Of a stretch of 64,000 nt of DNA, positions 1 through 64,000 are shown piece by piece. The stretch lies in IMG/VR virus record IMGVR_UViG_3300020202_000001, positions 124,001-188,000 of that record. The stretch is one strand, 5' to 3'. The notes under the pieces are model-generated. The model saw nothing but the letters and a program-made list of their open reading frames with translations, was not told the origin of the DNA and did not search any database. Both the position numbers and the translations under genes were made by a program. How positions within the stretch are numbered: the stretch's first letter is position 1; each line of letters opens with the position of its first letter.

Positions 1-17
1 GCTGAAGTGAGGGCCGC

Positions 18-776
18 ATGCCCCTGCCCGCACTGGACGCCGTCGACCGCGAGTTCCGCCGCCCACTACACTCGTTCTTCGCGAGGCGGGTGGGCGGCGG
101 CAACGCGGACGACGCGGTGCAAGACACGCTCCTGCAGCTCCACCGGATCGCAGACCGGTACGACCCCGCGGTCCCGCTGAGCAAGTGGGTCTTCGGGGTC
201 GCCAAGAACATCGCGAAGCGGGTCAACCGCTCGCGCGGAAGGCACTACATGGCCAGCATCAACGGAAACGGAAACCCCAACAGCGACAGGACCGGCGTCA
301 TCGACCCGGTCGACGAGAAGGTGCGGTCGCCGCACGACAACACGATCGCCGAGGAGCTGAAGGCGAAGATCCGCGCCGTCATCCACCAGCTGCCCGACGA
401 CATGCAGAACGTGGTGAACCTCCACCTGCTGCAGGGGTTCTCGCAGAAGGAGACGGCGAAGCGGCTGAAGTGGGGCGACACGAAGGTCTACAACACGATG
501 AAGAAGGCCCGGCCGCTGCTCGCCGAGCGGTTCCAGGTCGAGCTGCCCGAGACGTGGCAGGCCCGGGTCCGGGCGGGGGCCAAGGCGCGGCGAGGTCGGG
601 CGGCGGCGACGCCCCCGCCGAGGTCGCACAAGAAGGGCGGCCGCGTCGCGGCCCTGCTCGCGAGCGTGCCGCCACCGCCGCTCCCCGCCGCCGGCCCGCT
701 CCCGGTGCCGACGATGGTGAGCACCCTGAAGGAGATCGCCCACCACGCCGCGGCGCTGGCGAGGCTGTTGGAGTAG
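18..776 (+). CDS. ECF-type sigma70 RNA polymerase sigma factor with basic/Pro-rich C-terminal tail
   Basis: Region 2 motif (LHSFFARRV..ADDAVQDTLLQL..YDP..LSKWVFGVAKN) and region 4 HTH (IHQLPDDMQNVVNLHLLQGFSQKETAKRL..KVYNTMKKAR); RBS GAGGG upstream. Confidence 0.85.
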   Translation: MPLPALDAVDREFRRPLHSFFARRVGGGNADDAVQDTLLQLHRIADRYDPAVPLSKWVFGVAKNIAKRVNRSRGRHYMASINGNGNPNSDRTGVIDPVDEKVRSPHDNTIAEELKAKIRAVIHQLPDDMQNVVNLHLLQGFSQKETAKRLKWGDTKVYNTMKKARPLLAERFQVELPETWQARVRAGAKARRGRAAATPPPRSHKKGGRVAALLASVPPPPLPAAGPLPVPTMVSTLKEIAHHAAALARLLE

Positions 777-780
777 CCGC

Positions 781-1320
781 ATGCCCGACCTCCCCGCCAT
801 CGACAGCTGGGTGCGCGTCCAGACGCCCTACCGGGGCATCTGGGAGGGTCGCGTCACGCGGCACGCACGCGCGCCCGGCTGTTTCTTCTTCATGCCGAAG
901 CGGATCAACAACCAAGACCTACCGGCGGGGCACTACGAGAGCCTGAACGAAGCCAGGGCCTTCGCCGTCGACATCGTCGAGGAGAAGGACCTCCCGTGGC
1001 TCCAGCCGGCCCCGCCGCCGGAGGAGGACGAGCCGGTCCCGCCGATCGAGGTGCCGGAGCCGGCGAGGCTGTGGAACGCCCAGAGCCACACGAAGAGCAC
1101 GCCCAGCCCGAAGCGGAAGGTCGTGCCCCGGCACCCGGTCGTCGTGGACGCCGGCGAGGACCCGCCCAAGCCAGTCGAGGCGGTGATCCCGCCGGAACTC
1201 AAGGCTGAAGAGCCGCCGCCGGCACCGCAGAAGCGGGCGAGGCGTCGGATCGACGACCTGCACGAAGGCCCAACCGATGGCCAAGACGAAACAGGGCCAC
1301 AAGGCCCGTCCAATCCGTAA
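781..1320 (+). CDS. hypothetical protein (beta-rich N-terminus, Pro/Glu-rich tail)
   Basis: Genome-typical codon frame, GGAG RBS, follows sigma gene. Confidence 0.7.
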   Translation: MPDLPAIDSWVRVQTPYRGIWEGRVTRHARAPGCFFFMPKRINNQDLPAGHYESLNEARAFAVDIVEEKDLPWLQPAPPPEEDEPVPPIEVPEPARLWNAQSHTKSTPSPKRKVVPRHPVVVDAGEDPPKPVEAVIPPELKAEEPPPAPQKRARRRIDDLHEGPTDGQDETGPQGPSNP

Positions 1321-3079
1321 ACCCAGCAAGCCCCTCCCGATCCCCAAGGTCAACGCGCTGCGTCAGGCCCTGGCGACGCCGGCGTGGGGCAAGTACCGCA
1401 ACGTGACGTTCCGCGACGTGGTCAAGGTCGACCTGGCGTGGATTCACTGGCTGTACCGCCAGAAGCGGACGCTCGGCGAGATCCGCGACCCGAGCTTCCT
1501 GACGCTCGCGCTGATCTGCAAGCACTACCCGCTCGGCGTCGACGACGAGGCGGAGCGGGAGCTGGCCAAGGGCAAGCTGCTGGCCGAGGAGCCGGGCGAC
1601 GAGTCCCGCGACGAGGACGACGTCGACGAGGGCAGCCTGCCCGGCGAGAACGGCGACGACGACGAGGAGGATGACGACGACTTCGACGAGTCCGAGGACG
1701 ACGACGAAGACGACGACGACGAGGACGACGTGCCGATCACGACGGCCGCCTCGCCGGGCCGCCGCCCGCCCCCGCCGCACGACCCGGTCGCCGAAGCGAT
1801 GCAGGCGAAGATCGCCCTGGTGCAGGGCTGCTTCATGTACGGCGTCGACTCCGACCTCCGCGACGAGCTGGACGTGCTGCGGGAGTTCACCAAGCTCCGG
1901 CTCGTGTTCCTCCGGCCCGGCAACGACCCGCCCGGCGTGGTGCGGGGGACGAAGACGCGGGTGGCCGTGCTCGACATGCCCGGGTACCTGTGCTTCCTGC
2001 CCGACGACATCCGCAGCTTCCTCAAGAGCAAGAAGCGCGGGCTGATGCTCCCGTACCCGTACCCGGTGCAGGCGCTGCGGCGGTATTCCGAGACGGTCAA
2101 GCCGCTGCCCGTCGACGCCCACGTCGTGAAGTGGCCGAGCGTCGAGGACCTGGCGATCGCCGCCCGGGCCTCCGACGAGTCGCTCGACATCCTGGAGACG
2201 CAGCGCGGGGCGTGGCAGGACGGGTACACGGACAGCGACGTGACCGCCATGCTCCGCATCCTGTCCAAGCACTACCCCGACCTCCCGCTCGGGATGGTGT
2301 GGGGCGAGCGGCGGAACGGGATGTGCATGGGCGAGAGCGAGTTGTTCTGCATCGAACCGGACGGCACGCTGAGCCACGCGCCCGACTCGATCTTCGAGTT
2401 CCTCCACCACGCCCCGCAGACCAACGACGCCGTGCTGCCCACCCGGGAGGAGGTCAAGAACTTCTTGGCCGCCCGCCGCGTGACGCAGCACGGCCGGGCG
2501 AAGCCGATCTACGTCGGCGACTACAACTACGTCTGGGTCGACAACGACGCCAGGCAGGAAGAGATCGACCATGGCCAAGGTCCACGCGTGCCCGAAGTGT
2601 GGGTTCCCGTCGCAGCCCTCGCTGGACGTGAGGATGCCGGAGAACCAGGGCAAGACGTACTGCAAACACTGCCTGCAGGTCCCGCCGCCGTCGAAGGCGA
2701 CGCCGATCGACCTGAGCCAGTACACCCTGCAGCCGACGACGTCGAAGTGCGGCCACTGCAGGAGCCCGGTGTTCCTGCTGTGTGCCCGCGAGACGGCACC
2801 GCTGTCGGCGGGGGAGATGCCGATGTTCTACCTGTGCCCGACGTGCGGGAAGATCGTGCGGTCGGGGCAGGTGGAGCCGGTGAGCCCGCCGGAGGTGAAC
2901 CGGTCGCCGGTGGCGGCGGCAGCGGCGACGGTGGAGGACCTGGTGCCGACGACGTCCTCGACTACGACGAGGCGAGGGACGGCGAGAAGTGGGAAGGGTT
3001 CCGCCGGTTCGAGGGCGGCCACGTCCTCGACTCCCGTGGCTACGACCAAGACGGAACCCGCAAGCAATACTGGGACTGA
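1277..3079 (+). CDS. hypothetical protein with N-terminal WGKY..WIHWL (DUF3820/exonuclease X C-terminal-like) motif and acidic tract
   Basis: PAWGKYRNVTFRDVVKVDLAWIHWL resembles the FGKY-G..Y..WL motif; Asp/Glu tract; last 509 nt overlap the next gene. Confidence 0.65.
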   Translation: MAKTKQGHKARPIRKPSKPLPIPKVNALRQALATPAWGKYRNVTFRDVVKVDLAWIHWLYRQKRTLGEIRDPSFLTLALICKHYPLGVDDEAERELAKGKLLAEEPGDESRDEDDVDEGSLPGENGDDDEEDDDDFDESEDDDEDDDDEDDVPITTAASPGRRPPPPHDPVAEAMQAKIALVQGCFMYGVDSDLRDELDVLREFTKLRLVFLRPGNDPPGVVRGTKTRVAVLDMPGYLCFLPDDIRSFLKSKKRGLMLPYPYPVQALRRYSETVKPLPVDAHVVKWPSVEDLAIAARASDESLDILETQRGAWQDGYTDSDVTAMLRILSKHYPDLPLGMVWGERRNGMCMGESELFCIEPDGTLSHAPDSIFEFLHHAPQTNDAVLPTREEVKNFLAARRVTQHGRAKPIYVGDYNYVWVDNDARQEEIDHGQGPRVPEVWVPVAALAGREDAGEPGQDVLQTLPAGPAAVEGDADRPEPVHPAADDVEVRPLQEPGVPAVCPRDGTAVGGGDADVLPVPDVREDRAVGAGGAGEPAGGEPVAGGGGSGDGGGPGADDVLDYDEARDGEKWEGFRRFEGGHVLDSRGYDQDGTRKQYWD

Positions 3080-3281
3080 CCAGTGGTACCAGGTCTCGAT
3101 GACTGCCACCGCGTACGTGCAGGGCAAGGTGGTCGTCGCCGCCAAGGACTCGGCCCAGGCCGAGGAGAAGGCGAAGGCCGAGCCGGGCAACGTCGAGTGG
3201 AAGTACGACGGCCTGCACGACGACGCCGCCCCCAGCGTCGACGACGTCCGCCTCGTCTCCGAGGTCCTGAGTCGACAGTAG
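2571..3281 (+). CDS. zinc-ribbon protein (four CxxC pairs)
   Basis: CPKC, CKHC, CGHC, CPTC; RBS AGGA/GAG before ATG 2571. Confidence 0.7.
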   Translation: MAKVHACPKCGFPSQPSLDVRMPENQGKTYCKHCLQVPPPSKATPIDLSQYTLQPTTSKCGHCRSPVFLLCARETAPLSAGEMPMFYLCPTCGKIVRSGQVEPVSPPEVNRSPVAAAAATVEDLVPTTSSTTTRRGTARSGKGSAGSRAATSSTPVATTKTEPASNTGTDQWYQVSMTATAYVQGKVVVAAKDSAQAEEKAKAEPGNVEWKYDGLHDDAAPSVDDVRLVSEVLSRQ

Positions 3282-3383
3282 AATCGTCCCCCGAACGTGT
3301 GTAAGCTCCCCTTGAATCGTTTCCCTGACCACGGGCGTCGGTGAGTGTCACACCACGCCCCAGTCCGACCAGAAGGAGGCCAC

Positions 3384-5039
3384 ATGGCCCGCAAGTCCGC
3401 TTCGAGCGTCGCTGTCTCCGCCACCACCACGACCGCCCTGCCGCGCGGCACCAAGCCCGCCCTCGCCAGCCGCACCGAGGCCGACGAGCAGTACGACGTG
3501 TTCGAGAACAAGGTCCGCATGGCGGTCGGCAAGCTGACCGGCCCGCTGTTCACCACGGACATCGACCCCGACGTCCTGTGGAACCTGTACCTCGACAACC
3601 TGCCCTCGAACCGCCAGCACTACGTCTGCAACGGGTGCCGCCGGTTCATCCAGCGGTACACCGGGCTCGTCTCGATCGACGAGGCCGGCAACCCGACGCC
3701 CGCCATCTGGGGCCAGATCTCCGCGCCGAAGTTCTTCGCCGAGGCCGTCGACGCGATGTACTGCGCGGTCGGCAAGGCGAAGGTCAACGGCGTGTTCCTC
3801 CCGACCGAGGCCGTCTGGGGCCAGCCGAAGGACGGGCAGTGGACCCACCTGTCCGGCCGCTACACCGGCGAGCTGGCCGTGCAGAAGGGGCTGACGACCC
3901 CGGACCAGCAGATGGCCCAGCTGAAGGAGGACTTCGGCATGATCCAGCGGGCGCTGGCGAACTACTCGGCCGACATCGCCGGCCAGGCGCTGCGGTTCCT
4001 GAAGTCCGACACGCTCGCCCGGTCCGAGAAGGCCCTCGGCGTCGCCCAGTGGTTCGTCGACCTCCACGCCAACGTGGCCGGGGCGACGAAGCGGAACCGC
4101 GACAACGTGATCTGGCTGGCGGCCGCCACGGCCCCGGTCGGGTTCGCCCACGTCAACGCCGGGCTGATCTCCACGCTGCTCGACGATCTGCTGGCGGGCC
4201 TCCCGCACGCGGACATCAAGCGGAAGTGGGCCGAGAAGGTCGACGGGATCAACTACATGCGGCCGAAGGCGGCCCCGAAGGCCGGCACGATCGCCCGGGC
4301 CGAGGCGCTGGTCGAGGAGATGGGCCTCAAGCGGTCGCTCGACCGCCGGTTCGCCACGCTCGACGACGTCCTGAAGAAGGACTGGGAGCCGCGGACGATC
4401 AAGCCCCGCAAGCCGGCCCCGACCGGCGGCGTGTTCGGTCACCTGCAGCCGCCCTCGGCCTCGAAGGCGGTGCACAACCGCGACATCAGCGGCGGGACGA
4501 TGACCTGGGCGAAGTTCGAGCGGACGGTGCTGCCCGAGGCGCTGTCGATCGAGATCTCGTGCCCGGCGAGCGGCAACTACTTCGGCACGACGACCGCCAC
4601 CTACCGCACGGCCCCGCCCCTGCTGCAGTGGGACGGGCTGGACGGCCAGGAGCGGAACCCGGTGTCGATGTACGTCTACCACGGCGGCTCGACGGCCCGG
4701 CAGTGGGGCCTGTCGCCGGGGTGGAACAAGGTGACGGCGATCTTCCGCGGCCCGCAGGCGTGGCAGCGGCCGGACCTGTTCAAGAACCAGGGCACCGGCA
4801 TCCACTTCTCGATCGAGGGCTGCCGCGACTCCCGGAACGCCGGGCTCGCGATCTTCCCCGAGACGCTGCGGTCGGAGCTGCACGAGGTGCGGGCCGTGAT
4901 CGAGGCCCACAGCAAGAGCGGCACGCTCAAGCACCCGGAGAAGGGGACCGCGAACGGCCTGGCGTTCTCGGCCAACACCCAGCTGCGAGTCACCACGGCT
5001 GACGGCCGGGCGACGTACGTGATCGACCGCATGGACTAG
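3384..5039 (+). CDS. conserved phage protein of unknown function
   Basis: Strong RBS AAGGAGG before ATG 3384; LYLDNLP..RQHYVCNGCRRFI..GLVSID motif recognisable from many phage hypothetical proteins. Confidence 0.8.
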   Translation: MARKSASSVAVSATTTTALPRGTKPALASRTEADEQYDVFENKVRMAVGKLTGPLFTTDIDPDVLWNLYLDNLPSNRQHYVCNGCRRFIQRYTGLVSIDEAGNPTPAIWGQISAPKFFAEAVDAMYCAVGKAKVNGVFLPTEAVWGQPKDGQWTHLSGRYTGELAVQKGLTTPDQQMAQLKEDFGMIQRALANYSADIAGQALRFLKSDTLARSEKALGVAQWFVDLHANVAGATKRNRDNVIWLAAATAPVGFAHVNAGLISTLLDDLLAGLPHADIKRKWAEKVDGINYMRPKAAPKAGTIARAEALVEEMGLKRSLDRRFATLDDVLKKDWEPRTIKPRKPAPTGGVFGHLQPPSASKAVHNRDISGGTMTWAKFERTVLPEALSIEISCPASGNYFGTTTATYRTAPPLLQWDGLDGQERNPVSMYVYHGGSTARQWGLSPGWNKVTAIFRGPQAWQRPDLFKNQGTGIHFSIEGCRDSRNAGLAIFPETLRSELHEVRAVIEAHSKSGTLKHPEKGTANGLAFSANTQLRVTTADGRATYVIDRMD

Positions 5040-5060
5040 GCGGCGATCGGAAGGTTCTGA

Positions 5061-5099
5061 CACGAGAGGCCCCGGGGCGACCCGGGGCCTCTCTTCGTG
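5061..5099 (+). terminator. GC-rich hairpin, probable intrinsic terminator
   Basis: GAGAGGCCCCGGG-GCGA-CCCGGGGCCTCTC 13-bp stem with GNRA loop. Confidence 0.7.
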
Positions 5100-5112
5100 A
5101 AGGGTCCGACAC

Positions 5113-6102
5113 ATGATTACACCCGTTCAAGCGCACGCGGCGATCCGGGAGGCGGCCGGGCCGGCGTGCAAGCAGATCAACGCCATGGCGCGCCGGGACA
5201 TGCTGACCCGGGGCGGCCGGCTCGGCAGCGGTCTCGCGACGACGCTGGAGTACCTGTGGGGGACGCACGTCAGCCGGCACCTCCGCGCCCGGTTCGAGGG
5301 CGACGACGCCTGCGAGCTGGGCTGGATCGCCGGCGACCAGTACAACGACTACGCCCTCGTCTCCTCGGACGGCTACTGGGACCAGGCGACGCGGGGCGGC
5401 GAGCTGCTGCGGGTCGAGGTGAAGTCCATGCGGGCGTCCGCCGAGGAGCCCAAGGCACACTTCGACCAGCTGGTACGCGAGCTGACGGAGCACGACCTAC
5501 TGCTCGTGCTCGTCTGGGACTGGACCCCGGCCGCCTGCGGTCGGGCGTACCCGGAGATCCGCGACCACTTCCTCGGGGCCGCGGTGCCCGTCGCGCGGCT
5601 GCGGGACGCCCTGCACGAGGCGAGGGGCGGGACGTTCGTGGACGCGGCCCGGTGCCCCGACTGCCGCGACCCGGCGGTCTGCCGCCACCACGGCGAGCCG
5701 CTGAACGCGGCGGGCCGGCGGGAGCGGTCCACCGGGCCGGACGCGTGCCGGTCGAACCTGTCGACCAGCGCGGCCAACTTCGGCGGCATGCTGCGGATGC
5801 TCAGGACCGAAACGGAGCCGGCCCGGGCGGTGTTCCGCCACTTCGAGGTCACCGAGCCGGTCGCGGCGGCGTACATCGAGTTCGTGCACCGCAACTTCTC
5901 GGCCGAGGAGTTCAACCAGTACACGCTGGACGAGTGGCGGGAGCTGTGGCGGCGGATGGGCCAGCCCGAGATCGAGCGGAGCCTGAGCAAGCACCAGATC
6001 GCCGCCCAGCTCCGCGACGTGTACCCCGACCTCTACCGGAAGGAGCTTCGGCGGCTCCTCGCCGGCGAGGCGGGCGTCGCCCGCGGGCGGAGCTGGGACT
6101 GA
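5113..6102 (+). CDS. putative PD-(D/E)xK (restriction-like) endonuclease
   Basis: YNDYALV...LLRVEVKS catalytic-like motif, AHFD and LLLVLVW strands, Cys cluster CPDC..C..H. Confidence 0.55.
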   Translation: MITPVQAHAAIREAAGPACKQINAMARRDMLTRGGRLGSGLATTLEYLWGTHVSRHLRARFEGDDACELGWIAGDQYNDYALVSSDGYWDQATRGGELLRVEVKSMRASAEEPKAHFDQLVRELTEHDLLLVLVWDWTPAACGRAYPEIRDHFLGAAVPVARLRDALHEARGGTFVDAARCPDCRDPAVCRHHGEPLNAAGRRERSTGPDACRSNLSTSAANFGGMLRMLRTETEPARAVFRHFEVTEPVAAAYIEFVHRNFSAEEFNQYTLDEWRELWRRMGQPEIERSLSKHQIAAQLRDVYPDLYRKELRRLLAGEAGVARGRSWD

Positions 6103-6110
6103 GCCGGAAC

Positions 6111-6150
6111 GAAAGAGGCCCCGGCGTCGGTGCCGGGGCCTCTCGCTTTC
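6111..6150. terminator. hairpin between convergent genes (probable bidirectional terminator)
   Basis: AGAGGCCCCGGC-GTCGGT-GCCGGGGCCTCT. Confidence 0.7.
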
Positions 6151-6167
6151 AAAAACCGGTTTTGAGA
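6148..6167 (+). repeat. dispersed 20-bp quasi-palindrome, copy 1 (TTCAAAAACCGGTTTTGAGA)
   Basis: Read directly; lies between convergent stop codons. Confidence 0.95.
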
Positions 6168-7340
6168 TCAGTAGCCCATCGCGATCGGTTCGAGGGCGGC
6201 CGCGCCGCGGAGCCCGTACCGGTCGCCGGCGGTCTTGTTGTGGATCGGCGGCACGCCGGCCTCGGTCAGCAGCTGCTCGAACAGGGCGGCGTCGTCGCGG
6301 GGCATCGTCTCGGCCAGCTCGGCCAGCTTCTCGACGTCGACCTCCAGCCCGGCCTGGACCTCCTTGGCGAAGTCGGCACCCATCAGGGCGGCGATGTCGT
6401 CGAGGGCGATCTTCTTGAACGCCTGGCGGTCGTACACCTTGCCGGTGCTCAGGGCACAGGCGGAGCCGATGCCCGCCGTGGCCTCCTTGTACGTGACCCG
6501 GAAGATCACGTCCTCGGGCCGCTGGATCGTGTCCGTGTACCGGCCGACGAGGTTCAGCGTGCGGTCGACGTCGTCCATCACCTCGGCCAGCTTCACGAGC
6601 TGGGCGGGCTGCAGCGCGAACCGGGGCGACTGCTGGATCGTGTTAGCGAGGGAGATGATCTGGTCCCGCTGGGCGGCGGCCTTCGTGAGGTGGGCTCGCT
6701 GGCGGATCATCGCCACGACCTCCTTCGGCTCGCAGACGCCCTGCCCGGCCTGCCGCTCGACGAACAGCTCCAGGTCGGTGCCGAGCCCGACGCCGAAGTG
6801 GGCCGCCTTCTCCAGGATCTTCCCGGCGATGACGTTCCGGTCGGCGTACGGCATCGTGTCCCGGTACTCCAGCAGCCACTCGGCGGCGGCCTTGGTCTCG
6901 GCGGCGGACTTCATGCGGCAGAACCGCTGCTTGGTTCCGTCCTCGCCGACCCAGACGTAGCCGAAGTCGGAGTCCGGCAGGCGGTCCTCCGCGTTCTTGT
7001 ACAGCTCGTCGTACCGGGCGTCGATCGCGTCGACCGCGGCCTTCAGGCCCCAGTAGTTCACCAGCCCGTCGAGCCGCTGCTTGACCTTGGCGGCGATCTT
7101 CGGGTGGTACTCCGCCGACTTCTCCTTGAAGTAAAGGGCGGAGAACCAGGTGGACGCGGCGTTGTGACACGGGTACAACTTGTTCACCGGGTCGGCGTAC
7201 GCGCTCGGCGCAACCCCTTCCGGGAAAAGGTCATCGGCCGAAGCCTGCTTGGCGAAGTCAGGGAAGGCGTAAAGCAGCGACAGGCGGTTGAGTTCCGCCC
7301 CGTTGGTGTCGCTGGCGAGATCAAGGATGGTCTCCGACAT
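6168..7340 (-). CDS. probable virion/head-associated protein with two A.P..K.YP-type repeats
   Basis: RBS AGGAG before ATG 7340; motifs AYADPVNKLYPCHNAASTWFSALYF and DSDFGYV..RFCRMKSAAETKAAAEWL; many K-x-A motifs; same strand as terminase. Confidence 0.55.
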   Translation of the reverse strand: MSETILDLASDTNGAELNRLSLLYAFPDFAKQASADDLFPEGVAPSAYADPVNKLYPCHNAASTWFSALYFKEKSAEYHPKIAAKVKQRLDGLVNYWGLKAAVDAIDARYDELYKNAEDRLPDSDFGYVWVGEDGTKQRFCRMKSAAETKAAAEWLLEYRDTMPYADRNVIAGKILEKAAHFGVGLGTDLELFVERQAGQGVCEPKEVVAMIRQRAHLTKAAAQRDQIISLANTIQQSPRFALQPAQLVKLAEVMDDVDRTLNLVGRYTDTIQRPEDVIFRVTYKEATAGIGSACALSTGKVYDRQAFKKIALDDIAALMGADFAKEVQAGLEVDVEKLAELAETMPRDDAALFEQLLTEAGVPPIHNKTAGDRYGLRGAAALEPIAMGY

Positions 7341-9021
7341 GAGTGCTCCTCGTACCAGTTTGAACGTCCGTGTCCCTTGGGACGGGGTCTGTGCGGCGCT
7401 GGGGGTTCCGTTCCCCGGCATGGCCCTACCGCTCCGAACGACGTGCCCGCTCTGCGGCCGGCACGCCCTCGACCTGTTCAATGATAACATCTCGGGGGGT
7501 CAGTGGCACCACTGCGCCGAGTGCCGGTCCGCCGGGGACATGATCGAGCTGGCGTCGGCGAGCTGGGGGTGCGAGCCGGGGACCGCCCTGGCGAGGCTCT
7601 CCGAGGCCGGCGTGCAGCTCCCGCCCGAGTGCGGCGACCCGGCCGAGGTGTCCGCGTACGTCGACCGCTACCCCGCCTACCGCCGCCGGATGGCCGACCT
7701 CTGGGCCGCCGCCAAGGCGAACCTCCCGCAGAGCCGCTCCTCCGACGTCGGCAAGATCCGAACCCGCCACAACCTGAAGCTCGACGTGAGCCTGCAGCGG
7801 TGGCGGGCCGGGCCGGGCCACCTCGTCGGGTCGATCGGGTGGCGGGACGTCGAGGTCGCGTTCAACCCGTCCTCGGCCACGTCCAGCAGCGGGATGAGCA
7901 GCTACCGCGTGTTCAAGGGCAAGCACTGGGGCGAGGTGCTGACCGTCCCGTTCTACGACCTACCCGACCGCATCCGGGCGTTCATGTTCCTCGGCCGCGA
8001 GGGCCGCCCGCACCTCGACCAGGTGTTCCGCCGGCTGACGCTCGGGCAAGGGCGGGCCGACTGGTCCGAGGCGGGGCTCGCCGGGATCGAGTCCGTGGCC
8101 CTCGCCGGCGACCCGGCCAGCGTGATCGCCACCGACGACTACCTCCTCAACCTCCAGGTCCAGTTCCGCAACTTCCGCAGCTCGATGCGGTCGATCCCGA
8201 TGGTCGTGTGGCGGGACGACGGGGAGTGCCGCACCCGCACCGCCTGGTCGATCCTTGGCGGCAAGCGGGTCGTGTTCTGGGCGAGGGAAATAGACCACCG
8301 CGTCGTCATGCAGGCCGTCGAGACGGACGGCCGCATCTCGACGGCCGGGCCGGCGACGCCGACCCGGGAGGCCATGCTCCACTACCTGCGGCTCCGGCCC
8401 GGCAACGACCTCGAACGCGTCGTCCTCAAGCACGCCAAGCCGTGGGCCGAGGCCCTGCGGGCGTGGATGGCCGAAGCGCCCGAGGGCAAGGTGCAGGACC
8501 TGACGCTGCGGCTGGAGCAGGCCGGGGCGGACGTGTCGTACATCTTCCGCCAGCTCGGCGGGGACTACCACACGACCCGCGTCTCCCCAATGCGGGGCGT
8601 GCAGCTGAACGACCAACAGGTCGTCGAGCAGCACGACCGCTGGTACCTCGAAGGCAGCCGCCGGCACGGCAAGGGCCGCCGGCAGGTGTCCAACGCGACG
8701 CTGCGGCTGACGCACGCGATCAAGGACCGGGAGACCGGGACGATGCACTACCGTGGGGTCATCCGGTACAAGGGTACCGAGATCCCGTTCATCGAGAAGC
8801 TGGACACGGTCCGGCGGAAGACGGCGGAGTGGATGGCGGCGAAGATGCTCGATGCCGAGGCGGGCGTGCTCGCCGTCGGCGCGATGCGTACGAACCTCCA
8901 CCAGATCGCCGTCCTGTTTCACGAGCCCGTCTTCGTCGTCGACGACCTCTACAAGTGGGTCGAGCGGCTGAAGGCCGGCGAACAAGACCCCGCTCCGGCG
9001 GGGCAGGAAGGTCAGAGATGA
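7339..9021 (+). CDS. primase-related protein with N-terminal zinc finger
   Basis: CPLC..QWHHCAEC..GDMIELA resembles the DnaG zinc-binding domain; TOPRIM acidic motifs appear degenerate. Confidence 0.6.
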   Translation: MSAPRTSLNVRVPWDGVCAALGVPFPGMALPLRTTCPLCGRHALDLFNDNISGGQWHHCAECRSAGDMIELASASWGCEPGTALARLSEAGVQLPPECGDPAEVSAYVDRYPAYRRRMADLWAAAKANLPQSRSSDVGKIRTRHNLKLDVSLQRWRAGPGHLVGSIGWRDVEVAFNPSSATSSSGMSSYRVFKGKHWGEVLTVPFYDLPDRIRAFMFLGREGRPHLDQVFRRLTLGQGRADWSEAGLAGIESVALAGDPASVIATDDYLLNLQVQFRNFRSSMRSIPMVVWRDDGECRTRTAWSILGGKRVVFWAREIDHRVVMQAVETDGRISTAGPATPTREAMLHYLRLRPGNDLERVVLKHAKPWAEALRAWMAEAPEGKVQDLTLRLEQAGADVSYIFRQLGGDYHTTRVSPMRGVQLNDQQVVEQHDRWYLEGSRRHGKGRRQVSNATLRLTHAIKDRETGTMHYRGVIRYKGTEIPFIEKLDTVRRKTAEWMAAKMLDAEAGVLAVGAMRTNLHQIAVLFHEPVFVVDDLYKWVERLKAGEQDPAPAGQEGQR

Positions 9022-9215
9022 AGGCGACCGAGATCCTGGACAAGATCCAGGCGGAAGTGGACGCGGCCCGCGAGGACGCAACGAAGTTCGACGGCGGCAC
9101 CAACGCCGCCGGGACGCGAGTGCGGAAGCGGCTGCAGAGCATCGCGGGTTGGGGCAAGGACGGCCGCAAGCGCATCAGCGAGACCGTCGCCGAGCGGAAG
9201 GAAGCGAAGAAGTAG
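9018..9215 (+). CDS. histone H1-like nucleoid protein (Hc1 family)
   Basis: DATKFDGGTNAAGTRVRKRLQ..KDGRK matches the Hc1 signature (KF..GN.AAGTR.RK); ATGA coupling. Confidence 0.75.
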   Translation: MKATEILDKIQAEVDAAREDATKFDGGTNAAGTRVRKRLQSIAGWGKDGRKRISETVAERKEAKK

Positions 9216-9251
9216 TTCGCGGCCGCGACGACATGGACATCCGCCAGGTAA

Positions 9252-9288
9252 GGACGCCCCGGGTTCGCAGCCCGGGGCGTCCGTGTTT
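9252..9288 (+). terminator. intrinsic terminator
   Basis: GGACGCCCCGGG-TTCGCAG-CCCGGGGCGTCC followed by GTGTTT. Confidence 0.7.
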
Positions 9289-9302
9289 CACGGAGGCGAG
9301 CG

Positions 9303-10172
9303 ATGAAGGCCAAGCTCAAGCCCGACGCACTGACGCGACACACGAAGAAGCTGAACCAGGGCCGCAACCCGGCCGCCGGCTACTCGCACGAGGAGTGGCA
9401 GTTCAAGCACGCGCTCGAACACCTGGGCGACAAGCTCTGGCCGGTCACGACGCGGATCGTCCGCGGCGTGCAGGACCACGCCTACCTCGTCGTCGGCGAG
9501 ATCCCCAACCGGCACGGCGGCAAGCTCAAGTCGCAGCTGATGGCGGTGCCGAACGACTACCTCGACTTCGAGGACGACGGCGTCGAGCACCCCTCGCCGG
9601 TGTCGAAGGACCACATGCAGTACCGCCTGTTCATCAAGGACGGGATGCAGACCGTGCAGGTGCTGACGTCGTGGACGGACGGGTTCTGCGCGTTCGTCCC
9701 GACGACCATGCAGCCGCCCGAGGAGATCGCCGGCGTCAGGACGTACGCCCCCGGCAACGGGACGCTGTCGTTCAGCCAGCAGGACGCGAGCGGCCGCACC
9801 CACGGCGACGTCACGGTCGAGCAGGCGAAGATGTACATGCAGCTGACGACGGCCGGGCGGGAGCTGCTCGCCCAGCACTGGCAGCTGTACGACCACATGG
9901 GCCACGCGACGCTGGTCAACCGCGTCGAGCGGGTGGGCGACAAGCGGCTGAAATGCTGGCTGTACGGCGAGCACGAGTACACTTACACGGGCGACGCCCA
10001 CGCCGGCTACCTGTGCGAGTTCGAGTACGAGTACAAGGGCGCGAAGCACCGGGTCGTGAACCAGAGCCTGCAGCTGGTCCTCCGGTACTTCATCGCGTTC
10101 GAGCACCTGCTGAAGGAGATGAAACGTGTCCTACCGGAAGGAACAGGGGAGGGGCCACACGGCCCAGGCTAA
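9303..10172 (+). CDS. hypothetical protein
   Basis: GGAGG RBS, typical codon usage. Confidence 0.75.
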   Translation: MKAKLKPDALTRHTKKLNQGRNPAAGYSHEEWQFKHALEHLGDKLWPVTTRIVRGVQDHAYLVVGEIPNRHGGKLKSQLMAVPNDYLDFEDDGVEHPSPVSKDHMQYRLFIKDGMQTVQVLTSWTDGFCAFVPTTMQPPEEIAGVRTYAPGNGTLSFSQQDASGRTHGDVTVEQAKMYMQLTTAGRELLAQHWQLYDHMGHATLVNRVERVGDKRLKCWLYGEHEYTYTGDAHAGYLCEFEYEYKGAKHRVVNQSLQLVLRYFIAFEHLLKEMKRVLPEGTGEGPHGPG

Positions 10173-10812
10173 CAACGACACGATCGACGACGCGTGGGCG
10201 ATCTACCGCAAGGGCGAGCGGCCCGACCGCCCGTGCGACGAGGACTGCGCGAGGCGGAAGGCCGGCTCGGACGCCGTCGCCTGCGACTGCTCGCGGGCAC
10301 AGGAGGAGGCGGACGACCTGGTGGGCGTGGTCGACACCGAGACGCTCGCCGACCGGTTCATCGCCGCGCTGGAGGCCAACGAGCCGCTGCTCGTGCGGAA
10401 CGAGGAGCTGGTGCGGGAGCTGGGCAACCTCGTGGGCGAGGTGCGGTCGATGGGGTGGACGGACCGCGAGACCGACATCGCCACGCAGCTCCTGCCGCGG
10501 GTCCTCGACGTGCTGAAGACCTTCTCCGGCGAGATCCAGATTATCACCCGCAACGACAACAACGGCGACGAGCCCGAGTTCCTGACCTTCGACAAGGAGA
10601 AGGCCAAGGCGAAGTACCTGGAACTCATCAAGGCCGAGGGCAAGCAGATCCCCGAGGGCCACCAGATCAACGAGGTCGTGACGACGCCGGCCGGCACGGT
10701 CGAGGGCCGGTACGCGGACGACATGGTCGTGCAGGTCGACGGCGTCTGGTACGGCAACACCGACGCCTACGGCGACACGATGATCCGGTGGTTCGCGGAC
10801 CGGCTCAGCTAG
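10126..10812 (+). CDS. hypothetical protein
   Basis: AAGGAG upstream of GTG; typical codon usage. Confidence 0.7.
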   Translation: MSYRKEQGRGHTAQANNDTIDDAWAIYRKGERPDRPCDEDCARRKAGSDAVACDCSRAQEEADDLVGVVDTETLADRFIAALEANEPLLVRNEELVRELGNLVGEVRSMGWTDRETDIATQLLPRVLDVLKTFSGEIQIITRNDNNGDEPEFLTFDKEKAKAKYLELIKAEGKQIPEGHQINEVVTTPAGTVEGRYADDMVVQVDGVWYGNTDAYGDTMIRWFADRLS

Positions 10813-12743
10813 AGCAGCTCCCGCATCACGTCCTTGTCCTCGGGGTGCATCGCGTTGAGGAGGTCGTACGGGACCGCCATCTTCGCGATCGCCGCCACGT
10901 TGGGCCACTTGTCCGTCATGTTCCACAACGCGCACGCCCCAACGTTCGTCGCCTGGGCGAAGTCGTCTCGCAGGTTCGGGTCGCGGATGATCGTGTACAC
11001 GTCCTTGCCGAGGCGGCTGTCGACCTTCTCGTCCACCAGGGCGAGGAAGTCGCGGATCAGGCCCTCGTCGTCGGCGTGGTGGTAGTCGTCCTGGAAGAAC
11101 CTGATCCACCCGTTCTTGATCTGGTTGCAGGTCAGCAGGAGCGAGCGGGTCTTGTCGACCTGGTAGTGCGACCGCGGCGAGTTCTTCGACCCGGGCTTGA
11201 ACTGCATGATCCGGCTCGTGGCCCCGACGCGGACGTAGGCGACGGGGAGCACGCGTTCGAGCGGGTAGCCGGCCTGGATGATGAACGTCTCGCGGAGCGA
11301 GCCGGCACCGGTGTAGTCGTGGGCGATGGCGTGGCACTTGAACTTGTACGCCAGCCCCACGGCGAGCTTGGCCTCCCGCTCGTGCTCGTGCGGGGTCAGC
11401 GAGCGGTAGGCGAAGATCACGTCGATCTTGCCGTCCACCCGCATGCCCATCACGGAGTAGACGGTGTAGCTCATCCCGTCCTGCCCGCCGCCGCCCCAGT
11501 CGCACGCCAGCACGCGGGCGACGTAGGCGGACGGGTCGAACGCCTCGACGGCCCGTGTCAGGTCGCGGGGCCACGGCAGCACGCACGCCCGCTCCAGGTC
11601 GGAGAGCGTGATGATGCGGGAGCCCGTGTCGGACGACTCGCCGAGCACCTCGTTGTAGTAGACGTGCTCGGGCGTGTTGCCTTGGCCCTCGCGCTTGCCG
11701 AGGAGCATCGACCACTTCTCACGCGACGCGTAGTGCATCGGCATGAGGATCTGGGGGACGTGGTAGCCGGCGAAGTCCCACCGCTTCTCCGGCCGGGCGT
11801 GCACCCACCGGCCGAACTGCGGGAAGACGCTCTTCGGCTGGTGGCACTTGCCGCACACGATCCCCGGCCGCTCGTAGCTGATGTCCTCGGAGTACGGCCC
11901 GATCATGTCGTCGAGGTCGTGCGTCCGGGCGGGCACGTTCCAGTGCCCGCACTTGAAGCACTTCATCACCCACTCGGCCTGGGAGCTGTCCTTCCACAGC
12001 TTCTGGATCGTGTTCTCAAGGGACTTTGGGGTGCCGGCGTACTCCTCGATCACGCCGTAGGGCGAGCCGGACATCGTCTCGCGGATGATCGGGATGTGGT
12101 CCTTGTCGAGGTCCTGCACCTCGTCGTAGGACACCTTGTTCGCCGAGATGCCGCGCGTCCGGTCGCAGTCCGTGAACGCGAAGCTGAAGATCATCTTCGA
12201 GCGGTTGTTGAACGTCCGCTGCAGCACCGAGTTCACGGTGTCGCTGCCGATGAACAACGCCTTCACGGGGCTGGTCTCGATGAACGGCCGGACGTAGTTC
12301 TGCGAGAACCGCCGGATCATCTCGTACAGCGGCGTGACGTACAGCGTCGAGAAGTACGGGATCGCGTTCGAGTGGACGATGCCGCGGGCCGCGAGGTTGG
12401 TGCTCTTGGCGACCTGGCGGCCGGTCTTGTACATGACCTTCCGCGGCATCCGCATGCGGTAGAAGGTCTCGAACGGGAAGTAGCCGGGCGACCGCTTGGC
12501 GTGCTTGCCCGGGCGGCGGTCGAGCGTGTACGGCTCGCCGTTCAGCGAGAGGAGGAGGGGGAGCAGGGCCTTGAAGCTGGCACCCTTGCCCTTGGCGAGG
12601 ATGTGCTGCGCTTCGAGCAGCCGCTTCGTGTCGTTGTCTTCAAAGCCCGAGAGGCGGACGCCTTCGAGGAGGCTCTTGTCGAACTGGGCTGTAACTTCGT
12701 CGGGATCGACGGTCCCGGCAGGAATCACAATGGAGGATGCCAT
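10809..12743 (-). CDS. terL: terminase large subunit (GpA-like ATPase plus RNase H-fold nuclease)
   Basis: Walker A KTGRQVAKST, Walker B SYDEVQD, GTPK coupling motif, EWVMKCFKCGHWN..CGKC zinc knuckle, YYNEVLG, nuclease LACDWGGG and C-terminal DDFAQA; start uncertain (12743-12815). Confidence 0.85.
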   Translation of the reverse strand: MASSIVIPAGTVDPDEVTAQFDKSLLEGVRLSGFEDNDTKRLLEAQHILAKGKGASFKALLPLLLSLNGEPYTLDRRPGKHAKRSPGYFPFETFYRMRMPRKVMYKTGRQVAKSTNLAARGIVHSNAIPYFSTLYVTPLYEMIRRFSQNYVRPFIETSPVKALFIGSDTVNSVLQRTFNNRSKMIFSFAFTDCDRTRGISANKVSYDEVQDLDKDHIPIIRETMSGSPYGVIEEYAGTPKSLENTIQKLWKDSSQAEWVMKCFKCGHWNVPARTHDLDDMIGPYSEDISYERPGIVCGKCHQPKSVFPQFGRWVHARPEKRWDFAGYHVPQILMPMHYASREKWSMLLGKREGQGNTPEHVYYNEVLGESSDTGSRIITLSDLERACVLPWPRDLTRAVEAFDPSAYVARVLACDWGGGGQDGMSYTVYSVMGMRVDGKIDVIFAYRSLTPHEHEREAKLAVGLAYKFKCHAIAHDYTGAGSLRETFIIQAGYPLERVLPVAYVRVGATSRIMQFKPGSKNSPRSHYQVDKTRSLLLTCNQIKNGWIRFFQDDYHHADDEGLIRDFLALVDEKVDSRLGKDVYTIIRDPNLRDDFAQATNVGACALWNMTDKWPNVAAIAKMAVPYDLLNAMHPEDKDVMRELL

Positions 12744-12757
12744 CCTTGGCTCACAAA

Positions 12758-12982
12758 ATGAGTTCACGTCGTGGCCGCGGGCTCCGCCCGCGCGCCGACC
12801 CGGACCAGGCCACACTGGACGAGGCCGAGCGCATGCTCGACGTCCTGGTGGATCAGTTCAAGCTGTTCCTCGCCTTCCTTGGGCGCGGGCTGCTTGAGCT
12901 GGTATGCTTGCCTTTCAAGCGGCCAGAGCCGCCAGTCGAGCAACCGCCACGGCGTAAGCCGCGAAAAACGAGGTCATCCTAA
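12758..12982 (+). CDS. small hypothetical protein
   Basis: Short ORF with hydrophobic core and basic tail; start uncertain (12737 or 12758). Confidence 0.4.
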   Translation: MSSRRGRGLRPRADPDQATLDEAERMLDVLVDQFKLFLAFLGRGLLELVCLPFKRPEPPVEQPPRRKPRKTRSS

Positions 12983-12998
12983 CAGGCGAGGGATACGC

Positions 12999-13250
12999 AT
13001 GCCAACCACGTCGCGAAGCGCGATCGAGTTCCTCCGCAGGCACGGGCTCCGACAGACGCCGCAGACCCCGCGGCCGATGTTCGACGCCGGTGCCCTGCTG
13101 ATCCACACGATCCCGCTCGACACGGACCAGCTCAACCCGGCCCTGCTGCTGGACGGGCTGGGCAGTCCGCCGCCGGACCGCGGCGTGACCGGGGCGTGGC
13201 CCCCGCCTCAGGAGGTAATCGAAGATGGGACGACAAGCGAGTCGCAGTAG
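12999..13250 (+). CDS. hypothetical protein
   Basis: GAGGGA RBS before ATG 12999. Confidence 0.55.
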   Translation: MPTTSRSAIEFLRRHGLRQTPQTPRPMFDAGALLIHTIPLDTDQLNPALLLDGLGSPPPDRGVTGAWPPPQEVIEDGTTSESQ

Positions 13251-13407
13251 TTCGCTTCTCGCAGTCCTGGGCATCCTGTGGGCGTGCGGCGTGCTCATCA
13301 CGCTGATCGGCGGGGTCTACATCCACTGGATCGTGATCCTCGCAGCCACCGTCGTCAACGTGAGGACGGCGGCCGCGATCGGCAGGCCGCCGAGCCGCCG
13401 CAGGTAG
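13225..13407 (+). CDS. small two-TM membrane protein
   Basis: AGGAGG RBS; two hydrophobic segments; basic C-terminus. Confidence 0.55.
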   Translation: MGRQASRSSSLLAVLGILWACGVLITLIGGVYIHWIVILAATVVNVRTAAAIGRPPSRRR

Positions 13408-13449
13408 CCCGGGTGCCGCGTCGCACCCATTCGTCAACCGGAGTCGCGC

Positions 13450-13863
13450 GTGTTCAACCTGATCGTAGCAGCCTTGGCCGTGTGGCAGGCAATCAACATC
13501 TGGCACCACTCCTCCCTCTTCAGCTCGAAGCGGGCGTACGTGGAGTGCTGGGACGACTGGCGGAAGGACTTGCTCCGCTGCCCGTTCTGTCTCAGCCCGT
13601 GGGTGGCCGTCGCTATGGTCCTGTGGCTGGGCCTCGTCGACCACCTGATCGTCCCCAGGCTGCCGGTGCTCGGGCTCGTGCTCGACGCCCCGATCCACGC
13701 CCTGGCCGTCTCCCGCGTTGCGAACGTGCTCCACGACCTGATGAAGAAGCTCGACCAGACGCCCAAAGCGAATAAGCTAGGCGTCCCGGTCACGGGCGAC
13801 CATCAGGCCGAAGAGCCGTCCGGGGCGGAGCAAGCAGACGCAGGGCCGCAACAGGCAGAGTGA
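13450..13863 (+). CDS. DUF1360-like membrane protein
   Basis: LLRCPFCLSPWVA motif between hydrophobic helices; GGAG RBS. Confidence 0.65.
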   Translation: MFNLIVAALAVWQAINIWHHSSLFSSKRAYVECWDDWRKDLLRCPFCLSPWVAVAMVLWLGLVDHLIVPRLPVLGLVLDAPIHALAVSRVANVLHDLMKKLDQTPKANKLGVPVTGDHQAEEPSGAEQADAGPQQAE

Positions 13864-13864
13864 A

Positions 13865-13884
13865 TCTCAAAACCGGTTTTTGAA
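13865..13884 (-). repeat. dispersed 20-bp quasi-palindrome, copy 2 (TCTCAAAACCGGTTTTTGAA, reverse orientation)
   Basis: Exact reverse complement of copy 1; abuts ATG 13885. Confidence 0.95.
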
Positions 13885-14748
13885 ATGAGCAGTGACGCAA
13901 CGAGAGGACCCCAACAGCCCCCGCAGGCACCGCCGGAGGAGCAGGCCCGAAACCTGCCCTTCTACCAGGCGGCGCTGAACGAGTTCAGGGCGACGGCCGC
14001 CAACGTGTTCGCATCTCACCCCGAGGTGCGTTCGGCGGTCGTCGTCCTGGACTACCGGGGAGGACTGAACGACGCGAAGATCGACAAGGCCATCTGGCTC
14101 GGAGATAACGGACCGGTGAACGAGCCGGCCGCGATGTTCGGCGGGATCTACAACATGCTCGGCGTGCTTGAGGTGATGTTCACCCGGGCGGCGCAGAACG
14201 AGCAGGCCATGGTGCAGCGGGCGCAGGCCCTCGGTGCCGAGATCGTGAAGAGGGAGCAGCGCCTTGCCGAAGTCAACAAAGCCGTCGCGGCTGCCGAGGC
14301 GTCCGCCCCCGGACCTATCGGACCCACGGGTCCGACCGGAGGACCCCGAGGAGAGCCAGAGCCCGAGCGGCCCTGGCCCGACCGCATCTGGTACAACGGC
14401 GGCCGCCGCGAAGTCACCGACTCCAAAGAAGCCCACGGGTTCGGCGACGTCTACGGCCAAGACGTCGGGGAGCACCAGCTCGCCAGCCTCGGGTACGTCC
14501 GGGAAGGGAGCCCCGGGGAAATCGACGGCTGGTGGTACCGCCAGCCCCGGCTCCCCGCCAAGCCCCAGCAGCAAGAGCGGGAAGCGGACGGCCGGTTCAC
14601 CGGGGACTTCGACCCCGGAGCCCCACCCGCAAGGCACCGGCGACTCCTCGACCACGAAGTCCGGCCGCCCGCCGGCGGGGTCGACGACCTCCTCGCCGAC
14701 GTCGGCGGGGGAGACGCTCCAGGCCCTGCTGGCAAGGCTGGGGATTGA
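13885..14748 (+). CDS. hypothetical protein; 3' half dual-coded with the RNase H N-terminus
   Basis: Typical codon usage, coiled-coil middle. Confidence 0.7.
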   Translation: MSSDATRGPQQPPQAPPEEQARNLPFYQAALNEFRATAANVFASHPEVRSAVVVLDYRGGLNDAKIDKAIWLGDNGPVNEPAAMFGGIYNMLGVLEVMFTRAAQNEQAMVQRAQALGAEIVKREQRLAEVNKAVAAAEASAPGPIGPTGPTGGPRGEPEPERPWPDRIWYNGGRREVTDSKEAHGFGDVYGQDVGEHQLASLGYVREGSPGEIDGWWYRQPRLPAKPQQQEREADGRFTGDFDPGAPPARHRRLLDHEVRPPAGGVDDLLADVGGGDAPGPAGKAGD

Positions 14749-15253
14749 GAAGTGGGACGCCGTCATCGTCGGTGACGGGTCCGGCAGCAAGTGGGGCAAC
14801 CCGCTCGGGTGGGCCGCCGTGCTGCTGCAGAAGAACTCGATGGAGCGCAAGGTCTTCCACGGGGCCATGAACGACGGCACCGTGAGCATGGCCGAGATCC
14901 TCGCCTACCTGGCCCCGCTGACGTGGTACGCCATGACGGTCGGGGACCGGCCGAAGATCTACAACGTCCACATCATCACCGACAGCCAGTACGTGCAGAG
15001 CACGGGCGAGGGCGGCAAGCTGAACATGCGGAAGCACAAGGTCCTCTGGACCGCCTTCGGCATGTTCAACCGCCTGGGCCTGCGGCTGCACTGGCACTGG
15101 CTGCCGGCGGAGCACAACGACAAGGTGAAGTCGGCGGGGCTGAACAAGTACGTCGACGAGCTAAGCCGGGCCGCACGGCTCGGGTACACGGCGGCCGCCC
15201 CGGAGAAGGCGGCGAAGGTGCCCGACCGGCACCTCCTCAACCCATGGGAATGA
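14264..15253 (+). CDS. rnhA: ribonuclease HI with long Ser/Thr/Gly/Pro/Lys N-terminal extension
   Basis: IVGDGSGS..GWAAV, TVSMAEILA, IITDSQYV, HWHW, NKYVDELSR = RNase H D-E-D-D motifs; TTG start with AGGGAG RBS (start uncertain). Confidence 0.8.
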   Translation: MPKSTKPSRLPRRPPPDLSDPRVRPEDPEESQSPSGPGPTASGTTAAAAKSPTPKKPTGSATSTAKTSGSTSSPASGTSGKGAPGKSTAGGTASPGSPPSPSSKSGKRTAGSPGTSTPEPHPQGTGDSSTTKSGRPPAGSTTSSPTSAGETLQALLARLGIEKWDAVIVGDGSGSKWGNPLGWAAVLLQKNSMERKVFHGAMNDGTVSMAEILAYLAPLTWYAMTVGDRPKIYNVHIITDSQYVQSTGEGGKLNMRKHKVLWTAFGMFNRLGLRLHWHWLPAEHNDKVKSAGLNKYVDELSRAARLGYTAAAPEKAAKVPDRHLLNPWE

Positions 15254-15723
15254 AGAAACCCCAAGCGCCGGAGCCGCTCAAGGCGGGCGACCTGCAAGTC
15301 TGGTGGGTCCCCCAGCCGCCGCACCCCGGCTTCACGTTCCGCGTGCCGGACGTGGCCACGGGCGCGGCCGTGCTCGACCGGCTCGCCAGCTACGACCTCG
15401 TCTGCCACCCCGAGGAGCGGTTCACGACCGTCGCGGAGCGGTTGGCGTTCGTCAAGCACATCCCCGACCAGCTCGTGCGGGAAGCCGTCGAGGCCTACGA
15501 GAAGTACCTCCAGTCCCGCGACATCCTCCAGGTCTCCGACAACGCCGGCGGCCTGCAGGTGTTCGAGAAGCCGGAGGGCGAGGACGGCGAGTTCATCGAC
15601 TGGTACGACGACGACACGAACGAGGACGTCGACCACTTCCTCCGCGAGAAGGGCTCGGCCGAGCCGATGACCGTGGAGCAGGCGACGGCGGCCCTCGCGG
15701 AATGGCGGAAGGACTTCGCCTGA
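15250..15723 (+). CDS. P22 gp17-like (superinfection exclusion family) protein
   Basis: LQVWWVPQPP..F..V..LASYDL...NAGGLQVFE...IDWYD pattern typical of this family; ATGA coupling. Confidence 0.6.
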   Translation: MKKPQAPEPLKAGDLQVWWVPQPPHPGFTFRVPDVATGAAVLDRLASYDLVCHPEERFTTVAERLAFVKHIPDQLVREAVEAYEKYLQSRDILQVSDNAGGLQVFEKPEGEDGEFIDWYDDDTNEDVDHFLREKGSAEPMTVEQATAALAEWRKDFA

Positions 15724-16238
15724 TGCGACTGTTCTGCGGAACGTCGGACAGCAACAGCTACTGCGACTACGCCCTGGTGGAGGTCACGCCGGAGCAAGCA
15801 CGCAAGCTGATTGACACGTACAAGCCGCTCTACGAGCACGTCAACAACGTCGACTCCACGCTCTACCGCCTGGAGTTCTTCGACGGCACGCCCACCTGGG
15901 CGAACGCCACGAACGCCGCCGTCTACGGTGTCGACTTCGACAACACGGAGTGGTACGCCGCCGGCGAGGGCGTCACGGCGGGGCACAACGACGCCGACCG
16001 CGACCCCCGCACGGCCGCGTCCTGCATGTCCGTCACGAACGACGGCATCCTCTGGTCCGCCAGCCCCAAGAACTCGGACGGGCACTTCGAGACGCCCGAG
16101 CTGAGCTGGGAGGACCTGGAGAAGATCGCCGCCGGCGAGAACCCGTTCAAGACGATCGAGGTCGACCCGGAGCCGATGGAGGACGACGGCCCGATCGACC
16201 CCGACGACGACGACGAAGACGAAGACGACGGGGAGTAG
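15723..16238 (+). CDS. hypothetical protein with acidic tail
   Basis: TGATG coupling, typical codon usage. Confidence 0.7.
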   Translation: MRLFCGTSDSNSYCDYALVEVTPEQARKLIDTYKPLYEHVNNVDSTLYRLEFFDGTPTWANATNAAVYGVDFDNTEWYAAGEGVTAGHNDADRDPRTAASCMSVTNDGILWSASPKNSDGHFETPELSWEDLEKIAAGENPFKTIEVDPEPMEDDGPIDPDDDDEDEDDGE

Positions 16239-16263
16239 CCCGTCGCGTCAGCAGCAACCACAC

Positions 16264-16290
16264 AGCCCGGCCGCGTGGCCGGGCTCTCTC
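16264..16290 (+). terminator. hairpin, possible terminator
   Basis: AGCCCGGCC-GCGT-GGCCGGGCT followed by CTCTC. Confidence 0.5.
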
Positions 16291-16317
16291 ACGTCCGAAC
16301 GAAAGAAGGATCTCACT

Positions 16318-17127
16318 ATGGCTTCCAAGAAGAACAACACCGTCCGCAACGCCGCCGCCGCCACCGTCGCCGCCAGCACCGCCCTGGTCCAGGCCCACCC
16401 GGTCCAGCCGCTGCCGATGGTGAACATGCCCCAGCCGCAGATGATGCTCGACCTGACGATCAAGACCGACGACGTGGTCGACATCATGGTCAGCGAGCAG
16501 CGCGAGGCGCTCTCGATGCAGGCCGAGCAGATCGAGAAGGACCTGCAGGAGGCCTTCAAGGCCCACGGCAAGGCGGAGAAGCAGCTGACCGCGCTGGCGG
16601 AGCGGCTGATCGACGAGCAGAGCGCGGACACCGCCACGAAGGAGCTGGTCGCCCGGATGGACGACTTCTCGGGCACCAAGCACGGGATCAAGATCGTCCG
16701 CGTGGACGCCCCGGAGAGCCGCTACCACTACGACAAGAAGGAGGACGACACCCCCGAGGTCAACATCGCCAAGCTGAAGATCGTCGGGGAGATCCGCATC
16801 ACCACGAAGGACAAGGAGGTCGTCCTCAAGCGCCGGTTCGAGCTGCCGTTCTCGGACCAGATGAAGGAGGTCGTGGCCGACATCGAGCGGAAGGCCGCCG
16901 AGGCCGCCCGGATCGAGGAGACGCTCCGCGACGTGCGGAAGAAGATGGCCGACGCCATCAACCCGAACGGCCTGCGGATGCGCACGAAGAGCACGCTCGT
17001 GAAGGCGTACCTGCAGGGCGGCATCACCAACACCGGCGACATGCTCAACACCGTGATGAGCACGCCGGTGAAGGCCCTGCCGTCGAGCATCACCAACGCG
17101 AAGACCACCGTGGTCGGCGACGACTGA
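16318..17127 (+). CDS. hypothetical coiled-coil protein
   Basis: AAGGA RBS; strongly biased codons. Confidence 0.8.
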   Translation: MASKKNNTVRNAAAATVAASTALVQAHPVQPLPMVNMPQPQMMLDLTIKTDDVVDIMVSEQREALSMQAEQIEKDLQEAFKAHGKAEKQLTALAERLIDEQSADTATKELVARMDDFSGTKHGIKIVRVDAPESRYHYDKKEDDTPEVNIAKLKIVGEIRITTKDKEVVLKRRFELPFSDQMKEVVADIERKAAEAARIEETLRDVRKKMADAINPNGLRMRTKSTLVKAYLQGGITNTGDMLNTVMSTPVKALPSSITNAKTTVVGDD

Positions 17128-17171
17128 TCGGCGGCCGGCGTGAGGCGGCGTAGCAACCCGGTGCGTTCAAC

Positions 17172-18794
17172 ATGAAGATCGTGCACTCCGAACGCACCGC
17201 CATCGGCCGGCAGAGGAAGGAGGTCGCCTCTTCGTTGAAGACGAAGAAGGCGGCCTCCTCCTCGCCGGACCTGGCGGGTGCAATCCTGTTCCCGCGACTG
17301 TCCTCCGACGAGCGAGACGTGTACGCGCTCTGCTCGGTGGACCACATCGACCGGCTGCTGAAAGACCCCGAGAGCTGCGTCCTCGGCGACAGCGTCGAGG
17401 AGATCGAGGCCCAGATCGCCGCGAAGCACCCGTGCTCGCGGGCCGACGCGACGTTCATCATCCCCTGCGCAGACATCAGCGTCACGTACCGGCACGAGAT
17501 GACGGACGAGGAGCAGCAGGCGTACAAGAAGCTGCACGGCGTGGCGCGGGCCGGCGGGATCGACACCCGCAGCCAGAAGGTCACGAAGGGGTGGATCGTC
17601 ACCGACCGGGCCTACATGGCCAAGCCGCAGGACGCGAACCACCTGAAGGTCGCCACAATCGAGCTTGGCCCGGTCCTCGTCGACGACGAGCGGTTCAAGG
17701 AGATCTTCGGCGACCCGACCGACCGGTACGGCAACTACGACATCGACGCGGTCGGCGTGCGGTGTGCGAACGAGGCCGGGTTCTCGGTCGCGTACCGCCA
17801 GATCTACGGCGACGACTACGTCCAGGTGAACTACAACCCGAACGTGTCCCGCCAGCGCGAGTACCGCCGCAAGCGGAAGGAGGTGTCGGACCGGTTCGAG
17901 ACGGAGTTCAGCCCGAAGATGACGTACAGCGCGTACGCCATCCTCCACCCGGGGCACTGGCCCGGCCGCTCGATCGGCCACGCCCACCTGCGGGGCCGCG
18001 AGATGTACGAGTCCCGGGGCTGGGGCAACAAGCGACGCAACAGCTTCGACGAGCGGGAGGTCATGGACCTCCTCGCCCTCGGCCGGCGGATGAACCCGAC
18101 CGACCGGTACTGGTACCGCAGCGCCCGCGCCTACGACTCGTACTTCGACTGCATCAAGGACCTGTGCGAGGCGGCGTTCCCCCGCATCCACAGCGTCGAG
18201 AAGCGCATCCGCAAGCAGCGGGCGAAGATGGAGGAGGAGATCCGCGAGGAGTACCGTGAGCACCAGGAACGGTGCCAGCGGTACCTCGACCACACCCGCG
18301 AGTTCCACGCCCTGATCCGGCTCGAAGGCGAGGGCGGGATCGTGGTCGAGGACGAGCTGGTGATGAAGGGCGAGTACCAGTACGACTACGAGGAGAAGCG
18401 GAACCGCTACGTCGAGCGGCTGCGGCCCGAGTGGCGGTGGCCCGAGCACCTGGAGAAATACTACGACCGGATCTCCGAGCGCGACCACGAGCCCCCGGTG
18501 CGGTACGACCACACCGAGGACGAGCACGTCGCCAAGGAGTTCCCCACGCGGTGGGGCGAGAGCATGGCCGCACAGGAGGAGGCCTTCTGCCGCTGGCTGC
18601 GGCGGGAGGGCAAGGAGGCCGGGGTCAAGCTCCCGAAGCCGCCGGTCATGCCCAAGCCGCCGAAGAAGGTGGTCCGAAAGAAGAAGGTGAAGCGTGGCAG
18701 GAAAGGCCGCCGCCGCAAGCAACTCCGACACCTGTGTGGTGTTGGTGCGGATTTCGTACGACAGATCACGCGTCAAGCCCGCAAAGCTGGTTGA
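17172..18794 (+). CDS. hypothetical protein with basic C-terminus
   Basis: 540-aa ORF with typical codon usage. Confidence 0.75.
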   Translation: MKIVHSERTAIGRQRKEVASSLKTKKAASSSPDLAGAILFPRLSSDERDVYALCSVDHIDRLLKDPESCVLGDSVEEIEAQIAAKHPCSRADATFIIPCADISVTYRHEMTDEEQQAYKKLHGVARAGGIDTRSQKVTKGWIVTDRAYMAKPQDANHLKVATIELGPVLVDDERFKEIFGDPTDRYGNYDIDAVGVRCANEAGFSVAYRQIYGDDYVQVNYNPNVSRQREYRRKRKEVSDRFETEFSPKMTYSAYAILHPGHWPGRSIGHAHLRGREMYESRGWGNKRRNSFDEREVMDLLALGRRMNPTDRYWYRSARAYDSYFDCIKDLCEAAFPRIHSVEKRIRKQRAKMEEEIREEYREHQERCQRYLDHTREFHALIRLEGEGGIVVEDELVMKGEYQYDYEEKRNRYVERLRPEWRWPEHLEKYYDRISERDHEPPVRYDHTEDEHVAKEFPTRWGESMAAQEEAFCRWLRREGKEAGVKLPKPPVMPKPPKKVVRKKKVKRGRKGRRRKQLRHLCGVGADFVRQITRQARKAG

Positions 18795-18936
18795 GGACGT
18801 CCAGAGCACCCTGAAGGCCAGCATGGAGTCGGGGTTCTCGGACGTCCTCGGCGGCGCGGTCATCGACGTGGACGGCATCAAGGAGCTGAGGCTCCCGCCG
18901 GCACTCCGGCGAGGAGGTGGCCGTGACGCAGAGTAA
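18694..18936 (+). CDS. small hypothetical protein overlapping the previous gene by 101 nt
   Basis: AAGGTG upstream of GTG; typical codon usage in 3' half. Confidence 0.55.
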   Translation: MAGKAAAASNSDTCVVLVRISYDRSRVKPAKLVEDVQSTLKASMESGFSDVLGGAVIDVDGIKELRLPPALRRGGGRDAE

Positions 18937-19942
18937 CGAGACGAAGAAGCCCAGCCCGAAGCTGCGGAGCCGCAAGGCGATCGCGGCGTGGATCTTGGAC
19001 GCGCTGGAGGACGGGTACGACCGCCACGAGCAGGAGACCTTCATCTTCTGCCTCGACACCGAGGACAGCTCCGCCGACTTCAGCTTCGACCACCTGCTGG
19101 AGGTGTACCAGAAGGGCGAGGGCGGCGAGGCCGCCAAGGACCCGCTCTGGATCAAGCACGTCCGCCGGCACTTCGCCAAGGAGTATTGCAAGTGGGAGCC
19201 GGACGGGCTCGACCAGGAGGAGGACGACGTACCCGAGGAGGACCAGTTCCCCCCGGACGACTACGACCTCGACCCGACCGAGCACGGCTGCTACACGCTG
19301 TACGAGTGGGCGAACGACGACATGCAGCGGCTCTTCGGGACCAGCCTGAAGAGCGGCGTCCCCGACGACGACTGCTGGAACACGCTCCCTGACGGCACGG
19401 AGGTGGCGGTAAAGTTCGGCTGGGTCGACCGCGGGTACGGCGACAACACGCTCGTGCTGGCGGAGTTCGAGGGCTACAAGTGCACCGAGGACGACCTCGG
19501 GTACCGCCTGAAGATCGACGCCGAGGGCCTGAAGCCGACCTACTGGCACCAGATCAAGGGCGAGACGATCGAGCGCGACTACGACCCCGACGACACCGGC
19601 CCCCTCTCGTGGAAGGAGCTGAAGCTCCTGTACGAGTACGTCAAGATGATTAAGGACTGGTTCGACGCGGGGCACTACAAGCAGGAGATGGAGTACCAGG
19701 CGAGCTGGTCCTTCTTCGAGAACATCTGCGAGGGCGAGGACTTCCCCAACCCGACGCAGGACCGCATCGACGCCGAGTGGACGCAGAAGCGGAAGGACGC
19801 CGAGCGCGCCCGCCAGCTCGCGTTCCTCGACACGTTCCGAGGCACCGGCCGCCGCGCGGTCGCGACGATCACACCCGGCAAAAGACTCAAGCGGTCGCAC
19901 ACGTTGCGTCGCCGGGTCGAGTTCGTGGACGCAATGCTATGA
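18917..19942 (+). CDS. hypothetical acidic protein
   Basis: GAGGAGG RBS; typical codon usage. Confidence 0.75.
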   Translation: MAVTQSNETKKPSPKLRSRKAIAAWILDALEDGYDRHEQETFIFCLDTEDSSADFSFDHLLEVYQKGEGGEAAKDPLWIKHVRRHFAKEYCKWEPDGLDQEEDDVPEEDQFPPDDYDLDPTEHGCYTLYEWANDDMQRLFGTSLKSGVPDDDCWNTLPDGTEVAVKFGWVDRGYGDNTLVLAEFEGYKCTEDDLGYRLKIDAEGLKPTYWHQIKGETIERDYDPDDTGPLSWKELKLLYEYVKMIKDWFDAGHYKQEMEYQASWSFFENICEGEDFPNPTQDRIDAEWTQKRKDAERARQLAFLDTFRGTGRRAVATITPGKRLKRSHTLRRRVEFVDAML

Positions 19943-20643
19943 AGATCCAATACGAAGAGGGCGACAAGGTCGTCGTGAAGGAGACCGGCGTCTGGGCACG
20001 GGTCAAGCGGGTCGTGGTGAACAGCACCACGACGCAGACGCTCGTGCTCGACAACGGCGACACGCCGTTCGCCGACCAGGTCAGGCCGGCGATCGACGTC
20101 GGGCTGCTGATGGGTGAGGGGCAGACCAGCCGCGTGTTCCTCGGCATGCCCGGGACGCTGGCGGAGGAGCCCCACCGCGACGCGATGGAGCTGGCACAGC
20201 ACTACAACCAGGCCCTGGAGATGGAGGACAAGTCCAACTTCGAGGTGATCTGGGTCGAGACGGTCGACGAGCTGGAGGCCGCCATCCGGGAGGCCAACGG
20301 CGACGAGGTGCCCGAGACGGTCACCTGCAACGACGGCACCGTCGTCAAGGTGGGCGACCCCGTGTGGTGGGAGGACCCCGACGAGGGTAAGTGCTCGGGC
20401 AACCGCAAGATCGCCAAGATCAAGTCCGAGGACGAGGTCGTCCTGACGGACGAGACCGGCGACGACGAGACCGAGTGCGACCCCGGCGAGGAGCTGTCGG
20501 TCGCCCAGCTCGACTGCGACCAGTGCGGCAAGCCGATGTTCGTGCAGGAGGACGGCGTCGCCCACCACCTCGACGTGGACCGGGCCGAGGTCGACCACGA
20601 CGCGGACGCCGACCACGTCCCGCTGAACAAGCTGCTGGCGTAG
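19939..20643 (+). CDS. hypothetical protein (SH3-like segments, C-terminal CxxC)
   Basis: ATGA coupling; EGDKVVVK and VKVGDPVWW motifs. Confidence 0.7.
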   Translation: MKIQYEEGDKVVVKETGVWARVKRVVVNSTTTQTLVLDNGDTPFADQVRPAIDVGLLMGEGQTSRVFLGMPGTLAEEPHRDAMELAQHYNQALEMEDKSNFEVIWVETVDELEAAIREANGDEVPETVTCNDGTVVKVGDPVWWEDPDEGKCSGNRKIAKIKSEDEVVLTDETGDDETECDPGEELSVAQLDCDQCGKPMFVQEDGVAHHLDVDRAEVDHDADADHVPLNKLLA

Positions 20644-20692
20644 TCCCCCGACCGGGGGTGTGATAGGATGTGTCCCTTTCCGGGCACCGACA

Positions 20693-20712
20693 TTCAAAAA
20701 CCGGTTTTGAGA
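20693..20712 (+). repeat. dispersed 20-bp quasi-palindrome, copy 3 (TTCAAAAACCGGTTTTGAGA)
   Basis: Identical to copy 1; abuts the AAGGAG RBS of the next gene. Confidence 0.95.
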
Positions 20713-20727
20713 AGGAGATCAAACAGC

Positions 20728-21477
20728 ATGGCCGAAGACCAACCCCCAGCCGAAGCGCCGAAGGTCCGCAAGGACCTCAACGCGTCGGAGTACCTCGCCA
20801 AGTCCCTGAAGGTGGCCGAGGACTTCGTCGTGAACGCCAACGGCTACATCGACCTCGTGAACTCGACGCCCCGCCCGGACAAGATCGCCGTGGGCGACTT
20901 CTTCCTCACGCTCGACGGCAGCCTGGTGCAGGTGATCCGCGAGATCCGACCGAACCCGACCCAGTGCCCGAGCTGCGGCGGGCAGCAGGCCCCCGGCGGC
21001 ATCATGGGCCTCTTCATCGGCATGACGCAGCAAGGCATGTTCGCCCGGCCGGCGTCCGAGGAGGAGGCCGGTGCCGGCGACGAGGCGGGCGACGACGAAC
21101 AGGCGTGCGAGCATAAGCCCGACGACAAGGACAACCCGCTCAAGGGCTACGTCTGCTCGATCATCAAGGGCGGGCACGGGTACAAGGACCTGTACGGGGA
21201 GAAGCCGGGCGAGAAGTACGGCGTCGACCCGACCGGGCTGGCGATCATCCCGAACGCCGACCCCGAGGACCGCGGCGTCATCGTCAGCTACCAGATCCGC
21301 CTCGTCGGGCTCACGCTCAAGAAGCGGATGCGTGCCACGTTCGTCTCGGCCGAGGCGGCCACGACCGAGCACCCGGAGGTCCGGCAGCAGCACGTCATGC
21401 CGCCGGCCGAGCAGCGCCCGGTCGAGAGCGAGTCGCTGACGACCGCCAAGGACCGGAACCCCAACCCCAATGCGTGA
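20728..21477 (+). CDS. hypothetical protein
   Basis: AAGGAG RBS before ATG 20728. Confidence 0.75.
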   Translation: MAEDQPPAEAPKVRKDLNASEYLAKSLKVAEDFVVNANGYIDLVNSTPRPDKIAVGDFFLTLDGSLVQVIREIRPNPTQCPSCGGQQAPGGIMGLFIGMTQQGMFARPASEEEAGAGDEAGDDEQACEHKPDDKDNPLKGYVCSIIKGGHGYKDLYGEKPGEKYGVDPTGLAIIPNADPEDRGVIVSYQIRLVGLTLKKRMRATFVSAEAATTEHPEVRQQHVMPPAEQRPVESESLTTAKDRNPNPNA

Positions 21478-21751
21478 GCGAGTAGCCCGACTCCTGCGGC
21501 GGATCACGGAGGGCTGCAAGGCCCTCCGTGGTCGGCTGCGGGAGTTCTACAACGTGCACCTCGGCCCCGGCCACGTCGTCATCATGGAGCGGGGCAAGGT
21601 GATCTACGACGGGCCGAGGGCGAACATGCCCCCGCACGTCAAGCGACGGTCGGACGCGCTGGAGGCCGAGGGCCTCCGCATGGCGGCCGACGCCGAGAAG
21701 ATGTTCAAGGACTTCGCCGAGAAGCTCCGCGAGCACCGCAAGAGGAGCTGA
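21470..21751 (+). CDS. hypothetical protein
   Basis: Coupled between neighbouring genes, typical codons. Confidence 0.6.
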   Translation: MRERVARLLRRITEGCKALRGRLREFYNVHLGPGHVVIMERGKVIYDGPRANMPPHVKRRSDALEAEGLRMAADAEKMFKDFAEKLREHRKRS

Positions 21752-21753
21752 CC

Positions 21754-22509
21754 ATGTTCCGTGGACCCAAGGGCATGCTGTCCGGGATCGAGATCGCCGA
21801 CGCCGTGCGGCGCGAGCGTGAGTACCGAAGCCTGATCGCGCAGACGCTGGTCGGCCCGCACGGCGACAGCCTGGACGGCGACGGCCACCTGTCGTGGGCG
21901 CAGCGGGCCAGGCTCTGGTGGCTGCAGCGGCAGCCGCGCATCCACATCGACGACTTCGACCCGACCCCGAGCGACCAGGGCGGCCGGCTGAACCCGAACA
22001 GCTACAACCTGCGGCTCCACCCGGACATGCTGGTGTACGACCTGATCGACGGCGTGCAGCTCAAGAGCAACGGCGCGGTGCCGTACCTCGACATGCGGAA
22101 GCCGAACCCGACGAAGAAGGTCGTCATCCCGGCCGAGGGCTACCTGCTCAAGCCGGGCGTCGGGTACCTGGCCCGCACGGTCGAGAACACCAACGCGTTC
22201 AACTGCGTGCCGTGCCTGAACGGACGCAGCTCGATCGGCCGGCTGTTCATCAACGTCCACGTCACGGCCGGGTTCGGCGACGTGGGCTTCTGCGGCACCT
22301 GGACGCTGGAGATCTTCGTGCTCCACCCGGTCATGGTGTACCCCAACGTCGAGATCTGTCAGATCGCCTACGACTCGATCTCACGACGCCACCGCCCCTA
22401 CCAGTCCCGCAAGTACGCGGGGCAGCAGGATGCGACGGCGTCCCGGCTCTACATGGACTTCCAACATGCCGGTCCTGACCGTCAACACCCAGCCACCGTA
22501 CCCGCCTAA
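21754..22509 (+). CDS. dcd: dCTP deaminase
   Basis: LNPNSYNLRL, LNGRSSIGRLFINVHVTAGFGDVGFCGTWTLEI, ICQI, KYAGQ motifs. Confidence 0.92.
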   Translation: MFRGPKGMLSGIEIADAVRREREYRSLIAQTLVGPHGDSLDGDGHLSWAQRARLWWLQRQPRIHIDDFDPTPSDQGGRLNPNSYNLRLHPDMLVYDLIDGVQLKSNGAVPYLDMRKPNPTKKVVIPAEGYLLKPGVGYLARTVENTNAFNCVPCLNGRSSIGRLFINVHVTAGFGDVGFCGTWTLEIFVLHPVMVYPNVEICQIAYDSISRRHRPYQSRKYAGQQDATASRLYMDFQHAGPDRQHPATVPA

Positions 22510-22999
22510 GCACGTCACGCTCGCCCGGATGCACATCGGCTTCGGGAAGGTGATGAAGCTCATCACGATCCTGATCCACAACCCGGCCAAGCCCGACGAG
22601 GAGGGCAACCCCTCCGTCGAGGGCGAGGCCGTGATCGACGAGGACGCGTTCAAGTCGCTCCTCGCCGGCACGTTCCCGCACAAGGAGCTGGACGGGCTCA
22701 AGGCCCCGACCGAGTCGAGCAGCGACCCGTCCCTGCCGGACGCGCTGCCGGCCCACGCGATCCGCTCGAACTTCGAGCACATGGCGAAGACGACCCTCCT
22801 GCCGGCCTTCAAGGGCAAGCGGGTGACCGTCAAGCCGGGCGTGCTGTTCAACCACAACAAGACGACCCCGACGACCGGGACGATCCACGACATCGTCTTC
22901 GCCGACACCGGCAACCCGCTGCTGCAGCTGGTCGTCGACGAGGTGCCGTACACGACGACCGGCGAGAAGCCGACCGTCCAGTTCAACGAGATCGAGTAA
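22466..22999 (+). CDS. hypothetical protein
   Basis: ATG 22466 after GGA; typical codons. Confidence 0.65.
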   Translation: MPVLTVNTQPPYPPKHVTLARMHIGFGKVMKLITILIHNPAKPDEEGNPSVEGEAVIDEDAFKSLLAGTFPHKELDGLKAPTESSSDPSLPDALPAHAIRSNFEHMAKTTLLPAFKGKRVTVKPGVLFNHNKTTPTTGTIHDIVFADTGNPLLQLVVDEVPYTTTGEKPTVQFNEIE

Positions 23000-23003
23000 C
23001 GCC

Positions 23004-23360
23004 ATGGCCGACAAGCAGAAGCCCAAGGGCAAGGCGGGGCAGTGGGAGATCGAGCACAACATCGTGCTCAGCACCGGGCACATCACCCTCAAGGACCGCG
23101 ACCTGTTGCACGAGGACGCCGGGCCGTGGGAGTCGAGGCCGAAGCCCGGCCTGATCGTGTACGAGTACGAGGAGGGGTTCTTCCTCCACTGCTCGCCCGA
23201 CCAGGGGTTCTTCGAGGACGAGCTGCGGGTCGCCCAGCACCGCGGGTACAGCGCCGACCTCATCGCCCTGATGCGGCTGGCCAAGGCCCAGAACTGCAAG
23301 TTCGTCCACCTCGACGCGGACGGCCCGGTCCACCCCAACCTCCCCCAGCACGATTGGTAG
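23004..23360 (+). CDS. DUF5983-like protein
   Basis: LSTGHIT..D..LL, YEEGFF, A..QNC.FVHLDADGP..LP.HDW signature. Confidence 0.65.
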   Translation: MADKQKPKGKAGQWEIEHNIVLSTGHITLKDRDLLHEDAGPWESRPKPGLIVYEYEEGFFLHCSPDQGFFEDELRVAQHRGYSADLIALMRLAKAQNCKFVHLDADGPVHPNLPQHDW

Positions 23361-23380
23361 GCTCGAAGGGGACCGGGACA

Positions 23381-23522
23381 GGGCTCGGGGAGCGGAGCGT
23401 AGCGAAGCGACCCCGAGCCCGACTCGAAGAGAAGCCAGGCGGTTAAGAACAACACCGTGGAAATGAGCCGCCCTAGCGGCCGGCGAAGCCGGCCACGGGG
23501 GTTGTTTTGATCTCTTCGGGGT
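23381..23522. other. highly structured intergenic element (single-strand-origin-like DNA or ncRNA)
   Basis: 10-bp stem with an (AGCGN)4 loop, followed by a ~100-nt branched stem containing a GC-GAA-GC hairpin. Confidence 0.6.
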
Positions 23523-23532
23523 GACGTCTTGC

Positions 23533-23561
23533 TTGACTCCCCCGAATGGAGGAGGTATTTA
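23533..23561 (+). promoter_or_regulatory. sigma70-like promoter
   Basis: TTGACT-17 nt-TATTTA, followed by an AT-rich stretch. Confidence 0.55.
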
Positions 23562-23605
23562 TACCCTAAGGGTAGAATAACAAGACTTTTCCACTTTGGA
23601 GCCAA

Positions 23606-24553
23606 ATGGCCGCGTTCATCACCTATCCGTTCGAGCCCGAGGGCCTGTTCCAGGGTCACGGCTACTCGGCGGCGCGGCGGGCGGTCCTCTGGCCGGTCGT
23701 CCTGCCGGCGCTGAAGGCCGCCGCCCGGCAGGCGGGCACGAAGTTCGAGAAGCCGGGGCTGGCGGTCGCCCACCAGACCCTGCACGACGTGTGGCGGTCC
23801 CGCATCAAGAAGCTCGCCTCGGCCGGGTGGTCCCCGGTGCGGGCCGACGCCGACGCGGACCCCAAGGCGGACGGGACCCGGTCTGCCAACTACCGGTTCG
23901 TGTGCGTCGCCAACTGCCCGCCGTTCGCCGCCCGTACGCGGCGGGGGCAGAAGGGCCACGAGTGCCACCGGTCCCGCGTCTGCCCGATGTGCTACGCCCG
24001 CCGCGTCGTCATCGAGCTGTACAAGGCGACCGCGTACGCGTTCTTCCCCGACGACGAGGGCCGGCGGCACCAGCGGGTCGGGATCGCCGCCTGCCGGCGG
24101 ACGTTCGACGTGGGGCTGAGCGAGCGCGGGGCGGACGGGTGGCTGCTGGAGGCCAACCGCCTCCGGTTCGCCGACGCCGACCGCGTGCCCACCGCCCGCG
24201 GGTCCGCCGTGCTCACCACGTTCGAGCCGCTGCAGGGCCAGCCCGGCCGCATCCGCATCGTCCGGTCCACGCTGCTGCTCGTCCCGCAGGCGATCGACCT
24301 CGACCCGCTCCGGGTCAAAGGCGACGTCATGGCGGTCGAGCCGGCCGAGGTGACGAAGAAGTCGATCGGGCAGGTGGTGTCGTGGGCGGCGAAGTACCCG
24401 CTCGGCATGATGTACGGGGACGCCCCGATCGCCGTGGCCCTGTACGAGGCGGCGGCCGCCAAGCGGGCGAAGATGTTCACGACCGCCGGCCTGTTACGCA
24501 ACAACCAAGCCCGCACCCCCGCCCGTGCGGCGGACGCGAGCCAGCTCGATTGA
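23606..24553 (+). CDS. degenerate rolling-circle Rep (HUH, Rep_1-like) protein
   Basis: CHRSRVCPMCYARR zinc motif, GSAVLTTFEP, WAAKYP (motif III-like Tyr), LYEA..KRAKMFTTAGLLR; HUH histidines absent. Confidence 0.45.
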   Translation: MAAFITYPFEPEGLFQGHGYSAARRAVLWPVVLPALKAAARQAGTKFEKPGLAVAHQTLHDVWRSRIKKLASAGWSPVRADADADPKADGTRSANYRFVCVANCPPFAARTRRGQKGHECHRSRVCPMCYARRVVIELYKATAYAFFPDDEGRRHQRVGIAACRRTFDVGLSERGADGWLLEANRLRFADADRVPTARGSAVLTTFEPLQGQPGRIRIVRSTLLLVPQAIDLDPLRVKGDVMAVEPAEVTKKSIGQVVSWAAKYPLGMMYGDAPIAVALYEAAAAKRAKMFTTAGLLRNNQARTPARAADASQLD

Positions 24554-24562
24554 CCATCACGC

Positions 24563-24868
24563 ATGAAGCAACTCTACCGAATCATCGAGACGGATGTGGA
24601 CGGGTGCGGCTCCGACGCCGCTTCCGGCCTGTACACCGACCCGCAGGACCGCGACCCGAAGGAGGTCACCGACGCGATCATGCGGGAATCTGAGGCATTC
24701 CTCGACCGCAAGCGCGCTCTGCGAAACGAGACCGACGACAACGCGGCCGACCGCGACGAAGAGGACGACGACGGGACCTACGACAGCGACGAGCTGTTCG
24801 AGGCCGTCGTCGAGGCGATCGGCCTCGCCCCCGTCGAGGACGTCCTCCTCACGGAGGTCGAGGTTTGA
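24563..24868 (+). CDS. hypothetical acidic protein
   Basis: Typical codons. Confidence 0.65.
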   Translation: MKQLYRIIETDVDGCGSDAASGLYTDPQDRDPKEVTDAIMRESEAFLDRKRALRNETDDNAADRDEEDDDGTYDSDELFEAVVEAIGLAPVEDVLLTEVEV

Positions 24869-24883
24869 CCTTGGAGGGCCGGT

Positions 24884-24903
24884 TCTCAAAACCGGTTTTT
24901 GAA
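24884..24903 (-). repeat. dispersed 20-bp quasi-palindrome, copy 4 (TCTCAAAACCGGTTTTTGAA)
   Basis: Identical to copy 2; last A is the A of ATG 24903. Confidence 0.95.
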
Positions 24904-25286
24904 TGGCGAAGCGAATCCACCTGAGCAAGGCGGTAACCTCGCAGGAGTTCGCCGAGATGCTTACCGGCCTGCACGAGAACGTCACGGCGATGCTGTGCCG
25001 GCTCGTGACGGGGAAGGGCGAGTTCGTCGACGAAGCGCCCGTGCTCATCAAGCGGCTGGAACACACGCCGCTGCGGATCGGCGGCGATCTGCTGACCGCG
25101 GTCGAGCTGCACACGGAGAAGAACGAGCTGCACTTCTTCGTCGATTACGTCCACGACCCCGACGACCAAGCGATTCCGCAGGGCAACCCCGAGTATCGGG
25201 GCGAAGAGGACTGGTGGGACCTTCTGCAGCCCCTGCGGATGATCGAGATCCTGGAGTGGGCCGAGCAGGCCCCGGTGAAGGCATGA
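24903..25286 (+). CDS. hypothetical protein
   Basis: Typical codons; ATGA-coupled to the next gene. Confidence 0.7.
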   Translation: MAKRIHLSKAVTSQEFAEMLTGLHENVTAMLCRLVTGKGEFVDEAPVLIKRLEHTPLRIGGDLLTAVELHTEKNELHFFVDYVHDPDDQAIPQGNPEYRGEEDWWDLLQPLRMIEILEWAEQAPVKA

Positions 25287-25741
25287 CGCAGGAGACAGGC
25301 ACCACCGAGCAGACGCTCGAAGCCGTGTGCGACGCGATGCTCGTCGACATGGACGGGCTCGCGCGGCAGGCGGCACCGAACGACGCGAAGCGACAGGACG
25401 AGCTGAAGACCGGCGAGAACCTGGGCACGTTCATCAACGTGCTCTTCAACGCCGACAACAGCATCGCGGACGTGCTCCGGCTGATCCTCAAGGCGGCCGA
25501 GGAGCCGTACTGGAAGGTCAACGGGTACTTCCGCGAACCGGACGGCGGGAAGCGGAACCACCTCGGCGAGGTCGCGTTCCGCGCCCCCGACGTCCAGACG
25601 GCCGGCGACCAGGCCTGGGAGCGACTGTGGGAGGCACGACTGACCTCCGCCGGCTGCACCTGGGTCTTCGACGCCGACCAGGTCGACCACCACGAGGCGA
25701 ACAGCCTCGAAGACGACACCGGCACCGTCCGGCGATTGTGA
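25283..25741 (+). CDS. hypothetical protein
   Basis: ATGA coupling. Confidence 0.7.
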   Translation: MTQETGTTEQTLEAVCDAMLVDMDGLARQAAPNDAKRQDELKTGENLGTFINVLFNADNSIADVLRLILKAAEEPYWKVNGYFREPDGGKRNHLGEVAFRAPDVQTAGDQAWERLWEARLTSAGCTWVFDADQVDHHEANSLEDDTGTVRRL

Positions 25742-25748
25742 CAACACC

Positions 25749-27278
25749 ATGAAGCAACACGTCCGAATCACGCAGGCCACGCAAGAGGGGACGATCCAGA
25801 CCGCCGAGGGCGTCCTCGACTTCGCCTCGGGCCAGGTCGCCCTCGACTTCGAGATGGCGGTCAACGCGGGGATGACCTACCGCATCCACCTGAACGACGA
25901 GAAGCCCGCCAAGACCGGCAAGGAGGACCACCTCCGGGCCGCCGTCGAGAACGCCGCCGCGATCAGCGACTACTTCCACTGCCAGAAGGAGCGGTTCCAG
26001 CGGTTCTACGACGAGCACGCCGACGCGCTCTCCGGGTTCCCCGGGATCTGGAAGCTGTGCGGCGACGCCGGCATCGCGCTGGCGATCGCCGAGCGGAAGC
26101 TCAAGATCGAGTGGGGCGAGGACGCCGAGTGGATCGACACGGTCCAGGCGTTCTCGCACCGCGTCATGTACCCGCAGCACGTCGAGGGGCTGCCCGCCCA
26201 CGAGTACCAAGGCGGCAACCACGACGACAAGTTCCTCCTCGCCCTGGCGGTGCGGACGATCGAGGACGCGAAGGCCGGGAAGCTCGACGGGTACTGGGAC
26301 ACCGACGAGGCGAACAAGTCGGGCGACGTCGCCGCCGACCACCCCGAGGAGCTGGACTCGGCCGAGCGGGCCGACCAGCAGCGACAGGTCGAAAAGTTCA
26401 CCCCGGCCGTGAAGCCCGGCCCGGACGACCCGTGCCCGGGCTGCTCGTACTGCGAGGGCTTGGGCGGGGACAAGCACGCGACCGGGCAGGCGGCCGCCCG
26501 GTGCCCCCGCTGTGGCGGCAAGGCCACGCCGGTCGACGTCGGCGCGGCGGTCGTGTTCAACGCCCGCCGACTCGTCCTGCTGATCCTCCGGCGGGCCGAC
26601 GTGCCGAGCACGTACGCGGGGCAGTGGGTGCTGCCGGGCGGCAAGGCGGACACGCTCGAATCCGTCAGCGACGCCGCCGTACGCGAGCTGAAGGAGGAGA
26701 CGGGCGTCGTCGCGTACGCGACCGGGCGGCTGGAGCGTACGACGCTCACGCCGGACGGCCGCCACCGCCGGCACTGGATTACCTGCCACCTCGACCCCGA
26801 CAGCCCGCAGGCGGAGAACAAGGAGCCGGAGAAGCACGAGCGTGTGTACTGGTTCAACCCGACCGCCCTGCCGGAGAACATGTCGGAGGACGACCGGCAG
26901 GCGATCCTCTACCTGACCGGGCCGATTACCCCCGGCCACCCGTACGCCGTCATCAACGCCGAGCCGGTGACGGCCAAGGCGCTCGTCATCACCCTGTTGG
27001 CGACCGTCTCCCTCGACGCGACCGAGGAGGAGCTGGCGAAGCTCACCCCGGACGAGCGGTGGGAGGCGGCGAACTGGGCGATGGCGAGCAGCCTGAGCGC
27101 GAGCGACAACGACGACGTCGTGGTGCCGCCCAAGCCGGCGTGCCTCGACAAGATCAAGGAGTGCCCCCAGCCGTGGGATCAACCAACACCGAGCAGCTCC
27201 GCAGCGCCTCCCGCATCAACACCGGACGGGTCACCAAGCCCGCCACCGTCGACGTCCCCGGACCCGTCGAACAGCTGA
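25749..27278 (+). CDS. multidomain protein with zinc ribbon and Nudix hydrolase domain
   Basis: Nudix box GQWVLPGGKADTLESVSDAAVRELKEETG; NKEPEKH..VYWF; CPGC..CPRC. Confidence 0.85.
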   Translation: MKQHVRITQATQEGTIQTAEGVLDFASGQVALDFEMAVNAGMTYRIHLNDEKPAKTGKEDHLRAAVENAAAISDYFHCQKERFQRFYDEHADALSGFPGIWKLCGDAGIALAIAERKLKIEWGEDAEWIDTVQAFSHRVMYPQHVEGLPAHEYQGGNHDDKFLLALAVRTIEDAKAGKLDGYWDTDEANKSGDVAADHPEELDSAERADQQRQVEKFTPAVKPGPDDPCPGCSYCEGLGGDKHATGQAAARCPRCGGKATPVDVGAAVVFNARRLVLLILRRADVPSTYAGQWVLPGGKADTLESVSDAAVRELKEETGVVAYATGRLERTTLTPDGRHRRHWITCHLDPDSPQAENKEPEKHERVYWFNPTALPENMSEDDRQAILYLTGPITPGHPYAVINAEPVTAKALVITLLATVSLDATEEELAKLTPDERWEAANWAMASSLSASDNDDVVVPPKPACLDKIKECPQPWDQPTPSSSAAPPASTPDGSPSPPPSTSPDPSNS

Positions 27279-27544
27279 CGCAGGAGCAGATGATCGTGCT
27301 GATCTCGCCCGGCAGCCCCTCGCCGGGCGAGATCGACTCGGACGCGTCGTTCGACGCGTTCGAGCGGCTGGGCGGCCCGTTCGGCGGCCGCATCCGGTTC
27401 GTCCGGGACAAGGCCGGTGACATCTGGGCCTGCGAGGTCCCCACGCGGCCGAAGACGCAGATGGAGCTGGAGGCGGACGTCGCCCTGGCCACGATGACGA
27501 TCATGGCCGGGACGAGGAAGCCCCATGGCCGACGCAACCCGTAA
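27173..27544 (+). CDS. hypothetical protein overlapping the Nudix gene 3' end
   Basis: GTG 27173 after AAGGAG (alternative ATG 27290 after AGGAG). Confidence 0.55.
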   Translation: MGSTNTEQLRSASRINTGRVTKPATVDVPGPVEQLTQEQMIVLISPGSPSPGEIDSDASFDAFERLGGPFGGRIRFVRDKAGDIWACEVPTRPKTQMELEADVALATMTIMAGTRKPHGRRNP

Positions 27545-27688
27545 GCGGTGCCCGCACGACGGCGGCACCTGTCACCACAACTGCAAGCGGACGTGCTACC
27601 GGCAACGGGGTCAAATGCGGCTGACGCAGCCGCACCCCGGTTTCCGATCCACGGCCGCACATCCCCCGTAGGAAGGACCCTGAAGCCA

Positions 27689-28306
27689 ATGGCTAAGAAG
27701 ATCAAGATCGAGAAGACGAGCAACAAGAAGAGCACCGTGCACGGCGTGCAGGTCACGATCGGCGGCATCCTGTTCGTGCCCGCCGGCAAGAAGACCTGGC
27801 CCACCCGCACGCACCGCGACCGCGCCGTCGAGAAGGTCGTGCAGGCGGTCATCGGGGCCAAGCCGCTCGACCTCGTGACGAAGGACCTGAACCCGCCGGC
27901 CCCGCTCAAGCCGCTCGGCAAGAGCAAGCCGGCGGCGAAGAAGGCCGCCGCCCCGGCCCCGAAGGCGGTCGGCACGAAGAGCGGCCGCGTCTCGGCGGCG
28001 AAGCCGAACAAGGCCAACAAGCCGAAGCGGTTGACGAAGGCCCAGGTCGCCGCGAACCCGGACCAGCCCTCGATCGACGCGGCCAACTCCGTCGACATCG
28101 ACGCGCTCGACACGGACGACGAGGCGGTGCCCAGCCCGGCCACCGACGCGGCGGCCGACGCCGCCGACGCGGCTGCCGCCGACGACGACACGCCGGACGG
28201 TGCCGCGCAGGCGATCGCCGAGGAGCAGGGCGAGCCCGAGGGCGAGCCGCTCGACGACCTCTCCGGCCCGAACGACGACGCCTCGAAGATGCCCGACGAG
28301 GCGTAG
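27689..28306 (+). CDS. Lys/Ala-rich protein with acidic tail (possible nucleoid-associated protein)
   Basis: AAGGA RBS; KPAAKKAAAPAPK then Asp/Ala-rich C-terminus. Confidence 0.7.
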   Translation: MAKKIKIEKTSNKKSTVHGVQVTIGGILFVPAGKKTWPTRTHRDRAVEKVVQAVIGAKPLDLVTKDLNPPAPLKPLGKSKPAAKKAAAPAPKAVGTKSGRVSAAKPNKANKPKRLTKAQVAANPDQPSIDAANSVDIDALDTDDEAVPSPATDAAADAADAAAADDDTPDGAAQAIAEEQGEPEGEPLDDLSGPNDDASKMPDEA

Positions 28307-28310
28307 GCCG

Positions 28311-28340
28311 TTGACGCGGTCCCCCGTCCGGGGGTAGTCT
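28311..28340 (+). promoter_or_regulatory. sigma70-like promoter
   Basis: TTGACG-18 nt-TAGTCT. Confidence 0.5.
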
Positions 28341-28383
28341 TCCACAACTCATACACCGGCCGAGCCGGGAAAAGGACGATGCA

Positions 28384-28659
28384 GTGGCAACCAAGTTCAA
28401 GGTCGAGATGCACACGACGCGGGCGAAGCAACCCTTCAACGCGCGCGTGATGAAGGGCGGCAAGGAGATCTGGCGGACGAGCGAGGGCTACGAGAAGCGT
28501 GGCCCCCGCGACAAGGCCGCGAAGGAGCTGGTCGACGCGATCAACTCCGGCAGCCTGGCGACCGCCAAGCTCGTCGACCTCAACCCGCCGGAGCTGGGCA
28601 AGGCCCCGGCCGCCGGCAAGGCGACGACGAAGACGAAGGCCGCCGCCGCCTCGGCCTGA
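28384..28659 (+). CDS. YegP/DUF1508-like protein
   Basis: FNARVMKGGKEIWRTSEGYEKR..RDKA signature; AAAGGA RBS. Confidence 0.65.
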   Translation: MATKFKVEMHTTRAKQPFNARVMKGGKEIWRTSEGYEKRGPRDKAAKELVDAINSGSLATAKLVDLNPPELGKAPAAGKATTKTKAAAASA

Positions 28660-28705
28660 CCCAACGGCTGCCGCCGCTTTCCCCGGCCCAGCCCCGCGAC
28701 TCGAT

Positions 28706-28746
28706 ACGCCCGGCCGGGACCCGTACCCGGCCGGGCGTGTCATTTT
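28706..28746 (+). terminator. intrinsic terminator
   Basis: ACGCCCGGCCGGG-ACCCGTA-CCCGGCCGGGCGT followed by GTCATTTT. Confidence 0.65.
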
Positions 28747-28750
28747 CACC

Positions 28751-29119
28751 ATGGCAAAGAAACCCCCGCGAAGGGTCACGTTCTGGGGCCGCAAGAAGGA
28801 CCCCGACGAGGACTTCAACAAGCCGCCGCCGAGCAAGGCGGACGCGCTCAAGCAGTGTGCCCGGATCAAGAAGAAGATCCAGGACGCCCCCAAGAAGGTG
28901 TGGGACAAGGCGTTCAAGTTCTTCGAGGACATCGACCAGAAGGCCAGCGAGATCGCCGACTCGATCAAGTCGAACGGCAGCGTCAGCGAGGGGCAGAAGA
29001 AGGCCCTCGACGGCTGGGAACGCGGCGTCGACAAGTGGATCGCCAACAACAAGCCGGCCGAGCCCGCAGAGGGCGACGAGGACGGCGAGGACGACGACGA
29101 AGAAGGCGACGAAGAGTAA
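28751..29119 (+). CDS. hypothetical protein
   Basis: Typical codons; TAATG coupling to next gene. Confidence 0.7.
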   Translation: MAKKPPRRVTFWGRKKDPDEDFNKPPPSKADALKQCARIKKKIQDAPKKVWDKAFKFFEDIDQKASEIADSIKSNGSVSEGQKKALDGWERGVDKWIANNKPAEPAEGDEDGEDDDEEGDEE

Positions 29120-29682
29120 TGCCCGAGCAAGACGGAACAACCTCTCCCCCGTACCCCAGCCAGGTCACCACCAGCCCCGGGCTGTACCGGTACCTCGAAC
29201 TCCTCCGCGCGTGGGTGGTCGAGCAGCAGCAGGAGCTGGTGCCGCTCGTGCCCCGCAAGCACCGCCACAAGATCGACGACGAGCCGGGCTCCTTCCCGCC
29301 CCTGAGCGTGTGGGAGAACGTCAGCGTCGTCGACAAGTATTGGGTGCTGATGTACATCCGCAAGATCCGCGAGGGGTGGGACTACACCCTTCGGGAACAC
29401 GAGGACAGCTGGGACTCCAAGCTGGCCCTCCGCAAGCGGTTCAGCCTCCTGTTCTCCGCCATGCACATCCTCAAGGAGGCGTTCGTCGCCCCCGAGGTCC
29501 GTGAGATGCGGAACCAGCAGGCGGCCGACCAGCACAACGCGCAGATGCAGACCCTGGAGAAGCACCTCCGGGAGGTCCTGGTGCCGCCCGAGATGCGGCA
29601 GGACGCTGCGAAGGCCGAGGGCAGCGACGAGGGCGACCTCACCGACTGGTTCACGGCCGACGACACCGAAGACGAAAGTTGA
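29119..29682 (+). CDS. hypothetical protein
   Basis: TAATG coupling. Confidence 0.7.
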   Translation: MPEQDGTTSPPYPSQVTTSPGLYRYLELLRAWVVEQQQELVPLVPRKHRHKIDDEPGSFPPLSVWENVSVVDKYWVLMYIRKIREGWDYTLREHEDSWDSKLALRKRFSLLFSAMHILKEAFVAPEVREMRNQQAADQHNAQMQTLEKHLREVLVPPEMRQDAAKAEGSDEGDLTDWFTADDTEDES

Positions 29683-30920
29683 CCCCCATGCTCTTGATCG
29701 CAGTCACCATCGCGAAGCCCGTCGTCGACGACGCGGCCCTCCGCAACCAGTACGCGGCGAACCCGCAGATCCTCCAGCTCGCGCTGGCGAAGATGGCCCG
29801 CAAGGTCGTCGAGCACGTCCGCGAGAAGGACCAGTCGTGGATTCCGGGCGAGGTCGTCCTCGTCGCGGAGCCGGACTCGGACCGGCCGGTCGTCGTGCTC
29901 CAGCGGTCGCTGGACGTGGCGGGCAGCCTGCGGAGCCTCCCCAACACGATCATCGCGGCCACCAACCAGGTCGAGGCCCTCGGGGCGCTCCTGCACGCCT
30001 ACGAGACCGAGGAGGGGCTGCCGGTCGACCGGGCCGCCCTCCCGCTCGACGAGCGGCTCAACGCGCTGGTCGAGCACTACATCGAGCTGCTCCCCTCGGA
30101 CGTGCCGGCCGTCCAGCAGCACCGGCAGACCGAGCCCGAGCCCGAGGAGCCCCGCGACGACCTCGCGGCGGTCGACTCCGACATCCTCGCCCGGGAGCTG
30201 CGGCTGACGCGGCAGCACCTGGTCGACCTGTACGGCGTCGTCACCACGATCGTCGAGGAGGGCACCTACAACCTCTCGGACGACCAGAGCAAGGTGATCG
30301 AGATGTCGCAGGAGCACCTGATGGGCTCCGCGGCGAACGACCCGCTGTTCGTGCTCGCCGACCAGGCCGAGGCGGCGTGGAAGGCGGGCGAGGTCGAGGG
30401 GGCGATGAACGTCGGCTTCCCCGAGGCCCTGGAGAAGCTGCTCGCCGAGGTCCGCAAGGGCCGCCCCCGGCCGGAGGAGGGCCAGATCCTCATCCCGGTC
30501 TCGCGTCGGTCGTACGAGCGGCTGAAGTTCGCGGCCGGGGCCACCGGCATCGCGAAGAGCGTCGAGGCCCTACTCGACACGACGACCCAGCGGAAGACGG
30601 TCCCGACGTACCACGCGGACGGCCGCGGGCACGCCGAGCCGCTGGTGCCGGTCCAGGTATCGGTGGGGCAGGGTGTGACCGTCACGCTCGGCGAGAACGA
30701 CGACGTCGGCCCGCCGGACGTGTACGTCGAACGCCACCCCGAGATGTGGCAGGTGAACCTCACGCCGGACGGGTCCGACGTCCGGCTGGTCGCCAAGGTC
30801 CACGACAACGGCAAGCTCGTCGTCACCGACGCGCACGGCACCACACTCCTCGACGAGGACCCGGTGCCCGAGTCCCCGGAACCCGAACGCAATGAGCGAA
30901 GCGAATCCCCCGAAGCGTAA
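29679..30920 (+). CDS. hypothetical protein
   Basis: Typical codons; start 29679 or 29688. Confidence 0.7.
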   Translation: MTPMLLIAVTIAKPVVDDAALRNQYAANPQILQLALAKMARKVVEHVREKDQSWIPGEVVLVAEPDSDRPVVVLQRSLDVAGSLRSLPNTIIAATNQVEALGALLHAYETEEGLPVDRAALPLDERLNALVEHYIELLPSDVPAVQQHRQTEPEPEEPRDDLAAVDSDILARELRLTRQHLVDLYGVVTTIVEEGTYNLSDDQSKVIEMSQEHLMGSAANDPLFVLADQAEAAWKAGEVEGAMNVGFPEALEKLLAEVRKGRPRPEEGQILIPVSRRSYERLKFAAGATGIAKSVEALLDTTTQRKTVPTYHADGRGHAEPLVPVQVSVGQGVTVTLGENDDVGPPDVYVERHPEMWQVNLTPDGSDVRLVAKVHDNGKLVVTDAHGTTLLDEDPVPESPEPERNERSESPEA

Positions 30921-31401
30921 GCAACACGAGACCCCCTGCGCGGCCTGCCCGTTCTCCAAGACGTGCAAGCCGTACGCCGACGACCGGGCGGCGCTGGGCA
31001 ACAGCAGCCCGTTCGTCTACGTCGGCCAGGCCAACGGCAGCTTCACCCTGCCGTGCCACTCGACCCACGACTACACCCAGCTGGAGGAGCGGCTCGCGGC
31101 CGCCCAGCCGGGCAGCGGGTGCGAGTGCGCCGGCGCGGCGATCTTCCGGGCCAACATCGGCCTGCGGTACGCCGAGCGGCTGCTCCACCTGCCGGCCAAC
31201 CTCGGACCCGACTCGCCGGTGTTCGGCTCGTTCACCGAGTTCGTCGCCCACCACTACAAGATCCCGATCGACACGGCGAACATGATCGTCCACGATCTGC
31301 CGCCGGACCTGTTGACCGCGATCGAGGTGAGCAAGGTGCAGTTCAAGGCCCGGGTGCAGCCCGGGTCGGTCATCATCGCGGGTCAGCCGAAAGGCGGGTA
31401 G
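30892..31401 (+). CDS. Cys/His-rich protein (DUF6283-like)
   Basis: PCAACPF, LPCHS, ECAGA motifs. Confidence 0.6.
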   Translation: MSEANPPKRKQHETPCAACPFSKTCKPYADDRAALGNSSPFVYVGQANGSFTLPCHSTHDYTQLEERLAAAQPGSGCECAGAAIFRANIGLRYAERLLHLPANLGPDSPVFGSFTEFVAHHYKIPIDTANMIVHDLPPDLLTAIEVSKVQFKARVQPGSVIIAGQPKGG

Positions 31402-31409
31402 ACTGGAGA

Positions 31410-31429
31410 TGCAAAAACCAGTTTTGAGA
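31410..31429 (+). repeat. dispersed 20-bp quasi-palindrome, copy 5 (TGCAAAAACCAGTTTTGAGA)
   Basis: Two differences from copy 1. Confidence 0.9.
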
Positions 31430-31450
31430 TCTACCGGACAAGGAGGTCCA

Positions 31451-32434
31451 GTGGTCCCCGACCTGCATCGCTACGACTGGGTGATCGTGAACTCTAGCGC
31501 CGGAAAGGATTCTCAGGCGTCCCTCTCGAAAGTCATCAAGACGGCCAAGGCCCAGAACTACCCGCTCGACCGCATCGTCGTCGCCCACGCGGACCTGGGC
31601 GAGATGGAGTGGCCGGGCACGCTGGACTTGGCCAAGGAGCACGCGGCCCACTACGGGCTGCGGTTCGAGGTCGAGCGTCGCCCGCAGGGGGATCTGCTGC
31701 AGCAGGTTGAGGAGCGGGGCATGTGGCCCGACTCCAAGAACCGGTTCTGCACCTCCGACCACAAGCGGGGGCAGATCGCCCGCTTGTTCACCAAACTGAC
31801 CAAGGAGACCCGTGACGCGCTGGCAACTGCTGGCTCTGGGGTTCGGGATCAACCTCGCCCTGTTCGTGATCGCGTACGTGCTGATCGGCACCCACGCCAC
31901 GTCGGATTCGACGAGGCGGACGTGGATTGGGGCGGTCATCGCGGTCGAGGCGGCCGTGTACTTCGCGTTCGTCCGGCACGTCCTGCGAAGCGGTCGCTGA
32001 AGAAGGTACGCTTCCTGAGCGTGTTCGGCTTCCGCTCCGAGGAGAGCCCGGCCCGGAAGAAGATGGTCGAGTTCGAGATCGACGAGCGGCTGACGAACAC
32101 GCTCAGGCACGTCGACCGGTGGCTGCCCGTGCACCACTGGTCGACCCGGGACGTGTGGCACGAGATCCACCAGTCGGGCATGCGGTCGCACTGGGCCTAC
32201 CAGCGCGGCATGAGCCGGCTGTCCTGCCGGTTCTGCATCTTCGCCCCCAAGTCGCAGCTGATGATCTCCGCGCAGCAGCCGGAGAATCGAGAGGTGTTCG
32301 AGAGGTACGTGCAGCTTGAGATCAAAATCGGTCACCGCTTCAAGGCCAAGGAGTCCCTCCAAGACATCAAGGCGGCGGTCGAAGCCGGCGAGCAAGTCGC
32401 CCCCGGCTCCGACGACGGCTGCTGGAACATGTAA
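31451..32434 (+). CDS. PAPS reductase/CysH-like (PP-loop) protein with a ~63-aa internal insertion
   Basis: NSSAGKDS PP-loop, HADLG.MEW, RFCTSDHKR, GFRSEESPAR, WLPVHHWS, AY..GMSRLSCRFC; AGGAGG RBS before GTG 31451. Confidence 0.88.
   Translation: MVPDLHRYDWVIVNSSAGKDSQASLSKVIKTAKAQNYPLDRIVVAHADLGEMEWPGTLDLAKEHAAHYGLRFEVERRPQGDLLQQVEERGMWPDSKNRFCTSDHKRGQIARLFTKLTKETRDALATAGSGVRDQPRPVRDRVRADRHPRHVGFDEADVDWGGHRGRGGRVLRVRPARPAKRSLKKVRFLSVFGFRSEESPARKKMVEFEIDERLTNTLRHVDRWLPVHHWSTRDVWHEIHQSGMRSHWAYQRGMSRLSCRFCIFAPKSQLMISAQQPENREVFERYVQLEIKIGHRFKAKESLQDIKAAVEAGEQVAPGSDDGCWNM
31812..32000 (+). CDS. small two-TM membrane protein fully nested (+1 frame) in the PAPS-reductase gene
   Basis: AAGGAG RBS 4 nt before GTG; genome-typical codons in this frame; two TM helices and basic tail; host frame is Arg/Gly-rich over exactly this span. 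Confidence 0.7.
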   Translation: MTRWQLLALGFGINLALFVIAYVLIGTHATSDSTRRTWIGAVIAVEAAVYFAFVRHVLRSGR

Positions 32435-33296
32435 CAACCCGTTCCTCGACGCCTTCATCGAGCAGGAGGTCGAGCGGTTCGGCCCGAAGCCGATCCCGAA
32501 GGTCGTCAAGGACAAGGAGAAGATCGTCTACAAGAAGGGAGGCGTCGAGGTCGGGTGGCGGTTCCTGCAGGGCCACAACGACGACTACCTCTCGGTCAAC
32601 TGGCGGGCCGAGGGCAAGGACCCGAGCTGTCCGAACATGGCGGCGCTGTGGGTGCCGTTCCTGCGGATCGACGGCCGGCTCTGGATGAGCTACGCCCCGG
32701 CCGAGATCCAGAGCCAGTGGGTCCCGATCCAGATGGCCCGCGGGCACGTCGCCGTGGGCGGCCTGGGGATGGGCTACGTCGCGATGGCGATGGCGGCCCG
32801 GCCCGAGGTCGAGAAGGTCGTCGTGTTCGAGCGGGACGACCGGGTCCTGCGCATGTTCAACGACCTGAACCCGGACCCGTTCCCCGGGTCGACGAAGATC
32901 AAGGTCGTCATGGGCGACCTGTACGAGGAGCTGCCCAAGTACGAGCCGCCCGGCGGCGAGTGGGACCTCGTGTACATGGACCCGTACCTGAAGCGGGCGA
33001 GCGTCGAGGCGGTCCGGGACACGATCACGCTCTGGCTCGGCCGGAAGGTCAAGACCAAGGCGTACCGGTTCTGGGCGCAGGAGGAGATCACCCGCTACCT
33101 CGTGCGGTCCATGGGCGTACGCCCGCCGCGCGAGATGTTCTCCGTCCACGACGCCCGCTTCTTCCGCCTCTTCGACAGCACGGTCCAGCTCCGGGAGCAC
33201 AACAACTTCCAGAACGATCTGCTGGCCAAGGTGGCGGCGATGGCCTTCGCCCGAGACGCGAAGGCCCGCCGCGCGATCGACAAGGTCACCGAGTGA
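32316..33296 (+). CDS. class I SAM-dependent methyltransferase / spermidine-synthase-like protein
   Basis: ARGHVAVGGLGMGY, VEKVVVFERD, IKVVMGD, WDLVYMD motifs; start uncertain. Confidence 0.75.
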   Translation: MRSKSVTASRPRSPSKTSRRRSKPASKSPPAPTTAAGTCNNPFLDAFIEQEVERFGPKPIPKVVKDKEKIVYKKGGVEVGWRFLQGHNDDYLSVNWRAEGKDPSCPNMAALWVPFLRIDGRLWMSYAPAEIQSQWVPIQMARGHVAVGGLGMGYVAMAMAARPEVEKVVVFERDDRVLRMFNDLNPDPFPGSTKIKVVMGDLYEELPKYEPPGGEWDLVYMDPYLKRASVEAVRDTITLWLGRKVKTKAYRFWAQEEITRYLVRSMGVRPPREMFSVHDARFFRLFDSTVQLREHNNFQNDLLAKVAAMAFARDAKARRAIDKVTE

Positions 33297-33297
33297 C

Positions 33298-33744
33298 ATG
33301 GCCAAGCGACGCAAGCGAAAGCAGAGGAACCGCGTCGTCGGTGCCCGCCCCGCCGGCCCGGACCACCAGGTGGTCACGATCACGGGCCAAGGCGAGGCGG
33401 GGTATTGCACCCGGCCGTGCCCGCAGTGCCCGTGGCGGAAGGACCAGGCCGGGAGCTTCCCGGCCGAGGCCTTCCGCCACTCGGCGAACACGGCGTACGA
33501 CATGGACCAGCACACGTTCGCCTGTCACATGGCGGGCGTCGAGAACCCGAAGATCTGTGCCGGCTTCCTCCTCAACGGCGCTGCACACAACATGACGATC
33601 CGCCTGGCCGTGATCCGGGACGAGATCGACTTGGACAAGGTCACGGACGGCGGGCACGAGCTGCACGAGAGCTACCGCGCCATGGCCGAGGCGAACGGGG
33701 TGCCGCCGGACGACCCGGCGCTCGCCCCCTGCAGGGAACCATGA
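33298..33744 (+). CDS. DUF6283-like Cys/His protein
   Basis: PCPQCPWRKD..G.FPAEAF, FACH, ICAGFL, LHESYRAMA.ANGV. Confidence 0.7.
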   Translation: MAKRRKRKQRNRVVGARPAGPDHQVVTITGQGEAGYCTRPCPQCPWRKDQAGSFPAEAFRHSANTAYDMDQHTFACHMAGVENPKICAGFLLNGAAHNMTIRLAVIRDEIDLDKVTDGGHELHESYRAMAEANGVPPDDPALAPCREP

Positions 33745-34244
33745 AGAAGGTCCTGTTCATCCTCCAGAACGCCTGGAGCCCGATGTACGCCGGCGGCACC
33801 TGGCCCCGGGACTCGTGGCTGCGGGCGTTGCACCGGTCGAGGAGCGGCCAACGTCTGCGGACGATCACCAAAGCCGTCGACGCCACCGGTGCGTTCGAGT
33901 TCGACTACGACAACACGACCCCGCAGGTGACGGCCAAGCCGTGCGGGGTCTCGCCGATCGACTACGTGCACGTCGAGGGCGTGCTGGCCCGGCTGGTCGG
34001 GTACGACGTGGAGCGGTCCGTCGTCGTCCTCTGCGGCGACCAGGCGGCCAAGGTCCTCGACCGGTTCCTGATCCCCCAGCCGACGCTCCTGATCCCGCAC
34101 CCGGCCTACCGGGTCGTGACCAACCTGCTGCTCGAACAGGCCGCCGATCTCATCCGTAATGGGTTCCAGGGGCAGGTGAGGCTGAAGCAGGATCGCGGGC
34201 GCGTAGTCCAATCCTGTTGCAAGTCAAGCCCCGAGCGGGCATGA
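33741..34244 (+). CDS. uracil-DNA glycosylase-like fold protein
   Basis: VLFILQN, SRSGQRL, VVVLCGDQA, IPHPAYR follow the UDG superfamily motif order. Confidence 0.55.
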   Translation: MKKVLFILQNAWSPMYAGGTWPRDSWLRALHRSRSGQRLRTITKAVDATGAFEFDYDNTTPQVTAKPCGVSPIDYVHVEGVLARLVGYDVERSVVVLCGDQAAKVLDRFLIPQPTLLIPHPAYRVVTNLLLEQAADLIRNGFQGQVRLKQDRGRVVQSCCKSSPERA

Positions 34245-34341
34245 TCCGCGGGTCAGGCCCGGGCAGCCTTTTGCGTCAGCACCTTCTCGCCCGGCCAGTT
34301 GTAACGGTGCGGCCAAGGATAGGCCCGCCGCGGGAGCTGCC

Positions 34342-34896
34342 ATGGACGGCTTGCGAGTGCCCCCTTCAAAGAGCGGAACGGTCACCTGCCTGAAGTGCCG
34401 AAAGGCCTTCGGCTCCCCCGACCGCGTCTGCATCCGCATCTGTCCAAAGTGTAAACGCGACAAGGAAAGGCTCGGCCTGATCGCCGAGCGGGTATCGTCC
34501 GTGCACGGCGTGGACGTGTACGACGTGGACGGAGGTGACTGTGCTCCAACGCGTGAAGAGGTGGGCGAGGTCCGTCCTGCAAAAGTGGGTGCTAAGCCTG
34601 ATCGCGGACCGGCTGTTGTTGATGACGCGGTCGTACAACGAGACGGTCGCCAAGGTAAAGGGGCAGGCGGCCGAGGCGGCGGTCGCGGGGGCAAAGGGCG
34701 AGGTCGCGGCACTGCGTCGCCAGCTGGCGGCGCTGCAGGCGATCGACCTGGACTTCCGCCACGGCGGCAAGATCATCGTCGTGGCAAAGGTCAACGGAAA
34801 GGACATCGTCAAGATCGTCGAAATCGCGCCGCGAATGAACATGGAACAGTGGCGGTTCCTCTCGCGCGAGATCGAGGATCGGTATGGGATTTCTGA
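34342..34896 (+). CDS. zinc-finger protein with long C-terminal tail overprinted on the next gene
   Basis: CLKCRKAF.S..IRICPKC; GGGAG RBS. Confidence 0.55.
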   Translation: MDGLRVPPSKSGTVTCLKCRKAFGSPDRVCIRICPKCKRDKERLGLIAERVSSVHGVDVYDVDGGDCAPTREEVGEVRPAKVGAKPDRGPAVVDDAVVQRDGRQGKGAGGRGGGRGGKGRGRGTASPAGGAAGDRPGLPPRRQDHRRGKGQRKGHRQDRRNRAANEHGTVAVPLARDRGSVWDF

Positions 34897-34945
34897 GCGG
34901 CGCATCGACGGGCCGCCGGGGATCTCCGGTAACCACTTCCTCTGA
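34535..34945 (+). CDS. hypothetical coiled-coil protein
   Basis: GGAGG RBS (start 34535 or 34541); typical codons. Confidence 0.65.
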   Translation: MTVLQRVKRWARSVLQKWVLSLIADRLLLMTRSYNETVAKVKGQAAEAAVAGAKGEVAALRRQLAALQAIDLDFRHGGKIIVVAKVNGKDIVKIVEIAPRMNMEQWRFLSREIEDRYGISERRIDGPPGISGNHFL

Positions 34946-34948
34946 ACA

Positions 34949-35146
34949 ATGGTGAGCCAACAACTCAGAGACCTGATTCAACAGCACGTACGGGAGGGCG
35001 GGGCCAAGGACGTGATCGAGGCCCTGGCCGCGTCCTGCACGGAAGAGGGTAGGGACATTGAGACCGGCAAGTCCGACGAGGACCGCCGGGACCTCCGCGA
35101 GCTGGCGGTCGAGCTGAACGGCCTGGCCGACCGGACGTACGTCTGA
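34949..35146 (+). CDS. small hypothetical protein
   Basis: Typical codons. Confidence 0.6.
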   Translation: MVSQQLRDLIQQHVREGGAKDVIEALAASCTEEGRDIETGKSDEDRRDLRELAVELNGLADRTYV

Positions 35147-35148
35147 GA

Positions 35149-35168
35149 CCTCAAAACCGGTTTTGAGA
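35149..35168. repeat. dispersed 20-bp site, copy 6 (contains perfect 18-bp palindrome CTCAAAACCGGTTTTGAG)
   Basis: Read directly. Confidence 0.95.
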
Positions 35169-35309
35169 ACGGCAGCGGACCGCACCGGCGGTGCCGATCG
35201 CGACGGCGGCCGAGCCAGAGGTTGCGGAGGGCCGGTACACATGCCGCCCCGCTCGCTATGGCCACGGTTTAGAGTACCCGTCAAGCCCCGCTGCCCTTGT
35301 GAAGGAGCC

Positions 35310-36434
35310 ATGCCCAAACCCATCCTGTCCATGTCGGCTGACTGGCACCTGCAGAACCGGGCGTGGACGCTCGCTGCGGGTCGTGACATCAGCGGCGACA
35401 GCTACTACTCCCTGAAGCAGATCGTCGACCACGCCATCGAGCACGAGGTGCAGGCGGTGGTCGGCGCTGGCGACCTGATCGACAAGACGATCAACAACTC
35501 CGACCCGATCGTGTTCCTCAACCAGCAGCTCGACCGGCTCCAGAAGAAGGAGATCCGGTGCCTGTACGTGCAGGGCCAGCACGAGATGCAGGACCGCCCC
35601 TGGCTCAGCGGCCACGCCTGGCCCGAGCACATGAGCGGCCTGCAGGTGACGATCGACACCGTCTGCATGTTCGGTCTCGACTTCCACCACAGCCCCCAGC
35701 TCCAGATCGCCCTGAACGCGATCCCGGAGGGCACGCACCTGCTCGTGGCCCACCAGGTGTGGGGCGAGTTCATGGGGTCGGTCGCGGCCCCGCAGGGCGG
35801 GATGTCGGACGTGCCGATGGTGGGCACCGTGTTCACCGGCGACTACCACGTCCGCAAGGAGATCGAGACGCGGGGCAAGGACGGCCAGAAGCTCCGCGTG
35901 ATCTCGCCCGGGTCGACGTGCATGCAGAGCATCGACGAGCCGTGGAAGAAGTTCTTCTACGTCGTCTACGACGACTACACCTGGAAGAAGGTGCGGCTCA
36001 AGACCCGCCACCGCGTCGACTGGCACGTCAGCGCGGCGGCCGACGTCGACAACCTGCTGCAGACGGTCGACACCGAGCTGACGCGGATCGCCGACGAGAC
36101 GGCCGGGTACGACGAGCGGGTCCGCAAGCCGATCTACTGGGTCGAGTACCCGCACAAGCTGGGCGAGCACCGGGGCCGGATCGTGAAAGCGATCGGCGAC
36201 CGGGCGTTCATCTTCTGGAAGGAAGTGCCGCCGGAGCCCCCGCCGGAGGTCGTGGCCCGCCGCAAGGAGGCCCAGGCCAAGGGCGAGCGGCGGGCGGCCA
36301 CGCTGCTGACCGAACTGCCCGGCTACCTGCAACAGGCGGAGCTGGGCCACCTGCAAGGCGACTGCACGCGGCTCCTGCAAGCCGGCAGCGTCGAGGACGA
36401 GCTTCGTCGCATGCGAGAGGAAGCGCTGAAATAG
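35310..36434 (+). CDS. sbcD: SbcD/Mre11-like metallophosphoesterase nuclease
   Basis: ADWHL, GAGDLID, QGQHE, VAHQ, TGDYH, SPGS motifs; AAGGAG RBS. Confidence 0.88.
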   Translation: MPKPILSMSADWHLQNRAWTLAAGRDISGDSYYSLKQIVDHAIEHEVQAVVGAGDLIDKTINNSDPIVFLNQQLDRLQKKEIRCLYVQGQHEMQDRPWLSGHAWPEHMSGLQVTIDTVCMFGLDFHHSPQLQIALNAIPEGTHLLVAHQVWGEFMGSVAAPQGGMSDVPMVGTVFTGDYHVRKEIETRGKDGQKLRVISPGSTCMQSIDEPWKKFFYVVYDDYTWKKVRLKTRHRVDWHVSAAADVDNLLQTVDTELTRIADETAGYDERVRKPIYWVEYPHKLGEHRGRIVKAIGDRAFIFWKEVPPEPPPEVVARRKEAQAKGERRAATLLTELPGYLQQAELGHLQGDCTRLLQAGSVEDELRRMREEALK

Positions 36435-36733
36435 TGGCTAGACCTGACCCCGAGGCGATCGAACAAGACCCGCGGTTCGCAAAAATCCTGGACGCCGGCC
36501 ACGGCATACCGAGCAGCGACTCGGAGCTGGGGAGCCGGGCGATCGCGGACATGATCGACTGGTGGCGGCGCTGTTACGCCGGCGGCGAGCAACTCGGAAA
36601 CATGCTCGACGACGTCGACCAGCTCGTTTGCATACTCAACAAGTTCAAAGCCGCCGTCGCCAAGGACCACTCCCTGGTGATCGACGACTCGCCGTTGCGG
36701 CGGCACGCCGCACTGGGACCGAACGACGGATGA
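36434..36733 (+). CDS. hypothetical protein
   Basis: TAGTG coupling. Confidence 0.55.
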   Translation: MARPDPEAIEQDPRFAKILDAGHGIPSSDSELGSRAIADMIDWWRRCYAGGEQLGNMLDDVDQLVCILNKFKAAVAKDHSLVIDDSPLRRHAALGPNDG

Positions 36734-37068
36734 AGCTACGCATCGAGATCGACCTTGACAACGACGCCTTCGCCGGCCGCAAGCTCGCCCGCGAGGTCGA
36801 GAAGATCCTCGACCTCCTCCCGTCCGACCTGGACGGGGTGGGGCGGCGGCAGCTGGCGACGTTCTCCAAGACGCTGATGGACAGCAACGGCAACTCGGTC
36901 GGAAAGGCCGTGGTCGTCGACGACGAGGTCACGCCCCGTTGTGCCAAGTGCACGACGAAGCTGACGGAGTCGACCCCGACGATGACGGTCTGCTCGAACG
37001 ACACCGCCCGCAGCCTGCGCGTCGAGATCGGCGACGTGGTCTGCAAGGCGTGCTACGACCGGGCCTGA
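36730..37068 (+). CDS. hypothetical protein (IDLDNDAF..DSNGNSVG family) with C-terminal CxxC pairs
   Basis: ATGA coupling; common small phage protein motif. Confidence 0.65.
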   Translation: MKLRIEIDLDNDAFAGRKLAREVEKILDLLPSDLDGVGRRQLATFSKTLMDSNGNSVGKAVVVDDEVTPRCAKCTTKLTESTPTMTVCSNDTARSLRVEIGDVVCKACYDRA

Positions 37069-37075
37069 GGTAACT

Positions 37076-39247
37076 ATGTGGATCAAGCGAGCGCTCTTCA
37101 GGAACATCGGCCGCCACCGCGAGCTGGACATCTACTTCCAGCGCGGGCTGGTGGGGATCTTCGGCCCGAACGGGTGGGGCAAGTCCACGATCGTCGACGG
37201 GATCTACGCCTGCCTGACGAACGACTGGAGCCGGTTCGCCGGCGTGAAACTCGACAACATCCGCGACACGGCCGACCCCGATGAGGAGTCGAGCATCACG
37301 GTCTGGGGCGAGCACGGGGACGTGCCGTTCGAGGTGTTCCGCCGCCTCCGCCGGGCCGAGAGCGAGAAGCGGAAGAAGGGCCTCCGCAAGGACAACGAGC
37401 TGATCGTCGACGGTAAGACGTTCGACAAGGACGAGGACATCAGGCGTGAGCTGACGGTACGCCTCGGCGTCAACCACAAGCTGATCGGCACGCACGTCTT
37501 CGTGGCCCAGCGGGAGATGTTCCGGTTCGTCTCCGACACCCCGGGCGACCGGGCGGCGACGTTCCAGATGCTCTGCGGGACCGAGAAGGCCAAGCAGATC
37601 GTCGACGCGATCGAGGCCCTGCTGGAGCAGGACAAGGAGCTGCTGGTCGTCGTCGACGACAACAGCGACGAGATCAACGCCCGCATCGGCGGCCGGGCGG
37701 TCGAGCTGCAGGCGGCCAAGGAGGAGCTGGCGGCCGCCACGGCGCTGCTGCTGCCCAAGAAGCGGCGGCTACTTTCAAAAACCGTTATTGAGAAGCGGCA
37801 GGCCTGGCGGCGGGCGGTCAAGGCGATCACGGCCCTGAAGCCGACGATCGTCGCGAGGAAGAAGGAGGTGTCGTCGGCGGAGCTGAAGTACACGGTGACG
37901 TCCACGGAGCTGAACGCCCTCGCCGCCGCCTTCAAGCGGGACAAGCCGCTGGCAGAGGAGGCTCGGGCCACGCTGAAGCGGATCACCGAGTACAACGAGC
38001 GACAGGAGGTGCAGGGCAACATCGAGCGGCGGCTGGCCGACGCCCGGACGAAGGTGAAGGAGCTGGGCGACCGCCCGCCCCTCCACGCGTCGGACGACAA
38101 CCGCGAGCGCCTCGTCGAGGAGCGGGGCACGCTGCGGGTGGAGTACCGGGAGAACAAGACGCTCCTGACCACGTTCGCGATCGAGGGCGTGGTGAAGTGC
38201 CCGACGTGCGGCACGAGCGTCCGGGACCTCGACGAGCACCTGCGGCTCGTGAAGGTCAAGCAGCCCAGGCTCAAGGCGCGGGGGCTGAAGCTCGCCAACT
38301 TGATCGAGGCGATCGACGCGGCCCGCGCGGCCCGGGAGGCGTACGACAAGGAGCGGCGGAAGGCGGACGCGAAGGTCTCGGAGTACGAGGCCCTGCTGAA
38401 GCACGCCAAGGTGAGCGATCCGCCGAAGGGCGACGCCAAGGCTCTGCAGCGGGTGGTCGACGACTTCGATGCGTTGGAGAAGAAGTACGACAAGGCCCGG
38501 CAGGTGAACGGCGATGCCGTCACCGCCGTGTCCACGGCCAAGGCCCGGCACGACGCCGTGGTCCAGCAGCGGGCGGACCTCCGGGTCGAGCGCGACGGCA
38601 ACGTCGTGACCGACGAGGAGCTGGAGCGTGCCAAGAAGCGGATGGCCCGCCACGAGGCGGCCAAGGTCAACGTCGCCGCCCTCAAGCAGAAGGTCGAGGG
38701 GATCGAGGCGGCCCAGGCCCAGGACGTCGAGGAGCTGGAGCGGCTCAAGGCGAAGCTGGCCAAGAACAAGAAGGCCCACCAGTTCGCGGCGAAGCTCAAG
38801 AAGATCGCCGAGGTCATGCACCGGCAGGCCCTGCCGCAGATGGTGGCCCAGTCGAACCTCCAGGACATGGAGGGCGACATCAACAAGATCCTCGACATGT
38901 TCGGCAGCCCGTTCTGGGTCGAGACGGCGGAGGACCTGACCTTCACCGTCCACTTCCCGGGCGAGCCGCCGCGCAACGCCCAGCGGCTCAGCGTCGGGCA
39001 GAAGGGCGTGCTCGCGATGGCGTTCCGCCCCGCGATCTCCGCCCTGTTCGACGCCGAGATCGGCATGATGACGCTGGACGAGCCGACCGCCGACATGGAC
39101 GAGCGGAACCGCGGGTTCATGGCCGCGGCGCTGGCCCAGTACGCGGCCCAGGTCCGGGGCCGCCGGCAGGTGATCGTCATCACCCACGCGAACGAGCTGC
39201 GGCAGTCGTTCGACCAGGTTGTGGAGCTAGGTGCACATGGCAACTGA
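37076..39247 (+). CDS. sbcC: SbcC/Rad50-like SMC ATPase
   Basis: Walker A GPNGWGKST, Q-loop FVAQ, zinc hook CPTC between coiled coils, signature LSVGQK, Walker B TLDEPT, H-loop VITH. Confidence 0.92.
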   Translation: MWIKRALFRNIGRHRELDIYFQRGLVGIFGPNGWGKSTIVDGIYACLTNDWSRFAGVKLDNIRDTADPDEESSITVWGEHGDVPFEVFRRLRRAESEKRKKGLRKDNELIVDGKTFDKDEDIRRELTVRLGVNHKLIGTHVFVAQREMFRFVSDTPGDRAATFQMLCGTEKAKQIVDAIEALLEQDKELLVVVDDNSDEINARIGGRAVELQAAKEELAAATALLLPKKRRLLSKTVIEKRQAWRRAVKAITALKPTIVARKKEVSSAELKYTVTSTELNALAAAFKRDKPLAEEARATLKRITEYNERQEVQGNIERRLADARTKVKELGDRPPLHASDDNRERLVEERGTLRVEYRENKTLLTTFAIEGVVKCPTCGTSVRDLDEHLRLVKVKQPRLKARGLKLANLIEAIDAARAAREAYDKERRKADAKVSEYEALLKHAKVSDPPKGDAKALQRVVDDFDALEKKYDKARQVNGDAVTAVSTAKARHDAVVQQRADLRVERDGNVVTDEELERAKKRMARHEAAKVNVAALKQKVEGIEAAQAQDVEELERLKAKLAKNKKAHQFAAKLKKIAEVMHRQALPQMVAQSNLQDMEGDINKILDMFGSPFWVETAEDLTFTVHFPGEPPRNAQRLSVGQKGVLAMAFRPAISALFDAEIGMMTLDEPTADMDERNRGFMAAALAQYAAQVRGRRQVIVITHANELRQSFDQVVELGAHGN
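37774..37793 (+). repeat. dispersed 20-bp site, copy 7, intragenic (TTCAAAAACCGTTATTGAGA)
   Basis: 18/20 match to copy 1 inside the sbcC coiled coil; run of rare A/T-ending codons. Confidence 0.8.
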
Positions 39248-40196
39248 GTGTCTCCGATTGCAAGTCTCGCCCGAGGGACAGGTGTGGTTCGGCGACGACC
39301 GCGAGGTCGCCGTCAACTCACGCCTGTCCCCCGAGGCGTTCGTCGCCGGCGAGCGGTTCCACGACGCGAAGCTGGTGCGGTTCCTCGGCCGGGCGGACAA
39401 CGCCGTCCTGGTCGAGGCCGTGCACCAGCACAAGGCCCGGCTGGACCCGACGCAGCGGCTGTCGCTGCCGAAGGTCCAGATCGGGAGCCCGCAGATGGCG
39501 CTGGGCAAGCGGCCCGGCGACGTGCTGCCGGGCCTGTGGCACGCCTGTGTCAGCTCCGACGTGTTCGCCAGCTGGTACGAGCTGGCGGACGCGGACTACG
39601 TCGTCTACTCGCTGGTCGCGGCCGTGCGGGCCAACGGCGGGCGGCCGGACGACAAGGCGCGGCGGATCATGTACTACCACCCGGCGTGGCCGGCGATGAG
39701 CTTCACGCCCGCCTACGACATCGACGCGTGCTGCGTGACGCTCGCGACGATCGTGGACGTGCGGTGGTTCACGCACCCGGCCAAGCCACACCGCCCGAGC
39801 AAGCTGTGGACGTACCTCGGGCTGACGCCGGAGAACGCCCGGGCGGTCTGCGGGGGCAAGCAGTACGGCGGCCACCACTACGACCGGGCGCGGACGGCGA
39901 TGCGGGCGTGGCTCGGCTTCGACCCGCTCGTCTCGCACATGCTCGAAGGGAGCCTGGCCGAGAGCGGCCCGGCGTTCCTGCGACGCATCTGCGCGACGAC
40001 GGAGGAGCGGAGCAAGGGCCTCCTGCTGGCGACGCGGAAGTACGTCCAGTTCTTCCGCGACGTGTGGGCGGCGGAGCGGTCGCAGGGCCGCCAGGCGTTC
40101 GAGCCCGAGATGTTTTTCAACACGACCGACGAGGTCACGGCGTACCGCTTACACCGGCAAACGCTGCACACGCCCGCCGAGGGCGGGCCGATTTGA
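39237..40196 (+). CDS. degenerate IS110-transposase/Nop-domain-like protein
   Basis: HPAWPAMSFTP..ACCVTLATIVDVRWF..PSKLWTYLGLTP matches the IS110 C-terminal motif (L.sipG....aa.llaeigdi.rF....kl.syaGL.P); N-terminus follows RuvC-like spacing (KVQIGSP) without the DEDD acids; overlaps sbcC stop. Confidence 0.6.
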   Translation: MATECLRLQVSPEGQVWFGDDREVAVNSRLSPEAFVAGERFHDAKLVRFLGRADNAVLVEAVHQHKARLDPTQRLSLPKVQIGSPQMALGKRPGDVLPGLWHACVSSDVFASWYELADADYVVYSLVAAVRANGGRPDDKARRIMYYHPAWPAMSFTPAYDIDACCVTLATIVDVRWFTHPAKPHRPSKLWTYLGLTPENARAVCGGKQYGGHHYDRARTAMRAWLGFDPLVSHMLEGSLAESGPAFLRRICATTEERSKGLLLATRKYVQFFRDVWAAERSQGRQAFEPEMFFNTTDEVTAYRLHRQTLHTPAEGGPI

Positions 40197-40221
40197 CGCC
40201 CCTCTAACACGGCTGTAACAT
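40193..40221 (+). promoter_or_regulatory. sigma70-like promoter of the RAMP-like gene
   Basis: TTGACG-17 nt-TAACAT. Confidence 0.65.
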
Positions 40222-40284
40222 GCTGTCGCGAATGGCATCGCGCACGGAACGCGCGGTTCGGCGGCACAGCCAAGGACGGCTGGA

Positions 40285-40815
40285 GTGCGAGAACTAACTG
40301 TCAGGATCAGGTTCACGAAGCACTGCCTCGGCAGGGTGCTTGACCGGTCGGCGGCGGACGGGCGAATGGTCTTCGCCCGCACCCCGGACGCCCACGTCAT
40401 GTTCCCCGCGAGCTGGCATGCCTCGAACATGGTCCTCGCGGCGAAGTTGCTCGGGCGGCATCAGGGCTCGGTACGCAAGATCCTCTGGGACCCCGAAGTG
40501 GACTGCGTGACCCGGCCCGACCGGTGGTTCAAGCGGTACTACACCGGCAGGGACAACAAGCGACGCTTCGCGGTACACGAGGCGTTCTTCCCCGGCCAGG
40601 TGGTGGGCCTGAACTGTGCGGTCCCGTCCGAGGTGTCCGACGACGACCTCGTGCAGCTGATGAACATCGCCGGCCGGTACAAGGGCCTGAGCCCGTGGGA
40701 CCCCGGCGAGTACGGACAGTTCCAGGTGGAGTCGATCGCGTTGCGACGAGGGCCGGCAATCCCTCCCGCCGCGACACAGAAGGAGAGCGAACAACAGTCA
40801 AACGTCAGCGCATAA
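40285..40815 (+). CDS. stand-alone RAMP (Cas7/Csm3-like RRM) protein
   Basis: Beta1 LTVRIRFTKHCLG, F.R....VMFPAS..LAA, HEAFFPGQVVGLNC, and terminal Gly-rich loop LMNIAGRYKGLSPWDPGEYGQFQV. Confidence 0.65.
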   Translation: MRELTVRIRFTKHCLGRVLDRSAADGRMVFARTPDAHVMFPASWHASNMVLAAKLLGRHQGSVRKILWDPEVDCVTRPDRWFKRYYTGRDNKRRFAVHEAFFPGQVVGLNCAVPSEVSDDDLVQLMNIAGRYKGLSPWDPGEYGQFQVESIALRRGPAIPPAATQKESEQQSNVSA

Positions 40816-40819
40816 AGAA

Positions 40820-40853
40820 GGCCTTCGACCGGCATCGAAGGCCCTCTCGTTCT
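40820..40853 (+). terminator. hairpin after the RAMP gene
   Basis: GGCCTTCGA-CCGGCA-TCGAAGGCC followed by CTCTCGTTCT. Confidence 0.55.
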
Positions 40854-40923
40854 AGGAGGTAGCTACCCCTGCGGGCGTCCACCGAAGGTTTCCAACGCCC
40901 ACATCATAGCGCCCTCCTGAACG
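40848..40923 (+). ncRNA. candidate structured RNA (long stem with internal loops)
   Basis: Nested pairings CGTTC/GAACG, AGGAGG/CCTCCT, GCTA/TAGC, GGGCGT/ACGCCC, ACC-GAA-GGT. Confidence 0.35.
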
Positions 40924-41003
40924 CAATGCAATACGAGTCAAGCCCCCGCGTGCGCGAAAAACGCCGTGCCGGGTCTCCGCGTCCAGGTTGAGGGCACTAC
41001 GCA

Positions 41004-42548
41004 ATGGCAGAAAAACCGCAGATAACGCTGCTCAAGAGCGGCAACCGGCTGGTCGTCGCCCCTACCCCGACGCAGGTCAGGGAGGTGCTCGAAACGAAGC
41101 TGAGCTTCACCGCGAAGCACATGCTCTACGGTGCCGAGCGGTTCGAGGAAGGCAACAAGGGCAAGCGGTTAGAGCTGATCGACTACCAGTGCTACTTCCT
41201 CGATCACAAGAACCGCATCGCGACCAGCCTCGGCTTTTACCACCGCATCACCAAGGCCCTGAAGGCCCGCGGCTACCCGGTCAGGATTAAGGACCTGACG
41301 CCCCCGGCAAAGCCTGAGATCTTCGTCCCCCGCTGGAACCGCGTTCTCGGCCCCGACTCCGGCATCAAGCTGCGGCACGGGCAGAAGGAGTTCCTGGAGT
41401 GGTTCGTCGCCCAGGTGCAGGCCGGGCTCCCCGGCCGCGCCGACGCCCCGCCCGGCTACGGCAAGAGCTTCCTGATCGGCCTCGCGGCCATGCTCTTCCC
41501 GAAGGCCAAGATCCACTACACGTCCAAGCGGGCCAGCGTCATGCGGGACCGCATCTTCCCCGAGCTGTGCGGGATGCTCCCCGACGTCGGCCTGGTCGGC
41601 GGCGGGGTGCGGAAGGCCGGCTGTCGCGTGCAGGGGTACACGTTCGACTCGCTCCACCACAGCGACGGCAAGTGCGACATCCTCTTCACCGACGAGTGCC
41701 ACGAGGCGGCGGCGGACGACGCGGCCGAGCAGCTGGCGAAGTACGACGAGAGCCTGAACTACGGGTTCAGCGCCACGCAGGACATGCGGATCGACAACAA
41801 GGACCTCCGCGTCGAGGCCATGTTCGGGCCGGTCGGCTACAAGATGACGTACCAGACCGCCGTGAAGCACGGGCTCGTCGTGCCGCTCGAAGTGCGGTGG
41901 CGGAACGTGCGGATGGACATGGACCCGTGCGAGGGGATCGAGGACTCGGTCGAGCGTAAGCGGTGGGGCATCTGGCGGAACCGCCACCGCAACCAGCTGA
42001 TCGCCAAGGACGCGCGGAGCCACCCGGACCAGCAGGTGCTCGTCACCTGCGAGACGATCGAGCACGCGCTGGCCCTGAAGCGCGAGATGCCCGAGTTCAC
42101 GCTCGTGTACGCCGCGCGGGACATCTCGTTCGAGAAGCGACGCTACTTCCGCAAGCTGGGCCTGTGGCCGAAGAAGGGCCTCAAGCAGATGACGGAGGAG
42201 CGCAAGCAGAAGCTCACCCGCCTGTTCGAGCGGGGCAAGCTGCGGAAGGTGATCGTCACGACCGTCTGGAACGTCGGCGTGTCGATGAACCACCTCGAAG
42301 TCCTGGTGCGGGCCGACGCCGGCGGCAGCCCGATCATGGACACGCAGATCCCCGGCCGCGTCAGCCGCACGAACAAGGCGATCGGCAAGAAGCAGGGCGT
42401 CATCTACGACTACAAGGACCAGTTCAACTCCGGCTTCAAACGGAAGAGCGGCAGCCGCCGCTCCAGCTACGTCGGCAACGGCTGGACCCAGGTCGACCCA
42501 GGCACGAAACCCGGCGAGAAACTGCAGCACCGGCTGTGGGAGGATTGA
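41004..42548 (+). CDS. superfamily 2 DExH helicase (UvsW/XPB-like)
   Basis: APPGYGKS, FTDECH, FSAT, TTVWNVGVS, QIPGRVSR, IYDYKD. Confidence 0.9.
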   Translation: MAEKPQITLLKSGNRLVVAPTPTQVREVLETKLSFTAKHMLYGAERFEEGNKGKRLELIDYQCYFLDHKNRIATSLGFYHRITKALKARGYPVRIKDLTPPAKPEIFVPRWNRVLGPDSGIKLRHGQKEFLEWFVAQVQAGLPGRADAPPGYGKSFLIGLAAMLFPKAKIHYTSKRASVMRDRIFPELCGMLPDVGLVGGGVRKAGCRVQGYTFDSLHHSDGKCDILFTDECHEAAADDAAEQLAKYDESLNYGFSATQDMRIDNKDLRVEAMFGPVGYKMTYQTAVKHGLVVPLEVRWRNVRMDMDPCEGIEDSVERKRWGIWRNRHRNQLIAKDARSHPDQQVLVTCETIEHALALKREMPEFTLVYAARDISFEKRRYFRKLGLWPKKGLKQMTEERKQKLTRLFERGKLRKVIVTTVWNVGVSMNHLEVLVRADAGGSPIMDTQIPGRVSRTNKAIGKKQGVIYDYKDQFNSGFKRKSGSRRSSYVGNGWTQVDPGTKPGEKLQHRLWED

Positions 42549-42551
42549 CCC

Positions 42552-43370
42552 GTGGAGGCAACCTTGAAACGACGCAGGCGGGCCGGCGGCGCTGACCGCG
42601 GCCTGGAACAACTGGCGACGCTGCTGCTGCGCACCTGGCAGGTGGAGCTGCAGCGTTACCTGAGCATGGGCCGCGAGCCCGACGACGTCGCCGACCCCGA
42701 CGACGTCGTCCGCCACCTGACCGACACGTCGGGGGCGAGGCGGCAGCGGCGGATCGACAACCTGACGGAGAACATCGAGCTGGCCCCGGCCCGCGCCCGG
42801 GTCGACCGGTCGACGAGCCTGTGGATGGACGTCGCCCGGATCGTGGTGCGGAACCGGTTCGACCCGGAGCGGTTCGTGCGGCGGCAGTTCGCCGTGCTGT
42901 CGCCCCGGATGCCGACCGAGAAGCGCAGCCGGCTCCCGCAGCCGGAAATGCTCAAGAGCGAGCGGGCGATCAAGAACTACAAGGCCGGGCACGGCGTCTC
43001 GATCACTGAGATCCAGGCCGCCTTCAAGTCGCAGCTCTCCCGGTTCAAGGTGCAGGTCGCGGTCCTCGGGCAGTCGCGGTTCTACAACCTCGACAGCGAG
43101 GGGACGTGGATCGCGGTGCTGACCAACGAGGAGGAGCCGCTGTCGGCGCTGTTCCGGTACTGCACCGCCCGCCGCATCCTCAAGCAGGCGGGGCTCAAGC
43201 AGCGGGCGAAGTTCAAGGAGATCGCGGCCACCTACCGGACGGCGGCGGCGATCCAGTACGTCTTCGAGGCGGACGAGTACGACGAGATCTGGAAGGACCA
43301 CCTGCCCGAGGGCTGGTCCGAGAAGGCCCAACGTATCTACCGCAGCTTTTACGGCTTCAACGACGAGTGA
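42552..43370 (+). CDS. hypothetical protein in replication block
   Basis: GGAGG RBS; typical codons. Confidence 0.7.
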   Translation: MEATLKRRRRAGGADRGLEQLATLLLRTWQVELQRYLSMGREPDDVADPDDVVRHLTDTSGARRQRRIDNLTENIELAPARARVDRSTSLWMDVARIVVRNRFDPERFVRRQFAVLSPRMPTEKRSRLPQPEMLKSERAIKNYKAGHGVSITEIQAAFKSQLSRFKVQVAVLGQSRFYNLDSEGTWIAVLTNEEEPLSALFRYCTARRILKQAGLKQRAKFKEIAATYRTAAAIQYVFEADEYDEIWKDHLPEGWSEKAQRIYRSFYGFNDE

Positions 43371-43384
43371 AGGAGCACGCGACC

Positions 43385-45061
43385 ATGCCCAAGCAGAGCG
43401 ACAAGAAGAAGCGGAAAGAGGGTCAGTTCGAGGACATGAAGCGGCGGCCGGCGCTCGACCAGCGGAAGAAGGAGCTGATGATGGCCGTCCTCCTCCGCAA
43501 CGAGGACGCCTTCAAGGCCACCCGGGAGATCCTCAAGCCCGAGCACTTCGGGGAGTTCGACCGCGGGTACAAGGTCGCGTGGGCGTTGGCCAACGAGTTC
43601 TACGACGAGCACGAGGCCCTGCCCGGCTTCGAGTTCCTGATGGCGGAGATCGAGGGGGCCAGCGAGGCCAACCCGAACCTGTTCAACGACGCCGAGTACG
43701 ACAAGCTCTCGTCGTTCATCGAGTACGCGTTCGACAAGGACAGCTTCGAGGCGGACATCACCCAGGACCGCGCCAGCGCGGACTGGGGCATCAAGACGGC
43801 GAAGAAGTTTCTCGACGAGCGGCTCGCCGCCAAGATGAAGGAGGTCATCCAGTCCAAGGACATGCTCCCGGCGAACCTGCCGGAGTTCATGAACCAGATG
43901 GCCGCCGAGGCGGAGCAGATCGCGTCCGTCTCTACCGAGGTCGACTTCGACCCGTTCCCCGACGACTGGCACAAGACCGCCAGCATCAAGGTCTTCTCCA
44001 CCGGCATCCCGTTCTTCGACGAGTTCCTCGGCGGCGGCCACGCGCCGGGCGAGGTGTACGGGCTGATGGGGCCGTACGGGTCGTGCAAGACGACGATCGC
44101 GTCGATGCTGATCGTCGAGGCGGCCAAGGCGTTCTACCAGGAGCACCTGCTCGACCCGAGCCAGCCGCCCAAGCTGGCCGTGATCGCCTGCTACGAGGCC
44201 CGCAAGCCGGAAATGCGGAACCGGACGCTCGGGTACGCCGCGATGATCCGCCGGGCGACGATGGAGGCGATGGCCCCGGACAAGCCGCTGGAGCTGGCCG
44301 GGTTCTCGACCTCCGACAAGCTGAAGAAGTACGAGAAGCGGATCTGGCGGGCGAAGATCAACAACGGCGAGAAGGTGGCCGGGGAGCTGGAACGCGTCAT
44401 GGACGCGCTGACCTACCTCCGCCGGCACATGGTCGTGCTGGACATGACCGGCCACGAGACGAAGGGCGTGGGCAACGGCGGGATCAAGGAGGTCTCGCAG
44501 ATGATCTCCAACGTCTGCCGCCAGCGGAAGGCCAAGTGCGGCCTGTTCGTGATGGACTACGTCGGCGCGATGGTGAAGCGGTACATGGGCGGCAACGACG
44601 TCGAGACGAGCGAGCTGCGGCACCTGATCGGCGGGGCTCCCCTGACGATCAAGAGCCAGATCGGCGACGTGTTCGACTGCCCCTCGTACGCCCTCCACCA
44701 GCTCGCCGGCGAGGCCAACAGCTTCGGGTCGGCCGTCCTGGCCGACCACACGAACGCGGCGGAGTCGAAGAGCTTCGCGGAGAACCTCGACTTCAGCTTC
44801 TCGATCAGCAAGCCGCAGGACCCCGACGCGGTCGCGCTGTTCGGCTGCACGAAGCACCGCCGCCAGCCGGGGCGGATGAACACGATCATCAAGATCGACG
44901 GCGGGCTCAATCGCGTGTTGTCGGCCGACGACAAGTACATGATTAACACCCACGCCCGGAAGATCATGCTGATCGCCGACGTCAACAAGCTGCCCGAGAA
45001 CTCGGCGATCAAGAAGAACAGCGCCGCGGCCGGCGGCGGGTCGGCGTCCAGCCTGGACTAG
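43385..45061 (+). CDS. dnaB: DnaB-like (SF4) replicative helicase
   Basis: ILKPEHF N-terminal motif, STGIPFFDEFLGGG..PGEVYGLMGPYGSCKT, FVMDY, LHQL, AESKSF, TKHR; AAGGAG RBS. Confidence 0.85.
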   Translation: MPKQSDKKKRKEGQFEDMKRRPALDQRKKELMMAVLLRNEDAFKATREILKPEHFGEFDRGYKVAWALANEFYDEHEALPGFEFLMAEIEGASEANPNLFNDAEYDKLSSFIEYAFDKDSFEADITQDRASADWGIKTAKKFLDERLAAKMKEVIQSKDMLPANLPEFMNQMAAEAEQIASVSTEVDFDPFPDDWHKTASIKVFSTGIPFFDEFLGGGHAPGEVYGLMGPYGSCKTTIASMLIVEAAKAFYQEHLLDPSQPPKLAVIACYEARKPEMRNRTLGYAAMIRRATMEAMAPDKPLELAGFSTSDKLKKYEKRIWRAKINNGEKVAGELERVMDALTYLRRHMVVLDMTGHETKGVGNGGIKEVSQMISNVCRQRKAKCGLFVMDYVGAMVKRYMGGNDVETSELRHLIGGAPLTIKSQIGDVFDCPSYALHQLAGEANSFGSAVLADHTNAAESKSFAENLDFSFSISKPQDPDAVALFGCTKHRRQPGRMNTIIKIDGGLNRVLSADDKYMINTHARKIMLIADVNKLPENSAIKKNSAAAGGGSASSLD

Positions 45062-45066
45062 GAACT

Positions 45067-46134
45067 ATGTCGGAACCCCTGAACCCAGCGCTCTACCGCA
45101 ACCTGAAGAGGGTCTTCGGCAAGGTGGTGATCTCGAACGAGGGCGTCGCCTTCGTCGGTCGCTACGTGCCGAAGATCGTCGAGGAGGGCGAGGAACTCTA
45201 CATCGAGAACTCGGGCGAGTATTACCGGGTGAACTGCAACAAGTGCAGCGACACCCGGCACCGCCTGTACATCAACCACCGGTGGGCGAAGCGGGACGAG
45301 AAGGGCCGGCGGAACCTGTGGATGGCCGTCTGCTACAACGACCCCACCTGCTACTCCGACCAGGAATCCCGCGAGGAGCTGTACAACCGGCTGAGCGAGA
45401 TCCGGGGCGTGCTGGAGGAGGCGAAGATCAAGCAGGGCGTCGTCCGCAAGGAGGCGTCGATCGTCGACCCGCCCGGCCCGATCATCACGCTCGACAAGCT
45501 GCCGCCGAACCACCCCGCCAACGTCTACCTCGCCGACCGGTACTTCGACCCCGAGCTGCTCGGGCGGACGTACGGCGTCGGGCTGGTGACGAACTCGATG
45601 TACTACCTCGCCCGCGACCGCATCTACTTCCCGATCGTCCAGGACGGGAAGCTGCGGGGCTGGCAGTGCCGGTACGCCGGGGAGCTGGACTGGAAGGACA
45701 AGTCCAACCCGCCGAAGAGCTTCAACTGCCCGGACATGATGCGGGGCCACCTGCTGTACGGCCTCGACCAGGCGAAGCGCTACCAGACCGGGGTCCTCGT
45801 CGAGGGGCCGACGTCGCGGCTCAACTTCGGGCCGATGGCGATGGCCTCGCTCGGGTTCCCGATCACGAACAACCAGTCCCGCTTGGTCGTGCCGCACTTC
45901 AAGGACCACTCGATGGTCATGCTGTTCGACCCCGACGTGCTGGAGAGCCCGTCGATGAAGCGGAAGTACGACCAGGTGTACGACGAGCTGAAGGACCAGT
46001 TTCGACACGGGCTCGCGGCGGTCGCGCTGCCCAAGCCTTACGACCCGGCCGACCTCGATCGGTACTGGGTCCGGGAGTACGTCCGCCGCGAGGCCAAGGC
46101 CCAAGGGGTCAAGGTGCGGTGGGAGAAACGGTGA
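45067..46134 (+). CDS. dnaG: DnaG-like DNA primase
   Basis: CNKC..H..C zinc finger, YLADR, RIYFPI..G.LRGWQCR, LYGLD, TOPRIM LVEGP, FDPD, DPAD. Confidence 0.85.
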   Translation: MSEPLNPALYRNLKRVFGKVVISNEGVAFVGRYVPKIVEEGEELYIENSGEYYRVNCNKCSDTRHRLYINHRWAKRDEKGRRNLWMAVCYNDPTCYSDQESREELYNRLSEIRGVLEEAKIKQGVVRKEASIVDPPGPIITLDKLPPNHPANVYLADRYFDPELLGRTYGVGLVTNSMYYLARDRIYFPIVQDGKLRGWQCRYAGELDWKDKSNPPKSFNCPDMMRGHLLYGLDQAKRYQTGVLVEGPTSRLNFGPMAMASLGFPITNNQSRLVVPHFKDHSMVMLFDPDVLESPSMKRKYDQVYDELKDQFRHGLAAVALPKPYDPADLDRYWVREYVRREAKAQGVKVRWEKR

Positions 46135-46141
46135 GGTCGGC

Positions 46142-46510
46142 ATGGAAGCTGAGCACGTCAAGGCAGCCGCGTTTCGCGACCCGGAGACGGGCCACGTAAC
46201 CGAGGGCGACTACCACGTCGACGCAGAACTCAACAGCCCCAGAGCCGACCGGCTGCGGTCGGAGGGGTACGAGGACGGCGGGGCCGTCATCGAGAAGATG
46301 ATGTTCCAGCTCGGGGAGGCGTTCCACGACGCGGAGGGGTTCGTGACCAGCACGGGCCGCTTCGTGAGCCGGCACGAGGCGCTGACGGTGGCCAAGGCCG
46401 CCGAGCAGCGCATCGGCGGCAGGGTGGACCGAAAGACCTGGCTGAACTCGGAAGATCTCGAACATGACGACCGTTACATGCCACCCGCTGAGCAACTATG
46501 CAGCGCGTGA
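46142..46510 (+). CDS. conserved phage hypothetical protein
   Basis: GFVTSTGRFVSRHEAL.VA...L.SEDL motif. Confidence 0.7.
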   Translation: MEAEHVKAAAFRDPETGHVTEGDYHVDAELNSPRADRLRSEGYEDGGAVIEKMMFQLGEAFHDAEGFVTSTGRFVSRHEALTVAKAAEQRIGGRVDRKTWLNSEDLEHDDRYMPPAEQLCSA

Positions 46511-46673
46511 GGCCCGGCGACAGTGGATGCGGCACTTCCGCCGGGTCTACCTCGACCGGACGGGCCTGCACTACATCGGCCCGATCACCGAGCTGCAGAT
46601 GTTCCTCAACTGCAACTACCTGCCGGAGACGGCGGTCTACCAGCTGACCGGGGTCGGCGGGGCCTGGATCTAA
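46464..46673 (+). CDS. small hypothetical protein
   Basis: Typical codons in 3' part; TAA lies within repeat copy 8. Confidence 0.5.
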   Translation: MTTVTCHPLSNYAAREARRQWMRHFRRVYLDRTGLHYIGPITELQMFLNCNYLPETAVYQLTGVGGAWI

Positions 46674-46688
46674 AAACCGGTTTTGAGA
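46669..46688 (+). repeat. dispersed 20-bp site, copy 8 (TCTAAAAACCGGTTTTGAGA)
   Basis: 12 nt upstream of the polymerase ATG. Confidence 0.95.
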
Positions 46689-46700
46689 TCGGTGAGTCAC

Positions 46701-49700
46701 ATGCAGACAGTGAAGAAACGACGCAAGATCATCACCGACCTCGACGCCGACGCGAAGAAGGCGGAAGCGAGGGCGGCACACAAGGAGATCGGTGGCAGCG
46801 GGCTGTACCCGCTCGACGCCCCGGGCATGCCCCTGCCCGGCCCCGACTTCATGGAACACGCCCGCAACCTGGGCGACCTCTCGGACTTCAAGAAGGTGAA
46901 GGTCGAGGGGCAGGGCAAGAAGAAGACCGACACGGTGCTCGACTCGATCGGCGACAAGCTGGTCGAGCTGCACCGCAGGGCTCTCCGCGAGCCCGGGTTC
47001 ACGATGCCGATCCAGACGAAGCCGGGCATGCGCAAGAGCGTGCCGTTCGTGCCGGGTCACATCTGGGGCCAGTACATGAAGGAGTACGAGGCGGGCGACC
47101 GGATCGCGGTCGACGGCCCCCGCCCGGCCGACGTCATGGTCCTCGGCAAGATGCCGGGCAAGACGGAGGTGCAGGAAGGCCGGAACATGGTCGGCGAGTC
47201 CGGCAAGCTGCTGATCGACGTGATCCGCGAGCACCACATCAAGGGCTCGCCGAACTGGTACGTGACGAACGTGCTGAAGTTCCAGCCGCCGGACAGCAGC
47301 GGCACGATCAAGGCCCCGTGGCTCAAGGACTGCATGCCGCTGCTCCACCAGGAGCTGCGGATCGTGCGGCCGAAGTACATCCTCTGCCTCGGGGCCGACG
47401 CGTCCAAGGCCCTGCTCGGGCCGAAGTACGGCGTCGACTACATGGACGGCCGGGTGATGGAGCTGGAGTACCCGGTCCACATGGAGGCGACGGACGACCC
47501 GGACAAGGTGCTGATGCACAAGGCCCTGGTCATGACGGTCGTCCACCCGGCGGCCGTCGTCCGCGCCCCCGAGCAGCGCCGCCGGCTGGAGCGGGGCATG
47601 GCCCGCTTCGCGATGCTCCAGAACGGCATCCGGTTCGACAAGGAAGAGGTCGACATCGACCACCGGACGATCCGCACGCTGGAGCAGCTCCAGGCCCTGC
47701 TGCACGAGATCGACCACGACCCCTACAAGAAGGACGACTGGATCTCGTTCGACGCGGAGTGGAACGGCGAGCACCCGCAGAACAAGGGCAGCTACGTCCG
47801 CACGATGCAGCTGGCGTGGCGGCCGAAGCACGCGGCCGCGATCATCTGGTCCGACACGACCGGCAAGTTCGTCTTCTGCGACGAGGACGGCAAGCCGGCC
47901 AAGAAGCGGGCGATCAAGCTGCTGAACGAGTGGTTCGCGACCAAGCGGATCACGATGCACTTCGGGGTGGCCGACCTGGAGTGGATGCAGTTCATCGGCC
48001 TGACCGAGCTGGCGAAGCGGTACCGGGTCCCGCTGTACGACAAGTTCTTCGGCGAGTTCGAGAAGCCACAGCGGAAGAAGCTGCGGAAGATGGGCTTCGC
48101 CCCCGGCGACCTCGTGCCGGCCTGGGTCCGCACCCACTTCGAGGGCGGGCACGACACCGGCCTCGCCGGCCACGCGATCGAGGAGACCGCCCAGCTCGGC
48201 CTCGAAGTGCTGGCGATGCGGTACACGACGTGCCCCCGGTACGACATCCCGCTCCACAACTGGAAGGAGGCGTTCTGCAAGGAGAAGGGGTACAAGGCCA
48301 AGGACCTCGAAGGGTACGGCCCCTGCCCCGACGAGATCATCGTGCCGTACGGCTGCTACGACGCGGACGCGACCCTGCGGCTGATGTACGAGCAGCTCCC
48401 GCTGATCGACAACGACTACGAGGGCAACTGCTGCCGGGAGAGCTTCTGGGAGTCGATGCTCACCGTGGGGCCGATCCTGGAGATGCACTGCACGGGCATC
48501 CCGGTCGACCGCAAGCGGATCGACTTCCTGACGGCCGCGTTCATGAAGGCCCGGGCCGAGCAGGAGGAGAAGATCCGCAAGTGGGCGAGGTGGCCGGAGT
48601 TCAACATCCGGTCCGTCACCCAGGTGCGGGAGTTCCTGTTCGGCGAGAAGTACAACGGCAAGAAGACCCCGACCGGCGACATCGTCAGCGTCCGCCCCCG
48701 CAAGGGCGTGGACGGGGCGAAGCACACCGCCAAGAGCCTCTACCTCGAACCGATCCTCGACACGTCCAAGCCGCCCAAGGCGTGGTTCGACATCAAGGAC
48801 AAGGGGCTCGAACACGAGCACACGCCCGGGACCGGCAAGACGATCCTCGGCGTGCTCGCGCAGGAGAACCAGGAGCAGAGCGAGTACGTCCAGTGGATTC
48901 GCGACTACCGGTTCCTCGACCAGGTCCTCAAGAGCGTGCTCCGGCCGCCCGTGGTGGACAAGGACGGAGAGGTCGTGCGGGACGAGACGGCCGAGGCGGC
49001 CAGCAGCATCGACGCCTCGACCGGGCAGGAGGCCAGCCCGTACAGCTTCGGGCGGGACAACCTCGGCGGCGTGGTCTACGACGCCGGGCTCGCGGCCGTG
49101 ATCTGCGGCGACGGCCGGGTGCGGACGCACCTGTACCCGACCACCGAGACCAAGCGGTGGCGGTCGGCCCGGCCGAACCTGCAGAACATGTCGAAGCGGC
49201 GGGACCCCGACTACACCCGCCTGCTGGGCGGCACGAAGAACGAGAAGGGCAAGTGGGTCGGCGGCGACTACAAGTACAAGCTGCGGTCGCTGCTGCACGC
49301 CATCCCCGGGCACGTCCTGGTCGAGGCGGACTTCATCGGCGCGGAGCTGTACCTGATGGCGGTCATGTCGGGCGACCCGACGATGATCGAGCACGCCACG
49401 CGGAACCAGCTGCCCGAGGACGACCCGCTCTACTACGACATCCACTCCAACGTCGCCGTGCTCGCCTTCAACCTGAAGTGCGAGCCGACGAAGAAGGGGC
49501 TGGAGTCGATCGGGAAGGTGTCCCTCCGCATCGCGGCGAAGAACGTGATCTTCGGCGTCGCCTACGGGCGGCAGGCGAAGGCGATCGCGCTGCAGTGCAA
49601 GGAGGAGGGCAACCCGATCACGGTGCAGCAGGCGCAGATCATCATCGACATCGTGTTCCAGCTGTACCCGGGGCTCAAGCCGTTCTTCACCGAGGCCCAG

Positions 49701-50174
49701 CAGCGGTCGAAGGACCCCCGCTGGATCTGCTCGTGCTTCGGGGCGTTCCGCCGGTTCCCGCAGACCGACGACTTCTCGCTGCAGGGCGAGTTCGAGCGGC
49801 AGGCGATGAACTTCGGGATTCAGTCGGGCATCGCCTCGGCCATGGACCGGGCGCTGGCCTACATGGAGGACTATCGCAACAACACGATCGGGGACCCGGA
49901 CTTCTTCAAGTTCGCCCTCCAGATCCACGACGCCGTCCTGCTGCACGTCCCCTACGCCAACGTCGAGCGGGTCGTCGAGGACGTGCTGCCGTACAACCTG
50001 ACCAAGCGGGTCGAGATCTACCCGACCACGCTCGACGGGGTGCCCACCGGCGAGGGTCCGTACCACCTGGGCATCGACACCGAGATCTTCGACCACTGGG
50101 GCGAGCCGCTCACGCCGAACTTCTGCGAGGAGCACGGCATCCCCCTCAAGTACGCCAAAGGAAAGGCAGCGTGA
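46701..50174 (+). CDS. polA: family A DNA polymerase with N-terminal uracil-DNA glycosylase-like domain and 3'-5' exonuclease
   Basis: UDG4-like VMVLGKMPG..E..GRNMVGESGKLL, YVTNVLKF, ILCLGA.A, VHPAAVVR; exonuclease SFDAE and YGCYDAD; motif A EADFIGAEL, motif B RIAAKNVIFGVAYG, motif C QIHDAV. Confidence 0.93.
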   Translation: MQTVKKRRKIITDLDADAKKAEARAAHKEIGGSGLYPLDAPGMPLPGPDFMEHARNLGDLSDFKKVKVEGQGKKKTDTVLDSIGDKLVELHRRALREPGFTMPIQTKPGMRKSVPFVPGHIWGQYMKEYEAGDRIAVDGPRPADVMVLGKMPGKTEVQEGRNMVGESGKLLIDVIREHHIKGSPNWYVTNVLKFQPPDSSGTIKAPWLKDCMPLLHQELRIVRPKYILCLGADASKALLGPKYGVDYMDGRVMELEYPVHMEATDDPDKVLMHKALVMTVVHPAAVVRAPEQRRRLERGMARFAMLQNGIRFDKEEVDIDHRTIRTLEQLQALLHEIDHDPYKKDDWISFDAEWNGEHPQNKGSYVRTMQLAWRPKHAAAIIWSDTTGKFVFCDEDGKPAKKRAIKLLNEWFATKRITMHFGVADLEWMQFIGLTELAKRYRVPLYDKFFGEFEKPQRKKLRKMGFAPGDLVPAWVRTHFEGGHDTGLAGHAIEETAQLGLEVLAMRYTTCPRYDIPLHNWKEAFCKEKGYKAKDLEGYGPCPDEIIVPYGCYDADATLRLMYEQLPLIDNDYEGNCCRESFWESMLTVGPILEMHCTGIPVDRKRIDFLTAAFMKARAEQEEKIRKWARWPEFNIRSVTQVREFLFGEKYNGKKTPTGDIVSVRPRKGVDGAKHTAKSLYLEPILDTSKPPKAWFDIKDKGLEHEHTPGTGKTILGVLAQENQEQSEYVQWIRDYRFLDQVLKSVLRPPVVDKDGEVVRDETAEAASSIDASTGQEASPYSFGRDNLGGVVYDAGLAAVICGDGRVRTHLYPTTETKRWRSARPNLQNMSKRRDPDYTRLLGGTKNEKGKWVGGDYKYKLRSLLHAIPGHVLVEADFIGAELYLMAVMSGDPTMIEHATRNQLPEDDPLYYDIHSNVAVLAFNLKCEPTKKGLESIGKVSLRIAAKNVIFGVAYGRQAKAIALQCKEEGNPITVQQAQIIIDIVFQLYPGLKPFFTEAQQRSKDPRWICSCFGAFRRFPQTDDFSLQGEFERQAMNFGIQSGIASAMDRALAYMEDYRNNTIGDPDFFKFALQIHDAVLLHVPYANVERVVEDVLPYNLTKRVEIYPTTLDGVPTGEGPYHLGIDTEIFDHWGEPLTPNFCEEHGIPLKYAKGKAA

Positions 50175-50905
50175 TGAACCGAGAGACCATCTCATTCCCG
50201 CCCCTGTCGCCGCGACTGTTGGAACGGCTCAAAGGAGCCTTCATCGTCGTGGACGGCATGAACGGGTCCGGCAAGACGACCGTCTCGACCCTGCTCGTAG
50301 ACGTCATCCGCGACGCGCGGCGGCGGGCGGACCCGTCGTGCGACAACGTGACCTACCCGGACTGGGTCGCCCACTTCCGAGAGCCGGGCGGCACCGCGTA
50401 CGGCGAGAAGCTCCGCGAGCTGCTGATCGCCCCCGGCGTGGGGGACGTGTGCCCGGAGACCCAGGCCCTGATGTTCATGGCCGCCCGGGCGCAACTCGTG
50501 CGGGAGAAGACCCACCCGCTGCGTCGCGCCGGCTTCACCGTCGTGTGCGACCGCTGGGCCTCGACGACGTTCGCCTACCAGGGCGGGGGCGGCGGGATGG
50601 ACTACATCGTGATCGACGACATCTACGACGCGGCCGTGCCGGACGACCTACGGCCGGACCTCGTCCTGATCCTCGACGTCCCCGTCGAGTCGGCGGTGAA
50701 GCGGCTGCAGGCCGCCGACCCGACCAACAACCGGTGGCGGGAGATGTCCGAGTCGTTCTACCGCAACGTCCGCACGGGGTACGCCAAGTGGCAGGACATG
50801 TACCCGGCCGTGACCCGGGTCGTGGACGCCAACGCGAGGCTCCAGACGGTCCTCGACCGGGTCGTCGAGGCCGCCGAGGAGTTCTTCCAACCGAAGGAGC
50901 TGTGA
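50174..50905 (+). CDS. tmk: thymidylate kinase
   Basis: FIVVDGMNGSGKTT, REPGGT..GEKLRELL, LMFMAARAQ, VVCDRW..STFAYQG, PDLVLILDV. Confidence 0.92.
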   Translation: MNRETISFPPLSPRLLERLKGAFIVVDGMNGSGKTTVSTLLVDVIRDARRRADPSCDNVTYPDWVAHFREPGGTAYGEKLRELLIAPGVGDVCPETQALMFMAARAQLVREKTHPLRRAGFTVVCDRWASTTFAYQGGGGGMDYIVIDDIYDAAVPDDLRPDLVLILDVPVESAVKRLQAADPTNNRWREMSESFYRNVRTGYAKWQDMYPAVTRVVDANARLQTVLDRVVEAAEEFFQPKEL

Positions 50906-50937
50906 CCCCCCGTTAGGGTGGTATCCGGCTCGCCTTC

Positions 50938-50946
50938 TGCTACAAT
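50938..50946 (+). promoter_or_regulatory. extended -10 promoter element
   Basis: TGcTACAAT upstream of the 51018 gene. Confidence 0.45.
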
Positions 50947-51017
50947 GCGACCACTCAATCCGGGTCCCCGAAGGTTCCCCAGTGGTCGAGAGAAACCAGT
51001 TCTAGGAGACAGATCCC

Positions 51018-53171
51018 ATGGCTCGAAACCGAGGCCTCAAGCCCCGCTCCAGCGGGCAGTACGACAACCGTTCCCACGGCCGGCGCGAGGGCGGCGGCCC
51101 GCCGGACGACCGGACGATCAACACCCAGGTGGCCCGCGTGAACCTGGTGCGTGCGCGGTGGAAGGAGGGGCCGCTGATCGCCCGCCCGTGGCCGGCGCTG
51201 GGGTACGAGGACCCGACGCAGCTCGTGCCGGGCCGCAAGCACATCGACAGCCACGGCCAGAACCACTGGATCGTGCGTGCCCCGGTGGCGAAGTACATCG
51301 GCATCCACGAGCACTTCACCTTCATCCTCTACAAGCCGTGGGAGGTGGAGACGAACCCGGAGGTCAAGAAGAACAACCCGTACCTCGTGCTCTACCGCGC
51401 GGCGAAGGCGGCCCTCAAGGCCGGCAACTTCGGCCCCGGGCGGAAGTGGGACGCGGACTGGAACAAGCTGATGCCGACGATCGGCGGCGACGACACGGGC
51501 GGTGCCCCGATGTCCAACCCGAACGCGGTCGGCTTCTTCCAGGGCGAGATCTACGCCAACGGCGACAAGGACTACATCGGCAACGACCGCACCCTGCCGC
51601 TCGGCGCGGCGGACGGCGACGACCTGCAGGTGGTCCAGATCGCCGGGGCCGCGTTCGACCGGCTGCTCGATCTGCTCGACACGCCCAAGCCGGACGCGGA
51701 GGGTGACGAGGAGAAGGAGCCCTGGAAGTTCTTCAAGTTCGGCGACCCGACCGGCGTCCCGCAGGAGGACGGCAGCGTCGAGGGCGGCAAGTTCATCTAC
51801 GTCTTCAACCCCAAGCGGGCGAAGGTGAAGGACGGCGACAAGGGCAAGATCGTCACCGTGGGCGGGCAGAGCTTCATGCTCAGCCGGTCCAGCTGGGAGG
51901 GCAAGATCAGCCAGACCCAGGGGTACGAGACGGCCCTGGCCAGCGTGTTCAAGAGCGAGGACGGGACGAAGTTCACGCCCGACCTCGACAACGACCGGGC
52001 CGAGCGCGTCCGCGACACGTTCCAGTTCTGGTGGGACGACGAGGAGAGCGGGCAGAAGGGCCTGCTCAAGGTCCCCTCGATCGAGGAGCAGTGCGTGCTG
52101 ATCGCCCGCGCGTTCCAGGACGTCCCCAAGCTGCTGACGTATGCCTGGGGCGACCACGACGAGTTCCTGTCCGGCGAGGTGCAGGACATCCTCAAGCAGA
52201 AGCGCACGGCGGCCATGCCGGGCGACGACGACGAGCGTGACGCCGCCCGCGGCGACGACGACGACGATGACGTGGAGGGCGACGACGACGACGACGCGCC
52301 GAAGGCGGGCAAGAAGGTCCGCACCGACCCCACGCAGAAGACCGGCAAGAAGAAGCCGGCCGACGACGAGGACGACGACACGGACGGCGACGACGATGAC
52401 GACGCCGACGAGAAGCCGGCCGCCGGCAAGAAGGGCGACAAGAAGAAGCCCGCCAAGAAGGACGATGACGAGGACGACGACGCCGACGACGACACGGACG
52501 CGGAGAACGCGGACGATGACGACGCCGGCGACGACGACGATGACGCCGACGACACGGACGACACCGGCGACGACGAGGACGAGGCCGAGGGCGAAGCCGA
52601 GGCGGGCGACGACGACGATGACGCCGACGACTCGGACGACGACGAGGCCGGTGACGATGACGACGACACCGACGAGGACGCTGGCGACGACGACGACGCT
52701 GACGACACCGACGACGATGACGCCGGTGACGACGACGACGACGACGCGGACGCGCCCAAGCCCGGCAAGAAGGGCGACAAGAAGCCGGCGGGCAAGGCCG
52801 ACAAGAAGCCGGCCGGCAAGAAGGACGACGACGACGAGAACGCCGGCTACTTCGCCGAGGGCGACGACGACAAGAAGCCCGCGGGCAAGAAGGGCGACAA
52901 GAAGCCGGCCGCGAAGAAGGACGACGACGACGACGCGGACGATGACGACGCCGGCGACGACGCCGACGACGACAAGACCGCGTCGATGAAGAAGTCCACG
53001 GACGCCGCCCGCGACCGCGCGGGCAAGCGTGCCAACCTGCCGCCCGACAAGAAGGGCGACGGGAAGAAGCCCGCCGCCGACAAGAAGCCGGCCGACAAGC
53101 CGGCGGACAAGAAGGCGGACAAGAAGCCGGCGGATAAGCCCGCCGCCGGCAAGACCGGCAAGAAGAAGTAG
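51018..53171 (+). CDS. probable ssDNA-binding/recombination accessory protein with very long Asp-rich and Lys-rich tail
   Basis: AGGAG RBS; aromatic/beta-rich N-terminal ~390 aa; located between tmk and recA; function inferred from position and acidic tail only. Confidence 0.5.
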   Translation: MARNRGLKPRSSGQYDNRSHGRREGGGPPDDRTINTQVARVNLVRARWKEGPLIARPWPALGYEDPTQLVPGRKHIDSHGQNHWIVRAPVAKYIGIHEHFTFILYKPWEVETNPEVKKNNPYLVLYRAAKAALKAGNFGPGRKWDADWNKLMPTIGGDDTGGAPMSNPNAVGFFQGEIYANGDKDYIGNDRTLPLGAADGDDLQVVQIAGAAFDRLLDLLDTPKPDAEGDEEKEPWKFFKFGDPTGVPQEDGSVEGGKFIYVFNPKRAKVKDGDKGKIVTVGGQSFMLSRSSWEGKISQTQGYETALASVFKSEDGTKFTPDLDNDRAERVRDTFQFWWDDEESGQKGLLKVPSIEEQCVLIARAFQDVPKLLTYAWGDHDEFLSGEVQDILKQKRTAAMPGDDDERDAARGDDDDDDVEGDDDDDAPKAGKKVRTDPTQKTGKKKPADDEDDDTDGDDDDDADEKPAAGKKGDKKKPAKKDDDEDDDADDDTDAENADDDDAGDDDDDADDTDDTGDDEDEAEGEAEAGDDDDDADDSDDDEAGDDDDDTDEDAGDDDDADDTDDDDAGDDDDDDADAPKPGKKGDKKPAGKADKKPAGKKDDDDENAGYFAEGDDDKKPAGKKGDKKPAAKKDDDDDADDDDAGDDADDDKTASMKKSTDAARDRAGKRANLPPDKKGDGKKPAADKKPADKPADKKADKKPADKPAAGKTGKKK
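52220..53165 (+). repeat. low-complexity coding repeats (GAC)n / GDDDDDADD and KKPAGKKGDKK units
   Basis: Read directly. Confidence 0.85.
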
Positions 53172-53204
53172 CCCGCCGGCGCTACACCTGATCCGACGCC
53201 CGGA

Positions 53205-53236
53205 ACGGGGGCGGGTGCCACTAGGACCCGCCCCCG
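53205..53236 (+). terminator. hairpin, possible terminator
   Basis: CGGGGGCGGGT-GCCACTAGG-ACCCGCCCCCG. Confidence 0.55.
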
Positions 53237-53266
53237 CTCCTGCGTACACCCCTGAGGAACCTCGAC

Positions 53267-54802
53267 ATGCCGAAACAGGAACGCAAGGCACGGAAGCCGG
53301 TCCCCGTCGCGAAGCGACAGCCCCGCGACGAGGACGACGGCGAGGAGACGAAGGCCGCGAAGCCGGCCGCCAAGCCGGCAGCCTCGGAGAAGGCCACCGG
53401 GTCCGCCCCCGGCACGCTCAAGCGCCGCTTGAAGCCCCGGGAGGACCCCACCGGCGCGAGCACCGGTCCGAACGACCGTGTTCACGCCCCGCGGCCCGTC
53501 CACAGCCTCGACAACCGGGACCTCTCCAAGATCCCCAAGAAGGGCAAGCAGCGCCTCGCCGAGTGGCGGGGCCAGAACCACGGCAAGAAGCTCGACAAGT
53601 ACATGCAGGGCATGATGAGTGCCTCGCGTCGAAAGTTCGGCCACAACGCCGTGTTCGCGGGGCACACCGACGAGAACATGATCGTCGGCATCCCGTGCCC
53701 GCTCGCCTTCGAGTACCTGCTCTGCCAGGACGTCTTCCCCCTCGGCCTCATCTACCAGATCGTCGGTCTGGCGGGCTCGCTCAAGAGTTCGCTGATCTAC
53801 GAGATCATGCGCTGGTTCCGCAACGCCGGCGGCGGCTCGCACCTTGAGGAGGTGGAGACGAAGTTCTCCCCAGAACTCATGCGGTCGATCGTCGGGTACG
53901 CGGAGGACGAGACGAACGTCATCGTCGACCGGTGCGACTCGGTCGAGGACTGGCAGCGGAAACTGCTCTACAACATCGACCAGCAGAAGGAGCTGCTGAC
54001 CTGGGAGGACAAGGCCAACAAGATCCCGGGTCCGGGTCGAACGGTGCCCATCTGCTTCGCGGTCGACAGCGTCAGCGGCAAGCTGAGCATGGAGACGCAG
54101 GAGAAGGTCAACGACCAGGGCTTCCACGGCCGGTCGTTCCCGATCGAGGCGATGAGCATCACCGGGTTCATGAAGACCGTGCCCCAGATGATCGACGGGT
54201 GGCCGTTCGCGCTGGTGCTGAACAACCACCTGAAGATGGGCAAGGACGACCAGGGCCACGACGTCCGGCGGATCACCGGCGGCGCGGGCCTGAACTTCCA
54301 GGAGTCGTTCGAGCTGGAGACGAAGGTCCGCAAGTCGAAGATCGAGTGCTCCGAGTGGGAGGGCATCCAGATCGGCATCCGCTGCACGAAGAACTCGTTC
54401 GGCCCCACGCACCGCCGCATCGACGCACGCATGCTGTGGTGGGAGGAGATGAACGAGGAGACGGGCGACTACGACCAGATCACCCGCTGGGACTGGCACT
54501 GGTCCACCGTGCAGCTGCTGACCGGCGAGAACATGCTGAGCGCCATGATCCGGGCTCGGCTGAAGGAAGCCGGCGTCCACGTCGACGCGCCGAAGAAGGC
54601 CGACGTGGAGAACCTCGCGTGGAGCAAGAACCTCGGCATGAAGAAGGAAGACGCCGTGCCGTGGAGCGAACTCGGCGCGATGATCGCCAAGGACACCGTT
54701 CTGTTGAACACCATCAGGCAGTGCCTCGGCATCAAGCGCCGCCCGCTCCTGCAGGGCGACTACCTCCAGCAACTGGAAGGGCTGCGAGAGCAGCTCCCGT
54801 GA
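53267..54802 (+). CDS. recA: RecA/UvsX-like recombinase with basic N-terminal extension
   Basis: FPLGLIYQIVGLAGSLKSS (Walker A), EVETK, AVDSVS (Walker B), VLNNHLK, TGGAGLNF, CTKNSFGP. Confidence 0.85.
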   Translation: MPKQERKARKPVPVAKRQPRDEDDGEETKAAKPAAKPAASEKATGSAPGTLKRRLKPREDPTGASTGPNDRVHAPRPVHSLDNRDLSKIPKKGKQRLAEWRGQNHGKKLDKYMQGMMSASRRKFGHNAVFAGHTDENMIVGIPCPLAFEYLLCQDVFPLGLIYQIVGLAGSLKSSLIYEIMRWFRNAGGGSHLEEVETKFSPELMRSIVGYAEDETNVIVDRCDSVEDWQRKLLYNIDQQKELLTWEDKANKIPGPGRTVPICFAVDSVSGKLSMETQEKVNDQGFHGRSFPIEAMSITGFMKTVPQMIDGWPFALVLNNHLKMGKDDQGHDVRRITGGAGLNFQESFELETKVRKSKIECSEWEGIQIGIRCTKNSFGPTHRRIDARMLWWEEMNEETGDYDQITRWDWHWSTVQLLTGENMLSAMIRARLKEAGVHVDAPKKADVENLAWSKNLGMKKEDAVPWSELGAMIAKDTVLLNTIRQCLGIKRRPLLQGDYLQQLEGLREQLP

Positions 54803-54806
54803 CACG

Positions 54807-55220
54807 ATGACCCTTCCCGCAAAGCCCGCCTCGGCGGGCACCAGGACATCCACACTCCCCGAGCTGCCGGTCGTGCCGGCGGTTCGGGGAGAGGTGTTCC
54901 CGGACGGCTTCAAACCCCTCGACGACGTCATCACGCTCGAACGGACGATCACTGTCTCGAAACGGATCAAGGTCGTCGGTAAGCTGACCACGAAGGGCGG
55001 CAACGCGGCGATCAAGGTCGAGCCCTGGTCGACCGACCGGCACCGCCGGATCGCCGACGACGCCGTGCCGTTCGACGACCTCGACGCCACCGTGGTCGCG
55101 ATGAACTTCCTCAAGTCCTGGCTGAAGACGGAGGGCGAGCGGCTGGTGATCGCCGAGGCCCCCGCCGTGAAGGAACCGCCCGAGCGGCGGCCCGATGACG
55201 ACGATGACGACGGCGAATAA
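54807..55220 (+). CDS. hypothetical protein
   Basis: Typical codons. Confidence 0.65.
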   Translation: MTLPAKPASAGTRTSTLPELPVVPAVRGEVFPDGFKPLDDVITLERTITVSKRIKVVGKLTTKGGNAAIKVEPWSTDRHRRIADDAVPFDDLDATVVAMNFLKSWLKTEGERLVIAEAPAVKEPPERRPDDDDDDGE

Positions 55221-55247
55221 CCCACGCGTTCGGACACCCGACACATC

Positions 55248-55895
55248 ATGAGCGACGACGCACCACGCAAGAACTGGTTCAGCGAGCGGATGAAGGGGCA
55301 GAACGCCCAAGGCCGCCTGGACCACGAGCTGTTGCAGTTCGAGGCCGAGCGGCTGAAGTGGCTGCTCCAGCGATTCGGGCTGAAGAAACGGATGCACCAG
55401 GTGATCCGCCGCTACCACGCGGACACCGGCCGTTCGGAGCTTCGGTTCGAGGCGTTCAACGAAGTGTTCCCCACCTTCCCCTTCCTGATCGGGTGCACGA
55501 AGCTCCAGGGCGTACCGATGCCCGGCCGCGTGTCCAAGAGCGGGCAGCAGAAGGTGACGCCGGTCGACTACCACATCTACCTCGACCCGGCCTCGACCGA
55601 GCCGGCGCGGTTCAAGAACTTCACGAAGGTCCCGTTCGTCGGGGCCTACAAGGACTTCTACGCCGCGTCGGCCGGTCGGGCCAACGGTCGGAAGGTGGCA
55701 CTGATCTTCCCGCGCAAGGGGTTCCTGCACGGGATGGTCATGCACAACGACTCCTCCGAGCAGTTCTGGACGGAGGGACTGTCGTGGGTGTACAAGGTGC
55801 CCGGGACGGAGAACCGCCTGTACGTCCAGCCCCTGTCGGCCCTCGTGGAGGCGATCTACGAGGGAGGCAGGGGGTGGCGTCCGCCCGGGGAGTAG
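55248..55895 (+). CDS. hypothetical protein
   Basis: Typical codons. Confidence 0.7.
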   Translation: MSDDAPRKNWFSERMKGQNAQGRLDHELLQFEAERLKWLLQRFGLKKRMHQVIRRYHADTGRSELRFEAFNEVFPTFPFLIGCTKLQGVPMPGRVSKSGQQKVTPVDYHIYLDPASTEPARFKNFTKVPFVGAYKDFYAASAGRANGRKVALIFPRKGFLHGMVMHNDSSEQFWTEGLSWVYKVPGTENRLYVQPLSALVEAIYEGGRGWRPPGE

Positions 55896-55896
55896 A

Positions 55897-55916
55897 TCTC
55901 AAAACCGGTTTTTAGA
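55897..55916 (-). repeat. dispersed 20-bp site, copy 9 (TCTCAAAACCGGTTTTTAGA)
   Basis: Exact reverse complement of copy 8; 5 nt upstream of a -35 box. Confidence 0.95.
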
Positions 55917-55921
55917 TCCCC

Positions 55922-55950
55922 TAGACATTCCCCCTGACGGGGGATAGACT
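55922..55950 (+). promoter_or_regulatory. sigma70-like promoter
   Basis: TAGACA-17 nt-TAGACT. Confidence 0.6.
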
Positions 55951-56008
55951 CCGGCCACGTCGCCGGAACGACTGAACACCACTCACAGAAGAAGGAGACC
56001 CCAAGACC

Positions 56009-56902
56009 ATGAGCAAGAACGAATCCACGCTTCTCCCCGAAGAGCAGAAGCGCGCGGCGATCTACGAAGAGATGTCCCCGGCCCTCAAGAAGGTCGCGGA
56101 CGACTTCCGCAAGAAGGAGGCCGTCGCCTCCAAGGGCAACCTCACCCTCCGCTACGACATGGGCGTGAAGGTGAAGCAGGTGATCGAGGAGGAGGCCGAG
56201 TACGGCGCGAACGCCGTCAAGCAGCTCGCCGCCTTCCTCGGCCGCTCGGAGACGGACCTGTACGACCTGCGGAACGTCGTGACCACCTACGACAAGGACG
56301 AGATCATCGCCCTGTCGGAGCGCGAGATGGCCAACGGCGGGCACATCACGATGGGCCACGTCATGGCCATCGTCCGCGTGAAGAAGCAGGCCGACCGGAA
56401 GAAGCTGTGGGACCGCGTGTTCGCCGAGTCCCTCACCGTGGGCCAGCTCGCCGGCGAGGTGTCGGCCGGGTACGAGAAGGCCAACAAGCGCTCGGGCGGC
56501 CGCAAGCCGTCCAAGCCGACGAGCCCCGTGGCGGGCATCGCCCAGATCGCGGAGCGGACGCAGGAGCTGAACAACCGCTTCGAGGGCTGGGACGAGACCG
56601 TGTTCACGGCCATCGCCGACCTCCCCCCGGACAAGATCGACAAGATCGTCCTGGAGAAGGCCGAGAAGGCCAGCGCGGAGCTGCACAAGCTGGAGGAGAA
56701 CCTCACCCAGTACGTCGGCAAGTACGACAAGGGCGTCGAGCACATCCGCAAGGTCGTGGCGGCGAAGGCGAAGGAAGAGGCCGACGCCAAGGCCGAGCAC
56801 AAGAAGGAAGAGAAGCAGCTCGAAGGCAAGGGCGCGAAGAAGGCAGTCGGCAAGAAGGCCGACGCGAAGGCCGGCAAGAGCCGCCGGCCCGCTGCCGCCT
56901 AA
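56009..56902 (+). CDS. ParB/DUF1016-N-like helix-turn-helix DNA-binding protein with coiled coil and Lys-rich tail
   Basis: RYDMG..V..EAEYGANAVKQLAAFLGRSETDLYDLR (HTH) then HITMGHVMAIV..RKKL..VFAESLTVGQL (ParB GH..L..LSVR.L-like); AAGGAG RBS. Confidence 0.6.
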   Translation: MSKNESTLLPEEQKRAAIYEEMSPALKKVADDFRKKEAVASKGNLTLRYDMGVKVKQVIEEEAEYGANAVKQLAAFLGRSETDLYDLRNVVTTYDKDEIIALSEREMANGGHITMGHVMAIVRVKKQADRKKLWDRVFAESLTVGQLAGEVSAGYEKANKRSGGRKPSKPTSPVAGIAQIAERTQELNNRFEGWDETVFTAIADLPPDKIDKIVLEKAEKASAELHKLEENLTQYVGKYDKGVEHIRKVVAAKAKEEADAKAEHKKEEKQLEGKGAKKAVGKKADAKAGKSRRPAAA

Positions 56903-56942
56903 GCGCTCCCGCCTGAGAGCGGCGACGGTTGTCTGACGACGT

Positions 56943-56995
56943 GACGCCCCGGGCGGTTTGCGGAGAGTACCGCGGCCGCCCGGGGCGTTCTCTTT
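56943..56995 (+). terminator. intrinsic terminator
   Basis: GACGCCCCGGGCGG...CCGCCCGGGGCGTT followed by CTCTTT. Confidence 0.65.
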
Positions 56996-57006
56996 GGGCT
57001 TTAGCT

Positions 57007-57924
57007 ATGAGTCACCCCACGGGCGACGAGATGAACGGCTTCACCGTCTTCGTGCTCCTCTACGGGGACCACCTGGAGCTGGCCAGGCGTTCACTCGGGT
57101 CGATCGCGTACAACTGTGACCCCGCCCTATGCCGGTCGATCAGGGTGGGCATGAACGCGGTCAGCGACCGCTCCCGGGCCGCGGCCCTGGAGCTGCTGAC
57201 CACGATCGTGCCCGCCGGCGTCGAGACGCTGGTCTACGACGCCGGACCCCACAACCGGCTCAAGTACCCCATGATGCGGAAGATGTTCAACGACCCGAAG
57301 CACCGGGTCGTGACGCCGCACACCATGTGGTTCGACGACGACTCGTGCATCGACCCCGACACCGACTACACCTGGTGGCGGCGGGTCTACGACCGGATGC
57401 AGCAGGCCGACATGATCGGCAAGCTGTACACGTTCCCCGTCGCCCCCCGGCAGCGACAGGCGATCGAGGCCCAGCCCTGGTACACGGGCAAGCTGGTGCC
57501 GGGCAAGTTCACGTTCGCCACCGGCGGGTGGTGGGCGTGCCGGACGAAACACCTGCAGCGGTGGGACTACCCGTTCCGCCAGCTGACGCACAACGGGGGC
57601 GACACGGTCCTCGGGGAGCTGATGCGGCAGCAGGGGCTGTCGCTCAGAAACTTCTCGGAGGGCGTGTGGATCAACGCGGACGAACACGGCAACGCGAGCA
57701 AGGCCCCCCGAAGGGGTGAAAGTCGCAAGCCGCTCTGGTACAACTACCCGGCCGACGAGGACACCGCCGCCTACCACGCGTTCAAGATCGAGGCGGTAGA
57801 CCCGAACGCGGGCGAGTGGTGGGTGGGGCGGCCGAAGTCGGAGGTCATCGGACAGGTGCAGCGGACCGTCGACCAGCTCGGCAGGCAGTACCGCAGGCGA
57901 CCCCCACAGGTACCAGGACTATGA
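57007..57924 (+). CDS. GT-A fold glycosyltransferase-like protein
   Basis: TVFVLLYG..ARRSLGSI, MWFDDDS (DxD), FATGGWW, HNGGD motifs. Confidence 0.65.
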   Translation: MSHPTGDEMNGFTVFVLLYGDHLELARRSLGSIAYNCDPALCRSIRVGMNAVSDRSRAAALELLTTIVPAGVETLVYDAGPHNRLKYPMMRKMFNDPKHRVVTPHTMWFDDDSCIDPDTDYTWWRRVYDRMQQADMIGKLYTFPVAPRQRQAIEAQPWYTGKLVPGKFTFATGGWWACRTKHLQRWDYPFRQLTHNGGDTVLGELMRQQGLSLRNFSEGVWINADEHGNASKAPRRGESRKPLWYNYPADEDTAAYHAFKIEAVDPNAGEWWVGRPKSEVIGQVQRTVDQLGRQYRRRPPQVPGL

Positions 57925-58355
57925 ACTTCAACCTCCACTGGATCGACGTCAGCGAGGCACTCCAAAAGCAGGTGCAGCCCCGGGCCATCCTCGAACGCCC
58001 GCAGGTGGGCGGGAAGAACCGGGCGGCCAACGCCGGGATCTTCGGGACGGCCCGGGTCGGCCGGCAGGGCGAGTTCTGGGTGCCGAGCAACGCGATCACC
58101 GAGCCGGCGATCAAGTGGGAGGTCACGAACCAGGGCGACCACGTCTCGATCCCGCTCAACGCGTACCGCACCCCGGAGCAGGCCAAGGGCTGGCTGGTGG
58201 CGGCGGCGATGGAGCACGGGCTCCGGGCCGGGTTCGACCTGGGCCGACGATGTCACAAGCAACCGGTCGAGATCACCCTCGTGCTCGGGCACAAGGTCGA
58301 CGCGGTCGAGGAAGGTTATCGCTTCTACCTGGGCCTCTCGGTCCAGGTCGAATGA
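57921..58355 (+). CDS. hypothetical protein
   Basis: ATGA coupling. Confidence 0.7.
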   Translation: MNFNLHWIDVSEALQKQVQPRAILERPQVGGKNRAANAGIFGTARVGRQGEFWVPSNAITEPAIKWEVTNQGDHVSIPLNAYRTPEQAKGWLVAAAMEHGLRAGFDLGRRCHKQPVEITLVLGHKVDAVEEGYRFYLGLSVQVE

Positions 58356-58368
58356 AGGAGTTCACGCA

Positions 58369-58956
58369 ATGGCCAAGGCAGCACAGATCGCGCAGTCCCG
58401 CAGGGCGGCCCCGGCGGCCCCCGCAGCGGCCCCGCAGAGGGCCGCCAGGCCCCCGAAGGCACCCGCACCGCCCCCGAGCCCCACGCAGCTGCTCGCGGAC
58501 GCGTACGACGCCCTGCGGCTCTGCGAGGACGGCATGGCGGCGTACTCGACGCTGCAGAACATGATGGCCGGCGACAAGCCGGGGGCGCAAACGGGCGTCC
58601 CGGCCCCCCGGTTCGCTTGGGAGGCCGCCCCTCCGGGCGGGACGCCCCGGCAGATCGTGTCCAACCTCGCCAAGCTGCCGCCGGAGGACCGCCCGGCCGT
58701 GCTCGGGCCGCTCGTCAACCTCCACTTCGACCAGATGCTGGCCGGAGCGGAGAAGGCGAAGGCCATGGTCGACCGGCTGGTGGCGATCCTGACCGCCAGC
58801 GCTCAGGCGGCGGCCCCGGCCGACGAGGAGGCGGGCGACGACCAGCCCGAGGACGACCAGCCCGTCGAGGACGGCGACGACATGGAGGCCGCCGACGAGG
58901 ACCAGGACGACCAGGACGACGACGAAGAGACCGACGACGACCAGCAAGGCGGATGA
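58369..58956 (+). CDS. hypothetical protein with acidic tail
   Basis: AAGGAG RBS. Confidence 0.7.
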   Translation: MAKAAQIAQSRRAAPAAPAAAPQRAARPPKAPAPPPSPTQLLADAYDALRLCEDGMAAYSTLQNMMAGDKPGAQTGVPAPRFAWEAAPPGGTPRQIVSNLAKLPPEDRPAVLGPLVNLHFDQMLAGAEKAKAMVDRLVAILTASAQAAAPADEEAGDDQPEDDQPVEDGDDMEAADEDQDDQDDDEETDDDQQGG

Positions 58957-59609
58957 CCATGAGCTTCGTGCGAAAAGAGGACGTGGAGGCGATCGTCGCG
59001 GAGGCCGACCCGCACGACGGCTTCCGGGTGAAGGACGTGGTGGTAGGGGGCGAGCACTCCCTCCACCTCGTCTTTCGCCGGGGCGGCGTGCCGGTGGCCC
59101 CGCCGTGGCGGATCGGCGGCGGCATGAGCAAGCAGGTGTGGGCGCGAAAGGACCCCACGCCCGAGCAGATTGGCGAGAAGCGCCGGCTCATCATGCTGCT
59201 CGAAGCGGTCTGCCGCTTCATGAACACCTGCGGCGACTGGAACCAACTGGAGGACGTGCTGAGCGGGTTCAGCACGATGATCGGCGGCGACCTGCAGCTC
59301 GCGCTGTGCGGGTCGTTCCAGCTGATCGACTCGTGCGTGACCACCGAGGGCATGTACGAGCACGTCTTCTACTCGCCCGAGAGCCCGTGGGCGATCCGGT
59401 GGGCCGACGAGCAGTTCTTCGACGTCGTCTCGCTGAACGAGATCAACCGGGAGCTACAAGAACAGGAAGCGAGCGAACCAGATGTCCTCCCCGGAGGAAC
59501 CGATCAAGGGTTCGGAGAGGACCTACCCCGTCAACCAGATCATCGACAACTGGAAGCGGTGGAGGGCGACGCTGGCGAAGACGTACCTGGACCAGACCCC
59601 GAGGGGTGA
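58953..59609 (+). CDS. hypothetical protein
   Basis: ATGA coupling; 128-nt overlap with the next gene. Confidence 0.65.
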   Translation: MTMSFVRKEDVEAIVAEADPHDGFRVKDVVVGGEHSLHLVFRRGGVPVAPPWRIGGGMSKQVWARKDPTPEQIGEKRRLIMLLEAVCRFMNTCGDWNQLEDVLSGFSTMIGGDLQLALCGSFQLIDSCVTTEGMYEHVFYSPESPWAIRWADEQFFDVVSLNEINRELQEQEASEPDVLPGGTDQGFGEDLPRQPDHRQLEAVEGDAGEDVPGPDPEG

Positions 59610-60399
59610 CACGTTCGACATCTTCGTCAACGATCTCTACGAGCTACTGCCCAAGACGATCAACTACGACACCGTGTACGCCTCGGTCGAGGACCTGGCG
59701 GGCACCAAGCTGACCTCGGACGTGCTCCGGCAGGTGTGCTGGCGGCTGGCCGGCAACCTCGGGCGGATGGCCGAGCAGACGCCCGTGCCGACCTGGACCC
59801 GCCAGCCGTTCCCGGAGTGGGTGCCCGCGCAGATCGCGTCCGCCAAGCGGCGGCTGAGCGGCAAGGGCGACCTCGGGTACGTCTACACGATCCAGGTGCT
59901 GGCCGGGCTCTCCGCCGGCCTGAAGACGACGAAGTTCTGGACCGACAAACAGGTCCGCTACATGGCCGGCGACTTCGGGTTCGCACGCCGCCGGCCGAGC
60001 GAGCGGTCGACGCAGCTGCCCCGCAACCAGTTCCAGAGCCCGATGGAGCTGGTCACGTTACGCCTCACGCTCCTGATCGACCCCAAGCTGTGCACGCCGG
60101 CCGAGCCCGGGTTCGAGAAGACGAAGATCTCCTCGGCCAACCTGGACTGGAACCGGGAGCAGATGAAGTACCGCGACCGGTACGACCCGGGCTACCAGTG
60201 CCCGCAGGGCGTCACCCACCAGGTGCCGTGCTGCCGGTGCCCGTTCGGGATCAGCACCTGCCGGGCGGCCGTGCACCCGACCGACTACGAGTTCGACTAC
60301 TGCGAGCAATGTGGCCGCGACCGCGCCCCCTACGACACGTCCGTGTCGAAGGAGATGTGCGTCGAGTGCTACGAGCGAAAGATCCTCCAGAGGAGGTAG
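59482..60399 (+). CDS. hypothetical protein with Cys-rich zinc-binding C-terminus
   Basis: CP..CCRC..C..H..CEQC..CVEC. Confidence 0.75.
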   Translation: MSSPEEPIKGSERTYPVNQIIDNWKRWRATLAKTYLDQTPRGDTFDIFVNDLYELLPKTINYDTVYASVEDLAGTKLTSDVLRQVCWRLAGNLGRMAEQTPVPTWTRQPFPEWVPAQIASAKRRLSGKGDLGYVYTIQVLAGLSAGLKTTKFWTDKQVRYMAGDFGFARRRPSERSTQLPRNQFQSPMELVTLRLTLLIDPKLCTPAEPGFEKTKISSANLDWNREQMKYRDRYDPGYQCPQGVTHQVPCCRCPFGISTCRAAVHPTDYEFDYCEQCGRDRAPYDTSVSKEMCVECYERKILQRR

Positions 60400-60401
60400 C
60401 G

Positions 60402-60806
60402 TTGCCGGAAGACTTGAGCTGGATGAGCCGGCCGCTGGAAGAGGGCGAGTTCGAGACGGGTTGCCACACCCACCAGGGTAACGACCTGATCCTGTTCGCC
60501 CAGACGACGAGAGAGCTGCACGACCGCCGGTACACGATCTTCGGGACCGTGTACGGCAGGCACCGCACCGAGCCCGACTTCGACTGGGTGGAGGCGCTGC
60601 GAGCACCGATCAAGGAGCTGTTCCGTGAAACGACACGCAAGTACCGCCGCGAGGTCCGGGAAGACCCCGGCGGCGACGTCTACACCTACCCCGACTTCTT
60701 CAACTGCTGCATCCGCGACTACCTCCGGTGGATCGAGGACTACGGCCACGACGCCGGCCCAGCCCCAGCCGGACACGAGCATCCCCGACTCCGCCACGCC
60801 TGCTGA
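60402..60806 (+). CDS. hypothetical protein
   Basis: AGGAGG RBS before TTG 60402. Confidence 0.6.
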   Translation: MPEDLSWMSRPLEEGEFETGCHTHQGNDLILFAQTTRELHDRRYTIFGTVYGRHRTEPDFDWVEALRAPIKELFRETTRKYRREVREDPGGDVYTYPDFFNCCIRDYLRWIEDYGHDAGPAPAGHEHPRLRHAC

Positions 60807-61248
60807 GCGCCGGCGCTACCAGGCGTACCTCCGCGAGGCCCACCCGTTCCCCGGCGTGAGCTTCCGCAAGTTCATCGACGGCGAGCGGTCGCAGGAGCCG
60901 ACGCCGAAGGAGGACCCCAACGGCCCGCCGGCCCCGCTGCGGGACTGGACGAGCCTTACCGAGGACGTGAAGCTGCCGGGCGACCTGACGCCCGGGTTCA
61001 TGTCCGCCCGCCCCGAGCTGATCCGCGTCCGCGAGGGCCGCACGTTCAACGAGGAGGAGACGCAGGCGGTCGTGCACGCGCTGCGGGTCCTGGTCGAGAC
61101 GAACGTGCTGCTGCAGGGTCGCAGCCGGGAGATCGCCAAGCGGGTAAAGAACGTCCTCGGGGCCGTCGAGAACGTCCGGGTCACGCTCAGCAACCTCGAC
61201 GACGAGGCGAACTACCGCACGCCGCACCCGAGGACCGACGAGTCATGA
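60625..61248 (+). CDS. hypothetical protein with overprinted Ser/Thr-rich N-terminus
   Basis: AAGGAG RBS before GTG 60625; typical codons after 60806. Confidence 0.6.
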   Translation: MKRHASTAARSGKTPAATSTPTPTSSTAASATTSGGSRTTATTPAQPQPDTSIPDSATPAERRRYQAYLREAHPFPGVSFRKFIDGERSQEPTPKEDPNGPPAPLRDWTSLTEDVKLPGDLTPGFMSARPELIRVREGRTFNEEETQAVVHALRVLVETNVLLQGRSREIAKRVKNVLGAVENVRVTLSNLDDEANYRTPHPRTDES

Positions 61249-61427
61249 CCTGTCCGTTCTGCCACCGCGACGTGCCGAAGGAGCAGCTGAAGTCGGGGCG
61301 GTGTCCGCACTGCGGCACGTCCGTCCCGACCGTGCACCTCCAGCGGCGGTGGCAGCCCGTGCCGATGATCGACCACAGCCAACGACGCGGCCGCGAGGGC
61401 CGCCTCAAGCGACGAAGGGACGACTGA
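61245..61427 (+). CDS. small zinc-ribbon protein
   Basis: CPFC..CPHC; ATGA coupling. Confidence 0.6.
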   Translation: MTCPFCHRDVPKEQLKSGRCPHCGTSVPTVHLQRRWQPVPMIDHSQRRGREGRLKRRRDD

Positions 61428-61428
61428 C

Positions 61429-61620
61429 GTGACGGAGCACCCCCAGCAAGGCCAGGACCGACTGGACGACATCCTGAACCACCTGGCCGAGCTGGGGGTG
61501 CCGCACGCGGCCATCCGCGTCACCCGCGACCCCGCGGGCGACCGCGTCGCCGTCGCCCCGCCCTACGACACGTCCGAGGTGAGGGTGTACCTCGCCTCCG
61601 CCTCGCAGCGGCCCAACTGA
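61429..61620 (+). CDS. small hypothetical protein
   Basis: AAGGA RBS. Confidence 0.5.
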   Translation: MTEHPQQGQDRLDDILNHLAELGVPHAAIRVTRDPAGDRVAVAPPYDTSEVRVYLASASQRPN

Positions 61621-61627
61621 GGGCCGA

Positions 61628-61647
61628 TCCAAAAACCGGTTTTGAGA
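61628..61647 (+). repeat. dispersed 20-bp site, copy 10 (TCCAAAAACCGGTTTTGAGA)
   Basis: Abuts the AAGGAG RBS of thyX. Confidence 0.95.
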
Positions 61648-61657
61648 AGGAGCGTGC

Positions 61658-62731
61658 ATGAGTTTCGTACTCCCCAAGGTCTTCCGCGTCGGCTACACGA
61701 AGGTCGACTTCGAGCAGGTGTCCGAGTACCTGCGGTACACCAAGCAGGAGCTGTTCGCCGGCGAGCTGCAGGCCGCCAAGGAGGACGGCATCAGCCCGGC
61801 CGAGGCCCTGTGCTCGATGTTCGGCAAGATGTGCTACAAGAGCCTCGTGCTCGGGCAGAACGCGAACGTGAAGAAGGTGCGGGCCGTCCGCGAGAACCTG
61901 GCCGGCACGTTCGCCAGCGGGCACGGGTCCGTGTTCGAGCACGTCGGGTTCAACTTCATCGTCACCGACTGCAGCCGCGTGTTCACGCACGAGCTGGTGC
62001 GGCACCGCGTCGGCACGGCGTTCAGCCAGACGAGCGGCCGGTACGTCCGCCCGGTCCCGAACGAGCAGGGCGAGCTGGACATCGCGTTCGTCCACGACCC
62101 GATCCTCGACCCCGTCCGCGAGAACATCGAGAACGTCCTCTCCTACCTGGCGATGAACTACCAGGACATGGAGATCAAGCTGGGCATCGCCGACCCGGAG
62201 GTCGTGGCCAAGCGGCTCAAGCAGGTCCGCGAGGACATGGTCGGGGCGCAGGGCTCCCTCCTGGCCGAGCTGCAGGCCGAGGCGGACGAGCTGGCGGCGT
62301 ACAAGGTGACCGTCGACAACTTCGAGCTGAAGAAGAAGCTGACGTCGGCGCTGCGTCGCATCCTGCCGAACGGGCAGGCGAACGAGATCGCGTTCAGCGT
62401 GAACATCCGCACGCTCCGCCACTGCGTCCAGATCCGCACGCAGCGGTTCGCCGAGTGGGAGATCCGGGCGGTCTTCGCCCAGATCTACCAGCTCATCAAG
62501 GACAAGTTCCCCATGGTCTTCCACGGGGCCAAGGAGCGGATCGTCGACGGCCTGCCCGAGGTGTACGGCATGAAGCTCCAGCCGTACGACGTGACGGTCG
62601 AGGGCCTGCCCGACGTCGAGCTGCTGAACGAGGCCGCCTTCCGCAACTTCAAACGGCTTTCCCCCGCGACGGAGAAGCTGCTCAAGGACGGCGCGACCGC
62701 CGCCCTCAACGAGCTGCTGCCCGCCGCATAA
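61658..62731 (+). CDS. thyX: flavin-dependent thymidylate synthase
   Basis: GHGSVFEH, SRVFTHELVRHR..FSQTSGRY, RRILPN, NIRTLRH, AEWEIR. Confidence 0.93.
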   Translation: MSFVLPKVFRVGYTKVDFEQVSEYLRYTKQELFAGELQAAKEDGISPAEALCSMFGKMCYKSLVLGQNANVKKVRAVRENLAGTFASGHGSVFEHVGFNFIVTDCSRVFTHELVRHRVGTAFSQTSGRYVRPVPNEQGELDIAFVHDPILDPVRENIENVLSYLAMNYQDMEIKLGIADPEVVAKRLKQVREDMVGAQGSLLAELQAEADELAAYKVTVDNFELKKKLTSALRRILPNGQANEIAFSVNIRTLRHCVQIRTQRFAEWEIRAVFAQIYQLIKDKFPMVFHGAKERIVDGLPEVYGMKLQPYDVTVEGLPDVELLNEAAFRNFKRLSPATEKLLKDGATAALNELLPAA

Positions 62732-62801
62732 CACCTACGGCGACCGGGGCGGGCTAGGCGGCCCGCCCCGCGTCGCCCTCACATCTGCAGCGGAGGACAA
62801 C

Positions 62802-63461
62802 ATGAGTCGCGAGGCGTTCTTCTCGGAGGTGTACGCGAAGTGTCACTGGTCCGGCGGCGGGTCCGGGTCCGGCAGCTCGCCGGCGAACTCCGCCCGGTAC
62901 CGCGAGCTGCTCGACCGGCTGCTGCGGGCCGTCCCGTTCGGCCTGGTCGTCGACGTCGGGTGCGGCGACTGGCGGGTGGGCGGGCTGATGAACTACCACG
63001 AGCGACCGCTCCGGTACGTCGGCCTGGAGATCGTGCCCGCCGTGTGCGCCAAGCTGGTCGAGACGCACAAGCACCGGAACGTCGAGTTCCGCCGGGCCGA
63101 CGTGCTGGTCGACCCGCTGCCGCCGGTGAACCCGGTGGTCGCCTCGCTGCTCGTCGTCAAGGACGTCATGCAGCACTGGCTGCCCGAGGAGGTGCAGTCG
63201 TTCCTCCCCAAGATGGTCCCGTTCGACTACGCGCTGCTGACGAACGACGTGGCGACGCCGGGGGCGGAGAAGAGCTGGCACAGCAAGACGCGGGACCGCT
63301 ACCGGCCCTGCGACGTGCGGCTGCTCGGGCTCCAGGCGGTCGAGGTCCTGTCGCAGGACTCGCCCAAGCCGAACCACCCCCGCAAGGTCACACTGCTGCT
63401 CCGGCGGGGCGGGACGGAACCCGTGCCCGCGGAACTGGCGGCGAGGCTCGCCGTCCGCTAA
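62802..63461 (+). CDS. class I SAM-dependent methyltransferase
   Basis: W..GSGSGS, VVDVGCGDW, YVGLEIV, KDVMQHW, LLTND; GGAGG RBS. Confidence 0.8.
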   Translation: MSREAFFSEVYAKCHWSGGGSGSGSSPANSARYRELLDRLLRAVPFGLVVDVGCGDWRVGGLMNYHERPLRYVGLEIVPAVCAKLVETHKHRNVEFRRADVLVDPLPPVNPVVASLLVVKDVMQHWLPEEVQSFLPKMVPFDYALLTNDVATPGAEKSWHSKTRDRYRPCDVRLLGLQAVEVLSQDSPKPNHPRKVTLLLRRGGTEPVPAELAARLAVR

Positions 63462-63513
63462 GATCTCCCCCGTTCGGGTAAACCCCTGTCATCCAACCGA
63501 AGGAGCGACCGCG

Positions 63514-64000
63514 ATGAGCATGCAGCTTCGTAACCCCAACGGCGGCGACAACCGGGCCTACGCACCCTACCGGGACGTGGCCCACAACTTCCGCTTCGTC
63601 GTCACCGAGGTGGCGGAGCGGCTGACCGACCACCGTTGGAAGGAGCTGCACGCCGTCGTGCTCCCCGAGCCCACCCCGGAGCAGCTCGGCCAGGCCTCGC
63701 AGGCGTTCATCACGTTCGTCGTGTCCGCCACGCAGGACAAGAACGAGAAGATGTACGACGCCCTGAAGCGGTCGGGCTGGTTCGACTGCCACCCCAGCGC
63801 CCAGGCGATCTACATGGCCACCCTCGGGGCGGTCATGAGCGGCATCTACTTCAACGGAGCCCGCGAGGCCACCCTCGGCGGCGAAGGCCCGTGCAGCGAC
63901 GTCGCAGGCGTCGTCCGCGCGGGCCGTGAGTTCCACCAGCTGATCTCCGCCCCACGGTGGAAGCGCCCGTGGCTCAAGCTGAAGAACAAGCTGGCGAAAG
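63514..64000 (+). CDS. hypothetical protein, truncated by the window end
   Basis: AAGGAG RBS before ATG 63514; open frame (MSMQLRNPNGGDNRAY...) to the end of the window. Confidence 0.65.
   Translation, partial: MSMQLRNPNGGDNRAYAPYRDVAHNFRFVVTEVAERLTDHRWKELHAVVLPEPTPEQLGQASQAFITFVVSATQDKNEKMYDALKRSGWFDCHPSAQAIYMATLGAVMSGIYFNGAREATLGGEGPCSDVAGVVRAGREFHQLISAPRWKRPWLKLKNKLAK

What the first reader, a model, noticed from the sequence alone, without database searches (positions are those of the whole stretch)
2571..3281. Two interlocked genes alternate as the dominant frame over 509 nt
Seen: ORF A (1277-3079) and ORF B (2571-3281) overlap. From 2571 to about 2940, B reads as a real zinc-ribbon domain and A as filler. 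From about 2945 to 3079, A reads as ordered sequence (DDVLDYDEARDGEKWEGFRRFEGGHVLDSRGYD..YWD) while B becomes a Ser/Thr linker. B then resumes with a folded-looking domain. A's final segment has no start codon of its own. Inference: a domain-linker-domain mosaic in which each gene uses the other's domain as its linker, or a programmed frameshift joining B1 to A2.
Basis: partly seen in the sequence, partly recalled or inferred. Interest (0 to 1): 0.6.

Follow-up and report, generated by a model that had tools for sequence, protein, structure and literature searches.

The report
Interlocked overlapping genes in a phage
In a 224-kb GC-rich soil phage, one gene has no stop codon at its natural end and is read 509 bases into the next gene; codon statistics indicate both readings are made, with each protein's loosely constrained stretch lying over the other's constrained stretch, and neither sequencing error nor a ribosomal frameshift signal is involved.

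Summary
ORF A (1277-3079) and ORF B (2571-3281) overlap by 509 nt, and the coding signature switches A→B at about 2570, B→A at 2945 and A→B at 3078. In 2945-3076 frame A outscores frame B by 1.08 log units per codon; none of 4043 control windows exceeds 0.30.

Two independent assemblies (word depth 358 and 101) reproduce the sequence with no difference, so indel error is very unlikely.

The only close relative (L003, about 50% protein identity) has the same layout. There B is one ORF (zinc ribbon, linker, small C-terminal domain), and A again runs past B's start.

A's "filler" is not neutral. In the window, L003 and a distant relative (L014), third-position choices in the overlapped gene make A's tail acidic and poor in Arg (window z 5.7, beyond all 346 genome controls). 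The tail is therefore very probably translated.

No slippery site, homopolymer or unusual RNA structure supports programmed frameshifting.

The origin of the 44-codon A2 segment is unresolved. It behaves as a 129-nt cassette that is in frame for both ORFs. A compensated frameshift pair in B remains the main rival.

Verdict: a real interlocked overlapping gene pair, a new variant of a known kind.

The parts
1277..3079 (+). ORF A, 600 aa, including its TGA stop (3077-3079)
   Evidence: It is the only product called here in the public protein set (P0001).
1277..2569 (+). A1: conserved body of A (431 aa), with an N-terminal ExoX-like_C motif, an Asp/Glu-rich stretch and a C-terminal part ending in the motif YNYVW
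   Evidence: 59% identical to P0002 of L003 over its whole length. Frame-A codon score is -3.37. The Pfam ExoX-like_C hit is below cut-off here but above it in relative P0004.
2570..2944 (+). A's run-on tail (125 aa, rich in Gly/Pro/Ala/Val/Asp/Glu), read in the -1 frame of B's zinc ribbons
   Evidence: Off-frame codon score. Net acidic minus basic is +15, against -3.7 +/- 3.2 expected from B's protein and genome codon usage. This is beyond all 346 genome control windows. The third-position bias depends on context.
2945..3076 (+). A2: last 44 codons of A, with native frame-A codon usage and no start codon of its own
   Evidence: No homologue was found.
2948..3076 (+). 129-nt (43-codon) stretch whose removal leaves both ORFs intact (cassette-like behaviour)
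   Evidence: without it, A ends ...GGGPGA-stop and B reads ...EDLVP-DQWYQVS.
2571..3281 (+). ORF B, 236 aa, including its TAG stop
   Evidence: It aligns with the single 197-aa ORF L003:7917-8510 across both ends (E 4e-46). It is not called as a gene in the public protein set.
2556..2563 (+). Shine-Dalgarno-like AGGAAGAG, 7 nt before B's ATG
   Evidence: Read from the sequence. The frame-B coding signature starts at the ATG.
2571..2705 (+). B residues 1-45: first CxxC...CxxC zinc ribbon, absent from L003
   Evidence: Pfam zinc-ribbon hits are all below cut-off.
2706..2894 (+). B residues 46-108: second zinc ribbon, conserved in L003 (62-80% identical in blocks)
   Evidence: There is a weak PHROG hit to a Lar-like zinc-ribbon family (E 2.7e-4).
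2895..3077 (+). B linker (residues 109-169, rich in Thr/Ala/Ser/Arg/Gly). Its distal 44 codons lie over A2 and use rare codons.
   Evidence: Frame-B score of -4.69 is in the lowest 0.07% of true-frame windows. AlphaFold pLDDT is 22-28 over most of residues 101-150, in a model of low overall confidence. Any codon choice for A2 gives about 20 Ser/Thr of 44 and no stop (P 0.98) in frame B.
3078..3278 (+). B2: small C-terminal domain of B (predicted strand-strand-helix-strand)
   Evidence: 48% identical to L003 B's C-terminus. Homology starts upstream of the ATG at 3099, which is Leu (TTA) in L003. Third-position usage matches the genome average, so there is no frame-A tuning here. Best local pLDDT is 59-74.
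3276..3308 (+). Conserved non-coding block after B's stop (context only, not part of the overlap)
   Evidence: 31 of 33 bases identical in L003, and unique in the genome.

Best explanation
A and B are two real same-strand overlapping genes of a 224-kb GC-rich phage, and both ORFs are translated in full. Gene A has no stop at the end of its conserved body. Ribosomes therefore read on in the -1 frame of B, first through 125 codons over B's two zinc ribbons, then through 44 codons (A2) over B's linker, and stop at TGA 3077, exactly where B's C-terminal domain begins.

Over the zinc ribbons, B's amino acids dominate. Selection on A acts only through B's synonymous sites and keeps A's tail acidic and poor in Arg. 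Over A2, frame A dominates, and B's reading is an automatic, stop-free, Ser/Thr-rich hydrophilic linker between its zinc ribbons and its C-terminal domain.

Shown: the frame alternation, the accuracy of the sequence, the shared layout in L003, and the codon tuning.

Inferred: that translation actually occurs and that A's tail matters to the phage.

Open: how A2 arose. It may have evolved in place, or it may be a 129-nt cassette that is in frame for both ORFs. Whether it folds or binds anything is also open.
For: Frame alternation.

Sequence accuracy.

Relative L003: A (P0002, 501 aa) runs 254 nt past B's ATG, and B is one 197-aa ORF holding both a B1-like and a B2-like part. L003's A stop also falls where frame-B signal becomes strong again. 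Its last 24 A codons score better in frame A than in frame B (D +0.2; only 0.35% of control windows reach 0).

Tuning of A's tail: window +15 against -3.7 +/- 3.2; L003 +14 against 1.5 +/- 3.4; L014 +12 against 4.7 +/- 3.3. The window z of 5.7 exceeds all 346 genome controls (maximum 4.94), and that maximum lies under another run-on ORF.

Context of the bias: G rather than C at the overlapped gene's third position before A (p 0.0012, <0.0001, 0.0014) and before G (3.7e-6, 0.063, 0.0026). There is no such bias before C (0.5, 0.89, 0.35). This is what choosing Asp/Glu over His/Gln and Gly over Arg predicts, with Ala versus Pro neutral. B2, which A does not overlap, shows no bias.

A's stop sits at the exact end of the frame-A signal. 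Removing 2948-3076 keeps both ORFs open, with the same stop.

If A's tail is translated over the zinc ribbons, it must also be translated through A2, because there is no stop in between.
Against: There is no protein or RNA evidence; no RNA run holds the locus.

A2 has no detectable homologue in L003 in any frame, in phages, in the same genome or in the ESM Atlas. Its conservation is therefore untested.

The openness of frame A over B is not surprising on its own: chance 0.65 in the window, 0.079 in L003, 0.12 in L014, which I combined by hand with Fisher's method to about 0.12.

Site-level synonymous conservation in the overlap shows only a trend (codon identity 0.71 against 0.61, p 0.11).

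There is no evidence that A2's codons are tuned for B (p 0.07-0.2).

Structure models are of low confidence (pLDDT 47 and 45).

The tuning could reflect avoidance of a harmful basic tail rather than a positive function.
Confidence: 0.6

Rival explanations
1. A2 is a fossil. B once read 2945-3076 in its own frame as a structured middle part. A pair of compensating indels, one base lost near 2948 and one gained at 3077, then moved that stretch into frame A. B now carries a scrambled linker, and A reads the old B sequence only by accident.
For: The pattern is the textbook one for compensating frameshifts: flanks in one frame, a 43-44 codon middle whose native frame differs, sharp switch points and no start codon. 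L003 B has a native frame-B middle part of similar length. Such pairs are documented (PMC8935012, PMC8127213). The frame-B reading of A2 is almost always stop-free and hydrophilic, so it would be tolerated.
Against: A2 shows no similarity to L003's middle part (p 0.86). Before the indels, A would have read the third frame here and then the -1 frame of B2, about 120 Arg-rich untuned codons as far as 3304. That conflicts with the strong tuning of the tail upstream, unless the lost base happened to belong to A's old stop. The gained base would also have had to create A's present stop. No indel variant appears in two assemblies.
Confidence: 0.2
2. A's extension past about 2570 is not translated or not relevant. 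It would be a chance open frame of the kind GC-rich DNA gives, with A ended by some unknown means, and the third-position bias would have another cause.
For: Chance openness over B1 is 0.65 in this genome. Long off-frame ORFs are everywhere in the window. There is no expression data.
Against: Frame A has no stop, and nothing else that would end translation of A was seen between 2570 and 3077. The bias is confined to the overlapped part, depends on context in the way amino-acid selection predicts, recurs in three genomes over two unrelated downstream genes, and is the genome-wide extreme.
Confidence: 0.1
3. Programmed -1 ribosomal frameshift from B1 into A2, giving a zinc-ribbon-A2 protein, possibly with a +1 shift or re-initiation into B2.
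For: A2 has no start codon. Its stop is followed by C, a context I recall as weak for termination (own knowledge). An ATG lies 20 nt downstream.
Against: There is no X XXY YYZ heptamer in frame B between 2880 and 2975 and no homopolymer of 4 or more between 2900 and 3100. RNA folds downstream of the switch points are no stronger than shuffles (z -1.1, +1.0). There is no Rfam match. GAC cannot re-pair in the +1 frame. L003 reads B in one frame throughout, and its residue at the 3099 ATG is Leu TTA.
Confidence: 0.03
4. Assembly or sequencing indel errors split ordinary tandem genes.
For: The record is a metagenome contig.
Against: Two separate Logan assemblies at word depth 358 and 101 match with 0 differences and 0 gaps. 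The run-on of A over B recurs in L003 and L014, which come from other samples.
Confidence: 0.02

Closest known systems
Unidirectional overlapping genes formed by 3' elongation of the upstream gene after loss of its stop codon (Fonseca, Harris and Posada 2013, PMC3887535)
   Same: The upstream ORF lacks a stop at its natural end and runs to the next in-frame stop inside the neighbour. GC-rich DNA gives long run-ons. The distant relative L015 still has the ordinary ATGA junction.
   Different: That paper reports that long overlaps are selected against in GC-rich genomes. Here the overlap is 509 nt, recurs in relatives, the overlapped gene is tuned for the tail, and the dominant frame changes twice within one overlap.
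Overprinted (dual-coding) genes of viruses (review: Pavesi 2021, PMC8227390). From my own knowledge: phiX174 nested genes, lambda Rz/Rz1, and the tendency of overlap-encoded regions to be disordered.
   Same: Two proteins come from one stretch in two frames. The frame with genome-like codon usage is taken as the older one. The other frame encodes low-complexity, probably disordered sequence.
   Different: The older or dominant frame is B over 2571-2944 and A over 2945-3076, so the roles swap inside one gene pair. I know of no described pair with this reciprocal tiling, but I did not search the literature exhaustively.
[quoted passage not shown]
   Same: A short stretch whose native frame differs from both flanks, with the flanks in register.
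   Different: The defining evidence, a relative with the stretch in frame, is missing. The out-of-frame stretch ends exactly at the other gene's stop and is read natively by that gene.
Programmed ribosomal frameshifting, such as phage tail-chaperone G/GT and dnaX (review PMC5009743; details from own knowledge)
   Same: A segment with coding signature in another frame and without its own start.
   Different: No slippery site, no stimulatory structure, and no conservation in the relative.

Membership tests
Same-strand overlapping gene pair by stop-codon loss / 3' elongation | Two same-strand ORFs share nucleotides, and the upstream one has no stop near the downstream start | tested here: met
   A 1277-3079 and B 2571-3281. 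There is no frame-A stop within 45 nt of B's ATG or before 3077.
Same-strand overlapping gene pair by stop-codon loss / 3' elongation | Relatives with the non-overlapping (ancestral) junction | tested here: inconclusive
   L015 has an A-like gene ending in a normal ATGA overlap with a 138-aa CxxC protein. However, that protein matches B only weakly (E 0.054), and the A-like gene is a distant relative.
Same-strand overlapping gene pair by stop-codon loss / 3' elongation | Both products are made | not testable with these tools
   No RNA run holds the locus, and the host is unknown.
Dual-coding region under selection in both frames | Constraint in frame B over 2571-2944 | tested here: met
   Native codon usage. 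62-80% amino-acid identity to L003 in frame B against 53-56% in frame A.
Dual-coding region under selection in both frames | Constraint in frame A over 2571-2944 | tested here: met
   Compositional tuning with z 5.7, beyond 346 controls. It is context-specific and repeated in L003 and L014.
Dual-coding region under selection in both frames | Reduced synonymous change at individual sites in the overlap | tested here: inconclusive
   Codon identity at conserved residues is 0.71 against 0.61 in controls, p 0.11, with one relative only.
Programmed -1 ribosomal frameshift | Slippery heptamer at the frame change | tested here: not met
   None in 2880-2975, and no homopolymer of 4 or more.
Programmed -1 ribosomal frameshift | Stimulatory RNA structure downstream | tested here: not met
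   z -1.1 for 2950-3030; 23 of 200 shuffles fold as well.
Programmed -1 ribosomal frameshift | Shift conserved in relatives | tested here: not met
   L003 B is a single frame.
Compensatory frameshift pair | A middle stretch native to another frame, with flanks in register | tested here: met
   Switch points 2945 and 3078; +54 log units.
Compensatory frameshift pair | A relative carries the homologous stretch in frame | tested here: not met
   No similarity between A2 and L003's middle part in any frame pair. The test is weak because this region may evolve fast.
Assembly indel artefact | Reads or independent assemblies disagree with the contig | tested here: not met
   0 differences and 0 gaps in two assemblies.
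Zinc-ribbon protein (B) | Paired CxxC motifs and a family match | tested here: inconclusive
   Four CxxC motifs read from the sequence. All Pfam zinc-ribbon hits are below cut-off. PHROG Lar-like hit has E 2.7e-4.

The most novel reading that the evidence does not exclude
The A family of phage proteins carries a functional acidic C-terminal tail that is always encoded by overprinting whatever gene lies downstream: a zinc-ribbon gene here and in L003, an unrelated 111-aa gene in L014. More widely, this 224-kb phage leaves out the stop codon at roughly 7% of its gene junctions and tunes the overlapped genes so that the run-on tails are acidic. In the window the arrangement has gone one step further. 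A true C-terminal module of A (A2) sits over B's linker, so the two genes tile each other reciprocally.
Probability: 0.3. Interest if true: 0.7.

Novelty: new variant of a known kind. Interest (0 to 1): 0.55.

Why it matters
Gene finders forbid long overlaps. Here the public protein set holds the 600-aa A and a 60-aa fragment of B, and it misses the zinc-ribbon protein altogether.

The locus shows that in very GC-rich phages a missing stop can give a long, translated and selected tail over the next gene. It also shows that synonymous-site context statistics can reveal this from sequence alone.

The reciprocal tiling fits the idea that overlaps are tolerated where one partner is disordered: one gene's constrained part lies over the other's loosely constrained part, and then the roles swap. 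If A2 proves functional, it would be a natural example of two proteins sharing DNA by interleaving domains and linkers. That is useful for understanding de novo sequence birth and for designing overlapping genes.

Tried and rejected
Relatives:
- Searches found nothing in phage records.
- IMG/VR gave nothing with A1, B or their alignments.
- The metagenome contig scan found only the source contig.
- Species genomes gave nothing.
- The word search with the B alignment and the B2 alignment returned only self and L003.
- The exhaustive HMMER search with the A1 profile gave two full-length members only.
- Loci fetched through the neighbouring DUF8224-like gene carry no A or B relative.

Similarity I saw by eye between the ends of the two A tails (an EGFR word) is not significant (p 0.67), so I dropped it.

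Selection for an open frame A over B is rejected as an argument: combined p is about 0.12.

Tuning of A2's codons for B's linker is not significant.

Function leads: Pfam and PHROG scans of A2, B2 and the relatives' neighbours gave nothing above cut-off. The ESM Atlas gave no usable hit.

AlphaFold models of B and of L003 B are of low confidence, so I made no fold search.

I did not fold or search a joined B1+A2+B2 reading, because the tools take only sequences the DNA gives letter for letter. That step is left out.

No other genetic code was invoked; aragorn finds no suppressor tRNA.
Full report
**Setting.** The window is bases 124001-188000 of a 224,418-bp virus record with direct terminal repeats, rated complete. 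It comes from a soil metagenome contig and has 69% G+C. Almost all genes lie on the + strand. Third codon positions are about 97% G or C, so off-frame stop codons are rare and long meaningless ORFs are common. Any claim about overlapping ORFs here must therefore rest on more than the ORFs being open.

**The observation.** ORF A (1277-3079, 600 aa) and ORF B (2571-3281, 236 aa) are as described.

- The third-position G+C plot and codon-usage likelihoods built from 143 genes of the same genome both show the coding signature in frame A up to about 2565.
- It lies in frame B over 2571-2940, in frame A over 2945-3076, and in frame B again from 3078.
- For 2945-3076, frame A scores -3.61 per codon, typical of real genes. 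Frame B scores -4.69, typical of an off-frame.
- Among 4043 windows of 44 codons in real genes, the -1 frame never beats the true frame by more than 0.30; here it does so by 1.08.
- A change-point scan puts the switches at 2945 (2942-2960) and 3078, and gains 54 log units over reading B throughout.
- Frame A has no start codon, canonical or near-cognate, between 2843 and 3076.

**Not an artefact.** Two Logan assemblies of two sequencing runs, at word depth 358 and 101, reproduce 1736-3500 without a single difference or gap. These are contigs, possibly from the source samples, so rare alleles would not show. A consensus indel error at that depth is nonetheless very unlikely. The layout also recurs in other samples, as described next.

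**Relatives.** The family is very rare.

- The word search and an exhaustive HMMER search of 1.8 billion representatives found one full-length relative of A. This is P0002, 501 aa, on a 15.8-kb contig (L003, 60% G+C). Two distant relatives also turned up: P0003 on L014 and P0005 on L015.
- In L003, A again has no stop at the end of its conserved body and runs 254 nt past the ATG of the next gene.
- That next gene is a single 197-aa ORF. It aligns with the window's B at both ends: the second zinc ribbon and the C-terminal domain (E 4e-46).
- Frame-B signal is continuous in L003. The homology of the C-terminal domain starts upstream of the window's ATG at 3099, which is Leu (TTA) in L003.
- B1 and B2 therefore belong to one protein, and B2 is not a separate gene, although a public gene call treats it as one (P0019).
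- In L014 the A-like ORF runs 330 nt over an unrelated 111-aa gene, in the same frame relation.
- In L015 the A-like gene ends with an ordinary ATGA overlap, followed by a 138-aa CxxC protein and a 60-aa gene.

**Is A's run-on meaningful?** Openness alone is not. Resampling B's synonymous codons gives an open frame A with probability 0.65 in the window, 0.079 in L003 and 0.12 in L014. Combined by hand with Fisher's method, p is about 0.12.

The composition of the tail, however, is far from neutral.

- Given B's protein and the genome's codon usage, the frame-A reading over B1 should be slightly basic (acidic minus basic -3.7 +/- 3.2). It is +15.
- In 346 control windows the same z-score has mean -0.5 and maximum 4.94; here it is 5.7. 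The -1 frames of ordinary genes average -15 and never exceed +9.
- The control maximum lies under another run-on ORF of this genome.
- The same excess is seen in L003 (+14 against 1.5 +/- 3.4) and in L014 (+12 against 4.7 +/- 3.3).
- Its mechanism is visible at B's third positions. G is preferred to C when the next codon starts with A (giving Asp/Glu, not His/Gln, in frame A), with G (Gly, not Arg) and, more weakly, with T (Val, not Leu). There is no preference when it starts with C (Ala or Pro). This holds in all three genomes.
- B2, which A does not reach, shows genome-average usage, and its -1 frame is Arg-rich.

I take this as good evidence that A's tail is translated and selected for composition. 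Site-by-site synonymous conservation shows only a trend (p 0.11). This fits a disordered acidic tail rather than a folded one.

**The A2 segment.** If ribosomes read A's tail over B1, they must go on through A2 to TGA 3077, and ribosomes that start at B's ATG must read the linker in frame B. Both readings are therefore made today, whatever the history.

- A2 is Asp-rich and carries seven aromatic residues.
- Its frame-B reading is Thr/Ser/Arg/Gly-rich. Resampling A2's codons shows that almost any codon choice would give a stop-free (P 0.98), hydrophilic reading with about 20 Ser/Thr. B's linker is thus an automatic by-product.
- A's stop lies exactly at the end of the frame-A signal and one base before B2 begins.
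- In L003, A's stop likewise falls where frame-B signal recovers. The last 24 codons of L003's A score better in frame A than in frame B, which only 0.35% of control windows do. This is a hint that the tiling is old.
- Removing 2948-3076 (129 nt) leaves both ORFs intact with the same stop. A2 therefore behaves like a cassette that is in frame for both genes.

**Rivals.**

- The main rival is a pair of compensating frameshifts in B that left an ex-B segment in frame A. It fits the sharp switch points. Against it, A2 has no similarity to L003's middle part. It also needs A's earlier stop to have been destroyed by the first indel and A's present stop to have been created by the second. Otherwise A would formerly have carried about 120 untuned Arg-rich codons.
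- Programmed frameshifting lacks every defining feature.
- Structure models of B and L003 B are of low confidence. They agree on zinc ribbon(s), a long low-confidence linker, and a small C-terminal domain of strands and one helix.

**Function.** Little can be said. A1 starts with an ExoX-like_C motif and has an internal Asp/Glu run. B resembles small zinc-ribbon proteins. A phage ECF-type sigma factor lies just upstream.

**Comparison with known systems.** The run-on matches the known route to unidirectional overlaps by stop loss (PMC3887535). The division of labour matches what is known of overprinted viral genes (PMC8227390). What is unusual is the double swap of the dominant frame within one pair, the recurrence of an overprinted acidic tail over unrelated downstream genes, and the number of stop-less junctions in this genome (19 on the + strand). 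I rate it a new variant of a known kind.

**Limits.** There is one close relative only, no expression data and an unknown host. The frame scan of the whole genome is my own crude model, not a curated annotation.

Noticed in passing
window 14612, 27179, 31808, 59453; genome positions 12429, 110640, 118089, 223875 and others (outside the window): A frame-labelled scan finds 19 + strand junctions where the upstream ORF has no stop near the next gene's start and runs on 60-1110 nt. Several tails are more acidic than codon resampling predicts (z 7.0, 4.4, 4.1, 3.5, 3.2, 2.8). Examples in the window: ORF 25644-27278, an ORF ending at 32434 (623-nt run-on), and ORF 58356-59609.
   Followed up: partly
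window 14612: A second frame change for which no start codon was seen in the new frame (open for 367 nt upstream). The new frame reads as Ser/Thr/Gly/Pro-rich sequence, so it may be an artefact of my scan or another frame-switch locus.
   Followed up: no
window 3276-3308; L003 8505-8537: A 33-nt block (B's stop plus 27 nt, containing GAACGTGTGTAAGCT) is 31/33 identical between phages whose proteins are only 50-60% identical. It is unique in the genome. It is probably a regulatory element ahead of the DUF8224/phrog_1735 gene (3384-5039).
   Followed up: partly
window 2571-2705: The window's B has an extra N-terminal zinc ribbon (43 codons) that L003 lacks. The length difference is a multiple of three, so ORF A stays open across it.
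   Followed up: partly
L014 4815-4835: The junction between the A-like ORF and the overlapped 111-aa gene reads AAGGAGAAAAAAGATG: a strong ribosome-binding site followed by a run of six A. That run could also allow slippage from A's frame into the next gene's.
   Followed up: no
window 18-776: Phage-encoded ECF-type sigma factor (Sigma70_r2 and r4_2; PHROG sigma factor, E 5e-19), two genes upstream of A.
   Followed up: no
window 1577-1730: A's internal Asp/Glu run is a low-complexity repeat. The reads tool skipped it as a repeat (1644-1735), so that stretch of A is not verified by the assemblies.
   Followed up: no
window 2571-3281: Public gene calls for this genome hold the 600-aa A and a 60-aa B2 fragment (3099-3281) but no zinc-ribbon protein. 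In L003, likewise, only an 89-aa C-terminal piece of B is called.
   Followed up: yes

Follow-up and report, generated by a model that had tools for sequence, protein, structure and literature searches.

Short palindromic sequences repeated across a phage or plasmid genome have been described in several settings. Among the closest to the sites described here is the 17-bp dyad repeat of Cluster O mycobacteriophages (5'-TGTTCGGNNNCCGAACA), present in more than 30 copies per 70-kb genome, mostly between genes or at gene 5' ends, with some copies inside genes, without meaningful orientation relative to transcription, and alongside a handful of SigA-like promoters; its function is unknown (PMC4351075). 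The KorB-OB regulon of plasmid RK2 and the Noc-NBS system of Bacillus are examples in which palindromic sites, spread over a replicon at variable distance from promoters, are read by a ParB-type HTH domain, and KorB silences promoters from distal sites (PMC11790492). In Bacillus phage SPbeta, the repeated SPBRE element was predicted in silico in intergenic and promoter regions across a 134-kb genome, and was shown decades later by ChAP-seq and EMSA to be bound by the phage master regulator MrpR (PMC10516654). Mycobacteriophage Cluster A stoperators, and the conserved inverted repeats of Streptomyces phage phiC31, are repressor sites spread in many copies through short intergenic gaps, including places without promoters, and act as roadblocks to elongation. 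Finally, phage N15 carries palindromic sites (IR1-4) for the ParB-family protein SopB at several places in its genome, which serve as prophage centromeres (PMC7205306).

We examined a 64-kb stretch (hereafter the window) of the 224,418-bp contig of an uncultured jumbo phage (IMG/VR record IMGVR_UViG_3300020202_000001, contig positions 124001-188000; 68% GC, GC3 96%), in which a sequence-only reading had noted ten AT-rich 20-bp quasi-palindromes. The repeat is unrelated in sequence to that of Cluster O phages, the host and phage type differ (a 70-kb siphophage against a 224-kb jumbo phage), and the Cluster O density is higher, about 1 per 2 kb; we found no mention of even spacing, gap-filling intragenic copies, or a candidate binder in the parts of that report we consulted. 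Compared with KorB and Noc, the site is 20-24 bp rather than 13-16 bp, it has an A-tract followed by a T-tract rather than the TTTAGC-GCTAAA of OB, and the setting is a lytic-type jumbo phage and not a plasmid or chromosome. SPBRE has about 10 copies, all at promoters of a temperate phage, its binder has a tyrosine-recombinase fold, and no spacing regularity was mentioned in the parts of that study we consulted; it is nonetheless a precedent for the inference made here. Stoperators are 13-14 bp, asymmetric, oriented with transcription, and serve prophage immunity in temperate phages, whereas the sites here are quasi-palindromic, occur in both orientations, and are evenly spaced, and we saw no integrase or immunity repressor in the annotated parts of this genome. 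N15 has only four sites, which serve partition of a plasmid prophage by a full SopA/SopB system; no such system was found here.

Site copies and their contexts

A search of the window with the 17-mer core, allowing up to 3 mismatches, matched at ten places, exactly those of the sequence-only reading, whereas shuffled sequences gave 0.03 matches on average; the observation is thus confirmed, and it proves to be larger than first described. Spacing within the window runs from 2,625 to 9,228 bp, three copies are reversed, and, as had been claimed, one half (GGTTTTGAGA) is almost invariant while the other varies, at positions 2-4 (TCCA, TTCA, TCTA, TCTC). The varied contexts described earlier were likewise all verified. 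The features of the window are as follows:

6115..6142, no strand: GC-rich hairpin GAGGCCCCGGC-GTCGGT-GCCGGGGCCTC, 5 nt upstream of the 6148 copy, which looks like a bidirectional terminator (fold energy -34 kcal/mol for the 60 nt upstream)
6148..6167, + strand: site copy TTCAAAAACCGGTTTTGAGA (PWM 44.0 bits), between convergent gene ends (5113-6102 + and 6168-7187 -)
13865..13884, - strand: reversed site copy (41.2 bits); the upstream stop codon ends at 13863, and an ATG at 13885 abuts the site with no Shine-Dalgarno sequence
20664..20669, + strand: -10-like hexamer TAGGAT, preceded by TG, which would put the 20693 copy at about +15 to +35 of a transcript
20693..20712, + strand: site copy (44.7 bits), followed directly by AGGAG and an ATG at 20728
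24884..24903, - strand: reversed site copy (45.2 bits), the last base of which is the A of the ATG at 24903, with no Shine-Dalgarno sequence
31399..31404, + strand: -10-like hexamer TAGACT, ending 5 nt before the 31410 copy, such that the site would overlap the transcription start
31410..31429, + strand: site copy TGCAAAAACCAGTTTTGAGA (41.0 bits); a GTG at 31451 starts a PAPS-reductase-like gene
35149..35168, + strand: site copy CCTCAAAACCGGTTTTGAGA (37.5 bits), the most symmetric in the window, 72 nt upstream of the SbcD-like gene (35241-36434)
37774..37793, + strand: degenerate intragenic copy TTCAAAAACCGTTATTGAGA (35.9 bits) inside the SbcC-like gene (37076-39247), written in rare codons (joint synonymous probability 3e-10)
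46669..46688, + strand: site copy TCTAAAAACCGGTTTTGAGA (46.1 bits), 12 nt upstream of the DNA polymerase gene (46701-50174), with the TAA stop of the upstream gene inside the site
55897..55916, - strand: reversed site copy (46.1 bits), 5 nt upstream of a sigma-70-like promoter, at a position conserved in relatives L129 and L136
55922..55950, + strand: sigma-70-like promoter TAGACA-17-TAGACT, which would drive the candidate binder gene
56009..56902, + strand: candidate binder gene (product P0121, 297 aa), with a ParB/Noc-like HTH domain (DUF1016_N type), an invariant RSGGRKP motif, a long coiled coil, and a basic tail
61628..61647, + strand: site copy at the consensus, TCCAAAAACCGGTTTTGAGA (46.7 bits), abutting AGGAG and 10 nt upstream of the ThyX gene (61658-62731); relative L136 has a copy at the same position

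Alignment of the copies showed that the motif is really about 24 bp and about 45 bits, with conserved flanking positions (gW-TCCAAAAACCGGTTTTGAGA-Ws). A PWM scan of 98.8% of the contig identified 36 sites scoring 27-47 bits, with the next best score at 16. Of these, 29 are intergenic in an 89%-coding genome (P 1.3e-21), usually wedged between a stop codon and the next ribosome-binding site or start codon. Orientation is mixed (23:13, P 0.13 against 50:50), although 223 of 237 called genes are on one strand, as expected for a symmetric dimer site and not for a promoter, terminator, or RNA signal. No second element is conserved at a fixed offset on either side, whether sites are aligned in canonical or genome orientation.

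These observations bear on the possibility that the sites are self-contained promoters for the phage's own transcription machinery, with transcripts starting at the edge of the site and having very short or leaderless 5' ends. The phage encodes a bacterial-type RNA polymerase (fused beta-beta'N plus beta'C) and at least two sigma-like factors, and this is the only strongly conserved intergenic motif; 24 of 29 intergenic copies lie 0-37 nt upstream of a start codon, several abutting AGGAG or the ATG itself, the motif changes between relatives as phage-specific promoters do, and an AT-rich island in 68% GC DNA melts easily. However, exact reverse complements of the asymmetric consensus occur upstream of same-strand genes (13 of 36 are reversed), the element is quasi-palindromic whereas sigma-type and T7-type promoters are asymmetric, the 6148 copy has no gene start on either side, seven copies are inside genes, and separate sigma-70-like promoters sit beside several copies at variable offsets. 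We regard this explanation as unlikely, although the sites are not independent of promoters: 7 of the 15 intergenic sigma-70-like -10 hexamers lie within 75 bp of a site (P 1e-4), and most sites hug the 5' end of a gene. This enrichment, and the strong hairpins that lie just upstream of several sites, link the sites to transcription and count in favor of our main reading.

An RNA-level intercistronic element, in which the transcribed palindrome would fold into a short hairpin between cistrons and serve as a processing site, an mRNA-stabilizing (REP-like) 3' hairpin, or a translational operator next to the ribosome-binding site, is doubtful. The position between a stop codon and the SD or start codon must often be within polycistronic RNA, and the versions in relatives can form 7-10-bp stems (L129, -9.8 kcal/mol; L055, -6.3 kcal/mol), with the consensus here folding with one bulged base (-4.8 kcal/mol). 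However, the commonest window variant folds at only -2.3 kcal/mol and that of L034 at -0.1 kcal/mol, and the consensus keeps two systematic mismatches without compensatory changes. The two orientations also give different RNAs, with a bulged A on the 3' side or a bulged U on the 5' side, there is no U-run for termination, and the copy between convergent genes lies beyond a strong terminator hairpin.

Even spacing and the intragenic copies

The sites are spaced far more evenly along the genome than expected by chance, with a spacing CV of 0.376 against 0.97 for random placement, and none of 5,000 simulations were as regular; we are not aware of such spacing having been reported for comparable phage repeats. 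The minimum gap is 2.3 kb, and the gap across the contig ends (5.2 kb) fits the series. The seven intragenic copies fall in 7 of the 9 longest intergenic-only intervals, and lower the CV more than any of 20,000 random placements. They use codons of 1-3% usage in spite of the extreme GC3 bias (joint synonymous probability 1e-8 to 1e-11), showing selection at the DNA level.

One alternative that these data bring forward is a chromosome-organizing lattice without a direct role in transcription, in which the sites would be anchoring, bridging, or loading points for a phage nucleoid protein that needs one site every 10 kb or less, for example to form loops, compact the DNA, or tether it; the phage also encodes a tubulin. 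In this view the sites sit between genes only because that is where an AT-rich 24-mer can be tolerated. The even spacing, the maintained gap-filling copies, the random orientation, and the copy between convergent gene ends are in its favor, as are spacings of roughly 3-9 kb in the fragments of relatives and the predicted ParB/Noc-type DNA-binding fold of the candidate, as Noc and KorB use dispersed palindromes. In contrast, in wide gaps the sites favor the downstream gene start over the upstream stop (6 against 2), they are enriched next to sigma-70-like -10 hexamers, the candidate lacks the CTPase domain that lets ParB, Noc, and KorB spread or slide, and we identified no ParA or SMC-loading partner. 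This alternative is possible, but we consider it less likely than our main reading.

A nonfunctional or selfish repeat, such as the footprint or target of a mobile element or homing endonuclease, or a recombination linker at gene boundaries, seems improbable. Many copies are identical over 20 bp, with ten sharing the exact consensus and four TTC-type copies clustered at contig 130-149 kb, and the Cluster O repeats flank a gene insertion (PMC4351075). However, there is no similarity beyond 24 bp, we saw no transposase or RAYT-like gene, and even spacing and gap filling are not expected of selfish spread. The layout and some positions are also conserved across relatives with 41-70% protein identity while the center of the motif differs, which points to long-term selection with a coevolving reader.

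Variants in relatives and a candidate binder gene

Relatives (L055, L136, L129, and L034) carry cognate variants that keep the outer half-sites (TCTAAAA/TTTTAGA) and the stop–site–SD/ATG layout but have different centers (CCGG, CCGC, CTAG, GTAC). In all three genomes where it could be checked—this phage and two divergent relatives, L129 (41% identity) and L136 (54% identity)—a copy sits upstream of the P0121 gene or its homologue. An AlphaFold model of P0121 has a pLDDT of 80, and the top 29 Foldseek PDB hits are all ParB/Spo0J/Noc/SopB DNA-binding domains, with a TM-score of 0.68 to the Noc domain bound to its site (6y93_A), although the E-values are weak (8e-3 to 0.5). In Pfam, 46 of 60 homologues hit DUF1016_N and 11 of 60 hit HTH_ParB, but we found no N-terminal ParB CTPase domain in the candidate or in the 60 homologues, and no sliding-clamp mechanism can be assumed. 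The link between P0121 and the sites rests on gene-site adjacency in three genomes and on a predicted fold match. Moreover, more distant P0121 homologues (L131 and L132) have no AT-rich palindrome upstream, and another small DNA-binding protein, a stand-alone GerE/LuxR HTH encoded at contig 7193-7480, could be the binder instead.

The sequence-only reading had inferred a site for a dimeric protein, argued against simple promoters, and favored a chromosome-organizing, partitioning, or transcription-roadblock system; this interpretation is only partly supported. The argument against simple promoters holds and is now stronger, the inference of a dimeric protein is supported by the positionally conserved copy upstream of the ParB/Noc-like HTH protein gene, and the even spacing and gap-filling copies fit an organizing or roadblock role. 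Partitioning in the parS sense is unlikely, as no ParB CTPase domain was found in the candidate or in 60 homologues, no ParA family appeared in the Pfam-annotated parts of the genome, and nothing indicates a plasmid-prophage lifestyle.

A putative lattice of protein-binding sites

We favor the explanation, at about even odds (a probability of roughly 0.5), that the repeats are double-stranded DNA binding sites for a phage-encoded dimeric protein, most likely P0121, that would gate transcription units and/or organize the chromosome, and are not plain promoters, terminators, or RNA hairpins. Our analysis shows the copies, their placement, even spacing, and mixed orientation, DNA-level selection on the intragenic copies, evolution of the motif in relatives, and the predicted fold of the candidate; that a protein binds, which protein it is, and what binding does are inferences from sequence, and sequence alone cannot separate transcription gating from chromosome organization. 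Some observations sit poorly with this reading. About 20 of the 29 intergenic sites have no recognizable promoter nearby, such that a pure operator model does not explain them, and every site pairs one invariant half with one variant half, with no copy being the perfect GAGA-type palindrome, which a simple homodimer model does not predict. The tendency of sites in wide intergenic gaps to sit next to the downstream start codon also fits a 5'-end signal.

In the series of events we propose, the protein would be made from its own sigma-70-like promoter, where the adjacent site suggests autoregulation, and would then occupy about 36 sites spread evenly round the 224-kb genome. Most sites sit exactly at the junction between a stop codon and the next ribosome-binding site or start codon, and several sit at or just downstream of sigma-70-like promoters and terminator hairpins; bound protein would therefore act as an orientation-independent gate, occluding start sites or blocking read-through, and dividing the almost unidirectional genome into units of about 6 kb.

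Copy number, placement and spacing of the dispersed sites

A search of the window for the 17-base core with up to three mismatches returned matches at exactly the ten places listed by the sequence-only reading, whereas shuffled sequence gives 0.03. Its observation held, and every claim it made about the context of the copies was confirmed by reading the flanks:

Window 6148: a copy between the ends of two convergent genes, 5 nt after a GC-rich hairpin
Window 13865 and 24884: reversed copies that touch an ATG with no Shine-Dalgarno sequence
Window 20693 and 61628: copies that run straight into AGGAG
Window 55897: a copy 5 nt upstream of TAGACA-17-TAGACT
Window 37774: a degenerate copy inside an SbcC-like gene

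One half of the element (GGTTTTGAGA) is nearly invariant, and the other is TCCA, TTCA or TCTA followed by AAAACC. An alignment of the 25 copies then known shows that the conserved block is really about 24 bp, g-W-TCCAAAAACCGGTTTTGAGA-W-s, and that nothing is conserved beyond it. The open reading frame that starts at the ATG touching the 13865 copy (window 13885-14748, + strand) has a GC3 of only 0.82, against 0.96 genome-wide, and because it may shift into the 14264-15253 frame its gene model is uncertain.

The window is 68% G+C and contains no tRNA genes. It has no close relative among GenBank phages; a megablast search with 25 kb found nothing, and the best terminase match was 30% identical. 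The 224,418-bp contig of which it is positions 124001-188000, IMGVR_UViG_3300020202_000001, was assembled independently as a 224,432-bp ENA contig, and by walking along it we assembled all but 2.6 kb (contig 31614-32065 and 52852-55025 are missing) with no mismatches in the overlaps. Of 237 called genes, with starts taken from a GC3-based caller and the public calls, 223 are on one strand. GC3 is 96.4%, an extreme codon bias against which any AT-rich island stands out and intragenic copies of the motif are costly. The genome codes for a large terminase, helicases, SbcCD-like proteins, ThyX, NUDIX, ribonucleotide reductase and CsrA, together with the following:

Contig 21647-26152 and 28817-31573 (10925-15430 and 18095-20851 of contig segment L036): a bacterial-type RNA polymerase in two pieces, a fused beta-beta'N protein of 1501 aa with both Rpb2_6 (beta) and Rpb1_2 (beta') domains, and a beta'C piece of 918 aa; a fused beta-beta' differs from the split subunits of phiKZ-like jumbo phages
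Window 18-776 (+) and contig 71781-72539 (16756-17514 of segment L040): two sigma-like proteins, one with Sigma70_r2 plus r4_2 (ECF-like) and the other with r3 plus r4
Contig 204869-206140 (5060-6331 of segment L044): a tubulin/PhuZ-like gene with a site copy 18 nt upstream and a receiver-domain protein encoded next to it
Window 9018-9215 (+): a 65-aa histone H1-like Hc1 protein (Pfam E 2.8e-13); a relative (L035) has one in the same neighbourhood near the terminase gene
Contig 7193-7480 (209-496 of segment L012): a stand-alone 95-aa GerE/LuxR-type HTH protein
Window 46701-50174 (+): a family-A DNA polymerase with an N-terminal UDG-superfamily domain (1157 aa)
Window 6168-7187 and 10203-12728 (-): the terminase and two other genes, forming small minus-strand islands in an otherwise plus-strand genome, with the 6148 copy at the convergent junction

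A dCTP-deaminase-like protein, a PAPS-reductase-like protein and several glycosyltransferases are also encoded and, together with the polymerase, ThyX and NUDIX, suggest modified DNA bases. The Hc1 and CsrA genes hint at a non-actinobacterial host, possibly of the PVC group or Myxococcota. A local phmmer search for sigma paralogues was noisy and gave nothing. The phage belongs to a large uncultured clade, with 1386 terminase relatives at E values at or below 1e-20 and 483 IMG/VR loci carrying one.

A weight matrix built from the sites finds 36 copies scoring 27-47 bits in the assembled genome, and the next best position scores 16, although the second missing segment lies in the longest remaining gap between sites and could hide a degenerate copy. 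Twenty-nine copies are intergenic, although only about 11% of the genome is non-coding (P 1.3e-21); eleven touch the upstream stop codon within 0-2 nt, 24 lie 0-37 nt upstream of a start codon, and in wide gaps they tend to sit next to the downstream start. Orientation is 23:13, not different from a coin toss (P 0.13), and exact reverse complements of the asymmetric consensus lie upstream of same-strand genes, for example at contig 209765. A directional promoter, terminator or RNA signal should have one orientation, and this element does not; in particular, it lacks the constant orientation with the transcribed gene that is expected of T7-like or phiKZ/AR9-like phage-polymerase promoters, and we regard a self-contained promoter as unlikely.

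The spacing of the sites is far from random, with a mean of 6264 bp, a range of 2273-13391 bp and a CV of 0.376 against 0.97 for random placement, and none of 5000 simulations was as regular, whether positions were drawn uniformly or from the real intergenic gaps. The gap across the contig ends (5182 bp) fits the series. The seven intragenic copies lie in seven of the nine longest intergenic-only intervals, each of the six longest holding exactly one, and none of 20,000 random placements of seven extra points lowered the CV as much, although the maximum-gap statistic alone is weaker (P 0.09). These copies are spelled with codons used 1-3% of the time, giving joint synonymous probabilities of 1e-8 to 1e-11, and they are therefore kept at the DNA level. 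A selfish or neutral repeat, which we consider the least likely of the explanations, does not explain the even spacing, the gap filling, or the conserved layout across relatives whose motif centre differs.

Transcription signals and motif variants in relatives

A generic promoter and terminator scan gave counts at shuffle level, apart from the promoter beside the 55897 copy. K-mer enrichment in intergenic DNA found only Shine-Dalgarno sequences and hairpin pieces, with no second conserved motif, and no position outside the 24-mer is conserved at a fixed offset from the sites in either alignment frame. A small family of sigma-70-like -10 hexamers (TA[AG][AG]AT or TAGACT) occurs 15 times in intergenic DNA, and seven of these lie within 75 bp of a site, where 1.3 are expected (P 1e-4). 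In five of the seven the hexamer lies 4-31 nt upstream, so the site would cover the start point or the first 15-35 nt of the transcript; in the other two the site is upstream of the promoter. Seen from the sites, seven of the 36 lie within 75 bp of such a hexamer, at offsets from -31 to +54, and the others are far from any.

The 60 nt upstream of sites fold more stably than controls (Mann-Whitney P 0.002), and very strong hairpins lie before the copies at contig 28762, 209765, 130148 (window 6148) and 4059. A subset of sites therefore marks places where one transcription unit ends and another begins, although about twenty intergenic sites show no such signals. These GC-rich hairpins are separate from the element, whose own stem would be A-U pairs with no T-run following, unlike an intrinsic terminator. 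As an RNA hairpin the element is weak (-2.3 to -4.8 kcal/mol), and its two systematic mismatches are never compensated; although the intergenic position would also fit a REP/BIME-like palindrome, no RAYT-like family was seen. We rejected an RNA hairpin or terminator as the main reading on the basis of the weak folds, systematic mismatches and mixed orientation, and an RNA element remains very unlikely.

To look for the element elsewhere, we scanned 185,579 species genomes with a 17-mer, which gave at least 120 hits; those seen were only single, chance-like matches in unrelated, mostly AT-rich taxa, giving no support for a host regulon or prophage source. Other IMG/VR contigs with the 16-mer were likewise single hits only. 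Relatives, seen in fragments of about 21 kb as far as spacing is concerned, carry related motifs.

Motifs related to the dispersed site in relatives of the phage (relative; relationship; motif; placement)
L034; terminase 70% identical, 61% GC; yCTAAAAACCGTTTTCTAA; tiny gaps just before ATG codons, both orientations, 2.9-8.9 kb apart
L055; terminase 54%; CCTCAAAA(GCGG/CCGC)TTTTGAGA; three copies, each straight after a stop codon and just before AGGAA or ATG, 6.6 and 8.6 kb apart
L129; 202-kb contig, syntenic; perfect palindrome GACCTAAAAAGTACTTTTTAGGTC; plus two looser copies
L136; homologue of P0121 (the product of window gene 56009-56902) 54% identical; TCTAAAAACTAGCTTTTAGA and TCTAAAAGCCAGCTTTGAGA; upstream of the P0121 homologue and of ThyX
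L053; 46% GC; TATAAGTACTTATA; in front of ribosome-binding sites

Two patterns follow. The outer half-sites (TCTAAAA/TTTTAGA, or TCTCAAAA/TTTTGAGA) and the 20-bp length persist, while the central 4 bp change (CCGG, CCGC, CTAG, GTAC), which is how a site behaves when it co-evolves with a phage-encoded reader. Positions, however, are only partly conserved; the copy upstream of the homologue of window gene 56009-56902 is present in this phage, in L129 and in L136, whereas the copy upstream of ThyX is shared with L136 only. A search for the L129 motif across IMG/VR found only five loci on that 202-kb contig with the exact 16-mer, too few and too degenerate for a test of spacing in an independent genome.

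Other features of relatives were also seen. In L136 (15128-17014) the ThyX gene carries weak Pfam hits to intein-splicing, NUMOD4 and HNH domains between two Thy1 hits, suggesting an intein with a homing endonuclease, which the ThyX gene in the window does not carry. In L085 (relative IMGVR_UViG_3300027838_000002), arrays of a 37-bp-period repeat (TGGTACTCGC-N8-TGGTTGCACGC-N8) lie on both sides of the terminase gene (1357-1653 and 11890-13117), and in relatives L120, L122 and L123 (about 340-2400) a run of small paralogous genes all begin ATGATAAGAAAAA (MIRK...).

The candidate reader P0121 and its predicted fold

The candidate reader of the sites is P0121 (297 aa), whose gene has its own sigma-70-like promoter with a site 5 nt upstream. 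Pfam gives weak HTH_ParB and DUF1016_N hits, the HTH_ParB hit (E 4e-4) being below the curated cut-off. A sequence search of the PDB with P0121 gave nothing meaningful and a viral fold library returned only uncharacterised proteins. The ESM Atlas lists ParB proteins among the structural neighbours of P0121. An AlphaFold model from ten homologues (pLDDT 80) is all-helical and has no alpha/beta N-domain. Its top 29 Foldseek PDB matches are all ParB, Spo0J, Noc or SopB DNA-binding domains (probability about 1, E 8e-3 to 0.6, TMt up to 0.68, the TM of 0.68 being to the Noc domain bound to its site), consistent with a ParB-type HTH domain, although the match is weak. The family is large, with 2404 representatives; of 60 sampled members, 46 hit DUF1016_N, 11 hit HTH_ParB and none hits the ParB CTPase domain (ParBc/ParB_N). 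After the HTH region come an invariant RSGGRKP motif, a long coiled coil and a basic tail, a layout that fits a dimer on a palindrome, and we speculate that the Gly-Arg motif enters the A-tract minor groove.

P0121 is a good candidate but not a demonstrated one. The GerE-type HTH protein is an alternative reader, as proteins of this kind bind inverted repeats as dimers, and more distant P0121 homologues (L131-L135) have no clear AT-rich palindrome upstream, or only a weak one (TAAATT-N4-AATTTA).

Competing mechanisms and comparison with dispersed sites elsewhere

With the directional, RNA and selfish explanations disfavored, what remains is a protein-binding site on double-stranded DNA, inferred from sequence alone. 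The copies, their placement, even spacing and mixed orientation, the DNA-level selection on the intragenic copies, the changes of the motif in relatives and the candidate's modelled fold come directly from the analysis, whereas that a protein binds, which protein it is and what binding does are our inferences. Two readings of the purpose are both compatible with the data, a transcription gate (an operator or roadblock at unit boundaries) and a chromosome-organising lattice; the promoter association and the preference for gene 5′ ends favor the first, and the spacing statistics and the intragenic copies favor the second. One protein could do both, as KorB does on RK2 (PMC11790492). We give the binding-site/gate model a probability of about 0.5, and consider a purely organisational lattice possible but doubtful. 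The sequence-only interpretation, which favored a chromosome-organising, partitioning or transcription-roadblock system over simple promoters, is partly supported.

A true ParB/parS system was rejected. There is no CTPase domain in P0121 or in the 60 homologues, no ParA/CbiA family appears in the Pfam tables, which cover all but about 2.6 kb and some small genes, and the sites are 20-24 bp and spread evenly over 224 kb, in place of 16-bp sites clustered at one locus. The 36 dispersed palindromes at variable distance from promoters do resemble the sites of the ParB-family proteins KorB (PMC11790492) and Noc, as well as those of N15 SopB, but without a CTPase domain the CTP-dependent clamp that spreads or slides from KorB and Noc sites is not supported here. 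Stoperators of Cluster A mycobacteriophages are asymmetric 13-14-bp sites oriented with the direction of transcription, whereas these are 20-24-bp quasi-palindromes of which 13 of 36 are reversed relative to same-strand genes. Stoperators also belong to temperate phages with an immunity repressor and an integrase or partition functions. No integrase or repressor family appears in the Pfam tables obtained, in which many genes have no annotation, and the gene content (own RNA polymerase, tubulin, replication set) looks like that of a lytic jumbo phage.

The closest description is the 17-bp dyad repeat of Cluster O mycobacteriophages, with more than 30 copies between and within genes, no orientation bias and no known function (PMC4351075), a descriptive class, not a homology family, that the 36 copies and 23:13 orientation fit. 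The closest mechanistic precedents, besides the ParB-family palindromes, are SPBRE and MrpR of phage SPbeta, a repeat predicted in silico and later proven by ChAP-seq (PMC10516654). Dispersed operator-like repeats, including stoperators, SPBRE, the Cluster O repeats and KorB operators, are known in a few phages and plasmids, but even spacing with rare-codon gap-fillers was not mentioned in the descriptions of those systems that we consulted. Here the phage pays a visible price to keep the spacing, writing rare-codon copies inside genes exactly where the gaps would otherwise be longest.

More tentatively, the sites may form a spacing-constrained lattice in which the phage would need one high-affinity docking site for a CTPase-less ParB-HTH-like protein at least every 10 kb or so, and writes the site into coding sequence where no intergenic gap is available. 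That would be a dedicated chromosome-organisation or insulation system of a jumbo phage, dividing a 224-kb, almost unidirectional genome into units of about 6 kb, and such a system is not known to have been described for phages. The idea is open to experiment, as there is a short defined site, a specific candidate protein from a family of more than 2000 uncharacterised representatives, and natural variants of the motif in relatives to serve as specificity controls. The sites also mark likely transcription-unit boundaries in genomes where almost no gene has an annotation. If the lattice is real, a large clade of uncultured jumbo phages, whose members encode their own RNA polymerase, sigma-like factors and tubulin, has a genome-wide DNA-level organising principle.

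What the first reader, a model, noticed from the sequence alone, without database searches (positions are those of the whole stretch)
23381..23522. Single-strand-origin-like structured element with an (AGCGN)4 loop
Seen: a perfect stem GGGCTCGGGG/CCCCGAGCCC encloses AGCGG AGCGT AGCGA AGCGA. It is followed by a branched fold (CTCGAAGAGA/TCTCTTCGGG, AGAACAAC/GTTGTTTT, CCGTGG/CCACGG, inner GCCGC-CCTA-GCGGC and CCGGC-GAA-GCCGG), then a promoter and an AT-rich tract. Established: TAGCG(T/A) in a hairpin loop is the CS-6 motif of rolling-circle plasmid ssoA origins (TAGCGA is at 23400-23405), and GC-GAA-GC is an unusually stable ssDNA mini-hairpin. Inference: a priming signal or replication origin of the phage, or a structured ncRNA.
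Basis: partly seen in the sequence, partly recalled or inferred. Interest (0 to 1): 0.6.

Follow-up and report, generated by a model that had tools for sequence, protein, structure and literature searches.

The report
Origin-like DNA hairpin beside Rep-like gene
A conserved, strongly folded 160-base non-coding element in a 224-kb soil phage lies just upstream of a distant relative of rolling-circle replication initiators. Its loop is built from DNA-specific GC-GNA-GC mini-hairpins, and the same hairpin type recurs next to primase or initiator genes in unrelated phages, so it is most likely a single-strand DNA replication or priming signal and not an RNA gene.

Summary
All stems are at the stated places. 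The + strand folds far better than shuffles (RNA z -4.6, DNA z -4.0).

The only close relative found (flanking protein 54% identical) keeps the fold through compensatory changes.

The ssoA/CS-6 reading fails. TAGCGA is not conserved (CAGCGG in the relative) and the RSB box is absent.

1. The gene 85 nt downstream is a Rep_1 (pC194/pUB110)-like initiator fold. It has an invariant Tyr and a Cys4 motif but no HUH histidines.
2. (AGCGN)4 is three overlapping GCGNAGC units. This is the DNA mini-hairpin that tolerates any N and is much weaker as RNA.
3. A 33%-identical Rep-like gene in another element has two such hairpins upstream.
4. Hairpins with the same loop but unrelated stems occur in at least 9 other viral contig families (28-73% GC). 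Two sit beside primase-type genes.
5. These hairpins lie in either orientation relative to neighbouring genes.

No Rfam hit and no RNA data. GC skew shows no inflection here, and function is untested.

Verdict: a new variant of ssDNA initiation signals. Confidence is about 0.45. The main rival is a structured terminator or 3' RNA.

The parts
23004..23360 (+). Upstream gene, 118 aa, DUF5983 C-terminal domain. Its stop codon TAG is at 23358-23360.
   Evidence: GC3 gene call; PF19419 at E 5e-20
23362..23369 (+). CTCGAAGG. This is an upstream direct copy of the 5' arm of the outer stem, kept in L002. It could pair instead with 23511-23520 and so enclose hairpin 1.
   Evidence: Sequence; conserved in L002. 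The alternative pairing is inference.
23381..23420 (+). Hairpin 1: perfect 10-bp stem (23381-23390 with 23411-23420) and the 20-nt loop (AGCGN)4 at 23391-23410.
   Evidence: In L002 the basal pair changes G-C to T-A and the loop keeps AGCG x4 with other N.
23392..23408 (+). Three overlapping GC-GNA-GC mini-hairpin units: GCGGAGC at 23392-23398, GCGTAGC at 23397-23403, GCGAAGC at 23402-23408.
   Evidence: Script count of GCGNAGC; properties of d(GCGNAGC) from PMC13037366
23423..23520 (+). Branched second domain. The outer stem (23423-23432 with 23511-23520) is followed inward by 23446-23453 with 23501-23508, then 23455-23460 with 23493-23498. These close a junction that carries two small hairpins.
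   Evidence: MFE and centroid folds; same fold in L002; two double compensatory changes in the outer stem
23467..23480 (+). Inner hairpin A: GCCGC-CCTA-GCGGC. L002 has one extra C-G pair and the loop CCAA.
23480..23492 (+). Inner hairpin B: CCGGC-GAA-GCCGG, which contains GCGAAGC at 23483-23489. In L002 the loop is GCA, still a GNA loop.
23533..23561 (+). Promoter-like site TTGACT-17 nt-TATTTA with a C-rich/G-rich spacer. It probably drives the Rep-like gene.
   Evidence: Conserved in L002; same design at about 10 other sites of the genome; not called by the generic scan
23606..24553 (+). 315-aa gene: distant Rep_1 (PF01446)-like replication-initiator fold. C104, C120, C126, C129 and Y264 are invariant; there is no conserved histidine (no HUH).
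   Evidence: AlphaFold2 pLDDT 93; ESM Atlas TM 0.54-0.59 over about 230 aa to Rep_1 clusters; 2 of 50 relatives hit PF01446 at E 0.0015; SIRV1 ORF119 Rep Z 6.8; invariant columns

Best explanation
The element is a cis-acting replication signal that works as folded single-stranded DNA of the + strand. It is an origin or priming site of the sso/ssi kind, functionally paired with the Rep_1-like initiator encoded 85 nt downstream.

Proposed mechanism:
1. The region becomes single-stranded, by unwinding, by displacement after a Rep-dependent nick, or as lagging-strand template.
2. Hairpin 1 and the three-way domain then snap into a very stable structure that SSB does not coat well. Its exposed cap is an array of d(GC-GNA-GC) mini-hairpins.
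3. This landmark is recognised either by the Rep-like protein or by a priming enzyme. That enzyme would be host RNA polymerase or primase, since no phage primase is recognisable. DNA synthesis starts there.

Shown: the fold, its conservation with compensatory changes, the GCGNAGC make-up, the Rep_1-like neighbour, recurrence of the same hairpin type beside Rep-like and primase-type genes, and its independence of the direction of transcription.

Inferred: that the active form is ssDNA, that the Rep-like protein or a primase binds it, and that priming or initiation occurs here.
For: 1. Stable + strand fold: RNA z -4.57, DNA z -4.02. G.T wobbles make the - strand worse.
2. L002, whose flanking protein is 54% identical, keeps the element at 84-88% identity. 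Three other intergenic regions of the same genome pair are 66-74% identical.
3. Of the 42 consensus pairs, 3 changed on both sides and kept the pair, 1 changed on one side, and none is broken.
4. In the loop only the N of AGCGN varies. The inner triloop changes GAA to GCA. This is exactly what GC-GNA-GC allows. d(GCGNAGC) melts at 70-76 C for any N, while r(GCGAAAGC) melts at 39 C. Such mini-hairpins mark the G4/St-1/alpha3 primase origins and RSF1010 ssiA (PMC13037366).
5. This genome's ordinary terminator-like hairpins have 10-13 bp stems and 7-8 nt loops, with no GNA caps. 4 of the 11 intergenic + strand GCGNAGC sites of the whole genome lie in this element.
6. The downstream gene is Rep_1-like. 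It lies in the nucleotide-metabolism and replication block: dCTP deaminase, NUDIX, helicase, PolA.
7. L015 carries a Rep-like gene only 33% identical in a different element. It has two hairpins with (AGCGN)3-6 loops 170 and 280 nt upstream of that gene.
8. In IMG/VR, (AGCGN)4 sites are flanked by perfect stems of 8 bp or more in 13 of 128 cases, against 31 of 4640 random positions. The stems are unrelated in sequence and the genomes range from 28 to 73% GC.
9. Neighbours include a Prim-Pol+AAA_25 primase-helicase (L092) and a PHROG 'DNA primase' relative (L046).
10. The AGCGN strand is sense to flanking genes in 4 contig families and antisense in 6. That is hard to reconcile with a role inside mRNAs.
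11. No DnaG-type or Prim-Pol primase is detectable in the phage.
Against: - No experiment and no read-level data bear on it. Only DNA runs kept as contigs hold the sequence.
- Cumulative GC skew has its minimum near 60 kb and its maximum near 190 kb of the genome, with no inflection at 147.4 kb. This is not visibly the main bidirectional origin.
- The Rep-like family lacks the HUH histidines, so nicking activity is doubtful.
- The window's own protein gets no PF01446 hit.
- Only 3 of 9 readable Rep-like loci have the pentamer hairpin. L009, L010, L013, L014, L132 and L133 do not.
- Some hairpins of the class lie in structural-gene modules and look like mobile REP/MITE-type inserts: L072, L082, L104.
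- Covariation within the element rests on only two sequences.
- A + strand RNA would fold just as well by the energy model. The element sits where a terminator of the upstream operon would be expected.
Confidence: 0.45

Rival explanations
1. It is a structured RNA at the 3' end of the upstream operon. That could be a compound intrinsic terminator or 3'-end protecting structure, or a small 3'-UTR-derived RNA. Read-through transcripts of the DUF5983 gene would fold into hairpin 1 and the branched domain. The A-rich and U-rich arms (AGAACAAC and GUUGUUUU) around a GC core would act as a terminator just before the next promoter.
For: - The element lies directly after a stop codon and directly before a conserved promoter-like site, on the sense strand.
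- RNA fold z is -4.57.
- G-U pairs are tolerated on the + strand only.
- Another intergenic hairpin (window 16264 region) is also conserved between the two phages, so terminator-like hairpins do persist at this divergence.
- L046 and L104 carry their hairpins just after a gene end in sense orientation.
Against: - No Rfam family matches at the gathering or the permissive threshold.
- The generic terminator scan finds only a weak internal site.
- This phage's usual terminator-like hairpins look different.
- A terminator does not need four exactly kept AGCG units or GNA triloops, and these are only weakly stabilising in RNA (PMC13037366).
- In 6 of 10 contig families the AGCGN strand is antisense to the flanking genes.
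- No RNA data are available.
Confidence: 0.25
2. It is a double-stranded regulatory region. The four AGCG pentamers would be iteron-like binding sites for the Rep-like protein or another DNA-binding protein. That protein would autoregulate the downstream promoter, and the inverted repeats would be operator symmetry, not extruded structure.
For: - Replication initiators commonly bind short tandem repeats next to their own promoter.
- L013, a 38%-identical Rep-like locus, has four GGTGACTATC repeats directly upstream of its start codon.
- The pentamers are conserved next to Rep-like genes in the window, L002 and L015.
Against: - The stems around the repeats covary, or differ completely between loci, while staying perfectly complementary. 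That points to pairing within a strand.
- Wobble pairs favour one strand.
- The branched second domain has no repeat structure.
- The same loop occurs beside unrelated proteins (primase-polymerase, ATPase, excisionase), so one cognate dsDNA-binding protein is unlikely.
Confidence: 0.12
3. It is a mobile or selfish palindromic element (REP/MITE-like hairpin) that landed in this gap and has no role for the phage.
For: L072, L082 and L104 carry a closely similar unit (GTCAT-GC-rich arm, (AGCGN)4 loop, complementary arm). It sits between a capsid-like gene and a connector-like gene, in opposite orientations in L082 and L104, and even supplies stop or start codons.
Against: - The element is single-copy in this 224-kb genome.
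- It holds a syntenic position in L002, with compensatory evolution and the highest non-coding identity of the region.
- Two further copies lie upstream of a distant Rep-like gene.
- It is linked to replication genes in other families.
Confidence: 0.08
4. It is a hairpin promoter of the phage N4 type. A DNA hairpin with a 5-7 bp stem and a 3-nt purine loop (GC-GGA-GC or GC-GAA-GC) would extrude from supercoiled DNA and be read by an RNA polymerase that recognises single-stranded promoters.
For: - N4 virion RNA polymerase binds GCGGAGC and GAA-capped hairpins (PMC13037366).
- Inner hairpin B is 5 bp plus GAA.
- The 3'-most unit of the big loop is GCGGAGC in 13 of 16 hairpins of the class.
Against: - No T7/N4-like RNA polymerase domain was found (although that control rang nowhere), and no ORF exceeds 1501 aa.
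- L002 has a pyrimidine at the loop centre (GCA).
- The genome has its own recurrent sigma-70-like promoter design.
Confidence: 0.05

Closest known systems
ssoA-type single-strand origins of rolling-circle plasmids (pT181, pLS1/pMV158, pE194)
   Same: - About 150 nt of strand-specific, extensively folded non-coding DNA lying near a Rep gene (PMC5703833).
- An AGCG-containing terminal loop.
- Proposed role in starting synthesis on displaced single-stranded DNA.
   Different: - RSB is absent.
- CS-6 is not conserved.
- The replicon is a 224-kb terminally redundant dsDNA phage, not a small plasmid.
- The loop is a 4-unit pentamer array.
- RNA-polymerase priming is untested.
Primase-dependent ssDNA initiation signals: G4/St-1/alpha3 complementary-strand origins and RSF1010 ssiA/ssiB
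   Same: Hairpins that contain GCGNNAGC, GCGNAGC or CCGAAGG mini-hairpins, resist SSB, and mark where a primase starts (PMC13037366).
   Different: - Those signals carry a single mini-hairpin, not a tandem overlapping array inside a 10-bp-stem loop.
- Their cognate primases (DnaG, RepB') have no detectable homologue in this phage.
- There is no sequence homology.
Rep_1 (PF01446) initiators of pC194/pUB110 with their double-strand origin upstream of rep
   Same: - The gene-plus-upstream-origin layout.
- The Cys-x5-Cys-Pro-x-Cys...Arg motif aligns with pC194 RepA.
- The overall fold matches Rep_1 clusters.
- An invariant Tyr.
   Different: - No HUH histidines.
- No Pfam hit for the window's protein.
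- No CTTGATA-type nick sequence is conserved.
- The family lives in jumbo-phage-like and integrated elements.
Phage N4 early hairpin promoters
   Same: GC-G(G/A)A-GC capped DNA hairpins that function in single-stranded, extruded form (PMC13037366).
   Different: - No N4-like polymerase is detected.
- The loop array and the branched domain have no N4 counterpart.
REP/MITE-type palindromic repeats
   Same: GC-rich hairpins found in either orientation between genes. The L072/L082/L104 units behave this way.
   Different: The window's element is single-copy, syntenic and linked to a Rep-like gene.

Membership tests
ssoA single-strand origin | CS-6 hexamer TAGCG(T/A) conserved in the terminal loop (PMC4598088) | tested here: not met
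   TAGCGA is present at 23400-23405, but the homologous position in L002 reads CAGCGG and the L002 loop has no T at all. It is one register of (AGCGN)4.
ssoA single-strand origin | RSB box TTATGCCGAGAAAATTT in the stem (PMC4598088, PMC5703833) | tested here: not met
   0 matches in the window with up to 3 mismatches
ssoA single-strand origin | Large strand-specific ssDNA secondary structure of about 150 nt | tested here: met
   DNA fold of the + strand is -41.2 kcal/mol, z -4.02. The - strand is weaker.
ssoA single-strand origin | Orientation-dependent, RNA-polymerase-primed conversion of ssDNA to dsDNA | not testable with these tools
   Needs a plasmid or M13 assay or in vitro priming.
Mini-hairpin-containing ssDNA initiation signals (G4 oric, ssiA) | Presence of GCGNAGC or GCGNNAGC mini-hairpin sequence in a hairpin of the non-coding origin | tested here: met
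   Four GCGNAGC units at 23392, 23397, 23402 and 23483. All N variants in L002 stay GNA. Definition from PMC13037366.
Mini-hairpin-containing ssDNA initiation signals (G4 oric, ssiA) | Primer synthesis by a primase at the site | not testable with these tools
   No assay is possible. No DnaG Zn-ribbon, DnaB_C or Prim-Pol domain in the phage.
Rep_1 (PF01446) rolling-circle initiators (for the adjacent gene) | Pfam model score above the curated cut-off | tested here: not met
   No hit for the window protein. 2 of 50 family members hit at E 0.0015.
Rep_1 (PF01446) rolling-circle initiators (for the adjacent gene) | Overall fold | tested here: met
   TM 0.54-0.59 over 229-243 residues to Rep_1 clusters, with two independent models. 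Feature score 0.94. Best PDB match is the SIRV1 ORF119 Rep, Z 6.8, which is below the level the tool calls safe.
Rep_1 (PF01446) rolling-circle initiators (for the adjacent gene) | HUH metal-binding histidines | tested here: not met
   No invariant or near-invariant His in the 50-sequence alignment. The strand 199-208 reads GSAVLTTFEP.
Rep_1 (PF01446) rolling-circle initiators (for the adjacent gene) | Catalytic tyrosine, and the N-terminal Cys motif before Arg-Arg | tested here: inconclusive
   Y264, C104, C120, C126 and C129 are invariant. The Cys motif aligns with pC194 RepA at E 0.0066, hhalign probability only 6%. The equivalence of Y264 to the Rep_1 active-site Tyr rests on my recollection of the AKYP motif.
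Intrinsic (rho-independent) terminator | GC-rich hairpin with a short loop followed directly by a U run | tested here: inconclusive
   The scan finds one weak site at 23490-23504 (0.8 expected by chance). The U-rich 23501-23508 is itself paired in the fold.
Any described RNA family (Rfam 15), tRNA/tmRNA | Covariance-model or ARAGORN match | tested here: not met
   Nothing at gathering score in the window or in 13 related loci. Best permissive hits have E 4-10.
Phage N4 hairpin promoter | 5-7 bp stem, 3-nt loop with a central purine, plus a cognate single-subunit virion RNA polymerase | tested here: not met
   The window's inner hairpin fits (5 bp, GAA), but L002 has GCA. PF00940 was not found, although the control genomes did not ring either. 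The largest ORF is 1501 aa.

The most novel reading that the evidence does not exclude
Hairpins capped by a tandem array of overlapping GC-GNA-GC DNA mini-hairpins, i.e. an (AGCGN)3-6 loop, are a widespread and so far undescribed class of phage and mobile-element replication signals. They are used with different initiator types (HUH-less Rep_1-like proteins, primase-polymerases, other primases) in genomes from 28 to 73% GC. The window's element is a composite origin of this class, serving a Rep_1-derived initiator that has lost the HUH nuclease centre.
Probability: 0.3. Interest if true: 0.75.

Novelty: new variant of a known kind. Interest (0 to 1): 0.62.

Why it matters
Origins and priming sites of large environmental phages are almost never identifiable from sequence.

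If this reading is right, a short and easily searched signature would flag replication start or priming sites across very different phages and integrated elements. The signature is a perfect stem around three or more AGCGN pentamers.

It would also give the biophysically famous GCGNAGC mini-hairpin a general biological role beyond G4, RSF1010 and N4.

It would further define a Rep_1-derived protein family that keeps the tyrosine and the zinc motif but not the HUH centre. That raises the question of how, or whether, such proteins nick DNA.

The element and protein are small enough for direct binding, nicking and priming assays.

Tried and rejected
- **Known RNA families.** Rfam at gathering and permissive thresholds, and ARAGORN: nothing.
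- **Annotated collections.** BLAST of the region and of the Rep-like protein against annotated phages and plasmids: no match.
- **Search for relatives.**
  - Protein-pattern scans of IMG/VR, JGI metagenomes and GTDB genomes found only the same genome. Two tries failed for lack of conserved columns.
  - The word-index protein search gave one relative (P0002/L002) and nothing for the DUF5983 protein.
  - Exact scan for the stem-plus-loop in GTDB genomes: 0. A stricter IMG/VR scan gave 2 unrelated coding hits.
- **Covariance model R1.** Built from the two sequences, it finds no second copy in the genome and only chance-level hits (E 0.17 or worse) in distant Rep-like loci. The L015 hairpins were seen by eye and by pattern, not by the model.
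- **Expression.** No RNA run holds the sequence. Only two soil DNA runs kept as contigs do, and they are probably the source samples. I therefore did not use read laying, because contigs cannot show ends or strands.
- **GC skew.** No inflection at the element.
- **PF01446 against the phage's own genome.** No hit.
- **hhalign of the family against pC194 RepA.** Only the Cys motif aligns.
- **Ideas considered and dropped.**
  - A cluster of Bacillus-type Chi sites (AGCGG, from memory). The fifth base varies, a hairpin is not needed for Chi, and the genome is 69% GC.
  - A TRAP-like NAG-N2 protein-binding RNA. Only four units, and the orientation is not tied to transcription.
  - tRNA-like RNA, riboswitch, retron or bridge RNA. 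No matching gene or model.
- **Formal pair counting on the 16-hairpin alignment.** Not possible, because the stems are out of register. The stems are listed instead.
- **Look-ups that returned no DNA.** P0004's long contig, P0013 and P0010.
- **crAssphage.** The record was not in the phage collection under two accessions.
- **Complex prediction.** Not used, because no protein-protein claim is made.

Full report
**Setting.** The window is bases 124001-188000 of a 224,418-bp virus record with direct terminal repeats and 69% G+C, from a soil metagenome. Of 248 genes called by third-position G+C, 227 lie on the + strand. The finding lies in a 245-bp gap (23361-23605). The gap is bounded upstream by a DUF5983 gene (23004-23360) and downstream by a 315-aa gene (23606-24553). 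Nearby genes are a dCTP-deaminase-like gene, a NUDIX gene, a helicase, a RecA/KaiC-like ATPase and a family-A DNA polymerase fused to a UDG-like domain. This is therefore the DNA-metabolism part of the genome.

**Observation.**
- The + strand folds into a 10-bp hairpin with a 20-nt loop, followed by a branched domain.
- As RNA the fold is -78.4 kcal/mol, z -4.57. As DNA it is -41.2 kcal/mol, z -4.02.
- The complementary strand is weaker because several pairs are G.T wobbles.
- The pentamer pattern is expected 0.08 times per 64 kb.
- The element is single-copy in the genome.

**Conservation.** No annotated phage or plasmid resembles the region. One relative was found, a 13-kb Logan contig (L002) with the same gene order. 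Its downstream protein is 54% identical.
- The element is 84-88% identical there. Three other intergenic regions of the same pair are 66-74% identical.
- Of the 42 consensus pairs, three changed on both sides and stayed paired, one changed on one side, and none is broken. RNAalifold drops pairs that do not hold in both sequences, so 'none broken' is partly by construction.
- By hand, the outer stem changes GAAGAGA/TCTCTTC to GAAAGG/TCTTTC.
- Inner hairpin A gains a C-G pair.
- The base pair closing hairpin 1 changes G-C to T-A.
- In the big loop the four AGCG cores are kept while the fifth bases change from G,T,A,A to G,C,G,A. The small triloop changes GAA to GCA.

**The ssoA reading.** TAGCGA is therefore not conserved. 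The RSB box that accompanies CS-6 in ssoA (PMC4598088, PMC5703833) is absent. The element is not an ssoA.

**What the repeat is.** (AGCGN)4 is three overlapping copies of GCGNAGC (23392, 23397, 23402). A fourth copy caps inner hairpin B (23483).
- d(GCGNAGC) is the 'extraordinarily stable mini-hairpin DNA'. Any N is allowed, with Tm 70-76 C.
- The RNA versions are much weaker (r(GCGAAAGC) Tm 39 C).
- The motif is known at the primase start sites of phages G4, St-1 and alpha3, in RSF1010 ssiA, and in phage N4 hairpin promoters (PMC13037366).
- The pattern of variation seen here, free N and fixed GC-G.A-GC, is exactly what this DNA structure requires.
- The phage's ordinary terminator-like hairpins have 10-13 bp stems and 7-8 nt loops, and do not use the motif. 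4 of the 11 intergenic + strand GCGNAGC sites of the whole genome are in this one element.

**The neighbour.**
- The 315-aa protein has no Pfam, PHROG or NCBIfam hit.
- An exhaustive profile search found 162 representatives.
- Two of 50 aligned members touch PF01446 (Rep_1) at E 0.0015.
- An AlphaFold2 model (pLDDT 93) matches ESM Atlas clusters that are 91-97% Rep_1, at TM 0.54-0.59 over about 230 residues. The Atlas's own model and its feature search agree.
- The best solved structure is the SIRV1 ORF119 Rep (Z 6.8), followed by nanovirus and circovirus Rep nuclease domains. These scores are too low to stand alone.
- Invariant residues are four cysteines, two prolines and Y264. The Cys-x5-Cys-Pro-x-Cys motif aligns with that of pC194 RepA.
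- No histidine is conserved, so the HUH centre is missing.
- I therefore call it Rep_1-like and not a member of Rep_1.
- Homologues lie in syntenic phage-like contigs (L009, L010, L013) and in what look like integrated elements (L015, L132, the P0004 contig).

**Recurrence.** L015 carries a Rep-like gene only 33% identical, next to an integrase-like gene. It has two hairpins 170 and 280 nt upstream of that gene. Their loops are (AGCGN)3 and six NGCGN-type pentamers, and their stems are unrelated to the window's. Six other readable Rep-like loci lack such loops. L013 instead has four GGTGACTATC repeats.

- None carries the Rep-like gene.
- In 14 sites of 11 contigs the pentamers sit in the loop of a perfect 7-12 bp hairpin. 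Every contig family has a different stem, and the genomes range from 28 to 73% G+C.
- Stems of 8 bp or more flank 13 of 128 sites, against 31 of 4640 random positions in the same loci.
- Some contigs are related (L092/L105/L110 and L072/L082), so about nine independent families remain.
- L092's two hairpins lie in a non-coding stretch upstream of a Prim-Pol+AAA_25 primase-helicase. L046's hairpin follows a gene related to PHROG 35358 'DNA primase'. L031 lies next to an AAA ATPase, and L094 next to an excisionase-type HTH protein.
- L072, L082 and L104 lie between capsid-like and connector-like genes and look like mobile palindromes.
- The AGCGN strand is the sense strand of the neighbouring genes in four families and the antisense strand in six.

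**Interpretation.** Several points together favour a single-strand DNA replication or priming signal over an RNA element:
- the DNA-specific nature of the motif;
- strand-specific folding;
- association with three different kinds of replication-initiation genes;
- indifference to the direction of transcription.

The absence of any recognisable primase in the phage fits two possibilities: Rep-dependent initiation, or priming by a host enzyme at a structured site.

Against this reading:
- nothing has been tested functionally;
- GC skew shows no inflection here;
- the Rep-like protein lacks HUH;
- only a third of Rep-like loci have the hairpin;
- the element's position, after a stop codon and before a conserved promoter-like site, is where a terminator would be.

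I put the ssDNA-signal reading at about 0.45, a structured terminator or 3' RNA at 0.25, a duplex operator at 0.12, a selfish palindrome at 0.08 and an N4-type promoter at 0.05.

**Novelty.** ssDNA initiation signals containing a mini-hairpin are known. I did not find the following described:
- a tandem overlapping array of them as the loop of a long hairpin;
- their recurrence across very different phages;
- their pairing with an HUH-less Rep_1-like family.

A full-text search for the literal repeat returned only primer tables, one of which shows the motif in the crAssphage genome. I rate the finding a new variant of a known kind.

Noticed in passing
window 6141-6176, 13855-13896, 20689-20726, 31398-31442, 46668-46697, 55888-55930; about 25 sites genome-wide: An AT-rich palindrome, TC(A/T/C)AAAACCGGTTTT(T)GA, recurs just upstream of gene starts throughout this 69% G+C genome. 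It is also present in L002. It looks like the operator or promoter element of a phage-wide regulator.
   Followed up: partly
window 20645, 28321, 50906, 55930, 63467; genome 1071, 5223, 11808, 96281, 122804: Promoter-like sites of the form TTGAC.-(C5 N4 G5 hairpin)-TA...T, that is, a small GC hairpin in the spacer between the -35 and -10 hexamers. The site before the Rep-like gene (23533-23561) is a variant of this design.
   Followed up: partly
window 23362-23369 and 23423-23430: CTCGAAG(G/A) occurs on both sides of hairpin 1 and is kept in L002. Either copy could pair with 23511-23520, which gives two mutually exclusive closings of the fold.
   Followed up: no
L013:2910-3000: Four copies of GGTGACTATC, iteron-like, lie directly upstream of a 38%-identical Rep-like gene. 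A GGCGGC-GCA-GCCGCC hairpin lies 215 nt upstream.
   Followed up: no
L072:467-503, L082:1342-1378, L104:518-554: A REP/MITE-like unit (ATAACCT-GTCAT..., (AGCGN)4 loop, two alternative 3' partners) sits between capsid-like and connector-like genes. Its orientation is opposite in L082 and L104, and it supplies a stop codon in one and sits against the start codon in the other.
   Followed up: partly
L094:9480-9720 (- strand) and L109:3250-3560: Tandem arrays of short hairpins in non-coding stretches. In L094, CCCCCC-TTGA-GGGGGG alternates with AGCGN-loop hairpins. In L109, T6CG-GCGGAG-CGA6 is repeated about 5 times.
   Followed up: no
crAssphage genome near 28,192 (PMC4111155, Table 2, primer 7): The published primer GTAGCGAAGCGGAGCGTTCTA shows that the same pentamer run exists in the 29% G+C crAssphage genome. 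I could not fetch the record to see the context.
   Followed up: no
window 46701-50174: A 1157-aa protein combines a uracil-DNA-glycosylase-superfamily domain (residues 139-294) with a family-A DNA polymerase (796-1094).
   Followed up: no
whole genome G000: No DnaG zinc-ribbon, DnaB_C, Prim-Pol or T7-like RNA polymerase domain was detected by six-frame Pfam searches. The primase of this 224-kb phage, if it has one, is unrecognised.
   Followed up: partly
L132:2138-2434 and the P0004 contig (ENA ERZ1758171): Rep-like homologues in apparently chromosomal contexts lie next to DUF1580 genes and ordinary bacterial genes. This suggests integrated elements and may hint at the host group.
   Followed up: no
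L008:1-20: The 2.4-kb contig carrying the 45%-identical Rep-like gene begins with TTGTTCTTTCGGCGGGG, which resembles the 3' end of the window's element (GTTGTTTTGATCTCTTCGGGG). The contig is cut inside what may be a third copy of the element.
   Followed up: no
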